Positions 1 to 64,000 of a stretch of 64,000 nt of DNA are shown here, in pieces; positions within the stretch are counted from its first letter, which is position 1; each line of letters begins with the position of its first letter. The DNA comes from Malacoraja senta (taxonomy: Eukaryota): positions 1,178,001 through 1,242,000 of the forward strand of contig CM075981.1 of assembly GCA_038087875.1 (NCBI GenBank). Reading direction: 5' to 3'. The translations under genes and the position numbers were made by a program. The notes beneath the pieces were generated by a model that had not been told where the DNA came from, did not search any database, and worked only from the letters and a program-made list of their open reading frames with translations.

Positions 1-915
1 GATCATTGGAATATCAACATCTGGCTTTCACTCACCGGGCAGCGTGGAGATTAGAAGAATGGGAATCCACATTGTTTTATCCATAATGACAAGGCCAGCA
101 CTTGTCTGCCTGTCACTCAGCTCTGAGCTCTCAGATACAATCACATCTCTCTAATAGCAATTAGGAAGAAGGGAACTGGACGTCAGATCGTGAACCACAG
201 CGAGCCAGCAGCAGCTCGACACGTTGCAGTGTGAAAGGCTCAGGGTTATATTTAACCAATGGTTGTGTCAGAAGATAACAGAGTCATACAGCACGGAAAC
301 AGGCCCTTCTCCCCAACTCGTTAGTACAATATGCTCATCTAAGTTAGTCAAATTTGCCCACGTTCGATCCATATCTCCCCAAACCTTTCCTTTCCATGGA
401 CCAGTCCAAGTGTCCGTTACATGTTGTTATTGCAGATGCTTCAACCACTTCGTTAAGTGTGATGTATCCGTAAGGATGGAGTCAGTCTGTTAACACTGAA
501 CAGTGGTGGAAATATTGATAGACAAAAAAATGCAGGAGAAACTCTGCGGGCCAGGCAGCACCTCTGGACAGAATGGATAGGTGACGTTTCGGGTCGGGAC
601 CCTTCATGTAAACAATGATACGGTGGATATAATATGACATTTAGAAGGGTAGAAACGCCTCAGATGTGTACACTTCCGGATCATTCCCTCTTGATGATTT
701 TGTAAGTTGAACGGCAGATCAAAAATATAAACGTTGGAAGTTTTGTTTTGGCATATTGCTGTTGACAAGGGGCAAAACAGAAAGCTGGCGTTAGGAAGTA
801 GGGGCTTTTCACCTGAAATCAGCTGAGGTTAATTGGAGTTTGACCCTCTCCTCTGTGCTTGAACTCTTTAATTCAAACTTTGAAACGCAATTGTCATGAT
901 ATTCATGTTTTGAAA
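1..915. repeat. Duplicated leader plus upstream (promoter) segment, paralog of ~26850-27785
   Basis: Co-linear high similarity by eye over ~0.9 kb. Confidence 0.85.
36..72 (-). CDS. Leader (signal peptide) exon of receptor gene A, MWIPILLISTLP; the gene continues off the left edge
   Basis: ATG at 72-70, 37-nt phase-1 exon ending CCCG|gtgagt. Paralogous to the leaders at 26885, 40387 and 63880. Confidence 0.8.
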
Positions 916-2319
916 ATGACAATTAATGGTGTTGTGGACTGTGAAGATGTTTGTCTAGAATTACCGCAGGATGGAGATCAGCTGGGAAAGCGGGATGTGG
1001 AATGTAACTGACATGTGGAATGTAATTCAAAAAAGGTCGAAGTGATACACTCAGTGAAGTTAAAGCAAGGTAGAATATGCACGGTGAATTGAATTGCAAA
1101 CTTGTCTTCCTTGCAATGCAGAGCGAATAAGTTATGAGAGTTATGTTCATGTACATTCCATTGGCTGATTTTGTACATCTGCCTGCAACGATTTCATTCC
1201 GGACGCAACCAGTGGCATTATAATATAACCTAATGTCTGCGGTGGGCTATCGTTCTGCGTGTGTTGCTTTCAGGGGAACAGTGCAGTTTATTCGGGTTTT
1301 GTACATCTGTGGCATTGTTGTGCATCACGTGGTATGGGTGTAACACACTGATGTGTCCGCCACTGATGTTAGCTGATCGCTGGCGACCCTCAGTAAAGGA
1401 TCTTGTGTTAAGAGCTATTTCCTGTTTACTTGCCCAACTAAAGAACACTGCAGAGAGGAACAGACGATGCAACAAAACAATTTAATTCTGTCTTCATTCG
1501 CCATTGACCCATGACTTCTGCAAACACTGCTCAGCAAACAGTGTTACAACGAGCTGCTCGCAAGATGCGGTACAGAGATACTAATCTACACACCCTTGTT
1601 TCAGCAGGCCGAGCAAAGTGTCAGCACTACAGAACAATTCAGTGTAAAGACAGAAATGACTGTTTGAACATGTTAGATTAAAGTACATTGCAAGCTAGTA
1701 CCCACCACTAAAAACAACAGTGGCATCGACCCGAAATGTCACCCGTTCTTTCCCTCCAGTGATGCTGCCTATACCGCTGAGTCGCTGCAGTATTTTGTGT
1801 TGATCTGTGGCATCTCAGACCGTTTATCTCTCACTATCTGTGAGGCACTTTGGGATGTCTTGCAGTGGGGAAAAGCTCCAATTCAAGATCGTTCCTCCCA
1901 TTAGACCATTCACAGCTCCATTTGTACGGGCCAGGCGGCATCAGTGTGACCACAGAATCTGCAAGCATCTCTGGCTATTCAGCAACCCTCGGATATCCCT
2001 GACCTGGGGGTTTGTGTGTTCAAAGCAGCCTCTGGTCTCATTTCCTCGTCTCCTGGTTACTGTATGGAGAGTATTTATCTTTGGCAGTGGGGCATTTTAC
2101 CCAAAGCAATCCTTGAGTCTATCCGAACTTTATGGCGGTTACTCCGTTATTGCAGGTCACAATTTTTTTATTTTCAAACATCATCCTTCATAGTTCTTTC
2201 ATGGGCTGTTTACAGTCAGAAGTCAGACATAGGAAAGCAACACAATGTATTTGCAGTTTCACACCTTTGCAAGCTGCAACTCAACCATTTTGTTCTGCAC
2301 AAGAATATATTTTCCACGA

Positions 2320-2614
2320 GTTTAGTTTTGATTAGAGATGCAGCGCGGAAACAGGTATTACGGCCAACCGAGTGCACACTGACCACATCTCACCGCACAT
2401 TAACACTACCCCACACACACTGGAGACAATTTACATTTATAGCCTACACACCTGTACGTCCTTGGAATGTGGGAGGAAACGAAAGATCTCGAAGAAAACC
2501 CCGCGGTTACGGTAGAACGCACAAATTCCGTGCAGACAGCTCCCGTAATCGGGATCGAACCCGGGTCTCCGGCGCTGCAAGCGCTTAAGGCACCAACTCT
2601 ACCGTTGCGCCACC
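2320..2614 (-). mobile_element. tRNA-derived SINE
   Basis: On the minus strand it begins ggtggcgcaacggtagag (A box) and has gggttcgatcc (B box); tail resembles the other SINE copies. Confidence 0.8.
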
Positions 2615-2842
2615 TTATCCATTATTTATAGTCCTTTAACAACTTTGTACGGTGGACAAAATGAATAGCGTTGCAGCATTAAAATGTTTATCAATATTAC
2701 GGTATTCAAAAGACGCGAAAGTGGGGTGATATAGAACCAGTGTGAAAGGGTTGATTGCGGCTTGACGTGGGCTCGGTGGGCCAAATGGTCTGTATCCATG
2801 CTGCATCTTTCAATCACTTAATCGAAAAAAAATAGTTCTACA

Positions 2843-3440
2843 ACATGCTGGAGTAACTCAGCGGGACACGCAGCATCTATGGATGAAAGGAATGGGTGAC
2901 GTTTCGGGTCGAGACCCTTCTTCAGACTGAAGTCAGGGGAGAGGGAGATACTTGGATAAGGAACAATCAGGTGTGAAAACGGGACAAAGGGGTTGTAGAT
3001 CAATGAAAATGTAGAATAGATCATCGTTAGATGGGAGATGGTTACAACAAAGCGATTGAGATAAAATGTAGTCGGAGACTGTCAGACTGATTGGAGAACT
3101 GGCAAGGGGGGGGGGTGGATTGAGTGGGAAAGCAAGGGTTACTTGAAGTTAGAGAAGTCAATGTTCACGTCGCTGCGGTGTAAGCTGCCCAAGCGAAATA
3201 TGAGGTGCTGTTCCTCCAATTTGCGCTGGGACTCACTCTGACAATGGAGGAGGCCCAGGATAGAAATGTCAGTGTGGGAATGGGAGGGGGAGTTTGGTTA
3301 GCTACCGGGATATCAGGCAGGGGGCGGACTGAGCGGAGGGGTTCAGCGAAACGATCGCCGCGAAGCGAGAACAAGCGCAGGCTCGGCGATCGTTTCGCTG
3401 AACACCTGCTCAGTCTGCCTACACCGAACTGATCTCCACA
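2843..3440 (-). mobile_element. Penelope-like retroelement fragment (GIY-YIG C-terminal remnant plus the abundant terminal repeat)
   Basis: Degenerate minus-strand coding GDRFAE.LRSV...KLEEQHLIFRLGSL..NIDFSNFK; same family as the fragment at 24.2-25.0 kb. Confidence 0.65.
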
Positions 3441-4015
3441 GATGCCGACTGTCACGCTGAGTTACCCCAGCAATTGATGTCTATCTTCGGTTTAAACCAG
3501 CATCTGCAGTTCCTTCCTGCCTAAAATTAGTTGCATATCGGAAATGAAATCTGCAGATGTTGGATGTGCTTAGCGCGTCAGTCAGCATCTGTGGAGAGAA
3601 AAATAAGGCTAATAGTCTGAACAATCTCATTGCATAATTTTGTTCTGATGGGATAGCATTGTCTGAACGATTAATTGATTGCCTTTCCTAAACGCCCTTA
3701 ACGTTTTTTCAACTGGATGATTATCCAGCAGCCTGATTGCAGTCTGTTCTTCGTCACTAAAGTTGCAGTCTAAACAAAACAAATTAGATAAACCATTTAT
3801 TGACAACAACCATTAATTAATAATCATTCTGTTGCATTTTTATTCATTAATCTGTGAAAATGCATCCAGGAAGTTGAATGTATATAATATAGTTTAACAG
3901 AGAATATGACTCTGGAGCAGCAGAAACCACGCAGAGGTTAAAACAATAGGTCCAAGCTGACGAAAGAAACCTTGGAAGAGGTGACAAAAATTAAGGTGGT
4001 GCAAGGTAGGTGTCT

Positions 4016-4063
4016 TCATTGTAATTCGTGTGTCGAGTAGCGAGGTTCTGATTCATTGCGTCT
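4016..4063 (-). pseudogene. Gene B last (short cytoplasmic tail) exon, RRNESEPRYSTHELQ*
   Basis: Acceptor cattgtcttttccag|AGA. Same length, phase and upstream intron sequence as the gene E tail exon (61961-62008, RRDEPNPHSVAPEVK*). Confidence 0.75.
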
Positions 4064-4691
4064 CTGGAAAAGACAATGTGACGTCATGAGTCTCACTGAC
4101 AGTGGGAACCACGCTTTATTTGACCCGACCAACACATTGTTGTCTGGAAGATGGACCCCAACGAATCCACACCGGGCACAGAAATCCACCCTGCACACGT
4201 ATACTCTGACAAAACCTCGTGATATCATCTACATTGAGATTTGGTTTAACTTCAGGATATGAAAACGTGCACGGTTTTTGATTCTATCAATGGACGGGAT
4301 ATTTAAAAGTATTAATAGAATCCGTTTGGGTACATTCGGCGAAGAGAAGGGATTGCTTTTGTCAGAAGGTGGTGAATCTATGGATTTCATTGCCACAGGA
4401 GGCTGCGGAGGCCAAGTCAATTCACACCGGAGATGCTGCCTGTCCCGCTGAGCTATTCCAGCATTTTTGTATCTATCCAAATCGATCGATGTTTTTTAGG
4501 GCGGAGATATTCATATTCTTGATAAATAATACATGGATCTTGGACAAGCAGCAACAAAAAAAAGCAGGGAGAAGAGCTGATTGGCTGAAGCCAGTGGGAG
4601 AAGGGGAATGTCACAGGGGGAAAACAGTTTAAAACTGAGGAATTTGGTCTGTAAATGGGTAAATTAGACAATTTATCAGTCAATATAAGGA

Positions 4692-7600
4692 AGACTGCTT
4701 TAAGGGAGCGGCAGTGAGCGAAGTGCCTTGTGAGGGAAGTACCTTGTGAGGGAAGTGCCTTGTGAGGGAAGTGTGAGTCTTTGGCTCCAGAGTCTTCGGC
4801 GAGGAGGCTGAGAAGTGGACGCTACGCAAAACGCTGGAGAGGGAGAGACGTAAGAAAGAGATGTCAAGCAAGCTGATTCACTGTGATGCTTGCAGTATGT
4901 GGGAGGCCAAGGACACTGCTGGTGCCTCTGGCTGCTACAAATGTGAGAAGTGCATCCAGGTACAGCTCCTGAAGGACCTTGTTGGGGAACTGGAGAAGCA
5001 AGTGGATGACCTCAGGTTCGTCCGAGAGGCTGAGTCGTTCCTCGACGAGTCCTACAGCAAGATGGTTACACCTAAGGTACTGGAAGAGAGAAGGTGGGTG
5101 ACGGTGAGAAAGGGAAGTAAACATGGAATGCAAAGGTCCCCGGGGTGTTGTAGCTCTTGTGAACAGGTTCACCCACTTAGAAGCTGCCGGGGCAGGAGAC
5201 GTTGACGCACTGAGCTGGCGCACTGGTTTGCAAAGCAAGGGGTGCTGTTGAGCCAAAGCCAAAGAGGCCGACGTCAGGCAACGCTGTGGTGGTTGGAGAC
5301 TCCATTGTGAGAGGTACGGCCAGGGGTTTCTGCGGCAACAGACGGGATTCGGGGATGGTGTGCTGCCTCCCTGGGGCCAGGATCCAGGATGTCATGGATA
5401 GAGTGCAGAAAATCCTCAAGGGCGAAGGTGAACAGCCGGAAGTTGTAGTGCATGTTGGCACAAACAATGTCGGAAAGAAGGGGATGAATATTCTGAAGCA
5501 TGACTTTAGAGAGCTTGGAAAAGTGCTGAAAAGCAGGACCGCCAGCGTGATTATCTCCGGTTGGCTTCCAGTTCCTCTTGCTGGCGAGAGCAAGAACAGG
5601 GAGATACAGGACCTGAATGTGTGGCTGAGGAACTGGTGCAGGGGGCAGGGATTTAGATTCTTAGACCACTGGGATCTGTTTTGGAGTAAGGGGGAACTGT
5701 ACAAAAGGGGGCGGATTGCACCTTAACAGATGGGGGACCGGCATTCTGGTAGGCAGGTTAGCCACTGCGACACAGATGGTTTTAAACTGAATAAGGGGGG
5801 TGGTGGTGTCAAATGGTATAGTCAAGGATAGAGTTAAAGGGAAAGGGAGTAAAGGAATAGCTAATGAGCCCAGAATTAACGGGAAAGAAAGTTCACAATA
5901 GGAAAGTATGGCCAAGTGTAATAGGGATCGATGTGAAAGGTGAGATGCGTAAGGAATTAAAAGTATTGTATTTGAATGCGCAAAGTATAAGAAGCAAAGT
6001 AGATGAGCTTGAGGCTCAGTTAGAGGTTGGTAGATATGACATTGTAGGGATTACCAAGACTTGGCTGCAGGAGGATCAGGCCTGGGAACTTGATATTCAG
6101 GGTTACTCATCCTATAGAAAGTGTGGGAAGAGGAGGGGGGTAGCTCTGCTGGTGAGGGATGGAATTCAGTGCCTAGCGAGGGAAGACAGAGGGACTGAGG
6201 AGGTGGAGTCACGCTGGATTGTGTTGAGGAATTGCAGAGGCAAGAAGACACTAAGTGGTGTTTTCTACATACCCCCAAATAGTAGCCCGGATGTAGGGTG
6301 TAAGTTACAGCAGGAGTTAAAACTGGCATGTACCAAAGGTAATGCCACTGCGGTGATGGGGAATTTCAATATGCAGGTAGACTGGGAAAATCAGGTTGGT
6401 TCAGGACCCCAAGAAAGAGAGTTTGTAGAATGCCTCCGAGATGGGTTCTTATATAGCAGCTTGTAATGGAGCCGACCAGAGAAAAGGCAATTCTGGATTT
6501 AGTGTTGTCCAATAAACCAGAATTCGAGGTAATGGAACCGCTTGGAGGTAGTGATCATAATATGATTAGCTTTAATCTGCAATTTGAGAAGGAGAACGTT
6601 AAATCGGAAATGTCAGTGATGCAATTGAACAAAGGGGACTATGAAGGCATGAGAGAGGAGCTGGCCAAGGTAGACTGGAAAGGGATCCTAGCAGGAATGA
6701 CGGTGAAACACCAATGGCAGAATTTTCTGGGCATAATCCGGAAGATGCAGGGTAATTTCATTCCAAAAAGGAAGAAAGATTCTAAGGGGAGTAAGAGGCA
6801 ACCGTGGCTGACAGGGGAAGTTAGGGATAGAATAAAATTAAAAGGAAAGATGTATAACACAGCAAAGAGTAGTCGGAAGCCAGGGGATTGGGAAACTTTC
6901 ATAGGACAACAGTAGGAAACAAAACGGGCAATACGGGCTGAAAAGATGAAGTACGAGGGGAAGCTGGCCAGGAATATAAAGAAGGACAGTAAAAGCTTCT
7001 TTAGATATGTTAAGGGGAAAACAGTAGCAAAATCAGATGTGGGTCACTTGAAGGCGGACACAGGTGAAATTATTACGGGGAACAAGGAAATGGCAGAGGA
7101 GTTGAACATGTACTTTGGATCTGTCTTCACTAAGGAAGACAAAAACAATCTCCCAGAAGTACTGGAGGACAGAGGATCAAAGGGGGTAGATGAACTGAAA
7201 TAAATTATCTTTAAGCGAGAAATAGTATTGGGCAGCTAATGGGACTGAAGGATGATAAATCCCCTGGGCCTGATGGTCTGCATCCCAGGGTCCTCAGGGA
7301 GGTGGCTCTAGAAATAGTGGACGCACTGGTGATCATTTTCCAATGTTCAATAGATTCAGGATCAGTTCCTGTGGATTGGAGGATAGCTAATGTTATCCCA
7401 CTTTTCAAGACGGGAGCGAGAGTGAAAACGGGGAATTACAGTCCAGTTAGCCTGACTTCGGTGGTGGGAAAGATGCTGGAGTCAATCATTAAAGAGGTAA
7501 TTATGGGGCATTTGGATAGCAGTAAAATGATTAGTCCAAGTCAGCATGGATTTATGAAAGGAAAATCATGCATGACTATCCTTCTGGAAAGTTTTGAGGA

Positions 7601-8819
7601 TGTGACAAGCAACATGCATGAAGGGGATCCAGTGGATGTAGTATATCTAGACTAGTGTATCAGAAAGCTTTTGATAAGGTTCCGCATGGGAGACTGGTGC
7701 CTAAAATTAGAGCACATGGTATTGGGGCTAGGGTGCTGACGTGGATAGAAAATTGGTTGGCAGAAAGGAAGCCAAGAGTGCGAGTGAACGGGTCCTTTTC
7801 AGAATGGCAGGCAGTGGCGAGTGGAGTGCCGCAAGGCTCGGTGTTGAGGCCACAACTGTTTACCATATATATTAATGATTTGGAAGAGGGAATTATGAGC
7901 AACACGAGCAAGTTTGCAGATGACACAAAGCTGGGTGGCAGTGTGAACTGTGAAGAGGATGTTAGGAGGTTGCAGGGTGACCTGGACAGGTTGAGTGTGT
8001 GGGCAGATGCGTGGCAGATGCAGTATAATATAGATAAATGTGAGGTTATCCACTTTGGTGGCAAAAACAAGGGGGGCAGATTATAATCTCAATCGGGTTA
8101 GGTTAGGTAAGGGGGAGGTACAACGAGTCCTGGGTGTCCTTGCACACCGGTCATTGAAAGTTGGCGTGCAGGTACAGCAGGCAGTGAAGGAAGCTAATGG
8201 AATGTTGGCCTTCATAACACGAGGATTTCAATATAGGAGTAGACATGTTCTTCTGCAGTTGTATAGGGCTCTGGTAAGACCCTGGAGTATTGTGTACAGT
8301 TTTTACTCCTAATTTGAGGAAGGACATCCTTGTGATTGAGGCAGTGCAGTGTAGGTTCACAAGATTGATCCGTGGGATGGCAGGATTTTCATATGAATTC
8401 ACTAGAGTCTAGAAGGATGAGGGGGGGGGGGTCTTATAGAAATATATACAATTATAAAAGGACTGGACAAGCTAGATGCAGGAAAAATATTCCCAATGTT
8501 GGGCGAGTCCGGAACCAGGGGCCACAGTCTTAGAATAAAGGGGAGGTCATTTAAGATTGTGGTGAGAAAAAATTTCACCCAGAGAGTTGTGAATTTGTGG
8601 AATTCCCTGCCACAGAGGGCAGTGGAGGCCAAATCACTGGATGGATTTAAGAGAGAGTTAAATATAACTCGAGGGGCTGGTGGAATCAAGGGATATGGGG
8701 AGAAGGTAGGCACGGGTAATTGATTGGGGACGATCAGCCATGATCTCAATGAATGGCGGTGCTGGCTCGAAGGGCCGAATGGCCTCCTCCAACACCTATT
8801 TTCTATGTTTCTATGTTTC
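4692..8819 (+). mobile_element. Near full-length CR1 LINE (decayed): ORF1 with Cys-rich N-terminus and SGNH/GDSL esterase, ORF2 with APE endonuclease and RT
   Basis: ORF1 motifs VVGDSIVR, LPGARI, VHVGTNN. ORF2 motifs YLNAQSI, KAFDKVPH, FADDTKLGG. (ctatgttt)n tail. 8-bp TSD tataagga at 4684-4691 and 8820-8827. Several stops and frameshifts. Confidence 0.93.
4720..4773 (+). repeat. 16-bp tandem repeat (gaagtgccttgtgagg x ~3.4) in the CR1 5' UTR
   Basis: Directly visible. Confidence 0.9.
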
Positions 8820-8972
8820 TATAAGGATGTCAAGGGTTATGGGGAGAAGGCAGGAGGATGGGATCATGAGGGAAGGATAGATTAGCCGTGATTTGGGGCG
8901 GGTTAGATCTGATGGGCTGAATGGCCTAATTCTGCTCCTATACTTCATGAACATGATGACAATAAAGCCTAC

Positions 8973-9050
8973 CTGAACACCGCGCTTGAGATACCCCACA
9001 TCACAAGCAGGAGTAAGTGCAGCCAGCGCCCAACTTTCCACGAGATGTAA
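8973..9050 (-). pseudogene. Gene B transmembrane pseudo-exon, activating type (YISWKVGRWLHLLLLVMWGISSAVF)
   Basis: Homologous to the gene E TM exon. Acceptor AG changed to AC, 13 nt shorter at the 3' end, donor gtaggc retained. Confidence 0.8.
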
Positions 9051-9239
9051 GTGGGCAAAGGGCAAGAGATAGAGAATCAATGGGAGGAAACGAGACGGTT
9101 AATCTATGAAATATTTACATGTTATTTGCTTCGTAATCTTGGAGAAGTGGAGCGGGGCGGAGCAGCAGAGCCAATGGCGATCAGCTTGGAGAAAGAACGG
9201 GTGTTGAACAAGGGTGGGGGTGGGGGTGGGGAAGGACAC

Positions 9240-9825
9240 AATTTCAATTTCAATTTCAATTTCAATTCAACTTTATTGTCATTGCACAGATACAAGTATG
9301 GGTACCACGAAATGCAGTTTAGCGTCTGTTCGTAGTAATAGTGCAATATATTAATAAAAATACAGAATAAGAATAATATACAGAATACAAATACAGAATA
9401 AGCAAACAATGTGGACGGAGAGACAGGAGAAATCTATCGGCGGGACTCCGAGTTCAGCAATGTGATAGTGTTGTTGAAGCAGCTGTTCCTCATCCTACTT
9501 GTACGAGACCTGGGGCTTCTGTACCGCCTCCCTGATGGGAGGAGGGCAAACAGTCCATGGTTAGGGTGGGAGGGGTCCTTTATGATCTTCCCGGCCCGTC
9601 TCAGACACCGTCTTCGGTGGAGGGCATCCATTGCAGGGAGCGGGGCACCGATGATGTACTGAGCGGTCTTCACCACCCGTTGTAGTGCCTTCCTGTCAGC
9701 TACCGTGCAACTGCTGTACCATACCGTGATGCAGGTGGTCGGGATGCTTTCGATGGTACAGCGGTAAAAGTTGGTCAGGATCTGGGGGGACAGGTGAGCT
9801 TTCTTGAGCCTCCTCAGGAACTTAT
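9240..9825 (-). mobile_element. Rex1/Babar-like LINE, 3' fragment
   Basis: [19 protein letters not shown]...[10 protein letters not shown]; (attgaa)n-type tail; nearly identical to 19.3-19.9 kb. Confidence 0.85.
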
Positions 9826-11404
9826 GATCACCAATTACTGACCTCATTGCTGGAGCATGGCTACAAGACTGGGAAAGAGATTACACGGTTAAATGGATTC
9901 GGAGAAGACAGAGAAATAAGTGATGAGGGAGCTGTGAATACAGTGAATGCAGAGTAGATCGACACAAAATGCTGGAAAAAAACAACGGGAGAGGCAGCAT
10001 CTCTGGAGAGAAGGAATGCGTGACGTTTCGGGTCGAGACCATTCTTCAGACTGTGAGTCACGGAAGAGGGAAGCTGGGGATGTGGAAGGATACAAAGAAC
10101 AGTGTAATACCCTGGAATAAAGGAAATGCAGCTGCAAGGAAGATTATAATAAAATATATGGACAGGAATAATAAGAAGGGATCAATTCTAATGGTGGAAG
10201 GGAGATGGGACAATAAATATGGAAACGGATGAGGCCAAGTAATAAAATTAATTAAAAATAATAATGCTTAATCTCACACTCTCGATATTACTTGGATTAA
10301 CGCAGTAGGTGTGTGGATGGAGGAATCGTGTTCGAAAAATCGGTTAAAGGTTCGCTCATAACGGCGTGGCTTTTATTAACATTCTTATTTCCTAAAGCAA
10401 GTATAACACAAGAGTGTGATAGAAAGCCAGATCTATTTCAATTGTAACAAGTTAAATAACAAAATGTTCCCACATTCATGACTGTATTATGATGGAATAT
10501 TCAGGGTTTCTTTTTATAAATGGTTTAAAGTTTAAAGTGTAAGAGAGCGTCAGCTAACTCAGTTCTCTGTTTTCGGTCTGATTCAAGACCGTTTTCTCAC
10601 ATTCTGCGCTAGCGAATTTTTGGTGCATGACCCCATCAATGGCAAGGTGTTCCCACAAGTAATAACAAGGGTGTGTCTTAGCCCATAATTCACAATGCAT
10701 TTACCTATCAGCACCACACCAGAGCAAGTCACAGCAAAGCTAAACTGCAAGACTTGGGTTTGGCAACTATATTCATCTCACAGCATGGGATGAGGTTAGT
10801 GATGGAGAAGTCATGGTGAATACTGCAGGGAAAGCTCTCTGAAAAGCAGCAAAAGGAGGAACTTGTTCTTATCATCCAAGCATGTACACAACACAATGAG
10901 ATGTAAACCCAGTGCGATTCCCCTTCTGATGAGTTAACTAATAACTGGTTTGCAAGTTATATATATATTATTAAAGAATATTAAAGAGACAAATTTATAT
11001 TTGGTGTCAGGCTTGAGACAATAGACAATAGACAAGAGGTGCAGGGGTAGGCCATTTGGCCCTTTGAGCCAGCACCGCCATTCAAAGTGATCATGGCTGA
11101 ACGTACACAATTTGAATATGCTTCATATTTGATTTCATTGGATCAAAGACCCATGGAGAAACACAATATAGAAACAGGTCATTTGGCCCTTCAGGTCTGT
11201 GCCGACCGTCAACTACATTCACATGAATCCTGTGTCAATCCCATTTTTGTTTTCCCCACTTTCTCATCAACTACCACTACCGTCCAATACCCTCCCTCCC
11301 TCCCCCGCCCCACCCCCTATCCACAGATTTGACCGCACTCCTGTACACAAGGGGCAATTTACACCTGGCACATCTTTGGGAGCGGGGAGGAAACTGGAGC
11401 ACAT

Positions 11405-12372
11405 AAATGAGCACTTCAAAGTAACATTAGCAAATTTGCAAATGATACAAGGCTGGGTGGCAGTGTGAACTGTGAGGAGGATGCTATGAGAATGCAGGGT
11501 GACATGGACAGGTTGGGGGAGTGGGCAGATGCATGGCAGATGAAGTTAAATGCGGATAAATGTGAGGTTATCCACTTTGGTAGCAACAACTGGAAGGCAG
11601 ATTACTATCTAAATGGCGTCAAGTTGGGAAAAGGAGACGTACAACGGGATCTGGGGGTCCTTGTACATCAGTCTATGAAAGTGATCATGCAGGTACAGCA
11701 GGCAGTGAAGAAAGTGTATGGCATGTTGGCCTTTATAACAAGAGGAATCGAATATAGGAGCAAAGAGGTCCTTCTGCAGTTGTACAGAGCCCTAATGAGA
11801 CCACACCTGGAGTATTGTGTGCAGTTTTGGTCCCCTAATTTGAGGAAGGACATTCTTGCTATTGAGGGTGTGCAGCGTAGGTTTACAAGGTTAATTCCCG
11901 GGATGGCGGGACTGTTATATGCTGAGAGAATGGAGCAGCTGGGCTTGTACACTCTGGAGTTTAGAAGGATGAGAGGGTTTCTCATTGAAACATATAAGAT
12001 TGTTAAGGGCTTGGACACACTAGAGGCAGGAAACATGTTCCCGATGTTGGGGGAGTCCAGAACCAAGGGGCACAGTTTAAGAATAAGGAGTAAGACATTT
12101 AGAACGGAGACGAGGAAACACTTTTTCTCACAGAGAGTGGTGAGTCTGTGGAATTCTCTGCCTCAGAGGGCAGTATAGGCAGGTTCTCTGGATGCTTTCA
12201 AGAGAGAGCGAGATAGGGCTGTTTAAAATAGCGGAGTCAGGTGATATGGAGAGAAGGCAGTAACGGTTACTAATTGGGGATGATCAGCCATGATCACATT
12301 GAATGGCGGTGCTGGCTCGAAGGGCCAAATGGCCTACTCCTGCACCTATTGTCTATTGTCTATTGTCTATTG
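11405..12372 (+). mobile_element. CR1 LINE 3' fragment
   Basis: RT C-terminal ORF 11465-12178 (RPHLEYCVQFWSP); (ctattgt)n tail. Confidence 0.92.
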
Positions 12373-12841
12373 AAACCAACACAATTAAAGGCAAAACATG
12401 CAGACCACCCACAGACAGCACCTAATGAGCCTATGTCGTGGCGTTGTGAGGCTGTGGCTCTACGGGCTGTGCCACTGTGCATTCAGATCAATAATCTCAC
12501 GGCATTTAATGACAGTGAAAGGAAGGCACAACTTTCTCCCAAATAAAGCATTCCCAATCAAAATACCAGGAATTAGTACATAGTAACTTTCATTGGAAAC
12601 AGAGTGGTTTACCTTGCTGATTAATTGGATGTTATCGCATTTTAATGACCTGTTGGAACAAGAAAATGAAAGTCAGTTTCACTGCTTTTCACTTGCAGTT
12701 GAACAAAGGAGTATGGTTTTCCGATGTAAGTCGTGGATAGGCTGAACAGACAGGATAACGATTCTTCAGTGTGATTTGCGCAAATGGGAGATGTTATGAC
12801 ACACAGGCGTGCTGGAAAGAACTCTGGCGCCAGCTGTAGAA

Positions 12842-13106
12842 GGCACAGTGGCGCAGCAGTAGAGTTGCTGCCTTACAACGCGAGAGACCCGGGTTCGATC
12901 CTGACTACGGATGCTGTCTGTACGGAATTTGTACCTCCTCCCTGTGACCGCGTGGGCTTTCTCCAAGTGCTCCAGTTTCCACCCGCATTCCAAAATCGTG
13001 TAGGTTTGCCGGTTCATTGGCTTTCTAAATTGTCTCAATGGAACTAGTGTACTGGTGAACACTGGACGGTGTGTACCCAGCGGGTCGAAGAGCCTGTTTC
13101 CACGCT
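12842..13106 (+). mobile_element. tRNA-derived SINE
   Basis: ggcacagtggcgcagcagtagag A box, gggttcgatcc B box, tgtatc..taaact tail. Confidence 0.85.
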
Positions 13107-13950
13107 GTATCCATAAACTAATCTAAAGGGTGCAATTTCACTTGAGACTTGAGAGGAGTGTTGCTTGGGATGAAACATGACAGTTATGGGGAGGGGTTGG
13201 ATATGGGTTTTATAAAATTCCATGCAGTACAGGTGAGGAAGGGGAAACCAATTACAGATGTACAAAAACAGTGAGCAGCATAGACAGTGTATTTTTGAAA
13301 AATGTTGCACGACAGATATGTGTAAATGTGGAGAACACATGGTTAAGTTAAAGAGCAGGATGTTTCAAGGGTATCAAGAAATATTTTTAAAACTAGAAGG
13401 TGGAGGTACCTGAATTGCCACAATGGACGAGGTGCTGGTAAATGGATCAGTATCGATGGTACTGAATTAACACATTAACACAGTGGACCAGATCTGATAC
13501 CGTCGGCAAGGAGTTAACTGTGGCCACATTTACTGATAATGTCTGATCCCTTACCATATCTGTGTGTGGATCATGTGGAGATGGTGGTGGGAAAGTGAAT
13601 GTGCTTGGACTGATGTCACTGCAAACCTAGTTTAATGCAGTGTAAACACAAAAGGCAATTGTATGCAGGAAGCTAGCCTACACCAGCACTAGGAAATCTA
13701 TTTCTGGGGCCCAACAACCAAGTATTGACGAATAGGCCATAATTCCATCATATTAATCTTGATAAGTTAATTAAATAACGTGCATGGATTTCAGGGTGAC
13801 GGGGGTTATGGGGAGAAGGCAGGAGAATGGGGTGAAGAGGGGAAGATAGATCAGCCATGATTGAATGGTCTATTTCTGCTTCTATCACATGATCTTATGA
13901 ATCACCCCACCCCCACGTCCCCTTCTTTACTCATTCCCTCTAGTACTTAC

Positions 13951-14271
13951 CAGTGCCGTGGATTTTCACTAGGAAACTGCAGGGCACGTCACTGCTGGAG
14001 ATGGACACGTTGACTATTTCACTTGATTATGATCCACGTTTATTTGAGGCTGTGCAGTAATATTGATGGTGCGGGTGTTTGAAGGATTGACAATGTAGAT
14101 CTAGGGCATTGTTTCCTGAGATCTTTGAATCCCCAGATGGGGTCTTTTCATACCAGGTGTATTTAATGGGAAGGAATCCCCGGACCGACTCACAGGACAC
14201 TGTGGCTGAGCCCCCGACACAGGAGACAATGGCTGGTGACTGAAATCCAAGCACAGGAACATACACGTTTT
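13951..14271 (-). pseudogene. Gene B C2-type Ig exon with an in-frame stop
   Basis: Acceptor tttcccacag|, donor G|gtaagt, 321 nt phase 1-1. VSCESVRGFLPIKYTWY...YYCTASNKRGS*SSE: TAA at 14027-14029 where paralogs have AAA. Confidence 0.88.
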
Positions 14272-15780
14272 CTGTGGGAAAGGAGCAAACAGTCAGACAC
14301 TGGGTGAACATCTGAAAATCAAACACTCGCCAATATCCACCATCTCTGTATCTCAGCCAGAGCCGCCAGGTTGGAATCTGACCCATCCATCCATATAGTT
14401 ATAGAGTTATACAGCATAGAAACAGACTCTTCGGTCTAACTTGCTCGTTCTGACCTACACAACCAATCTACACTAGTTCCACCTGCACTTGCTTGGCCGT
14501 TAACCCTCTAAACGTATCCTATTCATGTACCTGATCATTTTTTTCTTAAATGGTGCGAAATTACCTGCCATAACTACTTCCGTCGGCTGTTCGTTTCATA
14601 TGCCTACCAACCTTTGTGTGAAAACGTTACATCGCAGCTTCTTGTTTAATCATCCCCCCCCCCCCACCCCCCCAACCCCAATCTTAAAACTGTTCTCGAT
14701 TCCCCTACTGTGCAAAAGACTCTGTGCACTTACTGGACCAATTCCTCGGATGATGTTGTACCTGCCATAAGATCATGCCATCCTCCTGCGATCCAAGAAA
14801 TAAAGTCCTAGTCCGCTCAACCCCTCCCTGTAGTCAGGCCATCAAGTCATAGCAACATCCTTGTAAGTCTTCTCTGCAACCTATCCAACCTGGCAGCATA
14901 TTTCCTTTAACATGGTGATTAAAACTGACCACAAATCAGACAAATCATCAGACAAACTTTTACATTTTAGAAATTGCCAGCAGGAAAAGGGTGCATCGTT
15001 TATGCAACACCGCCAGATATTCAAAGTAACAAGGAAGCTGCCCATTTGTCTAATCAATATCAAACTGAATGCAGCAGTGCAATTATGAAGGAAATCGACA
15101 GGGACACTCCAGTACAGATGAGGACAATGTCAGCTACTCAGATGTTACATTTCAATGTAACAGCCAAATTACCTGTCAGAAAGCTCCTTCTCCTCACAAC
15201 CATTTACGAGAATTATACATCTCTGTGTCTCTCTATCCTCCCAGCTTCCAGAACTACCATGCCTGCAACTGTACCAGTACACAACAGTACACAACAGCAC
15301 CATCTCTCTTTGTTTTACAATTCCAGCATCTGCTGTTAATCTTTTAACCTGAAACTCTGCCACAATTCTAAATACCAACAGTCAAACACTTCATTAGTGC
15401 AACAGTATCACTATCGACAACTTTTTTAATTTCCTTGTATAATATTGTTGATAGTGATACTGTTGCACTAATGAGGTGTGTGAATGGCGGTATTGTAGAA
15501 TTGTGTGTAGGGAGCGAATGGGAAAGTGGAATAACATAGAACTAGTGTGACCGGTGATCGCTAGTCGGTGTGGACTCGGTGGGCCGAAGGATCCGTTTCC
15601 ATGTTCCATTTGTAAACTATAAATAAATATACGGGTGACATTTTTCTGTAACCTCTCCAAACCTTTCACATCTTTTGTTTTATAAAGCGGCTACCAGAAC
15701 TGTGCACCAGAATCCCACCTAACAAATGTTTTGTGCGGATGCCAAAGTGGAGACATAAAGTCACTCATTGAGAAACCTAC

Positions 15781-16096
15781 CTTCAACGACTTGGAGATGG
15801 ACTTTAAATGTTGGTTCGCCAGGTGTAATAATTCCACAACTGTACCATCCTGTATCTCCAGAGTGAAGATTCTCCACAGTCACAGTAAATATTCCTCGTG
15901 CTGAGTTATCTGTGATTGACACTCTTCCACTCTGTCCATGTTTCCCATTTGTTTCCACATTGTGTACATTGGCGACTTGTCCCAGGGCACCGGTATTTTG
16001 TGCGTGAGCGGTACACTGCTGTATAGTGACAATCGATTGAGATCGCTCTTCTCACATCCACTTGTACTTCACTCTCTGCCCACAGTGCACCTGAAA
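15781..16096 (-). pseudogene. Gene B CD300/pIgR-like IgV exon, frameshifted
   Basis: IDCHY...KYRCPGTSRQC, then DTGWYSCG in another frame; net 2-nt loss near 15960 relative to paralogs. Acceptor ttcag|tttcag and donor AG|gtaggt intact. Confidence 0.88.
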
Positions 16097-16276
16097 CTGA
16101 AGAAAACATCTTTCATAAATTGAAGGACAAAATTAGCTTTTCACAAACATATACATTATCGTATACATCAATGTTTACAGGGGAGTCCGCCCAATCATTT
16201 CCCTAAACTCTGTTGAATTCCACCTTGATTGCGATGAGAGACAGATAATGTACACCGTCCCTCACCATCTGCACAG

Positions 16277-16330
16277 CAGTGACGTGCGGTGAGGTCAATG
16301 GCTGGGGAGGCACTGGCTAGTATCAGTGGC
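16277..16330 (+). mobile_element. Possible hAT-type DNA transposon left end (cagtgacgtgcggtgagg...); no right end found
   Basis: Resembles, from memory, termini of fish hAT elements. No matching TIR or TSD located. Confidence 0.35.
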
Positions 16331-16817
16331 CCGGCCCTCCCAGTATTGATCACCGCGTCTCCCCGGGGAGGGAGCGAGGGGTGGAGCCGGGGCTGTGTGC
16401 GTGAAGTACAGCGACTGGAGAGGCGGGAGCGTTGCACCGCAGGGCTGGCCAAAGGAGGTGTGGGGCCCAATTAGGAACAATTTTGTTGAGCCCCAGGTTC
16501 CCAGTCTATTATAGACTTTATATCGCTATGGTGGAATGGAAAGTAATCAAAATGTGCGCTTAAAAATGTGTGCGAGTTAATGGACCAAACAGATCTAAGC
16601 TACATTTTAATATAAAATTGCATACATGTAAGCCTACAGGTAACAAACAAAATCTGTAGGTCACCTCTGAAGTTACAATACCACTTGTTTTAGTGACCCT
16701 GAAATGAAAAAAAAAGTGATTTAATTAACTAGATCCTGGCAAACCAATAACTATTGCCGAAAAAACAGTCCAGGCAGTAAATTTAGGGTTTCAGCCCCAT
16801 CCTATCCTTTGGGCTTC

Positions 16818-17411
16818 NNNNNNNNNNNNNNNNNNNNNNNNNNNNNNNNNNNNNNNNNNNNNNNNNNNNNNNNNNNNNNNNNNNNNNNNNNNNNNNNNNN
16901 NNNNNNNNNNNNNNNNNNNNNNNNNNNNNNNNNNNNNNNNNNNNNNNNNNNNNNNNNNNNNNNNNNNNNNNNNNNNNNNNNNNNNNNNNNNNNNNNNNNN
17001 NNNNNNNNNNNNNNNNNNNNNNNNNNNNNNNNNNNNNNNNNNNNNNNNNNNNNNNNNNNNNNNNNNNNNNNNNNNNNNNNNNNNNNNNNNNNNNNNNNNN
17101 NNNNNNNNNNNNNNNNNNNNNNNNNNNNNNNNNNNNNNNNNNNNNNNNNNNNNNNNNNNNNNNNNNNNNNNNNNNNNNNNNNNNNNNNNNNNNNNNNNNN
17201 NNNNNNNNNNNNNNNNNNNNNNNNNNNNNNNNNNNNNNNNNNNNNNNNNNNNNNNNNNNNNNNNNNNNNNNNNNNNNNNNNNNNNNNNNNNNNNNNNNNN
17301 NNNNNNNNNNNNNNNNNNNNNNNNNNNNNNNNNNNNNNNNNNNNNNNNNNNNNNNNNNNNNNNNNNNNNNNNNNNNNNNNNNNNNNNNNNNNNNNNNNNN
17401 NNNNNNNNNNN
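16818..17411. other. Assembly gap (N run)
   Basis: Ns. Confidence 1.
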
Positions 17412-17875
17412 NTGTGTGTGCGTGGGAGGGAAGGAGAAAAGGAAGGGTGGGAGAGAAGGAAGGAAGGAGAGCAGGGAGTGAGGGAAGTAGAGAAATAAGG
17501 GAGGGAGGGAAGGGGAGAAAGAAGGGAGGGAGGGAAGGGGAGAAAGAAGGGAGGGAGGGACGGAGAGAAGGGAAAAGGGAGAGAGGAAGGAGAGAAAGAA
17601 GGGAGGGAGGGAAGGAGAGAAGGGAAAAGAGGGAGAGGAAGGAAAGGGAAGAGGAGAAGTGAGGGAGAGGGCCGGCGGCGGGAGTGGGGAGAGAAAGGGG
17701 AGGAGCAGGGGCTGTGTGCGTGAAGCACGGCGACTGGAGCGGCGGGAGCGCTGCCCTGGGACCGTGAAGGAACGACCCACCTCCCCCTTCTCCATTCCCC
17801 CCCTCTCCCCTCCCCGTCTGCCCCTTGCTTCCCCTCCACCCCCTCTCCACCCCTCACTCCCCCCTCCACCCGGGC
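17412..17875. repeat. Low-complexity GA-rich tract followed by a CT-rich tract
   Basis: (gggag/aagg)n from ~17425 to 17705; ccct-rich from ~17778 to 17872. Confidence 0.85.
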
Positions 17876-19299
17876 TGGATCTACCCGAGTCGGTACTCCA
17901 GGGCGGGGCCCAATTAGGAGCTCTCAGCGGCCGCTACAAATCCATGAATCAATCTACCAGTCAGCGCCGCCCGCAGGTGGAAAGTCAGCGCCGCCAGCGG
18001 TGGAATGCAGTATTGCGCTGCCGCGGTTGAAGCTCGCTAACGTGGAGGGAGAGTGAGGTAGCGTTAATTACGTGGGCTGAGCCAACGTAATTGACGCTCG
18101 CTCTTCCTCCACTGGACTCAAGACACGCCCCCTTGTGGGGCAGATGTGATCGCTGCCTCCCCTGGTGCTTTTTGATTGCAGTTTTATGATGAGACCAGCG
18201 AGCACAAATTTAATATATTTATATGTGAAATACGTTACCTGGACTATGGAAGGTGAGGACATGTAACGAAGGGGTTTACACACATTATATTGGTGACATA
18301 CATGGAGATAGTCACAGACAGACGCTTATTGCCCGCGCTCCATTCAGTTTCTTAGGGGTTGCGCAATCGGAAGGAAGCCTCAGCTCGGCACTGCCTCTCC
18401 TTTCATCTATCCCTGTATTTGCAGCGGAACTGCGCAAATTTGGAGATTTTTACTATAAAAATTGATAAAATCATATAGAAATGAAATTATACCGAAGATC
18501 AGTGAAAAAATCTTTATAATTATTTCATTTTATTATTATTTTTCTTTACTTTTCTATTTCAGCAATTTTCATTGGGAGTATGACAGGTCGTTCCAAAGCT
18601 CTTCCCAGCCAATATGGGTGTGAATGGTGAAGACTGATGCATTGAACACGGAGCCTGTTTCAATTGGAAGGCGCTGTCTAGGGAGTCTTGGTGAGTTGCT
18701 GCAGTGCATCGTGCAGATGGTGCAAACTGCTGCTGCTCTGCATCAGCGGGGGAGGTTGTGGATGGGGTGTCTATCCAAGCGCGATTCTGGGTCATGACAG
18801 ACCAAGCACAAGTGTTCAGAGAAATTGTGGCCTAGGCCAGTGCTTTTTAAACTGATGAATGGTTCACCCACGGGTGAATGAAATTATTTTGGAGTGAATT
18901 ATTTAATTTAGTGACAAAATAAATTATATATAAAATTATACACAAGGGAGAATAAGACCAAAATTGCCACAAAAAAAACATAAGAAAATTTAGTCAAGGG
19001 TGCATGAAATTTTATGATGAAGACTCAAGGGTGAATGACACTGAAATAGTTTAAGAATCACTAGCCTTGGATACGCTTGGTCGCGCTGATGTAAACCATT
19101 CACACTCTTTTCTGGACTTCCAATCTGAGCGTCTCCACACCTACTGGGAATATCATTTCACAATTATCTTTGAGAAAAGAAAGGGTTATACTTGATGGAG
19201 TGACGGCCAAGTAGATTACACATTAATTTTGTGAGATTACTGGAGTTCCAGTGTTCCACAGAAATTAACAGAGTTAAAATCATGAACATGATCATGAAA

Positions 19300-22200
19300 T
19301 TGTACATTCAATTCAATTCATTCAATTCAATTTTATTCAATTCAACTTTATTGTCATTGCACAGATACAAGTATGGGTACAACGAAATGCAGTTTAGCGT
19401 CTGTTCGTAGTAATAGTGCAATATAGAAATAAAATTACAGAATAAGAATAATATACAGAATACAAATACAGAATAAGCAAACAATGTGGACGGAGAGACA
19501 GGAGAAATCTATCGGCGGGACTCCGAGTTCAGCAATGTGATAGTGTTGTTGAAGAAGCTGTTCCTCATCCTACTTGTACGAGACCTGAGGCTTCTGTACC
19601 GCCTCCCTGATGGAAGGAGGGCAAACAGTCCATGGTTAGGGTGGGAGGGGTCCTTGATGATCTTCCCGGCCCGTCTCAGACACCGTTTTCGGTGGAGGGC
19701 ATCCATTGCAGGGAGCGGGGCACCGATGATGTACTGAGCGGTTTTCACCACCCGTTGTAGTGCCTTCCTGTCAGCTACCGTGCAACTGCTGTACCATACC
19801 GTGATGCAGGTGGTCAGGATGCTTTCGATGGTACAGCGGTAAACGTTGGTCAGGATCTGGGGGGACAGGTGAGCTTTCTTGAGCCTCCTCAGGAAGTAAA
19901 GGCGCTGCTGCGCCTTTTTCATCAGTTTGGAGGTATTGAGGGACCAGGACAGATCCTCCGAGATGTGTACCCCGAGGAATTTGTAGTTGGAGACGCGCTC
20001 CACCTCAGTCCCGTTTATATGGATGGAGGTATGTATGCCCCCTCTGTTCTTCCTGAAGTCAACAATAATTTCCTTCGTCTTCTTGGAGTTGAGGACGAGG
20101 TTGTTGTTGGCACACCAGGCTGCCAGGTGCTGGACCTCCTCCCTGTAGGCTGACTCGTCGTTGTCACTGATCAGTCCTACCACCGTGGTATCGTCCGCAA
20201 ATTTAATGATGGCGTTGGAGCCATTCTTAGGGATGCAGTCATGGGTGAAGAAGGAATAGAGGAGAGGGCTGAGCACACAGCGCTGTGGCACGCCGGTGTT
20301 CAGTGTTACAGTGGAGGAGGTGAGGTTGTTGACCCTAACAGACTGTGGTCTGTTGGTCAGGTAATCCAGTGTCCAATTGCAGAGGGAGGTGGAGATGCCA
20401 AGTCCGCTGCGTTTGGTGATCAAGCTAGCGGGATGACAGTGTTAAAGGCGGAGCTGAAATCAATGAACAGCAACCTGATGTAGGTGTTATTGCTGTCCAG
20501 GTGGGTCAGGGCAGAGTGTAGGGGCCGCCGATATGGCGTCCACTGTAGACCTGTTGGTCTGGTAGGCAAACTGATGGGGGTCCAGTGTGGGGGGGAGGCT
20601 GGCTTTGAGGTGAGCCAGGATCAGCCGCTCAAAGCACTTTGCAATGACAGGGGTGAGTGCCACTGGGCGGAAGTCGTTGAGACTCCCTGTAGCCGATTGG
20701 TTGGGCACTGGCACAATGGTTGATGTCTTGAGGCAAGTGGGGACGACACCCTGGGCCAGTGACAGATTGAAAATGTCAGTGAAGACCAGGGATAGTTTTC
20801 CAGCACATGCCCTGAAGTCAACAATAATTTCCTTCGTCTTCTTGGAGTTGAGGACGAGGTTGTTGTTGGCACACCAGGCTGCCAGGTGCTGGACCTCCTC
20901 CCTGTAGGCTGACTCGTCGTTGTCACTGATCAGTCCTACCACCGTGGTATCGTCCGCAAATTTAATGATGGCGTTGGAGCCATTCTTAGGGATGCAGTCA
21001 TGGGTGAAGAAGGAGTAGAGGAGAGGGCTGAGCACACAGCGCTGTGGCACGCCGGTGTTCAGTGTTACAGTGGAGGAGGTGAGGTTGTTGACCCTAACAG
21101 ACTGTGGTCTGTTGGTCAGGTAATCCATTGTCCAATTGCAGAGGGAGGTGGAGATGCCAAGTCCGCTGCGTTTGGTGATCAAGCTAGCGGGGATGACAGT
21201 GTTAAAGGCGGAGCTGAAATCAATGAACAGCAACCTGATGTAGGTGTTATTGCTGTCCAGGTGGGTCAGGGCAGAGTGTAGGGCCGCCGATATGGCGTCC
21301 ACTGTAGACCTGTTGGTCTGGTAGGCAAACTGATGGGGGTCCAGTGTGGGGGGGAGGCTGGCTTTGAGGTGAGCCAGGATCAGCCGCTCAAAGCACTTTG
21401 CAATGACAGGGGTGAGTGCCACTGGGCGGAAGTCGTTGAGACTCCCTGTAGCCGATTGGTTGGGCACTGGCACAATGGTTGATGTCTTGAGGCAAGTGGG
21501 GACGACACCCTGGGCCAGTGACAGATTGAAAATGTCAGTGAAGACCAGGGATAGTTGTCCAGCACATGCCCTGAGCACCCGCCCGGGGATGCCATCGGGG
21601 CCGGCAGCTTTGTACTCATTCACCTTGCTCAGCGCATCTTGTACAGCAGAGGTGGAGAGACTGAGGGGTTGTTCGTTCGGGGGTGGAGCAACTTTGATGG
21701 CCGGTCTAAGCGAGCATAGAAGTGGTTTAGCTCGTCAGGAAGGGAGGCGTTGTCAGGGGGGGGGGGGTTACCTTTATGGTAATCGGCAATGGATTTGATT
21801 CCTTGCCACATGCGCCTAGGGTCGGAGTTGTTTTGGAAATGCTCCTCGATCCGCCGTTTGTGATTGAGTTTAGCATTCCTTTTTTTTTTTGAAAATATTT
21901 TTTATTGGAGATAAGTACACAACCTATTTACATCATTACAGTCTTACATTTTTAAATTGATAATATTGTCAATTATTATTACATTGTCTCCAATACCTTT
22001 TGCCTTTTTTTTTTTTTAAACTAAATAGAACTAAAGAGATAGATGAAGTAAAGAAAGAAAAGAAAGAGAAGAAAAAAGAAAAAAAAAAAAAAAAAAAGGA
22101 AAAAGATAGTTAAAGAAGAATGGAAAAAATTATTAAAATAAAAAACTTCATTCGAGATATATTCGCACATTTCTAAGTATAGCATTTCATCCATTCTTTA

Positions 22201-22565
22201 GCCCGAGAGCTAGTCAGGTTCCTGTGCTGAACTGTTCTGACCCTTTAAGTAATCAATAAAAGGAGACCATGTTCCAACGAATAATTCCTGTTTGTCCAAC
22301 AGGGAGAATCTGATTCTTTCCACGTTTAAGGTCTCCGTCATTTCTATAATCCACATTTTGATTGTGGGGGTCGTAGGGCCTTTCCAAAATTTTAGAATTA
22401 ATTTTTTTCCTGTTATTAAACTATAATCAATAAAGTTTCTTTGTGTTGTTCTAAATGTTTGATTTAATTCTAATATTCCGAGTATTATTAATTTTGGAGT
22501 TTAGCATTCCTAATTCCCTTTTTCAGATTGGCCCTGGATGAGCTGTATCCCTCAATTGTACATCC
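19300..22565 (-). mobile_element. Rex1/Babar-like LINE with RT, carrying a 759-bp internal tandem duplication and a nested L1
   Basis: [35 protein letters not shown]; (ttgaa)n tail. The coding sequence resumes after the L1 (GYSSSRANLKKGIRNAK). Confidence 0.9.
21881..22496 (-). mobile_element. L1-clade LINE, 5'-truncated, nested in the Rex/Babar copy
   Basis: Poly-A tail; homologous to the 3' part of the L1 at 56.6-57.9 kb; 15-bp TSD gagtttagcattcct at 21866-21880 and 22497-22511. Confidence 0.9.
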
Positions 22566-22958
22566 TTGGTTATAAATGAAGATGGATCCAAATAGAATGC
22601 AGTTGGTTGCTTTTTCTGTCTCAAAGTGACTGTGAGATCTTAAACGGCCGCCAGAAAATCATTTTTAAGGCAGAAGGCAGAAATTTGATGGAATACACTC
22701 AACCTGTTGTGATAAGTGCAGGTCTTTCTCTCCTTTGCTGAAATTGCTCAACATCTCCCAGGTGAAAGCAACAGGCAATTATTTGCCAGACCCCCAAACA
22801 AACTATCGCATTTTACACCATGAGCTCACGGTCGCTGCAAAGATGCCGCCTGCAAATACTAAAAAAAAACACCAACATCACCACAAGGTCAAAAGCAGCA
22901 GCTCGAAGAGCACGAGAGGAATTGTGACACAGTATTCTCACGGGAAAATAACACTCAC

Positions 22959-23279
22959 CTGTATTATTCATTTCTGTCACATAACTGCACGTTCCTGCTC
23001 TTTTGAAGAATTTCACGTTGAGTATTTCACTGGATTTTGTCCCACGACTATTTGAGGCTGTGTAGTAATATTGACGGCGTTGACCTCCGAGCATTTCGCA
23101 ACTCAGATCCATTTAATTGCTTTTCAAGATCGTTGAACACCCATACTCGTTCACCTCACATCATGTGTAATGGATGGGAAGGGATCCACGGACAGACTCA
23201 CAGGACACTGACATTGATCCTCCGAGACGTGAGGCATTTGCTGGTGACAGATATCTGAGCACAGGAGCAGACACAGGTT
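22959..23279 (-). pseudogene. Gene C C2-type Ig exon, two stops
   Basis: 321 nt phase 1-1, cccacag| and G|gtgagt. TGA at 23161-23163 (core Trp), TAA at 23113-23115, F-strand Cys changed to Tyr (YYYTASN). Confidence 0.88.
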
Positions 23280-24211
23280 CTGTGGGAATGGAGAAAACAT
23301 TCAGTCTCCTGTATGAACAGTTAAAAACCAAACACTTGCTAAATCTCAGCAGCACTTTTTCTCATCCCGAACCGTCCGGTTGATATCTCACCGGCTCATC
23401 TACATCTCTGTGAGTGTGCGAAGCCCAGAAACAGAAGAAGATTAGAGTGATAGAGAACCGAAAGAGGCCCATTACAACAGCTCATTCATGCCGACCAACA
23501 TGTCTTTCTAGGCCATTTCCACATGTCCACGTTTCTCCCTTATCACTCGCAATGATCCCAATCTACGTAACTGTCCAAATGTATTTTAAATGCTGTTATT
23601 CTAACTGCCTCAACAACTTCCTCTGGCAGCAGGTTCCATATAAATATCACCCAATGTGTGGAAATTGTTGCCCCTCAGAACAGAATTGGGATGTTATGTT
23701 TCAGTTGTACATATGTGGATAAGGTCGAACTTGGGCGATTTTATTTTCAGCTTCAGCCACTCATCTGTACCAAACATGCCACTACTGGCATTGACACCTT
23801 ACTATCCCCCCCCCCTCTTTAAATACTTCCCATAACCTCTGTCCTCCACTTTGTCATCCCACACATCGTGGGGAAAATGAACATGCTTTTCGAGATTTAT
23901 ACATTTCTATAAGATCCTCGCTCAATCATTTCAGGAATAAGGTCTGAGTTTGTCCAATCGCTCCCTGCGTCAATCACATCCTGTTCAGGCTGCGTCGTCC
24001 TAAAACCTTTTTGCACGCTGTCCACCTCAATGGCACTCTTCTTGGAGCTGGGGGACTAAAGCTGAACATAATTACCAGAATGTGGACTCAGCATCTGCAC
24101 GTCTGAAGCATATTATCTCAAATTATTTTCTGAATGAAGACCAGCGTGCCAAAAAATACTATTCAATGCCTTGGAATTTAAAGGCGAAACTTATTTACAA
24201 TACAAAGAGAT

Positions 24212-25030
24212 AAAATGCTGGAGTAACTCAGCGGGGCAGGCAGTAGCTCTCGAGAGAAGGAATGGGTCAAGTTTCGGGTTGAGACCCTTCTTCAGCCTGA
24301 GAGTCATGTTCAGGGTGACAGAAGGGAAATTGAAGAGTAAGGAGTGAAAACAAGTGATCAAAGGTGACAATGTTAAAGGAAAATGTAGAATGGATCATTG
24401 TCGACTGAAAGGAAGGTGACAACGAGGCATACAATCAGTATATAAATATAATCAGGATGACAGTGAAAATATTTGGAGGACTAGGACGGGGGCGGGATGG
24501 AGACAGGGGTAAAGCAATGGTCACTTGAAGTCTTCTTCTTGTCGAGTCCGCACACATCCAGAGCTGAACACACTTCTCGGCATCTGCATACAATGATGTC
24601 TGTCTTGCGCTTCTTGTGCTTGGTGGTGGGAAGATTGGTGGAAACAGGGCCGCGACGTGCACTTGAAGTTAGAGAAGTCAATATTCAAACCGCTGGGTTG
24701 TAAGCTGCCCAAGCGACATATGAGGTGCTGTTCCTCCAATTCGCGTTTGGCCTCACCCTGACAGTGGAGGAGGTCCAGGACAGAAAGGCCAGTTTGGGAA
24801 AGGAAGGGGGAGTTAGTGTTTAGCAATGGGGAAGTAGCGTTGGCCGAGGCAGACTGAGCGGAGTTGTTCAGCCAAACGATTGCCGAGTCAGCGCTTGGTC
24901 TCGCCGATTATATAGGAGTTCACATTTGGAACTGTGGATATAGTAGATGAGGTTGGAGATGCAAATGAACCTCTGCCTCACCCGAAAAGACTGTTGGGAT
25001 CCTTGGACGGAGCAGAGAGGGGAGGTATAG
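24212..25030 (-). mobile_element. Penelope-like retroelement fragment
   Basis: LLHCQGEAKRELEEQHLICRLGSLQPSGLNIDFSNFK, resembling the GIY-YIG C-terminus. Confidence 0.7.
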
Positions 25031-25701
25031 GAAAATGTGTTGTAGGGAAAGGTACCTGGGGAGGGGGTGGTTTGGGTGAGAAAGGACAGTCGTTGATCAG
25101 GGAGTTGGGCTGATGGATTGACAGATGAGTTTATTCTGCTCACCACCCCGGAAATGTCCGGGTGGAGAGGCTGGCTGGCTGGCGGTGGGTGGACAGTGGC
25201 TGCTGGGGATTGGGGCACATTGACCAGGAAGAGGGAGGGAGAGAGAGAGCGCGGGGTGGGGAGGGAATGACTGATCCCTGGGGTTGGGCGGTAAGCGGAC
25301 TAGCCTGCCTCGGGAGGACTGAATGCAATATCTTGAGCTCTGGGGATTCCCTGTTTATGATTCTCCGGGTATTTAGACCGCGAGCAACACTTGTTTCTCA
25401 CAGATCTGTCGGATTATTAGTTTGAGTCGGAATGCAAACCTCTGACAGGGTGATATTTCATACAGTTCATAGGCAGGGAAATGTGCTGATCATCCCACTT
25501 AAGGTGGGTGGCCGCTCAGTGGGACAGAGCCCGCACTGGGTTAGAGAATCATGAGTGGGGTTTCCCGACCCCCGCTCGCTCCCCGCAGGTCTCTGCACTC
25601 CTGCGGAGCCTCGGGATAGTGGTGCTGCCCTGACCCTTCCCGGAGAAAACATGGATCAGGCATTTCAGTGGACACGTCAAGTCAATCGCTGCGAAACATA
25701 C

Positions 25702-25797
25702 CGCCAGATACTTGGATATAGAGGTTAAATATTGGATGGCCGGCAGATGTTGTAATTCCACAGCTGGACCGCCCAGTATCTCCAGAGTGAACCGCAC
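25702..25797 (-). pseudogene. Gene C internally deleted IgV mini-exon (96 nt, in frame): GAVHSGDTGRSSCGITTSAGHPIFNLYIQVSG
   Basis: The V-exon start gtgcggt is fused directly to the HSGDTG segment. Acceptor tttcag| and donor G|gtatgt are present; the downstream intron is homologous to those after V exons D and E. Confidence 0.8.
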
Positions 25798-26884
25798 CTG
25801 AAATTTTCAGGTGGAAAGCAAATGAACTGTTTAATGGAAATAGATACATTTGGAAGATTACATGAAAGAAAACTTAAATCGTTCCATGATGTGTCATATT
25901 GCTTCACGGCCAATGTCTCCGGTCTGAAGTTGGGACAGTGCTGTTATTGTACCAGTTGTGTCAATGTTCTGTCCCCGGGTCAGTACAATTAGGGTTCACT
26001 TCCCACTCCAGATCTCTGAGCAGAAACTGGGCTGGGATCGCAGTGCGGTACTGAGGGAGCGCGGCAGTGTTGCAGGAGCTGCCTTTCAAGAATCCCAGGC
26101 GGTGCCCGGCCACTCACCCTACAGAAAGACCCCATTTTGCTATTTCATTGGCGGTGCCGCCGGCTACCCTGCCAACATTCATCTCTCAACAGACACTGGG
26201 CTGGACCCGTGTTTAGACATTCACTGCCGCCACTTCCTTTACAAAGCCCTGACTGAGGACAGAGGTCGGACGGGTGACAATAAAGCGGGTCCCTTCTCGG
26301 AGAGCGTTACTAGCATGAACACGCACACCGCCATTCGGGGACAGTTTCTTCCCAGATGTTATCACGCATCTGAAACATCCCACAACAACCAGAGTGCATT
26401 GCTGAACCTATCTACCTCTTTGACGACCCTCGGACCACCCTTGGTCGGACTTTGCTGGCTTTACCTTACACTAAACGTTATTTCCTTATCATGTATCTAT
26501 GCACTGTATGAGGATCGATTGTAATCATGGATTGTCTTTCTGCTGGCTGGTTCGCACGCAACAAAAAAACGTTTCACTGTACCTCGGTCCACGCGACAAT
26601 AAACTATACTGAATTGGGAGCAAAATGTACCGCTGCTCATCGGAGACAGTTTCTATCTTAATTTAAACTGTCATCGGGATTCAAATAGACCAATGTCAAC
26701 AGTGGTTGAATACGAACATAGTCTAGCTATTCAAATGTGACTTCAAAGCCATCACCACAATGCATTGAGTTCCATTTCCTCCATTACATGTCTACACACA
26801 CTTAACCATCTCGGCTGTGGAAAGGGTGCACGGGACCTCAACTAACATTGGTAATTGGAATATTAAGATCTGGCTTTCACTCAC

Positions 26885-26921
26885 CGGGCAGCGAGGAGAT
26901 AAGAACAATGGGAATCCACAC
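26885..26921 (-). pseudogene. Gene C leader exon with ATG changed to GTG (VWIPIVLISSLP)
   Basis: 37 nt, CCCG|gtgagt; the paralog at 36-72 has ATG. Confidence 0.8.
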
Positions 26922-27785
26922 TGTTTTATCGACAGTGACAAGGCCAGCACTTGCCTGCCTGTGGCTCAGCTCTGTGCTCTCAGATACAACCGTATCTCTC
27001 AAATAGCAATGAGGAAGAAGGGAACAGGAAGTCAGATCGTGAACCACAGCGAGCCAGTAGCAGCTCGACACGCTAGTTTATGAAAGGCTCAGGGTTATAT
27101 GTAACAAATGGTTGGGTCAGATGATCACAGAATCATAAAGCTGGAACCAGGCCCTTCTCCCCAACGCGTTAGACTAATATGCTCATCTAGTTAGTCAAAT
27201 TTGCCCACGTTCGACCCATATCTTCCCAAACCTTCCCTATCCATGGACCTGTTTAAGTGCCCGTTACATGTTGTTATTGCAGCTGCTTCAACCACTTCGT
27301 CAAGTGTGATGTATCCGTAAGGATGGAGCGATGGTTATCTCTGTACTCAGAGTCTGTTAACACTGAGCAGTGGTGTAAATAATGATACACAAATAATTGC
27401 AGGAGCAACTCTGCGGGCCAGACAGCACCTCTGGAGAAAATGGATAGGTGACATTTCGGGTCGGGACCCCTCATGTAAACAATGATACGTTGGATAAAAT
27501 ATGACATTTAGAATAGTAGAAACATCTAAGATGTGTACACTTCCGGATCATTCCCTCTTGAGGATTTTGTAAGTGGACCGGCAGATCAAAAATATAATTA
27601 TTGGAACTTATGTTTTGGCATATTGCTGTTGACAAGGGGCAAAACATGTAGCTGGCGTTAGGAAGTAGGGGCTTTTCACCTGAAATCAGCTGAGGTTAAT
27701 TGGAGTTTGACCCGTTCCTCTCTGCTTCAACTCTTTAGTTCAAACTTTGCAACACTATTGTCATGATATTCATGTTTTGAAAATA

Positions 27786-27985
27786 NNNNNNNNNNNNNNN
27801 NNNNNNNNNNNNNNNNNNNNNNNNNNNNNNNNNNNNNNNNNNNNNNNNNNNNNNNNNNNNNNNNNNNNNNNNNNNNNNNNNNNNNNNNNNNNNNNNNNNN
27901 NNNNNNNNNNNNNNNNNNNNNNNNNNNNNNNNNNNNNNNNNNNNNNNNNNNNNNNNNNNNNNNNNNNNNNNNNNNNNNNNNNNNN
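27786..27985. other. Assembly gap
   Basis: Ns. Confidence 1.
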
Positions 27986-29172
27986 CAGTGGGTGGTGAAT
28001 CTGTGGAATTCATTGCCAAAAAAGGCTGCGACGAGGGACAAAAGTGCGAAAACGCACACCTCCAGATTCAGGGACAGTTTCTTCCCAGTTATTATCAGGC
28101 GACTGAACTTTCCCATCAACAATCAGAGAACGGCGCTGACTATCGTCTACCTCATCAGGGACCATCGAACTATTTTTAATCGGACTTTCGTAGACTTTAT
28201 CTTGCACTAAACATTATTCTTTTTAGCCTGTATCTGTACTCTGTGGACGGCTCGATTGTAATCACGAATAGTCTTTCCCCTGCCTAGATGGCACAGAATG
28301 AAACGATTTTGATTGTATCTAGTACACTGCACCCTGTACGCGGCAATAAACTAACCAAACCAAACCTCAGCCATGGAAGTTCCTTCAGGATATTTATTAT
28401 AGCCCTGCTCCTGCTCTCATGCATGGAGCAGAAGATTGTGGCATTCTCACTCCAGTAATTAGCTTTAAAAAGCGGAGAGCCAGCTGTTAACATTGAGATT
28501 TTGCAAGGAATTGACAAATCTATCCAATGTATTTACCGTGACAAAAACACCATTCAACTTGGTGGTCAAGTTGAAAATTAATAAGGTACTAATACAGAGT
28601 TAGCTTGTCAAAGGGTCAAGTGTGATCAAGTTAAGTTGTGTCACGTAAATTGGAATATGTTTCCCACAAACACAGTTCACAGCAGCGCTAATGAATGCTA
28701 AGATATCAAGAGTGGGTCAGGTTTAAGAGATAATATAGTGAGAAAACCCATGATCACTGAACAATCAACTGGCTTCCCAGACTAGGCTACTCCTGTTTTT
28801 TTCTGATTGTACATCGATATGTGGGACCAAGAGGTATGTCTGTTTTAGCAATTAGCAAACTTTCTCTAACATTAGATACAAGGCTAAACTTATTCTGCAG
28901 CTGCCAATCAAAATTAAAGATTTACGCCGCTCCAAGGACTAGTCAAGTAAAATATCAAGGACGCTTTTAAGTAAAGTGTGGATAAACACAAGAGGGAAAA
29001 TAAGGATTGCAAGGATATGCTGATGTGCTTCCATGTACAGGGGTATTTGGAGGTTTGTGTATCGTACAGATATTGGAGAGGGCTGGTGGGGCTGATTGCC
29101 CTTGTGTAGTCCCCTATAATCTGATTTTGAAAAGTTTCAAACATTCACTGAATTCATATTTCATGTCCTTAC

Positions 29173-29219
29173 CTGGGTTCCATTTGCCCTGGCTCGGTGA
29201 TGTGTGTTGCACTTGGATT
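29173..29219 (-). CDS. Gene D candidate first cytoplasmic exon, (E)SKCNTHHRARANGTQ
   Basis: ttgtatgttgcag| and CAG|gtaagg; phase 1-0, compatible with the TM exon. Confidence 0.55.
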
Positions 29220-30411
29220 CTGCAACATACAATTTTATTGTTGTAAGGACCATGTCAACATCTATGCGTTACATTCTTATACAGATACAGTCTTATTTCA
29301 ATGAGCGTCATCTGCTTTGATCTGCTCTTGTTCACACCTTACGTGCTCTTTGTACCCTTCCGTATCTCTAGTTTCCCTCTCCCCTGATTCTCAGTCTGAA
29401 GGAGGGTCTCCATCCGAAATGTCACCCATTGTTTCTCTCCAGTGATGTTTTTTTTTTTTAAATTTTTTTTTTTTTTAATTTTTTTTTTTAGAAGTACATT
29501 ACATCACAGCCACATACATTAATACTCGTCATTTATATCTTCTTACAATTAATGTACTCCCTTTATTTATTTTTTTACACTAAAGAAAGAAAAGATTGAA
29601 AGAGAGAAGAAAGTGAAGGAAAAAGTGCAAGTGTAGAAAAGTGTAGAAAATGTAACAACAAAAAAGGACGAAGACCCTATGAGAGCGAAATTAAAAACAA
29701 AAAGAAAAAGAGTTAAGAAATAGGCCTAAGAAAAGAAAAGAGAAAGAGAAAAAAAGAAAAACAAATGTTTTTTTTTGAGCATCACGTAAATAGGACATAC
29801 CAACTCTTCAACTATCATCCCCCCTTACCCGACCTCAATTTTTTATTTTTTTAAAGTACTTTTGCACCCTAAGTGATGTTGCCTGTCCCGTTGAGTTACC
29901 CCAGAATTTTGTGTCTATCTTCGGTGTAAATCAGCATCTACAATTCCTTCCAACAGAAGCTATCAGCATCTCACTTCTAACCAACTTCATAGCTGTGATG
30001 CAGCTTTTCCTCTCCATATTAAGGCTGAGTGCCCGTCATGTGAAATAGTTAGATTTAGCTCCTAGGGCTAACGGAATCAAAGGATGTGGGGGAGAAAGCA
30101 GAAATGTGGTACTGACTTTGGATGATCAGCCATGATCATTTTCTATGGCGGTGCTGGCTTGAAGTGCCGAATGGCTTATTCCTGCACCTATTTCCTATTG
30201 CCTATTGTCTATTTTCTATTTTTCTGTGTGGAGTTAAACAGTACTGTCACCCAGATGCAGTGGCGGCTCCATATTTTTAACGCTGTATTAAGCTAGACAA
30301 GGACACTTAAACTCTGGTTCTTGGTTGACTCGAATAAATTCCAATGATTTACCAGTTTGTCAAAAACTATCACATAGAGCTTGAAGTTATGAAGAAAAAG
30401 TGGAATCTCAC

Positions 30412-30503
30412 CCTTGTGTCTATTCCTTAGATACAATAGTAGGCAAGCGAATATCACAACGAGCAGAACCCCGGTGACACTGAGAACAATTATCAAAATA
30501 ATT
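30412..30503 (-). CDS. Gene D transmembrane exon, uncharged (IILIIVLSVTGVLLVVIFACLLLYLRNRHK)
   Basis: Acceptor ttctttctctcaacaacag|, donor G|gtgaga, phase 2-1; hydrophobic helix followed by a basic stop-transfer segment. Confidence 0.85.
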
Positions 30504-31611
30504 CTGTTGTTGAGAGAAAGAAAGAGTCATTTTCGGAATACAACGGATTTTTAACTATTGTTCGAGAACAAACATATATCATTTATACGGCACCTTGCAA
30601 AGCCCTGGAATATGTTTAGCCCAGTAAATGCAGTTCGGTAATGTTTGGTTGTGGGAAATGCAAGGCAGGTGGCTTATGTTCAGGTTTGGTTTGGGTTTTG
30701 GTTTGTTATTGTCCCATGAACAGAAGAACAGTGAAAAGTTTTGTTTTGCATGTTATGCCATCTAATCAGAAAATACATAAATCCTATTAAACCCAACTCG
30801 TGTGAATAGGTGGAGCGAATTGAAAGATACAGAGTGTCTGGCCAACATTTGTTCGTAAACACAATTGTGGAACATCTTCAACAAATCCAGAAGAAGACTT
30901 CCATTATGTTTTTGAGCATATAGTGTGCCTGTGTGTGACCACCACAGATGGCACCTTGAAAAATACGAGCATTTCATCCATTTACCGTGATCGACATTAA
31001 ATCTTTGACCAACCTTTCAGGGTGGCGCTCACAAAGGAAATCAAGGGCCATGCCCTTAGCAATTAATTCACCAAGAACTTCCCCATCAGTGCCACACCAA
31101 AGCAGGTCAAACAAAACATTGTTGGAGTTTGGCAAATACGGCCTTGGGTGAGGCGAGTGATGGGGCAGTCATTGTGACTACTGCATAGAACACGACCCGA
31201 GAAGAACATGATTTTATTTCCCAACAACATTCATAGCACAGCAGAGTGATACATACTGATGCTGCCACATCTATACATTTTCTCCAGAGATGTTGCCGGA
31301 CCCGCAGAGTTACTCCACCATTTTGTGGCCATCTTTGCTACAAACCAGCATCAACGGCTCCTATTGGTTCCATTTCCATTCTATTGAGCTATGGTGCAAA
31401 ATACTGCCTTATTTTCTTGTGTTAATGCCAAAATAATTACTACATAATTTGGGAGGCAATTTTGCCTTTGTATGGCCGGCTTCCAGTGGGTACTGCTGCT
31501 TCAGTTATACCGACGTCTAATATTAGGTCCCATTGAAGTCAATAGGAATTCCTCCTCCCATTTATATTTTGGTCTCTTGAAGCGTGGCTAATCGAATGAT
31601 AAACACTGTAC

Positions 31612-31724
31612 CTTGCTGTGGAATCGGATCGAATGTTTCCCCTTTGACTGGTTATATTGGAAAATGCCGAAGAATCACTTGTCATTTTTTTCTGTTGTGG
31701 ATGTTACACAATAATATACAGGTG
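31612..31724 (-). CDS. Gene D stalk exon with an apparent +1 frameshift in an A7 run (APVYYCVTSTTEK/MTSDSSAFSNITSQRGNIRSDSTAR)
   Basis: Strong acceptor ttttttgtcttaacag|, donor AG|gtacag. 113 nt where 112 is needed for phase 1-2. Y.C.T.TTE is shared with the gene E stalk. Confidence 0.7.
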
Positions 31725-32608
31725 CTGTTAAGACAAAAAATAAAATTCACTTACACTTGATCTTCCCCGACAATCACGCCAGATAGCATATTTGGGAGAT
31801 CTTTACATGGAGAAAGGGCTGATTCATTTCGGGTACAAGGTGATTTTTCATCAGTGCAATTGGCCGTCTTTTGCATCAAACGAGGGAGGTTTCCAAATAT
31901 GAGTGTCGCCCGCATTCACTGATCATTTCTGCTTTATTCCTATACCTCTGTAGCGGGGACGCAGACATGCCGCTGGGGCAGTGAAATTGCTTATATTGGT
32001 GGCACTGCAAATCACGTCTAATCGTGTGCTAGCACAAGGGAAATTTCCAGCCAGGGAGCTGGCCTTGCTTATACTAGAAACGTGACCAAAGCTTCAATAG
32101 TGAGGGGAATCAAGAACCAGATGAGAGGTTTAAGATCAGAGAGGGGGGGGGGTTAATACGATCCTGGGGGGCAACTTTTCTGCCCAAATGGTGGTCGGTG
32201 TATAAAACGATCTGCCACAGGAGATAGTTGAGGCAAGTACGATCGCGACGTTTAAAATACATTTGGACAGATACATGGATAGGATAGGTTTAGAACGTTT
32301 TGCGCCAAACACAGGGAGGTGGGACTGCTGTGGATCGTAGGCGTCGGCAAGCTGGGCTGAAGGGCATATTTCCACACTATATTTCTCTATGTTGGATGAA
32401 GTATATTGACATCACTATCAACTACATCACTCACTATAATCACTATAAAAACAATGGATAGAGAAACATTGCATGTGCAGATTAACCAATTGCCCACTGT
32501 CACAAGCTCCCGCCCACTCGTATCTGGCTTTCTGAGCTGCCATAGTAACAACAAAACAGATCGACTGGCAAAGAATATTGAAATGTCCTAATGGGAACTA
32601 TATTTTGA

Positions 32609-32905
32609 GGGCGGCACGGTGGAGCAGCGGTAGAGATGCTGCCTTACATCGCCAGAGACCCGGGTTCGATCCTGTCTACGGGTGCTGTCTGTACGGAGTT
32701 TATGCGTTCTCCAAGTGATCTCGTTGGTTTTCTCCGGGTGCACTAGTTTCTTCCCACATTCCAAATATGTGCAGGTTTGTAGGTTAATTAGCTTCTGTTA
32801 ATTATCCTTAGGGTGTATGATGGAACTGGTGTGCGGCTGGTTGTTGGTTGGCACTATCCCGATGGGCCGAATGGCCTGTTTCTATGCTGTATCTCTAAAG
32901 TAAAC
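32609..32905 (+). mobile_element. tRNA-derived SINE
   Basis: A and B boxes and family tail. Confidence 0.85.
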
Positions 32906-33203
32906 TTGCGTGGCTGGAGGTAGAATTTTGGCACCTTGAATTTTCGGATAAAGGGGCTATTTGGTGAACATTTGTCTGAAAGGTTACAAAATAGTTTGTC
33001 ATCTGTGACATAAGTAATGGATCCTTATTGTGACACTAACCACAAACTTCCAACTACTGTGAGCATTCCTCGCAACACCAAGTCATGTATTTCCTCTCAG
33101 AATATTGTGGGGTCTTCAGAATCATCCCAATCCACCTATTCCCGTAACACTAAAACATCACAGGTATCAAACTGGCGATTCAGTCATTCCCTCCAGCACT
33201 TAC

Positions 33204-33512
33204 CATTGTTACCGAAATGCACCACATAACTGCAATTCTCCCCGGAGTTGGACACTGCCACGGTAACCATTTCACTGGACTTTGTCCCACGATTATTTGA
33301 GGCTTTGCAGAGATATTGATGGCGTTGGTGTTTGAAGGATTGACAACGTAGATCCAGTTTATTGCTATTTGAGATTTTTGAGGTATTTTCATACCAGGTG
33401 TAGCTAATGGGAAGAGATCCCCGCTCAGACTTACAGGACACTGTCACCGAGCCTCCGACACAGGAGACATTGGCTGGTGACAGTAATCCAAGCACAGGAA
33501 CAGACACAGGTT
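33204..33512 (-). CDS. Gene D C2-type Ig exon, intact
   Basis: 309 nt phase 1-1, tttcccacag| and G|gtaagt; VSCKSERGSLPISYTWY...YLCKASNNRG. Confidence 0.9.
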
Positions 33513-33869
33513 CTGTGGGAAAGGAGCAAACAATGGATACAAAGTCAACATCTGAAAATAAAAGACTCTCCCATTCTGGCACCCTTGTACCTCGACTTTT
33601 GAAGAGGTACACGCGAACCTCGTCCCCTGCCTTCGGTGCTCGCAATATGACCTCGGCCTTTACAAAAGCGAGCCTGGACATCCTGGTTGCTAATCATTTA
33701 AGTCCCCTTCCATTTCCCATTCCACCCTTTATGTCCTTTGGTTCCTGCATTGCCAAAACTATTTTGAACGAGAAACAGCACCTTATATTCACCTTGACAA
33801 TCGGACAACGCAACGGTATGAACATTGAATTCCCGGATTTCAAATAATACCTCACTGTCGCCCCCCCCG

Positions 33870-34065
33870 NNNNNNNNNNNNNNNNNNNNNNNNNNNNNNN
33901 NNNNNNNNNNNNNNNNNNNNNNNNNNNNNNNNNNNNNNNNNNNNNNNNNNNNNNNNNNNNNNNNNNNNNNNNNNNNNNNNNNNNNNNNNNNNNNNNNNNN
34001 NNNNNNNNNNNNNNNNNNNNNNNNNNNNNNNNNNNNNNNNNNNNNNNNNNNNNNNNNNNNNNNNN
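33870..34065. other. Assembly gap
   Basis: Ns. Confidence 1.
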
Positions 34066-34594
34066 TTGGCATGATACAAAATACATTGTTATATTGCCAA
34101 AGTATGAAACATGACATACATATTTAAGATGCATAAGTATAAATACAAGTATACAGTGCATAGATAGATATGTCCCTGTACATAAACTCGCAAGAGGCCT
34201 CTCTCTCTCTCTGTCTCTCGGGATGCGTGCTGGCCTGCCCCTGGAGGATTGACCGCAGTCTGTTGAACTCACGCAACTGATTCCCAGTTTATGATTCTCC
34301 AGATATTCAGACCAGACTATTTGTTTCTCACTGATCTGTTCCCGTCGGATTATTAGTTTGAGTGGGACCTTGATGGGCCGAATGGCCTAATTCTGCTCCT
34401 ATCGCTTTTGAACATATGACCCTCCGCACTGGGTGAGATCAACATGAGTGGGGTTTCCCGACCCCCGCCCGCTCCCCGCAGGTCTCTGCACTGTTGCGGA
34501 GCATCGGGATATTTGTGCTGCCCTGACCCTTCCCGGAGAAAACATGGATCAGGCTTTACAGTGGAGACGTCAAGTCAATCGCTGCGAAACGTAC

Positions 34595-34915
34595 CGTCAG
34601 ATACTTGGAGATGAACGTTAAACAATGGATCCAAGCCAGGTGCAGCAATTCCACAGCTGTACCATCCTGTATCTCCAGAGCGAAGATCCTCCACAGTCAC
34701 AGTAAATATTCCTCGTGTCGGGTTATCTGTGATTGACGATCTTCCTCTCCGTCCATTTTCCCGATTTGTTTCCAATAAAACTCTACACTGGCGAGTCCAC
34801 CCGTGACACCAGTATTTTGGGCGTGAGCGGTACTCTGCTTCATAGTGACAATCAACCGTGACCGCTCTTCCCACAACTCCTCCTACATATGTCTTTCCCC
34901 ACACCGCACCTGAAA
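34595..34915 (-). CDS. Gene D CD300/pIgR-like IgV exon, intact
   Basis: VDCHY...KYWCHGWTRQC...DTGWYSCG, with the family's extra C-C' Cys pair; ctctcag|tttcag acceptor, G|gtacgt donor; 321 nt. Confidence 0.92.
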
Positions 34916-35029
34916 CTGAGAGGATAAATCAGCTGAAAATGTACAGGAAAAATCAGGTGAGCATTCGGAATGATTAGGGATGTGCTGGACAACATTCACA
35001 TCCACACCAACACTGGACCAGGTCATCCA

Positions 35030-35500
35030 TCACTGAATGGACTTGCCATCGTTTCAATTGGAAGCGTCTCTGCCAGCTCCAACCCAGTGGTATGGAACAA
35101 CATCTCATATTCCCCATCGGCAGATTACACCCTAATGGTATGAATATTAATATCTCTGACTTCAAGTAAACCTTGCATCCCCTCTCCGCCCATCCCTCCC
35201 CCACCTAAGTCGTACCAGCTTCTTGTTGAATCTCATTGCCTATAACTCGTTCTCACTTACCACACAGCTAGCAATGGCTTGTTTCATCATTGTTACTTTT
35301 TTTACATATCTTTCATTCATTTGTTCTATAATCTTTCTACAATACCGTCTATATCTCTCGTTTCCCTTTCCCCTGACTCTCAGTCTGTAGTAGGGTCCTG
35401 ATCTCGAAACGGCACCTATTCCTTAGCTCCACAGATGCTCTCTGATCAGCTGAGTTACTCCAGTATTTTGTGTCTATCTTTCAAACCAACATTGTCTCTT
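35030..35500 (+). mobile_element. Penelope-like fragment with terminal repeat
   Basis: ggaacaacatctcatatt...ggtatgaatattaatatctctgacttcaag, as in the other copies. Confidence 0.55.
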
Positions 35501-35607
35501 CTGTCCCCTCAGCATTGCCGGCGTTTCCTCGTCTGTCGCCCGTCACGCTGCTGGGAGCGGCATCTCTGGGTCTTAGTGTCGGCTGGTGGCTTCCCAGAAG
35601 ATCTAGC

Positions 35608-37740
35608 AGTTGTGAATGGAAGGAGCATTTCATGGGAAGGATGTAGAAGAGAAATGGAGGACATTTAAAGGTGAAATTTTAAGAGTACATAATCTTTATG
35701 TCCCTGTTCGATTGAAAGCAAAGAGTAATAATTGGAAAGTGCCATGATTTTCAAGGGAAATTGGACACATGGTTCGGTAAAAGAGACAGATCTACAATAA
35801 TTATAGGCAGCATGGAGTAAATGAAGTGCTTGAGGAGTATAAAGAATGTAAAAAGAATCTTAAGAAACAAATTAGAAAAGCTAAAAGAAGATATGAGGTT
35901 GTTTTGGCAAGTAAGGTGAAAGTAAATCCAAAGGGTTTCTACAGCTATATTAATAGCAAACGGATAACGAGGGATAAAATTGGTCCATTAGAGAGTCAGA
36001 GTGCACAGCTATCTGCAGAGCCAAAAGAGATGGGGGAGATATTGAACAATTACTTTTCTTCGGCATTCACCAAGGAGAATGATATTGAATTATGTGAGAT
36101 AAGGGAAACAAGTAGAGTAGCTATGGAAACTATGAGGATCAAAGAAGAGGAAGTACTGACACGTTTGAAAAATATAAAAGTGGATAGGTCTCCAGGTCCT
36201 GACAGGATATTCCCGAGGACATTGAGGGAAGTTAGTGTAGAAATAGCAGGGGCTATGACAGAAATATTTCAAATGTCATTAGAAACGGGAATGGTGCCGG
36301 AGGATTGGCGTACTGCGTATGTTGTTCCATTGTTTAAAAAGGGATCTAAGAGTAAATCTAGCAATTATAGACCTATTAGTTTGACATCAGTGGTGGGTAA
36401 ATTAATGGAAAGAATACTTAGAGATAATATATTTAATCATCTGGAGAAATAGGGTCTGATTAGGAACAGTCAACATGGATTTGTGCCTGGAAGGTCATGT
36501 TTGACTAATCTTCTTGAATTTTTTGACGAGGTTACCAGGGAAACCGATGAGGGTAAAGCGGTGGATGTTGTCTATATAGGCTTCAGTAGGGCCTTTGACA
36601 AGGTTCCACATGGAAGTTTGGTTAAGAAGGTTCAATTGTTGGGTATTAATAGTGGAGTAGCAAGATGGATTCAACAGTGGCTGAATGGGATATACCAGAG
36701 AGTAATGGTGGATAACTGGTTGTCAGGTTGGAGACCGGTGACTAGTGGGGTGCCTCAAGGATCTGTGTTGTGTCCACTGTTGTTTGTCATATACATCAAT
36801 GATCTGGATGATGGTGTGGTAAATTGGATTAGTAAGTATGCAGATGATACTAAGATAGGTGGTGTTGTGGATAATGAAGTAGATTTTCAAAGTCTACAGA
36901 GAGATTTAGGCCATTTGGAAGAGTGGGCTGAAAGATGGCAGATGGAATTTAATGCTGATATGTGTGAGGTGCTACATCTTGGCAGGACAAATCAAAATAG
37001 GACGTACTTGGTAAATGGTAGCGAATTGAGGAATGCAGTTGAACAGAGGGATCTAGGAATAACTGTGCATAGTTCCCTGAAGGTGGAATCTCATGTAGAT
37101 AGGGTGGTAAAGAAAGCTTTTGGTGTGCTGGCCTTTATAAATCAGAGCATTGAGTATAGAAGTTGGGATGTAATGTTAAAATTGTACAAGGCATTGGTGA
37201 GGCCAATTCTGGAGTATGGTGTACAATTTTGGTCGCCAAATTATAGGAAAGATATCAACAAAATAGAGAGAGTACAGGAGATTTAATAGAATATTGCCTG
37301 GGTTTCAGCACCTAAGTTACATAGATAGATTCTTTGGAGCTCAGAAGGTTAAGGGGGGATTTGATAGAGGTCTTTAAAATTATGAGACGGATTGACAGAG
37401 TTGACGTGGATAAGCTTTTTCCATTGAGAGTACGGAAGATTCAAACAAGAGGACATGATTTGAGAATTAAGGGACACAAGTTTAGGGGTAACATGAGGGG
37501 GAACTTCTTTACTCAGAGAGTGGTAGCTGTGTGGAATGAGCTTCCAGTGGAAGTGGTGGCGGCAGGTTCGATTTTATAATTTAATAATAAATTGGATAGG
37601 TATATGGACGGGAAAGGAATGGAGGGTTATGGTCTAAGTGCAGGTAGATGGGACTAGGTGAGAGTAAGTGTTCGGCACGGACTAGAAGGGCCGAGATCGC
37701 CTGTTTCCGTGCTGTAATTTTTATATGGTTATATGGTTAT
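35608..37740 (+). mobile_element. CR1 LINE ORF2 3' half (distinct, AT-richer subfamily)
   Basis: SCLTNLLEFF, AFDKVPH, YADDTKIGG; (ttatatgg)n tail. Confidence 0.92.
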
Positions 37741-39289
37741 ATCTTATAGAAGTGTACACAATCATACAAGGAATAAATCAAGTAAATGCACAGAGACGTT
37801 TGCCCTGAGTAGGTGAATCGAGAACCATCGAGGGCATTGTTTTAAGTTGAGGAGGTAATGACATAACAAGAACCTGGGAAGTAACTTTTTTACACAAAGG
37901 GTGGTTGGTAGATGAAAGGAGCTACTGACGGAAGTAGTTGAGGCAGGTAAAATCGCAACGTTTATGAAACATTTGGACAAGTACATGAATAGGATAAGTT
38001 TAGACGGCTATGAGCCAAGCACGGGCTGGTAAGACGAGTGGGCTGTGTTGGTCAGCGCGGGCAATTTGGACAGAACGGCCTGTTTCCATATAACATATGG
38101 TTATATGTTATATGTAGATCGCAGAGTTCAATATTCGGCAAATTACCTCACTTCAGCTACCAACTAAATGGCTCGCTTTAATGACCGAGTGAGAATATAC
38201 GTCCAGGAAAATATATAGGTTTCTGGATAGTGATGCCCTCTCACTCACAATCAGTATCACAACAACTTTATGATTAAGGTTGGGCCTTGCTGAATTAGAC
38301 AAAAGAACAACAGAGGCAAAACAAAATGAGTAGTAAATGGTTACTTATTGCGAGAGCGCCGTTGACGAACACTCTAGCCACGAGGATTAGAGAACTAAAA
38401 AAAATAAACGGGTGAATTAAAAAAAATAACGGACGTGTTGTCAATTTTAGAATTTTAAGCGTAATTTACATTCTGCTTTCAGTGAGAACTGAAGTGCAGT
38501 AACTAGATCTATGATCAATTATAGGGGTGCGTTTGCGCTTTGATGTTACTTCAACGCGCGGGAGTGTGGAGATTTTTCGGGTGATGGTCCAAGGAGGGAC
38601 GATTAATTTAGGCAACTGGAGAACAGCGCTCGCTCCAGCCACCACCCCCACCCCCACCCCCACCACACCCCCACCACTGCCTTCTGTGACAGAGAATTCC
38701 ACAGATTCACAACTCTCTGGGAGAAAATGTTTTTCTCTGATCTCAGTCCTAAATGGCCTAACGATGCATATCGGTTCCTCCCAGTATCCCCCACCCCACC
38801 CCCCCCCACCGTCCCACTCACCCCCTTCCTCCTGTATCCCTTCCTCTGCTTCACAATTAACGCCCACTCTCCTTATCTCACCGCTATTTGTTTCCTTTTC
38901 ATCCCGGGCCTTGGTCCACCCACTGCCAAACAACCTTCCTCATTTGTATCCGCCTACCACCTGCCTGGTTTTATCAAGCACCCACTTCTCCTCCAGCTTT
39001 CTCCCCTCCACTACAATCAGCCTGAAGAAGGGTCCCGCCTACATAAAGTGTTCTCCAGAGACCGCCGAATCACTCCCACACTATTTTTTTAATCCGCTAC
39101 AATCCCTCTATTTAACAGTTCGTTCTACTTGTCAGTCACCACCTGTTGTTGCTCTACCGACATTATCTTTAATAATCTTGTAGGCCTGATGATTTTACGA
39201 CAATGCTGAATTCTGCACTCTGTATCTGTCCCTTTGCTCTGAATTTTACTGAGTTTGACTTGCTTGGAAAGTATCATCTGATTTGACCG

Positions 39290-39945
39290 AAACATAGATA
39301 CGTAGATACATAGAAAATAGGTGCAGGAGTAGGCTATTCGGCCCTTCGAGCCTGCACCGCCATTCAATATGATCATGGCTGGTCATCCAACTCAGTATCC
39401 CGTGCCTGCCTTCTCTCCATACCCCCTGATCCCTTTAGCCACAAGGGCCACATCTAACTCCCTCTTAAATATAGCCAATGAACTGGCCTCAACTACCCTC
39501 TGTGGCAGAGAGTTCCAGGGATTCACCACTCTCTGTGTGAAAACGTTTTTTCTCATCTCGGTCTTAAAGGATTTCCCCCTTATCCTTAAGCTGTGACCCC
39601 TTGTCCTGGACTTCCCCAACATCGGGAACAATCTTCCTGCATCTAACCTGTCCAACCCCATAAGAATTTTGTACGTTTCTATAAGATCCCCTCTCAATCT
39701 CCTAAATTCTAGCGAGTATAAGCCAAGTCTATCCAGTCTTTCTTCATATGAAAGTCCTGACATCCCAGGAATCAGTCTGGTGAACCTTCTCTGCACTGCC
39801 TCTGTGACTATAATGTCCTTCCTCAGATTTGGAGACCAAAACTGTACGCAATACTCCAGGTGTGGTCTCACCAAGACCCTGTACAACTGCAGTAGAACCT
39901 CCCTGCTCCTATACTCAAATCCTTTTGCTATGAAAGCTAACATAC
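39290..39945 (-). mobile_element. CR1 LINE 3' fragment
   Basis: ORF 39392-39943 (RPHLEYCVQFWSP); ctatgt-type tail. Confidence 0.9.
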
Positions 39946-40067
39946 CAAACGTGACTTATCATCGCACGTCGAGCCAAGCAAAAATAATATAGTTCTGCCA
40001 AAGCAAATCGATCTTCCTTTTACATTCACAATTAAGAGTTGAAGGTACATTGGCAATGATTTCTTAG

Positions 40068-40237
40068 TTTAGTTTAGAGATACATCGCGTAAACAGGAAC
40101 CTCGGCCGACGGAGTACGCGCCCGACCAGCGATCCCCGCACTTTAACACTGTCCTACACACCCTCGGGACAATTAGGATCGAACCCAGGTCTTTGGTGCT
40201 TGTAAGGCACCAACTCTACCGCTGACCCACTGTGCCC
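40068..40237 (-). mobile_element. tRNA-derived SINE (internally shortened)
   Basis: ggcacagtgggtcagcggtagag and gggttcgatcc on the minus strand. Confidence 0.75.
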
Positions 40238-40386
40238 TGCCGTAGAACAGTGTTGATACGAGAATACATGTCAATACCGTTCAGTTACATTCGCTGGGTG
40301 TTCTGTACATTTACCCCTCATATATGTCAGCTATCTCTGCTGTAACACTGGTTATCAGAAGGTTCAGCTCTATCTCTGTCACTCAC

Positions 40387-40423
40387 CGGGTAGGGAACAG
40401 ACGATAAGAATTGGATTCCACAT
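40387..40423 (-). CDS. Gene D leader exon, MWNPILIVCSLP
   Basis: aaaacaATG, 37 nt, CCCG|gtgagt. Confidence 0.82.
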
Positions 40424-42094
40424 TGTTTTCTTCACGCAGACCAGTCCAACGCTTGTCCGTCGCTCAATACGTGTAAGATGAATGAGGAAGCAGGAAGCAG
40501 GAAGCTGGGTTGTGAAACCGCAATACGACAAATATAAATATCACACGTATGCACAAGTTTACAAATTCATCTCTTTGCATTTCCATTGCATGTCGAAAAT
40601 AGTTCAGTTTGGTTTAGTTTAGATATGCAGCGCGGAAACAGGGCCTTCGGCCCACCGAGTCCACGCCGACCAGCGACCCCCCGCACATTACACACACTTT
40701 GTGTGCCGGGCTTGCTTCAGGTGCGATCATTTGTGCGTCTGGTACCAAGGTTAGGGCATGTTCTGCCTTGCCTGGAAAGATCCGACATATTCGCGGCTAC
40801 CCACTACGACAAGAGTAGGCAGTTGTGTTTCGAGGTTTCCACGCTGATACAGTCGGCTGCTAGTGACATGTAAACCAATACAAATCTTCTCCCATTGTAA
40901 TAAGTCTCGCCCATGACAACAGGCTCCGCCTCCTCTCCAGGTTGTGCCCATACATGGTGAAAGTCTCTCCACCAAACATGCTGCGTGCGTGTTTCACATG
41001 CAGCCAGTGTGTCAGGGGTGGTGGACATGATCTCGTACAAGAGGCAGCTCATGGGCCGAACCGTCTGAGGCCTTCAACCCCACATTGATATTAATAAACG
41101 GAAGCAAAAATAAAATAAAATGCAGGACAAACAGGGAAGGTCAGACAGCAGCTGTGAAGAGAAATGGACAGATGACTTTTCGGTTCGGAGTCCTTCTTGA
41201 AGAGGAAGGGTTACGACTCGAAATGTGTTCCACCCATTTCCCTCATAGATGTTACCTGACCCGCGTAGTTAGTATTTTTTTTCTCGGGATTTTAGCATAT
41301 TTGGCCTCTTGTGTCTCTCACGAAATAAACAGGACCGCAAGATATGAGACCATAAATAGGGCATTCGGCACATCGAATCTGCTCCGCCATTAGATCATGG
41401 CTGATATATTGTTTCCTTCTCAACTCCACGTTGCTGCTGTCTCCCCATAACCCCTGACACCCGTACTAATCAAGAATTTACCAATAGCCGCCTAAACAAT
41501 ACCCAATGACTTTGCCTCCACCGCCGTCTGTCACGTTGAATTCCACAGGTTCACCACGCTCTAGCTAAAGAAATTCCTCCTCTTCTCCATTCTAAAAGGA
41601 GTTTATTTATTCTGTGTCCCCTGGTCCTAGACTCTCGCACTAGTAGAAACATCCTCTCCACATCCACTCTATCCAGGCCTTTCACTATCGGTAATTTTCA
41701 ATAAAGTCAATTGTTCAAATCTCCAGCGAGTGCAAGCCCAGTACTGACAAACTGTTATACTCCCCACTTCTATCTAGGCCTCGAGACTCGCGTCTGTCCG
41801 CTGGTTTGGGGGGACACCTCCATTCATACCATGCACAGTCTGGGCATGTCGGGTTTCCCAAGTTCGGGCTGATCTACAGATTGTGAGGAGATGCCGCACC
41901 ATCCCAGACCAAGCGGGACGCCCCACTGCGGGTGGAAATTCACCACAGTGGAAGAGACGGGTAAAAAAAACACGGCTGATTGCAGACCACAGACTTTAAC
42001 TGAATGTGTGTTTCGACACTTCCTCAATTGTCAACAACAAGTTTAGCTTTGACCGTGGACATCATTTGATATGATTGTATGGAATTATGATTTT

Positions 42095-43308
42095 TTTAAA
42101 GATGTAAGTAGGAAAATGGACAAGGTAGAGCCAGTGGATGTAGTGGACCTGGACTTTCAGAAAACATTTGATAAGCTCCCACATAGGAGATTAGTGGGCA
42201 GAATTAGGGCACAAGGTATAGGGGGTAGAGTGCTGACATGGATAGAGAAGTGGTTGGCAGACAGGAAACAAAGAGTACGGATTAACTTGTCCCTTTCAGA
42301 ATGGCAGGCAGTGACAAGTGGGGTACCGCAAGGCTCGGTGCTGAGACCGCAGCTATTTACAATATACATCAATGATTTGGATGAAGGTATTCAAAGTAAC
42401 ATTAGCACATTTGGAGATGACACAAAGCTGGGTGGCAGTGTGAATTATGAGGAGGATGCTATGAGAATGCAGGGTGACTTGGACAGGTTGGGGGGGGGGT
42501 GGGCAGATGCATGGCAGATGAAGTTTAATGCAGATACAAGTGAGGTTATCCACTTTGGTAGCAAAAACAGGAAGGCTGATTACTATCTAAATGGCGTCAA
42601 GTTGGGAAAGGGGGGAAGTACAACGGGATCTGGGGGGTCCTTGTACATCAGTATGAAAGTAAGCATGCAGGTACAGCAGGCAGTGAAGAAAGCGAATCGA
42701 ATGTTGGCCTTTATAACAAGAGGAATCGAATATAGGAGCAAAGAGGTCCTTCTGCAGTTGTACAGAGCCCTAGTGAGACCACACCTGGAGTATTGTGTGC
42801 AGTTTTGGTCCCCTAAAATGAGGAAGGACATTCTTGCTATTAAGGGAGTGCAGCGTAGGTTTACAAGGTTAATTCCAGGGATGGCGGGACTGTCATATGT
42901 TGAGAGAATGGAGCAGCTGAGCTTCTACACTCTAGAGTTTAGAAGGATGACAGGGGACCTCATTGAAACATAGAAGATTGTTAAGGGTTTGGACACGCTA
43001 GAGGCAGGAAACATGTTCCCGATGTTGGGGGAGTCCAGAATCAGGGGCCAAAGTTTAAGGAGTAAACTATTTAGAACGGAGACGAGGAAACACTTTTTCT
43101 CACAGAGAGTAGTGAGTCTGTGGAATTCTCTGCCTCAGAGGCCGGTGCAGGTGGGTTCTCTGGATGCCTTCAAGAGAGAGCTAGATAGGGCTCTTAAAAC
43201 TAGCGGAGTCAGGGGATATGGGGAGAAGGCAGGAACGGGGTACTGATTGGGGAACGATGGGCCGAATGGCCTACTCCTGCACCTATTGTCTATTGTCTAT
43301 TGTCTATT
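42095..43308 (+). mobile_element. CR1 LINE 3' fragment with RT
   Basis: ORF 42071-42973; (ctattgt)n tail. Confidence 0.9.
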
Positions 43309-43936
43309 GATTATGATTATGTTTAAGAGGGAACTGCAGATGCTGGAAAAATCGAAAGGAGACAAAAAAATGCAGGAGATTATGATTATGATCATTTACA
43401 TTTCTAGTGTTGGGGGCAATGTTCCAACACATTTTACATGAAGATAGTTGAGTTGAATTTGAGTGCAGTTTACCGAGGTACAGTGAAACGTTTTTGTAGT
43501 GTGCTAACCAGTCAGCGGAAAGACAATGCATGGTTACAATCGAGCCATCCACAGTGTACTGGTACGTGACAAAGGGAATGACGTGAATAACGTTTAGATA
43601 CAGACAGTGAAGTCCATTCAAAGATAGTGAGAGGGTCTCCAATGCGATGGATAGTAGTTCAAGACTGCTCACGAGTCGTGGGATTATGGCTCAGTAAAAG
43701 CTCGGAAGAATTTGTCCCGCAATCGGGAGGTGTGCGTTTTTACACTTCGTTACATTTTGCCCAACCGGAGAAGGACCCTGAAATTTCCACCCATCTTTTT
43801 TTCTCTGGAAATGCTGCCTGACCCGCTAAGTTACTCCAGCAGTTCGTGTCTATCTTCGGAATATACCAGCCCTTGCAGTTCCTTTCTATGATCTTTGTAT
43901 GACTTTACTTTTAAACTTTTCAGGCTCACTTGACTT

Positions 43937-45089
43937 CGGAGATTAGTGGGCAAAATTAGATCACATGGTATTGGGGATAGTGTGCTGACATGGATAGAGA
44001 AGTGGTTGGTAGACAGGAAACAAAGAGTAGGGATTAACCGGTCCCTTTCAGAATGGCAGGCAGTGACTAGTGAGGTACCGCAAGGCTCGGTGCTGAGACA
44101 GCTATTTACAATATACATCAATGATTTGGATGAAGGGATTCAAAGTAACATTACCAAATTTGCAGATGACACAAAGCTGGGTGGCAGTGTGAACTGTGAG
44201 GAGGATGCTATGAGAATGCAGGGTGACTTGGACAGGTTGGGGGAGTGGGCAGATGCATGGCAGATGCCGTTTAATGCAGATAAATGTGAGGTTATCCACT
44301 TTGGTAGCAAAAACAGGAAGGCAGATTACTATCTAAATAGCGTCAAGTTGGGAAAAGGGGAAGTACAACGGGATCTGGGGGTCCTTGTACATCAGTCTAT
44401 GAAAGTAAGCATGCAGGTACAGCAGGTAGTCAAGAAAGCGAATGGCATGTTGGCCTTTATAACAAGAGGAATCGAATATAGGAGCAAAGAGGTCGTTCTG
44501 CAGTTGTACAGAGCCCTAGTGAGACCACACCTGGAGTATTGTGTGCAGTGTTGGTATCCTAATTTGAGGAAGGACATTCTTGCTATTGAGGGAGTGCAGC
44601 GTAGGTTTACAAGGTTAATTCCCTGGTTGGCGGGAGTGTCATATGCTGAGAGAATGGAGCTGCTGGGCTTGTACACTCAGCAGTTTAGAAGGATGAGTAG
44701 GGATCTCTTTGAAACATATAAGATTGTTAAGGGCTTGGACACGCTAGAGGCAGGAAACATGTTCCCGATGTTGGGGGAGTCCAGAACCAGGGGCCACAGT
44801 TTAAGAATAAGGAGTATAAGCCATTTGGAAAAGAGACGAGGAGACACTTTTTCTCACAGATAGTAGTCAGTCTGTGGAATTCTCTGCCTCAGAGGGCAGT
44901 GGAGGCAGGTTCTCTGGATGCTTTCAAGAGAGAGCTAGATAGGGCTCTTGAACATAGCGGAGTCAGGGGATATGGGGAGAAGGCAGGAACGGGGTACTGA
45001 TTGGGGATGATCAGCCATGATCACATTGAATGGTGGTGCTGGCTCAAAGGGCCAAATGGCCTACTCCTGCACCTATAGTCTATTGTCTA
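43937..45089 (+). mobile_element. CR1 LINE 3' fragment with 7-bp TSD
   Basis: ttgactt at 43930-43936 and 45090-45096; the empty site is seen in the duplicate at ~52310. Confidence 0.92.
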
Positions 45090-47400
45090 TTGACTTGCGT
45101 GCGCTTCTAACGCCCATTCCAGCAGAAATCTTAACAGTATTTACTATTTTATAAATAACTTTTCCAGAAAATTAACATAGTTTTTTTTTGTTAACAAATA
45201 ATTGCCATAATTTAAGCACTTTAAGTTCAGACTGATTCAGATGGCTCCCTGTGCTTTTCCACCCAGGCTTATGCTGTCGACTTCCTCGTCTCAGTAGCAC
45301 CAGTAAATTTAGATTTGAGTAACAACTGGGTGACTGAGACAGTTACACACTGATACAGAGCGGAAACAGGCCCTTCGGCCGACCGAGTCTGTCGTATTAG
45401 GGAGAATGTACAAACTCCACACAGACAGTACCCGAGTTCAGGATCGAACCTGCGTCTCTTACGCTGCACCGCTACCGTTCCATCACTGCGCCACTGTGCT
45501 TCCTCAGTTAATCAAAATATATATATTTAAAATCAGATTTATACATGGCCATGTTCCTAATACCTTTTTTAAAATTGAACACAAAGTACTGAAGTAATTC
45601 AGCGGGTCGGGCCTCGAAGATATGGGTATAGCATCGTTTCCGGTCGGACCCGCTGAGTTACTCCATCCAGTACTTTGTGTGAACGCAAGATTCTATCATC
45701 TACAGGGCCTTGTTTCTCCACTAGTTTTTTTGTTGTTGTAAATTCCAGGTTAATTTCATAGCCAGAAGTTCAAATCTTCTTCTGTTGTGGTAGGATTTGA
45801 ACCCATAATCAATTGTGGGATCACTGGCGCAGAACTCAATGCCAAACCGTTATTTTCTAATTGATTTAATTTCAAAATTTTTGATTAATTCTGGTGTCCT
45901 CCATTTATGTTGAATCAGATTTGGAGAAGTATCCTGATGCGAAATGCCTGAGCCTCAGAGTTCCTCAATTAACTTGTTTGCTGGTGAACATTAAATATAC
46001 TGCACCGCACTAGGTCACAACTCAGTAATTTTCCATGACTTTGAGTAATCGTAGCCTTTTGCCTGGAATGAAATCGTACACAATACAATAATAAATCCCT
46101 GTTGTCACCAAACCAGTACCTTCAAATCCAAACTACATTTTTTTAATCTGTTAAGTTTATGTCTTCTTTTCTTGAATTAACAATAAATATTTTCTACTTA
46201 AACAATTCCTATCCAACAACTTCCCCTTTTCATGTTTTTGTGTGTGCCTCTCGGTGTTCCTCTCGGTGCGCCTGCAACGTTCTGTAAGAAACAAGCAGCT
46301 AGGTTGAGTCACTGGAAATCAGCACCTGGAATAATGATGGAACAGTGTATCTTTAGACCCACAGAAGGGCGCAACTTATACAGGCACGGTTATTTTCCAC
46401 GTCTGATTATTACCTGGAATGATGAGCTATCAATACCTCACAAAAAAATTACAAGCACTATTCCTGATCCCCATTTGGGCCCTTTACCTCTCTTGGACTG
46501 TGTGTTGCATTTGTCGTATCTGATTGTTCGATATCATTGATATAAATGCAATGTACAGGCCTAGAGGTGCACATTTGGACAATCATATTAATTCCAGAGA
46601 TTTACTATGCTCTGACTAAAGAAGTTCCTCCTCACCCCCGTTTTAAAAGAGCACCCTTTAATTCTGAGGCTATGACCTCAGATCCTAGACTCTCCCACCA
46701 ATGGAAACATCCTTTCCACATCCACTCTATGCCTTTCGTTATTCTGTAAGTTTCAATGAGGTCCCCCCTCAACCTTCTAAACTCCAGCGAGCACAGGCCC
46801 TGTGCTGTCAAACGCTGACAATAGAGAATGTATAAAGATATCAGAGTCCATTTAAAGACGAGAATGCCAACAGAATGCTCACTGACAAGATGAATCTAAT
46901 ACTCCAAATTTTTCTCCCAGCTCTTACTTCTCAAGCTTAGCAAGCCCTCTGTAAAGATTCGTAGAATAGGAAGAAGGCAGCAGGAAGGTTGATCATGAGT
47001 CTTGGCTGAGCCTGCACAAAACATCTGGCCGGAAGAGGTTCAAATTTCTGTTTCCTCAAAAATTATTACGTGTGTGATAGGTAATACATAAAGACAGTAA
47101 AGAAATGTCAATGCAGGCAATAAATAGAGGAATATATTTGACAGTTTACTGCAAAATAAAATTACGAATTAAAATCTTGGCAGAAATGGATAACAACAAT
47201 CCAAGTGAGGGGCTTATACTCAATGGTGAAATGAGGAACAACATGTTCTCAGTTACTCAGAACAGAAATGTGGAACAAGACAGAAGGAATATAAATTGTG
47301 AAACCACCGTGAGCTCGTTGATAGAGACTGACCCTCAGAGTTTGAATTTCACAATGTGTAAATGACAATTTAAAAAAATATATGTTTTTCATATTTTGAT

Positions 47401-47700
47401 GGGTGGCACAGTGGTGCAACTAGCAGAGCTACAGGCTTACAGCGGAGAGATCTGGGTTCGATCTGACCTTGGGTCCTGTCTGTGTGGAGTTTGCACGTTC
47501 TCTCTGTGACCGCGTTGGTTTTCCCCGGGTCTTCCGGTTTCCTGCTACATGCGAAAGACTTGCGAGTATATAAACTAATTGCCTTCTGTAAATTGCCCTG
47601 AGTGTTAAGCAAAGTTTGTAGACACTTGTGTTTGAACGTGTGATAGATGGTCGGCGCGGAATGATTGGGCGGAAAGACTTGCTTCCATGCTGCATCTCTG
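47401..47700 (+). mobile_element. tRNA-derived SINE (its duplicate is at ~56030-56310)
   Basis: A and B boxes; shared by both duplication copies. Confidence 0.8.
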
Positions 47701-48360
47701 AAAGAATCATCCAATAATATAACATAATGCAATAATGTAGAGTAGAGCCACAGGTGAAGTGATCAATCATTTTCAATTACCCTCAATTCCTTAGACATTA
47801 CCATTCAATTACCCTAAATTCCTTAGACATTACCAATCCTGATGACGCCTTAATCCTGCCTCGTTCATCTTCCTGTCGGTCAATTAAAGTTGGATTCCTT
47901 TTGTTCGTTGAGTGCAACGGAGAGGACTTTAGAGTCATAGAGTGTGGAAACAGGCCCTTCGGCCCAACTTGCTCACACCGGCCAACGTGTCCCAGCTTCA
48001 CTAGTCTCTCCTGGCCCATATCCCTCCAAACCTGTTCTCGCAATGTAACTGTCCAACAGTTTCTTAAAAGTTGGGATAGTCCCTGCCTCAGCTACCTCCT
48101 CTGGTAGCTCGTTCCATACATTCACTACCGTTTGTTTGAAAATGTTACTCCTCAGATTCCTTTTAAACCTTTTCCCCCGTCACGTTAAACCTATTCAAAT
48201 TTCAAATTTAATGTGTGATATTTCATCGGCCACTGTCACGTTTCCTGTTGTATTCTTCCATATTTAAATTGCACCAATGTCTGTGATGTTGGGAAATAAT
48301 TTAGCTCTGACGACAAAAAGCTGAACAACAAGCTTTGGCCTGGTCGCTGTTGATGAAACC

Positions 48361-48394
48361 ATATGGATTCTGATACAAATTAGCTACTTGCCCG
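48361..48394 (+). pseudogene. Gene E probable leader exon with ATG changed to ATA (IWILIQISYLP)
   Basis: 34 nt, CCCG|gtgagc. Upstream gacaaaaagctgaac resembles the sequence before the other leaders. No in-frame upstream ATG (TGA at 48322-48324). Confidence 0.65.
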
Positions 48395-48519
48395 GTGAGC
48401 GAACGTCAAAGTTGGAAATTCCATTTATCAGTGTTAGTTTGGGCCTCGTTCAATGCTTTAAGCCTTGCGTGCTGCGTTCTGTGTTACCCATATGAACCCC
48501 CCTACCCTATAACATAATT

Positions 48520-49150
48520 TCTGTCCCGGGCCTCCTCCATTGCCAGAGTGAGGCCACATGCAAACTCAACAGCACCTTATATTCCACTTGTGTAACTTAC
48601 AACCCAACAGGTTGCACATCCAATTCTCAAATGTCAAGTAACAAACACCTATCGCCCCTCTCTTCCCTCTGTTTCACACTGCATCCCGATGCGCATGAAG
48701 TGCTTCTATCATCTCGCACCCCTACCCCCTTCACCATGCTATTTACCCTCCTTGATGAAATCATCTCCTCTCATTAGGAATCCCCATTTCACTTTAATTC
48801 CCCAATTTTGCCATCTCTCTTGTCAATTCCACCTCTATCCCAACCCCTTGGGTTTACATCTCACTATTCTTATTCGCCTACTCTGAACCGCTTTCCACAT
48901 CTTCCACTGTCACTTATTCCACCCATCTGCCAATCAAGAACCCCGCCAATTGTATCCACCTATCACTTGCCAGGCCATTTTCCCATCCCTTTGTCTCTTC
49001 CAGCTTCTTCCACTCCCACCGCCCCCCTACCCCCTCCCCCACTCTGATGTCCACTCCAACCACTCTGAAAAAGGGTCCCGACCCAAAACGTCGCCTGTCC
49101 ATTCCAGATGTTGCCTGGCCCGCTGTATTCCTTCTTCACTTTGTGTTACG
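48520..49150 (+). mobile_element. Penelope-like fragment with terminal repeat
   Basis: ctgtcccgggcctcctccattgccagagtgagg..., as in the other copies. Confidence 0.55.
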
Positions 49151-49176
49151 GCTAAATTTATATAGACTTTATATAT

Positions 49177-49201
49177 GCAGATAATAGAATGGAATCCACA
49201 T
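49177..49201 (-). pseudogene. Truncated leader remnant (ATG TGG ATT CCA...) at the left breakpoint of duplication copy 2
   Basis: aaaacaATGtggattcca, then homology is lost; no donor site. Confidence 0.6.
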
Positions 49202-49249
49202 TGTTTTTTTCATGGTGACCTGTTCCAGCACTTGTCCATCACTCAATAC

Positions 49250-50792
49250 CAAGGCCGGATTTACGTATAAGCTTCACAAGCTTAAGCTTAGGGCCTCGAG
49301 ATCTAGGGGCGCCTCGGCAGGGCCGGATTTACCTACAGGCCTCATAGGTTGAAGCCTAGGGCCTCAAAATCTAGGGGGCCTCCGGCCAAGGTGTTTTTTT
49401 ATCAGAGTAAAAAAATCCCGAGAAAAAAATTAATTGGAGCGCTATCAGCATTTGCACTTTGACGGAAATTACCCAAAATTCTTGTTCCGGCCCGCTGGAA
49501 GTTTTTTTTGGGGGGGGGGGGAATTGCGACCATCCGCGCCTGCGCAGTGGGCCCGGGCGGGTACAGATCTCCATTTGCACTCCACGCAATCACCTCGATG
49601 CTTCGTGTCCACCAAAGATTCTAGGTGTCTACTCAAGGTAAGTAGTGGAATATTGCGTTGCGGGAGTGCCCGTTTCTCTGGGCCAGGGGGGGGGTGAGGT
49701 GGCTGCGGTGTCTGTGGCGTGGAGTTGGAGCCTCGCTGCATGGGAGGGGGGAGGGGAGAGGGGCAGAGAGAGAGGGGAGGGGGGAGGGGGGAGGGGGGAA
49801 GGGGAGAGGGGAGGAGGGAGAGAGAGGTGGAGGGAGAGGGAGGGGAAAGGAAGAGGGGGAGAGGGAAAGGGGGATTATCTTTAGTGAGATTGCAAAATTA
49901 AGGTAGGTTTTAGAGCAATTATATTTTCTCCTCCATATGAATAATATCAAACAATTGGAACTGCTTTCTTTTCCTTGATAACAATACTGACAAATATGAA
50001 TTCCATAGTTTCCAACTTTCATTTTGCATCATATTTTTAATGTGCACACACTAACACAGTCGAACAGTAACAGGCAATCAAATCCACCCAAAACATTTTC
50101 TAAAAGAAGGTTTTATTTACTGCAAAAACTTACAGTATTTTATTTGCAGTGTCTGCATGATCCTTTATAACATTTTACACAAAATGTTACAGTATAACTT
50201 GATTATAAAAACAAGATTATTAAATCAATCCTTGATTTAAAAAAATGTATACAACAATGACCCAATCATCCCATTCCAACCATTAGTCATTAGTCATTAA
50301 TCTAGACTCAACCAAAATTATTTCTGAAATATTGGTCATAAATTTTGTGCATACAGTAAATTCTCCAAAATATGGCTAAGAATGCACCAGAGAGCATCAA
50401 AACCCCCAGAGCTTCCAGGGCCCTTAAGCTGCCACGCCACCACACTTTTTCAAAAGCTTCGTACAGGCCTGGTGTATAATATTTTTGACACTGTCAGAGG
50501 CCTTTCTTACATATGCTGTCACAACGCACTGTAGTCTCTAAACAACACTTCAGTAATTTTCCTTGACCTCCATTTCAGAATAATAGTGTTTTAAGCTGAT
50601 AACTCGACACTAGCACTATCAATTAATAAAAAGCGCAGCTTTCCAGACCTTATCTCATTGGCCACGCTCGGCTGCACATCGGTGTCAATCTGGTGGACTC
50701 TTCCATCTTCCTCTCGTCGTGGGGGTGGGGGATTGGGAGGGGCCTCACAAGTGGAATAGCCTAGGGCCTCTTTTCATCTAAATCCGGCCCTG
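49250..50792. mobile_element. Non-autonomous hAT-type DNA transposon (~1.54 kb)
   Basis: TIRs ca(a/g)ggccggattta and taaatccggccctg. Degenerate 8-bp TSD ctcaatac/ctgaatat. Empty site at ~40463. No transposase ORF seen. Confidence 0.82.
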
Positions 50793-53418
50793 CTGAATAT
50801 GTGCAATATGAATGGGGAAGAAGGAAGCAGGAAGCTGGTTTGTAAACCCGCAGTATGCCAGATATTAAAATATCACACGTCGGCACTTGTTGTCCTCTCA
50901 GCTCAATTTTACAAATTCATCTCTTTGCATTTCCATTGCATGTCGGAAATAGCTCAATTTGGTTTAGTTTAGATATGCTGCGCGGAAACAGGCCCTTCAG
51001 CCCAACGAGTCCACGCCGACCAGCGATCCCCCACGCATTACACACACTTTGTGTGCCGGGCTTGGTTCAGGTGCGATCATTCGTGCGTCTGGTACCAAGG
51101 TTAGGGCATGTTCTGCCTCGCCTGGAAAGATCCGACATATTCGCGGCTACCCAACTATGACAAGAGTAGGCAGTTGTGTTTCGAGGTTTCCACGCTGATA
51201 CAGTCAGCTGCTAGTGACATGTAAACCAATAAAAGACTTCTCCCATTGTAATAAGTCTCGCCCATGACAACAGGCTCTGCCAGCTCTCCAGGTTGTGTCC
51301 ACACATGGTGAAAGTCCCTCCACCAAACATGCTGCATGCGTGTTTCAAATGCAGCCAGTGTCAGGGGTGGTGGACATGATCTCGTACAAGAGGCAGCTGA
51401 TGGGCCGAACCGTCTGAGGCCTTCAACCCCACATTGATATTAATAAACGGAGGCAAAAATAAAATAAAATGCTGGACGAACAGAGAAGGCCAGACAGCAG
51501 CTGTGAAGAGAAATGGACAGATAACTTTTCGGTTCGGAGTCCCTCTTGAAGAGGAAGGGTTACGACCCGAAATGTGTTCCACCCATTTCACTCATAGTTA
51601 TTTCCTGACCCGCGTAGTTACTCTTTATTTCCCCAGGATTTTAGCATATTTGGCCTATTGTCTCTCGCGAAATAAACAGGACCGCAAGACATGGGACCAT
51701 AAATAGAGTCTGCTCCGCCATTCGATCATGGCTGATCTATTTTTTCCTTCTCAACTCCATTTTGCTGCTTTCTCCCCATAACCCCTGACACCCATACTAA
51801 TCAAGAATTTAACAATAGCCGCCTTAACAATACCCAATGTCTTGGCCTCTACCACCGTCTGTGATATTGAATTCCACAGGTTCACCACGCTCTAGCTGAA
51901 GAAATTCCTCCTCTTCTCCATTCTAAAAGGAGTTTATTTATTCTGAGACTGAGTCTCCTCATCCTAGATTCTCCCACTAGTGGAAACATCCTCTCCACAT
52001 CCACTTTATCCAGGCCTTTCATTATTCGGTAATTTTCAATAAGGTCAAATGTTCAAATCTCCGGCGAGTGCAGGCCCAGTGCTGACAAACTGTTATACTC
52101 CCCACATCCATTCTATCTAGGCCTCGAAACTCACATCTGTTCGCTGGTTTGGGGGTCACCTCCATTCATACCATCTTTTTTTCTCCTGAAATGCTGCCTG
52201 AGCTGCCAAGTTACTCCAGCAGTTTGTGTCTATCTTCGGAATATACCAGCACTTGCAGTTCCTTTCTATGATCTTTGTATGACTTTACTTTTAAACTTTT
52301 CAGGCTCACTTGACTTGCGTGCGTTTTTATCGCCTATTCCAGCAGACATCTTAACAGTATTTACTATTTTATAACTTTTCCAGAAAATGAACATCGTTTT
52401 TTTTTGTTAACAAATGCTATAATTTAAGCACTTAAAGTTCAGACTGATTCAGAAGGCTCCCTGTGGTTTTCCGCCCAGGCTTACTGCTGTCGACTTTCTC
52501 GTCTCAGCACCACCAGTAAATTTAGATTTGAGTAACAACTGGGTGACTGATACAGATACACACTGATACAGAGCGAAAACAGGCCCTTCGGGCCACCTAG
52601 TCTGTGGTAATAGGGAGAACGTACAAACTCCACACAGACAGTACCCGAGTTCAGGATCGAACCTGCGACTCTGGCGCTGCACCGTTACCGCTCTATCACT
52701 GTCCCACTGTGCTTCCTCAGTTAATCAAAATATATATATATTTAAGATCAGATTTATACATGGCCATTGTTCCTAATACCTTCTTTTAAATTGAACACAA
52801 AGTACTGGTGTAATTCAGCGGATCAGGCCTAGAGGATGTGGGTATAGCAACGTTTCGGGTCGGACCCGCTGAGTTATTCCATCCAGTACTTTGTGTGAAT
52901 GTAAGATTCTATCATCTACAGGGCCTTGTATCTCCACTAGTTTTTTGTTGTTGTAAATTCCGGGTTTATTTCATAGCCAGACGTTCAAATCTTTTTCTGT
53001 TGTGGTGGGATTTGAACCAATAATCAATTGTGGGATCACTGGCGCAGAACTCAATGCCAAACTGTTAATTATAATTTATTTAATTTCTTAATTTTAGATT
53101 AATTCTGGTGTCCACCATTTATGTTGAATCAGATTTGGAGAAGTATCCTGATGCAAAATGCCTGAGCCGCTGAGTTCCTCAATTAACTTGTTTGCTGATG
53201 AACATTAAATAAACTGCACCGCACCAAGTCACAGCTCAGTTATTTTCCATGACCTTCACTGATTGTGTCCTTTCGCCTGGAATAAAATGGTGCACAAGAA
53301 AATAATAAATCCCTGTTGTCACCAAACCAGTAGCTTCAAATCAAAAAGTGCATTTTTTAAAATCTGTCAAGTTTATGTCTTCCTTTCTTGAATTTACAAT
53401 AAACGATACCTACTTTTT

Positions 53419-54842
53419 CAAAAGGGCATCAATTATACCAGTGCCCAAGAAGAGTAAGGTGACGTACCTCAATGACTATCGACCTGTGGCACTACGCCTG
53501 TGGTTATGAAGTGCTTTGATAGGTTGATCATGGCGCAGATCAACTCCTACCTCGACAAAAACTGGACCAACTGCAGTTCGCTTACTGCCACAACAGATCA
53601 ACGGTGGATGCGATCTCGCTGGCCCTTCATCCTGCTCTGGACCACTTGGACAACAAAAACTCATATGTCAGGCTGTTATTCATCTATTACAGCTCGGCAT
53701 TTAATACAATCATCCCCTCCAAGCTGGTTACCAAACTCGCAGAACTTTGTCTCTGCGCATCCCTCTGCAATTGGATCCTTGACTTCCTCACTCTCAGACC
53801 ATAGTCTGTTCGTATTGGTGGAAATGTGTCAGACTCGATAACAATCAGCACGGGAGCACCTCAAGGCTGCGTGCTCAGCCCCCTGCTGTACTCACTCTAT
53901 ACTCATGACTGCGTAGCCGGTCATAGTGCGAGCTCCATCATCAAGTTCGCTGACGACACCACTGTTGTGGGATGTATCACTGATGGGGATGAGTCAGAGT
54001 ATAGAAGAGGGATCGAGCAACTGTCCATATGGTGCCAGCACAATAACCTGGTCCTCAACACCAGCAAAACCAAGGAACTGATTGTGGACTTTGGAAGCAG
54101 TAGGATGGGGACCCACAGTCCCGTTTATATCAACGGGTTGATGGTTCAAAGGGTCAAGACCTTCAAATTCCTGGGCGTGCACATCTCTGAAGATCTTTCC
54201 TGGTCCGAGAACACTGATGCCATTATTAAGAAAGCACATCAGCGCCTCTACTTCCTGAGAAGATTACGGAGAGTCGGTTTGTCAAGGAGGACTCTCTCTA
54301 ACTCCTACAGGTGCACAGTAGAGAGCTGCTGACCGGTTGCATCGTGGCTTGGTTCGGTAAATTGAGCGCCCTGGAGAGGAAAAGACTACAAAAAGTAGTA
54401 AACACTGCCCAGTCCATCATCGGCTCTGACCTCCCTTCCATCGAGGGGATCTATCGCAGTCGCTGCCTCAAAAAGGCTGGCAGTATCATCAAGGACCCAC
54501 ACCATCCTGGCCACACACTCATCTCCCTACTACCTTCAGGTAGAAGATACAGGAGCCTGAAGACTGCAACGACCAGGTTCAGGAATAGCTACTTCACCAC
54601 AGTCATCAGGCTATTAAACTTGGCTTGGACAAAACTCTAAACTTTAATAGCCCATTAACTGTTATTTGCACTTTATTAGTTTATTTATTCATGTGTGTAT
54701 ACATTTATAGAATGTTATATGGACACACTGATCAGTTTTTGTAGTCAATGCCTACTATGTTCTGTTGTGCTGAAGCAAAGCAATAATTTCATTGTCCTAT
54801 CAGGGACACATGACAATAAACTCACTTGAACTTGAACTTGAA
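53419..54842 (+). mobile_element. Rex1/Babar-like LINE 3' fragment, specific to duplication copy 2
   Basis: [27 protein letters not shown]; (acttga)n tail; absent at ~46200. Confidence 0.88.
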
Positions 54843-56557
54843 TTACTAACCAACAACTTCCCTTTTTCATGTCTTTATGTGTTCCTCTCAGTGCGCCTGC
54901 AATGTTCTGTAAGAAACAAGCAGCTAGGTTGGTTCACTGGAAAACAGCACCTGGAATAATGATGGAACAGTTTATCTTTAAACCCACAGAAGGACACAAC
55001 TTATACAGGTAACGGTTATTTTCCTCTTCATATTATTACCTGGAATGATGATCTATCAATACCACAAAAAAAATTACAAGCACTATTCCTGATCTCCAAT
55101 TGGACCCTTTACCTCTCTTCGAGTGTATGTTGCATTTGTCTTATCTGATTGTTCAATATCATTGATATAAATGCAATGTACAGGCCTAGAGGTGAGACAT
55201 TTGGAGCATCATATTAATTCCACAGATTAAATACCCTCTGACTAAAGAGGTTCCTCCTCACCTCCGTTCTAAAAGAGCACCCTTTAATTCTGAGGCTATG
55301 ACCTCAGCTCCTAGACTCTCCCACCAATGGAAGCTTCCTTTCCACATCCACTCTATCTATGCCTTTCATTATTCTGTAAGTTTCAATGAGGTCCCCCCTC
55401 AACCTTCTAAACTCTAATGAGCACAGGACCAGTGCTGTCAAACGCTGACAATAGAGAATGCGTAAAGATATCAGAGTCCAGTTAACCATGAGAGTGCCAA
55501 CATAATGCTCACTGATAAGATTTAACTAATACTCAAGATTTGTCTCCCAGCTCTTACTTCTCAAGCCTAACAAGCCCTACGTAAAGATTCATAGAATAGG
55601 AAGAAGGCAGCAGGAAGGTTGATCATGAGACTAGGCCGAGCCTGCACAAAACATCTGGCCGGAAGAGTTTCAAATTTCTTTCCTCAAAAAAATTGATGTG
55701 TGTCTGATAGGAAATACATAAATACAGTAAAGAAATGTCAATGCAGTCAATAAATAGAGGAATATATTTGACAGTTTACTCCAAAATAAAATTACGAGTT
55801 AAAATCTTGGCAGAAATGGATAACAACAATCCAAGTGAGGAGGTTATACTCAATGGTGAAATGAGGAACAACATGTTCTCAGTTACTCAGAACAGAAATG
55901 TGGAACAAGACAGAAGGAAGATAGATTGTGAAACCATCGTGAGCTCATTTATAGGGACTGATCCTCAGAGTTTGAATTTCACAATGTGTAAGTGACAATT
56001 AAAAAAAAAAGATGTTTTTCATATTTTGATGGGTGGCACAGTGGTGCAACTAGCAGAGCTACAGGCTTACAGAGGAGAGAGGCCCGGGTTCGATCTGACC
56101 TCGGGTCCTGTCTGTGTGGAGTTTGCATGTTCTCTCTGTGCCCGGGTCTTCCGGTTTCCTGCTACATCCAAAAGACTTGCGAGTTTGTTAACTAATTGCC
56201 CTCTGTAAATTGCTCTGAGTGTTAAGCAAAATGTGTAGACACTTGTGTTTGAACGTGTGATAGATGGTCGGCGCGGACTGATTGGGCGGAAAGACTTGCT
56301 TCCGTGCTACATCTCTGAACGAATCATCCAATAATATAACATAATGCAATAATGTAGAGTAGAGCCACAGGTGAAGCGATCAATCACTTTCAATTACCCT
56401 CAATTCCTTAGACATTACCATTCAATTACGCTCACTTCCTTAGACATTACCATTCCTGATGATACCATTCCTGATGACCTCTCTGTCCTGGGCCTCCTCC
56501 ATGGCCAGAGTGAGCACCACTGGAAATTGGTGGCATGAACATTGAATTCTCACAATT

Positions 56558-57910
56558 TTTATTTTTTTTTTGAAAATATTTTTTATTGGAGATAAGTACA
56601 TAACCTATTAACATCATTACAGTCTTACATTTTTAAATTGATAATATTATCAATTATTATTACATTGTCTCCAATACCTTTTGCCTTTTTTTTATTTTAA
56701 ACTAGATAGAACTAAAAAGATAGATGAAGTAAAGAAAGAAAAGAGAGAGAAGAAAAAGAGAAAAAAAACAAAAAACAAAAAACAAAACAAAACAAAAGAG
56801 AAAGATAGTTAAAGAAGAGTGGAAAAATTTATTAAAATAAAAAACTTCATTCGAGATATGTTCGTACATTTCAGAATATAGCATTTCATCCATTTTTTAG
56901 CTCGAGCATTAGTCAGGTTCCCGTGCTGAACCATTCTGACCCTTTAAATAATCAATAAAGGGAGACCATGTTCCAACGAATAATTCCTGTTTGTCCAACA
57001 GGGAAAATCTGATTCTTTCCACGTTTAAGGTCTCCGTCATTTCTATAATCCACATTTTGATTGTGGGGGCCGTAGGGCCTTTCCAAAATTTTAGAATTAA
57101 TTTTTTTCCTGTTATTATACTATAATCAATAACGTTTCTTTGTGTTGTTGTAAATGTTTGATTTAATTCTGATGTTCCGAGTATTATAAATTTTGGATCC
57201 GGGTCCACTTGTGTGCTGGTCACTTTAGATATTATACTAAAAATATTTACCCAGAATTTTTTAATTTTTATACAGTTTGCAAACATATGAGATAAGGTAG
57301 CTTCTAAATGTTGACATTTATCACATATAGGTGAGATATGTTGAAAGATTTTATGTAATTTTGTTTTTGAATAATGTAATCTATGTATTACTTTAAATTG
57401 TATTAAAGAATGTGTGGCATTTAATGAACATTGATGTATATGTTGTAAACTTTCTTCCCAAGTATCTTTCGTTATTATTTGATTTAATTCTTTTTCCCAT
57501 GTTTGTCTGTGTAAGTCCGTCGATGGAATGTCACTGTCTAATAAGATATTATATATATAAGATATTAATTTTTCTGTATTAGGATGTTTATTCCAACATT
57601 CGTCAAGAATTTCTGAATTTCTAATTCGAAAGTTTTGAGTATTCGATTTTACATAATCTCTGAGTTGAAGATATCTGAAATAATCATTTCCTCGAAGTCC
57701 ATAAGTCTGTTGCAACTCCTGAAATGTCAGAAAAGTGCCTTCCTTATAAAGTTGTCCCATATTTTTAATTCCATAATTCTTCCATTGTGTAAAACCCCTG
57801 TCCAACCATGAGGGTTTAAACAAAGGGTTATTCACAATTGGGAGAAAAAGTGATAAATTATCTAATTTTAATGTCTTTTTTCCAAATTCGTATGGCACTA
57901 AATATTATAG
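56558..57910 (-). mobile_element. L1-clade LINE 3' fragment (ORF2 C-terminus with CCHC region), nested in a Penelope-like remnant
   Basis: ORF 56909-57898 (LIQFKVIHRLHY...CDKC...SHMFANC..FW); poly-A tail; probable 7-bp TSD cacaatt at 56551-56557 and 57911-57917. Confidence 0.88.
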
Positions 57911-57998
57911 CACAATTCTGTTAGCCCTTGCTGTCTCCTCCCCTTCTCAGCTCTCGGGCTCCTCCTCCTTTTTCCTTTCTTCTACATTTTCCTCTCAG

Positions 57999-58319
57999 TT
58001 TCAGGAGCACTGTCGGCAAAGAAATGGGTAGGAGGAGTTTTGGGAAGAGCGATCACAATCGATTGTCACTATGCCGCAGAGCACCGCTCACACGCAAAAT
58101 ATTGGTGCGGTGGAAGGAGTCGCCAGTGTACAGTTTTAGTGGAAACAAATGGACAATACGGACGGATTGGAAGAGTGTCAATTACAGATAAACCGGCACG
58201 AAGAATATTTACTGTGACTGTGGAGGATCTTCACTCCGGAGATACAGGATGGTACAACTGTGGAATTAATACACCTGGCAAGGATCCATTGTTTAACGTA
58301 TATCTCCAAGTATCTGATG
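57999..58319 (+). CDS. Gene E CD300/pIgR-like IgV exon, intact
   Basis: IDCHY...KYWCGGRSRQC...DTGWYNCG; ctctcag|tttcag acceptor, G|gtacgt donor; 321 nt. Confidence 0.92.
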
Positions 58320-59185
58320 GTACGTTTAGCAGCGATTGACTTGACGTCTCCACTGAAATGCCTGATCCATGTTTTCTCCAGGAAGGGTCAGGGCAGTACC
58401 GATATCCCGATGCTCCGCAACAGTGCAGAGACCTGCGGGGAGCGGGCGGGGTTCGGGAAACCCCTCTCATGTTGATCTCACCCAGTGCGGAGGGTCATAT
58501 GTTCAAAAGCGATAGGAGCAGAATTAGGCCATTCGGCCCATCAAGTCTATTCCGCCATTCAATCGTGGCTGATGTATCTCTCCCTCCTAACTCTATTCTC
58601 CTGCCCTCTCCCCATAAACCCTGACACCTGCACTAATCGAGAAGCAATTAATCCCTGCCTTAAAATTATCAATTGCCGGCCTCCACGGCCTTCAATGGCA
58701 ATCAATTCCAAAGTTTCGCCAAAGTCTGACTAAAGAAATTCCTCCTGATCTTCCCTCTGACGTAGGTGTTTTTATTCTGACCTCTGGTCCCCTGACGCTA
58801 TGGCCTCTGGTCCTCGACTTTCCTATTAGTGGAAACATCCTCTCCACATCCACTCCTGCTGTGTCCCGGGGTAATGACAGACAGGGCAGTTCGGACTGCT
58901 GAAGCCTGCAGAGTTTAATTTGCTTTAGTTTAGTTTATTGTTGCCACTTGTACTGAGCTGCAGTGAACAGCTTTTTTTTTTGCCGTGTGCTTTCCAGTCA
59001 GCAAAAGAGACGATATATGATAACAATCAAGCCGTTCACATTGTAGAGATGCGGGATAAATGGTATAACGCTTAGAGACACGGGGAGGTAGGTGAGCGGG
59101 TGAGATTTGGCGATGGTAGAAATTTACAGAGGAATTGTTTTTTATATATTTCCTCATAGTCTCAATGTTTGATCCTTTCCAACAG

Positions 59186-59500
59186 AACCCGTGTCTGTTC
59201 CTGTCCTTGTATTCCTGTCACCAACCAATGTTTCATGTACCTATGGCTCAGTATCACTGTCCTGTGAGTCTGTCCAGGGATCCCTGCCCATTCGGTACAC
59301 ATGGCATGAAAGGGCCACATATATGGATTCAAAGATCTCGAACAACAGTCAATTGGATCTACACTGTGGATCCTTCAAACGCCAGCACCATCAATATTTC
59401 TGCACAGCCTCCAATAATCGTGGAACAAAATCCAGTGAAATGGTCAACGTGACAGTCATCACCAGAGTGGTGTATTGTCATTATGTGACAGTAATCAAAG
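59186..59500 (+). CDS. Gene E C2-type Ig exon, intact, with GC donor
   Basis: tttccaacag|, 315 nt phase 1-1, AAAG|gcaagt; LSCESVQGSLPIRYTW...YFCTASNNRG. Confidence 0.88.
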
Positions 59501-60163
59501 GCAAGTGTCACTTTCATTAATCTAATTGGTTTCTAGGTTGGAGATGGACGTGGCATTTGTGGCTGATTGAGTAAAGTAAAATCTAGGTGCTGCACACTAC
59601 TTCTGGGTGTGGAGCGAGACAAATGTTTGTGTTGGAATGAACTGCGAATGCTGGTTTATACCGAAACATAGACACAAAGTGCTGGAGTAACCTAGCGATT
59701 CAGGTAGCATCTCTGGGGAACATGGATAGGTGACATTTTGGATCGCGTCGCTTCTTCAGATCCAAAACGTCACTAATCCATGTTCTATGGAGATGATGCC
59801 TGACCCGCTGGATTACTCCAGCAGTCTGTGACTTGTTTCGGATTGGGACCCTTATTCAGACTGCAAATATCCCGGTTGTCTACAGCTCTATACCTATGAA
59901 ATAATTGTGAGTTTCAATCAAATTGAACTGTGAAATGCAACTTGCAATTGATGTTGCCTAGTTTGGAGAAGATGTCGAAGATTGAATGCGCAGGGATATA
60001 TTTGAAAGGACAGCGAGGATGCTCTGTATTTTCTGGCAGTATTTGATATTTCGTGTCACTACCGCCGGTCCAGAAAGCCAGAGGTGGGAGGGAAGAAATC
60101 AGTAAGTGTGGACAAACGGTCAGCTATTTTGACGTACCTGAATTTAATTCCCTATCTCAACAG

Positions 60164-60266
60164 ACCTTGAATATCCTTGTGAAACCTTAACAACGGAATG
60201 GACAACAACGCCATCTGAGAATGCAAAAATAACATCGAACAGTACCCGATCCAGGTCCTTTGAAAG
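60164..60266 (+). CDS. Gene E Ser/Thr-rich stalk exon (DLEYPCETLTTEWTTTPSENAKITSNSTRSRSFE)
   Basis: ccctatctcaacag| and AG|gtacaa; 103 nt phase 1-2, open. Confidence 0.8.
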
Positions 60267-60324
60267 GTACAATGTTCTCAATTGACCAGTGTTGCGTCTG
60301 TATGATACCTGCTTCAGAGAGTCT

Positions 60325-60612
60325 AGTTTAGTTTAGAAATACAGCATGAAACAGACCCTCCGCCCAATCGACTCGACGCCGACAAACAATCGTGACACTG
60401 TCCTACATTCTCGGGGCAATTTACAAAAGTCAATTAACATACAAACTGGCCAGCACGTTGTTTTTTTTGGAGTGTAGGGGGAAGCCAAAGCACCCGGTGA
60501 AAACCCACGCGGTCACAGAGAGAACCCACATACTCCGGACTGAGAGCACCCGTAATCAGGATCGAACCCGGATCTCTAAGGCAGCAACTCTACCGCTGCG
60601 CCACTGTGCCGT
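60325..60612 (-). mobile_element. tRNA-derived SINE
   Basis: ggcacagtggcgcagcggtagag and gggttcgatcc on the minus strand. Confidence 0.85.
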
Positions 60613-61580
60613 CCCTGAGTCGTAGAGAGAAACAATGCAGAAAAATGCCCATTCGGCCCATCATACCAGTGCCTACTATCAATCACTCATTCATCTTTTA
60701 TGGCTTTTATTATTTCATCCACATTCTGATCACCTCCCCCAAAACATACATTTCGGGGCAGAGCCCTCTAGTGGTGATTGTAAGGTCAGTCTTACCCAGA
60801 CACATATTTTCCCCTCCTTGTAAATAAAGGCAATCATTTAAGTCCAGTTATCCAATCAAATACATGTTTTCCTCCGAATGAGTCCGGGGCCATCTAGACT
60901 AGTTTTGACGTAGCCATTTTATATTGAAATAAAATGCACTTACAGGCTCGGAACAACCAGAGTCGATTGAGAATTAATTAACCGTCAAACACAACAACAT
61001 GTGACAATAAAGTATTCCTATTCCTATTCTGAACCTATTGTAAGTATTGCATAAATAATCATCATAAGTATTAGCATTATCCACTCTCCTAGTGCACTCC
61101 TCAAAACTTCAATAATGCTTCTCAAGCATGATTTTCTCTTTTAAAGTCCCCGTCTATTATTCATTATAATTCTTATTTTCTTCATATCGTCCCGTTTTCT
61201 CAATGTCAGGAATCTATCCCTGAAGATCAATTACAGGCCCAATTGCTGGTTCATATCTGCTTCAGTAGATATGGGCAGTGGGAAGGAGAAGTGGAATAGC
61301 AACTCTTACTTGGGATAACGCAATGCAATTGGAAATTGGAAGAGCCAGTAGATAGTTGAGGGATATGGTGCAAATGTAGGCAACTAGGGCTAGCCCAGAA
61401 TGTCAATTTGGTCAGTTTTACAAGGTAGGGAGCGGGGGAAGGGTAGGGGGCAAGGCCGCGTTTCCATGCTTTGACCCAATAATTCCATGTTGCTCTATTC
61501 AATCAAGATTGCAGAGGAAGCAGGAGACAAAGCAATTTCCTTTCCTCCCATTGACGTTATATATTGTCTTCTTTCCTCAG

Positions 61581-61671
61581 TTACGTGATATGGAAAGTGG
61601 GGCGATGGGTTCTCTTTACCCTGCTTGCGGTGTGGACTATTTCAGTCACACGGTACACGAGAAAACCCCAG
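61581..61671 (+). CDS. Gene E transmembrane exon with basic residues (SYVIWKVGRWVLFTLLAVWTISVTRYTRKPQ)
   Basis: tcttctttcctcag| and CAG|gtaggt; phase 2-0 matches the flanking exons. Confidence 0.85.
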
Positions 61672-61960
61672 GTAGGTTTTAATGGGCATCAGTGGAATCG
61701 CTGAATGCTCCAAAATGCTTTAAAACATACAGGTCAATTACGAAAATCATGCACACCCACGAATCTTATTGAAACCAATAATCCTTTTCAAAAATTTCAG
61801 TTCCGTGAGAAATATTATAGAACCTTTGTTGGCAAAATGAATTGCAGAACGCAATGTGGTTAATGTCAGAGTCCTTGAGCCAGTTTCAGACAGGGTGTGT
61901 AAAATAATACTGAGTTCGCAATGTCAATGAGTCTGATGACTTCGCCATTGCCTTTTGCAG

Positions 61961-62008
61961 AGACGTGATGAACCAAATCCTCACAGTGTGGCCCCTGAGG
62001 TAAAATGA
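61961..62008 (+). CDS. Gene E last exon, short tail RRDEPNPHSVAPEVK*
   Basis: gccttttgcag|, phase 0; paralogous to 4016-4063. Confidence 0.78.
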   Translation, partial: RRDEPNPHSVAPEVK

Positions 62009-62257
62009 AGAGCCGTGATGACAGCGATTCCGTTGAAGACTCTGCTGCAGGATCGGATGTATATAAATGTCTTTTGTCATTCTTGCGCTACAGTGTCCAT
62101 GTTCTCCCAGTGACCAAAACTGCCCCCGTCCTCCATTGTGCCTTTACTCATTTCCAATAGTGTCCCAACTATTCTGCTGCGGAAATCCTCGTCCAAATAA
62201 TTGTTTGCTCCAATAATCTTCTCGGTATATGTGATAAATAAATACCGTACAATACCA

Positions 62258-62590
62258 CACGGTGGCACAGCGGTAGAATTACTGCCGTACAATTACTGCC
62301 GTACAGCGCTTGCTGCCCCGGAGACCCGGGTGCGATCCCGATTACGGGTGCTGTCTGCATGGAGTTTGTGCGTTCTCCCCGTGACCGTGTGTGTTTTCGC
62401 CGAGATCTTCGGTTTCCTCGCACACTCCAAAACCGTACAGGTTTCTTGGTTAATTGGCTTGGTGTAAGTATAAATTGTCCCCAGTGTGTGTAAGATAGTG
62501 TTAACGTGTGGGGATCACTTGTCGGCGCGGACTTGGTGGACAGAAGGGCCTGTTTCCATGCTGTATCTGTAATCTAAACTAAAAAACTAA
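62258..62590 (+). mobile_element. tRNA-derived SINE
   Basis: A box, degenerate B box gggtgcgatcc, family tail. Confidence 0.8.
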
Positions 62591-62814
62591 ATACCACACT
62601 GTAATCTCCCGCTTTCCCCTCACCATCTGTTTTAGATTATTTATAGCCAGCTGCCAACATAATAATTCACACCAAGTTCCATTGAACAATCAATTTGGGG
62701 ATCATTAAAATATATTGGTTCCCAGTCCCATACAGTCTGCACTACAACATTCTCATCCTCACATTCAAATATGCCAGACACCTCATCTCTCGGATTCTAT
62801 CTAATGTTCTACCT

Positions 62815-63570
62815 AATGTTATCTCACTTTTTAAGAAAGGAGGGAGAGAGAAAGGGAATTATAAACCAGTTAGCCTGACATCGGAGGTGGGGAAGATGCA
62901 GGAGTCAATTATAAAAGATGAGATGGCCGAACATTTGGATAGCAGTGACAGGATCGGTCTGAGTCCGCATGGATTTACATAGAAACATAGAAACTTAGAA
63001 AATAGGTGCAGGAGTAGGCCATTCGGCCCTTCGAGCCTGCACCGCCATTCAATATGATCGTGGCTGATCATCCAACTCAGTATCCTGTACCTGCCTTATC
63101 TCCATACCCCCTGATCCCTTTAGCCACAAGGGCCACATCTAACTCCCTCTTAAATATAGCCAATGAACTGGTATCAACCACCCTCTGTGGCAGAGAATTC
63201 CACAGATTCACCACTCTGTGTGAAAAAAAATTTATCATCTCGGTCCTAAAAGACTTCCCCCTTATCCTCAAACTGTGACCCCTTGTTCTGGACATCCCCA
63301 ACATCGGGAACAATCTTCCTGCATCTAGCCTGTCCAACCCCTTAAGAATTTTGTAAGTTTCTATAAGATCCCCCCTCAATCTTCTAAATTCTAGCGAGTA
63401 CAAGCCGAGTCTATCCAGTCTTTCTTCATATGAAAGTCCTGCCATCCCAGGAATCAGTCTGGTGAACCTTCTCTGTACTCCCGCTATGGCAAGAATGTCT
63501 TTCCTCAGATTAGGAGACCAAAACTGTACGCAATACTCCAGGTGTGGTCTCACCAAGGCTCTGTACAACT
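62815..63570. mobile_element. Two abutting CR1 fragments (+ 62815-62978; - 62979-63570 with tail)
   Basis: PLFKKGGREK..YKPVSLTS on the plus strand; RPHLEYCVQFWSP and (ctatgttt)n on the minus strand. Confidence 0.85.
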
Positions 63571-63879
63571 CGTCCTTGATTCTGCTGCTGGCCTTGCCAA
63601 GGCAACGTGAGGTACAAATGGAGTGAAGGAAGGAAGGTTGGTTTGTGTGATTACCATCAATCAGCGAAATTAGTTTCAGTCTTATTTGTTAAAAATAACC
63701 AAGGGTATGTTGTGATGTAAGGTCTCAGACATCAGCTGGTCCTTTGTGCTTTTTTGACTAGACTTCCTGCTGCCTTCTTCCTCATTTTTATTCCATTTAT
63801 AATGTAAGTGGTTTTGTTAACTTTGAGGACAAAGAGCTGAGCGACAAACAGGTGTTACCCGGTCTCTACGAATCAAACA

Positions 63880-63916
63880 ATGTGGGTTCCGATTCTTGTC
63901 ATTTGTTCCTTGCCCG
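63880..63916 (+). CDS. Leader exon of receptor gene F, MWVPILVICSLP; the gene continues off the right edge
   Basis: aaacaATG, 37 nt, CCCG|gtgagt. Confidence 0.82.
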
Positions 63917-64000
63917 GTGAGTAATAAACACAGTGAGATACTTCGATATTCAATGTTCTTTTGCGCCGTTTCCGCGTCAGAGATGGTTTTAAAATGCTAG

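Follow-up and report, generated by a model that had tools for sequence, protein, structure and literature searches.

A 64-kb stretch of skate DNA very probably lies within the MDIR multigene cluster, at a change in cluster orientation

What kind of receptor locus is formed by the immunoglobulin exons of this 64-kb stretch of skate DNA (the window, meaning the whole stretch that was analyzed), and how many of its genes are whole? The original prediction was of a locus for paired innate receptors belonging to the skate MDIR family, with ectodomains combining a CD300/pIgR-type V domain and an FcR-like C2 domain. Our analysis upholds the family assignment and the hybrid ectodomain; the window is very probably a piece of the skate MDIR multigene cluster in which the orientation of the cluster changes. 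It holds three gene bodies (genes D and E and an MDIR5-like pseudogene), together with the first exon of each of two neighbors (genes A and F). As cited in PMC3031540, the first description of MDIR genes, in skates, dates from 2006 (Cannon et al. 2006, Immunogenetics 58:362); the family itself is not new, and the window reveals no new kind of receptor.

The window contains V exons of CD300/pIgR type, FcR-like C2 exons, transmembrane exons of two kinds, and a 34- to 37-nt leader in six copies; the two V exons scanned against Pfam V-set gave E values of 9e-12 (the exon at 58.0 kb) and 9e-11 (34.6 kb). Phase 1-1 is shared by all the V and C2 exons, so that domains could be shuffled between genes, and two-domain genes (D and E) stand beside four-domain genes (the pseudogene and gene A). 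Exon matches across the genome number at least 139 for V and at least 69 for C2, most of them in one cluster of about 1 Mb (C5, 0.67-1.77 Mb). At least six gene units sharing the leader had been proposed; the six leader copies are indeed there, while the count and parsing of the units were off and only three of the six leaders have an ATG start codon (GTG at 26.9 kb, ATA at 48.4 kb). Leader and promoter relics are scattered between the gene bodies, with segmental duplications dense at 46-56 kb, and the three assembly gaps (33870-34065, 16818-17412, and 27786-27985) interrupt no exon. Three of the leaders belong to no gene body in the window:

36..72, minus strand: intact leader of gene A, a tandem copy of the pseudogene
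63880..63916, plus strand: intact leader of gene F
~49186..49219, minus strand: truncated leader relic without a donor

The V1, C2a, and V2 exons of gene A lie 1-19 kb to the left of the window, and the V and C2 exons of gene F lie 7-9 kb to its right.

The nearest named proteins are MDIR2, MDIR3, and MDIR5 of the clearnose skate, Rostroraja eglanteria (70-89% identity per domain), so the comparison with published MDIRs suggested by the original prediction recovered three of them by name; MDIR1 and MDIR4 were not recovered by the protein searches. Separate V and C2 trees, suggested there as well, agree with starred support and place each window gene in the matching clade in both: D in the MDIR2 clade, E with the Rhinoraja model P0029, and A in the MDIR3/MDIR5 clades. 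The window genes have the domain order of the MDIR cDNAs, similarity to them over the full length, modular Ig exons, and a large multigene family. MDIR2, MDIR3, and MDIR5 thus have their domain types and order and their modular multigene layout in common with the window; they differ in coming from another skate species and in being cDNAs, whereas the window gives genomic exons. MDIR5 further shares the SWKVGRW transmembrane segment and the ...ESEPR.S.HELQ tail with window genes, and MDIR2 shares the neutral transmembrane segment and the ESKCNTHHRARANGT motif. Automatic models of related skates carry the names "polymeric immunoglobulin receptor-like," "CXADR-like," and "uncharacterized."

The hybrid character of the ectodomain is borne out by solved structures, among which the closest to the V domain are pIgR and CD300 (best single-domain matches at ~1e-19; CD300A and CD300F at ~1e-19) and the closest to the C2 domain are FCRL5 and FCRL4. 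The V domain also carries two cysteines beyond the canonical pair, in the pattern ...KYWC(x7)QC..., corresponding to a second, C-C' disulfide. These V-domain matches, together with the names "polymeric immunoglobulin receptor-like" and "CMRF35-like" given automatically in relatives, would suit the view that the window genes are true skate pIgR or CD300 orthologues and form no separate family, but we consider this extremely unlikely. The plan is V plus FcR-like C2, not V alone; there are more than 100 paralogues with paired transmembrane types and without the long sorting tail of pIgR, and the nearest named relatives are MDIRs. Mammalian CD300 (CMRF35) resembles the window genes in the extra C-C' disulfide of its V domain and in having paired members, with either an ITIM tail or a charged transmembrane residue, but its ectodomain is one V domain without a C2, its genes are a handful compared to more than 100 exons, and its ligands are lipids; here, every V exon has an in-frame C2 exon after it. 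Likewise, pIgR provides the best solved-structure match to the V domain but is a single gene with tandem V domains only (two to five, no C2), a long tail for sorting and transcytosis, and no paired transmembrane types, a pattern that the window genes do not show. FCRL4 and FCRL5, the best matches to the C2 domain, lack a CD300-type V domain and have other tails, and whereas FCRLs are built of C2/I-type domains only, the N-terminal domain here is of CD300/pIgR type.

The left half of the window had been divided into two units, B and C. Judged by their sequence, these are one colinear four-domain MDIR5-like gene on the minus strand, from ~27.0 to 4.0 kb, and clearly a pseudogene, bearing eight or more lesions:

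26885..26921, minus strand: leader, ATG changed to GTG
25702..25803, minus strand: V1 relic with an internal deletion of ~219 nt; first cysteine gone, and the Trp before the last cysteine (GWYSCG) changed to Arg (GRSSCG)
22959..23279, minus strand: C2a exon with two stops and a Cys-to-Tyr change; 74% identity to MDIR5 C2a
15781..16096, minus strand: V2 exon with a frameshift and a conserved Trp changed to Arg; 81-85% identity to MDIR5 V2 and MDIR3 V3
~13948..14271, minus strand: C2b exon with one stop (TAA); 78% identity to MDIR5 C2b
8973..9050, minus strand: SWKVGRW transmembrane exon, splice acceptor AG changed to AC
4016..4063, minus strand: last exon, 15 aa, RRNESEPRYSTHELQ and a stop (MDIR5 ends in ...ESEPRHSAHELQ)

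These exons match the MDIR5 V1, C2a, V2, C2b, transmembrane segment, and tail in identical order, and a search for the stalk exon gave only a weak candidate at 10733-10838. The start of the V2 exon (VSGALWAE...) exactly resembles that of a leader-proximal V exon, and a gap (16818-17412) lies 0.7 kb upstream of it, as would be expected if B and C were separate two-domain genes with the leader of B hidden in that gap. We think this very unlikely. Flanking gene A, which is intact, keeps colinearity from its promoter to its V2 exon, V1 and C2a included, and has no leader in its C2a-to-V2 intron; in the pseudogene, the part of that intron containing the gap is inserted sequence by comparison with gene A. 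Moreover, every exon is best matched by the corresponding MDIR5 domain, and the phase-1 donor of C2a joins V2 in frame to give ...NNTVSGALWAESEV, as in MDIR5. The single-gene reading qualifies the earlier assignment of a WKVGRW segment and a 15-aa last exon to units B and E: both features are present in both places, with B and C being one pseudogene.

Gene E, on the plus strand, has the WKVGRW transmembrane type in a two-domain gene:

48361..48394, plus strand: candidate leader, 34 nt, the only plus-strand one upstream; ATG changed to ATA, no in-frame start nearby
57999..58319, plus strand: V exon, 321 nt, phase 1-1
59186..59500, plus strand: C2 exon, 315 nt, with a GC donor (AAAG/GCAAGT)
60164..60266, plus strand: stalk exon, 103 nt, phase 1 to 2, DLEYPCETLTTEW...
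61581..61671, plus strand: WKVGRW transmembrane exon, SYVIWKVGRWVLFTLLAVWTISVTRYTRKPQ, whose outer third contains Lys and Arg
61961..62008, plus strand: last exon, 15 aa, RRDEPNPHSVAPEVK and a stop

The splice phases of genes D and E had been thought to chain; for E, the exons do join in frame from V to tail, provided that the GC donor is used. No second leader was found between 48.4 and 58.0 kb, an interval composed of a duplicated block and mobile-element sequence, and the Rhinoraja model P0029 has the identical arrangement, with the upstream block and leader ahead of E-type V and C2 exons. Genes E and D share 67% amino acid identity (ectodomain/overall), and nucleotide identity is ~89% across their V exons together with 225 nt of intron. 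The two-domain form with a Lys/Arg transmembrane segment also occurs in automatic models of thorny skate and catshark and is absent among the MDIR entries retrieved.

Gene D, by contrast of transmembrane type, is on sequence grounds a single-copy orthologue of MDIR2 with a neutral segment, and it is organized as V, C2, stalk, neutral transmembrane segment, and cytoplasmic tail:

40485-40504: promoter box
40387..40423, minus strand: leader exon, 37 nt, MWNPILIVCSLP, with a phase-1 GT donor
34595..34915, minus strand: V exon of CD300/pIgR type, 321 nt, phase 1-1, including the additional C-C' cysteine pair; MDIR2 V clade
33204..33512, minus strand: C2 exon, 309 nt, phase 1-1; MDIR2 C2 clade
31612..31724, minus strand: stalk exon, 113 nt, with a tract of seven A (A7) at 31685-31691
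30412..30503, minus strand: neutral transmembrane exon, IILIIVLSVTGVLLVVIFACLLLYLRNRHK; present once in the genome
29173..29219, minus strand: first cytoplasmic exon, 47 nt, ESKCNTHHRARANGTQ
27786..27985, no strand: assembly gap, predicted site of the ITIM-bearing last exon

The whole locus is colinear with a little skate gene at 86-92% nucleotide identity, introns included, and from leader to stalk the protein is 79% identical to MDIR2 and 84% identical to little skate LOC129708882; MDIR2 itself (416 aa) shows 70% full-length identity to the gene D orthologue of Rhinoraja. The gap at 33870-34065 falls in the V-to-C2 intron, and both its flanks align in order to one little skate intron. In a run from a related skate, a contig of 2044 nt carries the gene D C2 exon, then 118 nt, and then the transmembrane exon; since 118 nt is the length of the little skate stalk exon, the contig represents a spliced form. 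The proposed chaining nonetheless fails for gene D, because the stalk is 113 nt where the phases require 112, and an extra A in the A7 tract, which is A6 in the little skate orthologue, shifts the frame into a stop. Of the tail, the neutral transmembrane exon stands as described, but instead of several further exons, one cytoplasmic exon is visible, and sensitive protein searches and motif scans found no ITIM exon downstream of 29173 in the visible sequence. An "NVTY" match at 27444-27455 was rejected as the ITIM, as it appears to be repeat-like sequence with stop codons around it. We predict that the last exon falls in the gap at 27786-27985, because the little skate alignment ends at 27986 and the little skate last exon begins 177 nt beyond; an ITIM in the gene D tail would be expected from its orthologues, whose tails carry ITIM motifs.

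It could thus be that none of the three gene bodies in the window is functional, D being frameshifted with its ITIM exon unseen and E lacking a usable start and needing a GC donor. A broader version, in which the window holds only true pseudogenes (D, E, and the four-domain gene alike) and MDIR pairs still work only elsewhere in the 1-Mb array, strikes us as possible though on balance unlikely. Each gene body does bear lesions (the A7 frameshift in D, the ATA leader and GC donor in E, at least eight in the third), and the region at 46-56 kb is crowded with leader and promoter relics and segmental duplications. Against this, gene D is single copy, matches an intact little skate gene end to end, and has open V, C2, transmembrane, and first cytoplasmic exons; its sole visible defect is one homopolymer base in a gapped draft assembly. 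Independent same-species contigs either break at the A7 tract (run X1, whose contigs terminate within it) or leave its length undecided (run X2, whose bridging contig has two unlisted indels). We favor one clear pseudogene beside genes D and E, both of which may be functional.

The transmembrane exons of the window are of two types, neutral (30412-30503) and WKVGRW (61581-61671, plus strand; 8973-9050, minus strand), the latter each with a 15-aa last exon. The MDIR family would, in our inference, work as paired receptors, in line with the paired function originally proposed: members with a neutral segment would recruit SHP-type phosphatases via ITIMs, and members that combine Lys/Arg in the segment with a very short tail would rely for signaling on an adaptor with a membrane Asp, such as FcR-gamma. 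These signaling partners, like any ligand binding, are putative. A candidate adaptor is offered by an FcR-gamma-like transmembrane exon with an Asp at C5:19.86 Mb; folding of the gene E transmembrane exon with two copies of this exon gave a score of 0.05, which speaks neither for nor against binding. A 2006 abstract reportedly describes MDIR5 as without typical signaling motifs, and so we can only infer an activating role for WKVGRW.

KIR, LILR, teleost pIgR-like, DICP, and NITR receptors share with MDIRs the paired activating/inhibitory logic and clusters that evolve by birth and death. Their Ig domains are of other lineages, and the likeness is functional and not one of descent, with teleost pIgR-like receptors possibly excepted. 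Speculatively, and with considerable doubt, the window may be the turnover center of an MDIR array with two arms, which spans more than 1 Mb and includes no fewer than 139 V exons. In such an array, a conserved single-copy inhibitory gene of MDIR2 type would sit beside fast-evolving Lys/Arg-transmembrane genes that possibly copy its V exon by gene conversion, an idea that rests on the 89% nucleotide identity of the V exons and its extension into the intron. This would amount to a pathogen-driven arms race like that of KIR/Ly49, predating the shark-ray split and played out with a CD300/pIgR-type domain.

MDIRs are the cartilaginous-fish branch of the CD300/pIgR/TREM/FcR-like receptors, and they show paired activating/inhibitory signaling and exon shuffling of Ig genes at the base of the jawed vertebrates. 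To this picture the window adds gene structures at the level of exons, the layout of the cluster (an orientation switch, tandem copies, and decay), and a concrete candidate adaptor gene, and it can be used to correct automatic annotations such as "pIgR-like," "CXADR-like," and "Fc receptor-like."

When the best open frames for V and C2 were used as queries, translated searches recovered four exons of each type in the window (E values of 1e-10 to 1e-77). The V type matches Pfam V-set (E value of 9e-12), with pIgR, CD300A, and CD300F as its nearest solved structures (∼1e-19), and the C2 type matches Ig_2/Ig_3 (1e-7 to 2e-5), with FCRL5 and FCRL4 as its nearest structures; the original prediction of a CD300/pIgR-type V domain and an FcR-like C2 domain is therefore borne out. 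Probing 1.8 billion proteins with the V domain returned many elasmobranch proteins at 60 to 80% identity, and a named-protein search recovered the modular domain immune-type receptors MDIR2, MDIR3, and MDIR5 of Rostroraja eglanteria, in agreement with the family assignment proposed earlier. MDIRs go back to a 2006 report, and a paper that cites it (PMC3031540) characterizes them as multigene families whose receptors, some activating and some inhibitory, are related to CD300, TREM, FCAR, and pIgR. In MDIR2, V and C2 are followed by a neutral transmembrane segment and then by a tail that bears the motifs IMYAAV, DTYARV, and PIYASV; MDIR5 has the order V, C2, V, C2, followed by SWKVGRW and a short tail; and in MDIR3 an ITIM tail accompanies five Ig domains.

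The window is vertebrate DNA in which LINE and SINE fragments are abundant, and it is interrupted by three assembly gaps (16818-17412, 27786-27985, and 33870-34065). The common leader was confirmed in six copies, half of them intact, and a 20-nt GGAA-rich box, CTTCCTGCTGCCTTCTTCCT, lies 80 to 120 nt upstream of leaders in six copies (0 expected by chance), three of which have lost the leader exon:

36-72, minus strand: intact leader, 37 nt, ATG and phase-1 GT donor
40387-40423, minus strand: intact leader, as above
63880-63916, plus strand: intact leader, as above
26885-26921: leader with GTG start
48361-48394: leader with ATA start, 34 nt
near 49.2 kb: truncated leader copy
27012-27031, minus strand: promoter box
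40485-40504, minus strand: promoter box
46968-46987, minus strand: promoter box
50815-50834, minus strand: promoter box
55598-55617, minus strand: promoter box
63763-63782, plus strand: promoter box

The box looks like a putative ETS/PU.1-type site. Two kinds of transmembrane exon were also confirmed, with two WKVGRW exons and one neutral exon in the window, and both 15-aa tail exons were found. An open frame beginning MDNNNPSEG, at 47081-47362 and 55711-55992 (plus strand), is an N-terminal coding exon in P0029, an automatic NCBI model from Rhinoraja, just upstream of the same leader; it probably represents either a 5' exon or an artifact of annotation.

Gene D occupies the minus strand from 40.4 to about 28 kb, and each of its recovered exons has good splice sites:

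40387-40423, minus strand: leader
34595-34915, minus strand: V exon
33204-33512, minus strand: C2 exon
31612-31724, minus strand: stalk exon, length off-phase
30412-30503, minus strand: transmembrane exon, single copy genome-wide
29173-29219, minus strand: first cytoplasmic exon

The locus is colinear with its little skate counterpart, LOC129708882, at 86 to 92% nucleotide identity, with the alignment starting 1.7 kb upstream of the leader and ending at 27986. The in-frame chain originally proposed for D fails at the stalk, where the phases demand a length of 1 modulo 3 but the exon is 113 nt and, as assembled, is frameshifted into a stop. The surplus base lies in an A7 run (31685-31691) that is A6 in little skate; an assembly error is judged somewhat more likely here than a real frameshift. 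Among independent DNA contigs of this species, those from one sequencing run stop within the A stretch, and the one that bridges it, from a second run, carries two unlisted indels. A single last exon of 318 nt encodes the ITIM tail in little skate, and it begins 177 nt past the point where the alignment to the window ends, placing the predicted last exon of D within the gap at 27786-27985. The upstream region of D is also carried by a segmental duplication (40462-47845 and 50792-56462, 88 to 90% identity).

The original prediction had parsed units B and C separately, which did not hold: their exons pair with the MDIR5 domains one by one and in the same order, and they are colinear from promoter to V2 with gene A, the intact flanking gene on the left, in a comparison that revealed no leader between C2a and V2. 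Units B and C are a single four-domain gene, now dead:

25.8 kb, minus strand: V1, relic
23.3 kb, minus strand: C2a, 74% to MDIR5
16.1 kb, minus strand: V2, 81% to MDIR5
14.3 kb, minus strand: C2b, 78% to MDIR5
9.0 kb, minus strand: transmembrane exon, SWKVGRW, as in MDIR5
4.0 kb, minus strand: tail exon, ESEPR.S.HELQ, as in MDIR5

The start codon has become GTG, V1 is cut down to 102 nt, C2a contains two stop codons and has lost a cysteine, V2 has a frameshift and a lost tryptophan, C2b has one stop codon, and the splice acceptor of the transmembrane exon is gone. Compared with gene A, the pseudogene has an insertion, and the gap at 16818-17412 falls within it. Low-complexity, G/A-rich tracts at 17491-18053 and 49640-49900 (reading GGREGEKEGR...) adjoin this gap and lie near leader relics, and they probably caused the assembly to break. 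The V2-to-C2b intron contains a stray relic of an ITIM-type last exon (...DEDNVSYSDV..., 14971-15344, plus strand), inverted and frameshifted, and a ∼760-bp tandem repeat in the long intron (20052-20815 and 20811-21574, 99.3% identical) appears to be retroelement derived.

On the plus strand, from 58.0 to 62.0 kb, gene E retains the proposed frame from V to tail, with a predicted product of 292 aa, signal peptide excluded:

57999-58319, plus strand: V exon
59186-59500, plus strand: C2 exon
60164-60266, plus strand: stalk exon
61581-61671, plus strand: transmembrane exon
61961-62008, plus strand: tail exon

This chain needs a GC donor at C2, in a perfect AAG|GCAAGT context; GC-donor introns are a rare class, yet usable. 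The leader did not hold up: the matching copy (48361-48394) starts with ATA and lies 9.6 kb upstream of the V exon, with the duplicated block 50792-56462 and mobile elements between them, so E may be a pseudogene or have a misassembled first exon. In its closest relative, P0029 (81%), the V exon is preceded by the same upstream block and by a leader that is intact.

Trees built separately for V and C2 domains are concordant, both placing D with MDIR2 and the little skate orthologue, E with P0029, and gene A with MDIR3 and MDIR5. A 2,044-nt contig from a related skate run joins D's C2 exon to the transmembrane exon across 118 nt, exactly the length of the little skate stalk exon, so this contig is a spliced form. 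The concordant trees therefore argue against V and C2 exons belonging to separate known genes, and the spliced contig against a lack of spliced forms. The original observation was mostly right, and its family assignment was right.

Regarding signaling, receptors of the MDIR2 type, with a neutral transmembrane segment, would use ITIMs for inhibition. The Arg of E's transmembrane exon is followed by only 15 hydrophobic residues, so the outer third of the membrane helix would have to take in both Lys and Arg, a placement that would resemble receptors pairing with FcR-gamma. The same contig encodes, at 19.86 Mb (C5:19864556-19864642) and thus 18.6 Mb from the window, a transmembrane exon that is FcR-gamma-like and has the key Asp; a fold test of E's transmembrane exon with two copies of this one scored 0.05, which counts neither for nor against pairing.

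The 1.94-Gb assembly contains at least 139 V-exon and at least 69 C2-exon matches, almost all of them free of stop codons, concentrated on contig CM075981.1 (C5) at 0.67 to 1.77 Mb and on four unplaced contigs; exact WKVGRW codings number ∼10 across these regions. Many matches fall into sets with identical E values, roughly 22 to 58 kb apart (C5 0.67 to 1.77 Mb; C1219, C1824, C1977, and C4994), which suggests very recent tandem duplication or an array assembled in duplicate. To the left of the window (C5:1178001-1242000), V exons lie on the minus strand, and to its right on the plus strand; the orientation of the cluster therefore switches inside it. The MDIR family is not new, and related species already have automatic gene models; what this window contributes is the structure of the exons, a corrected division into genes, and evidence that genes have decayed where the cluster turns.
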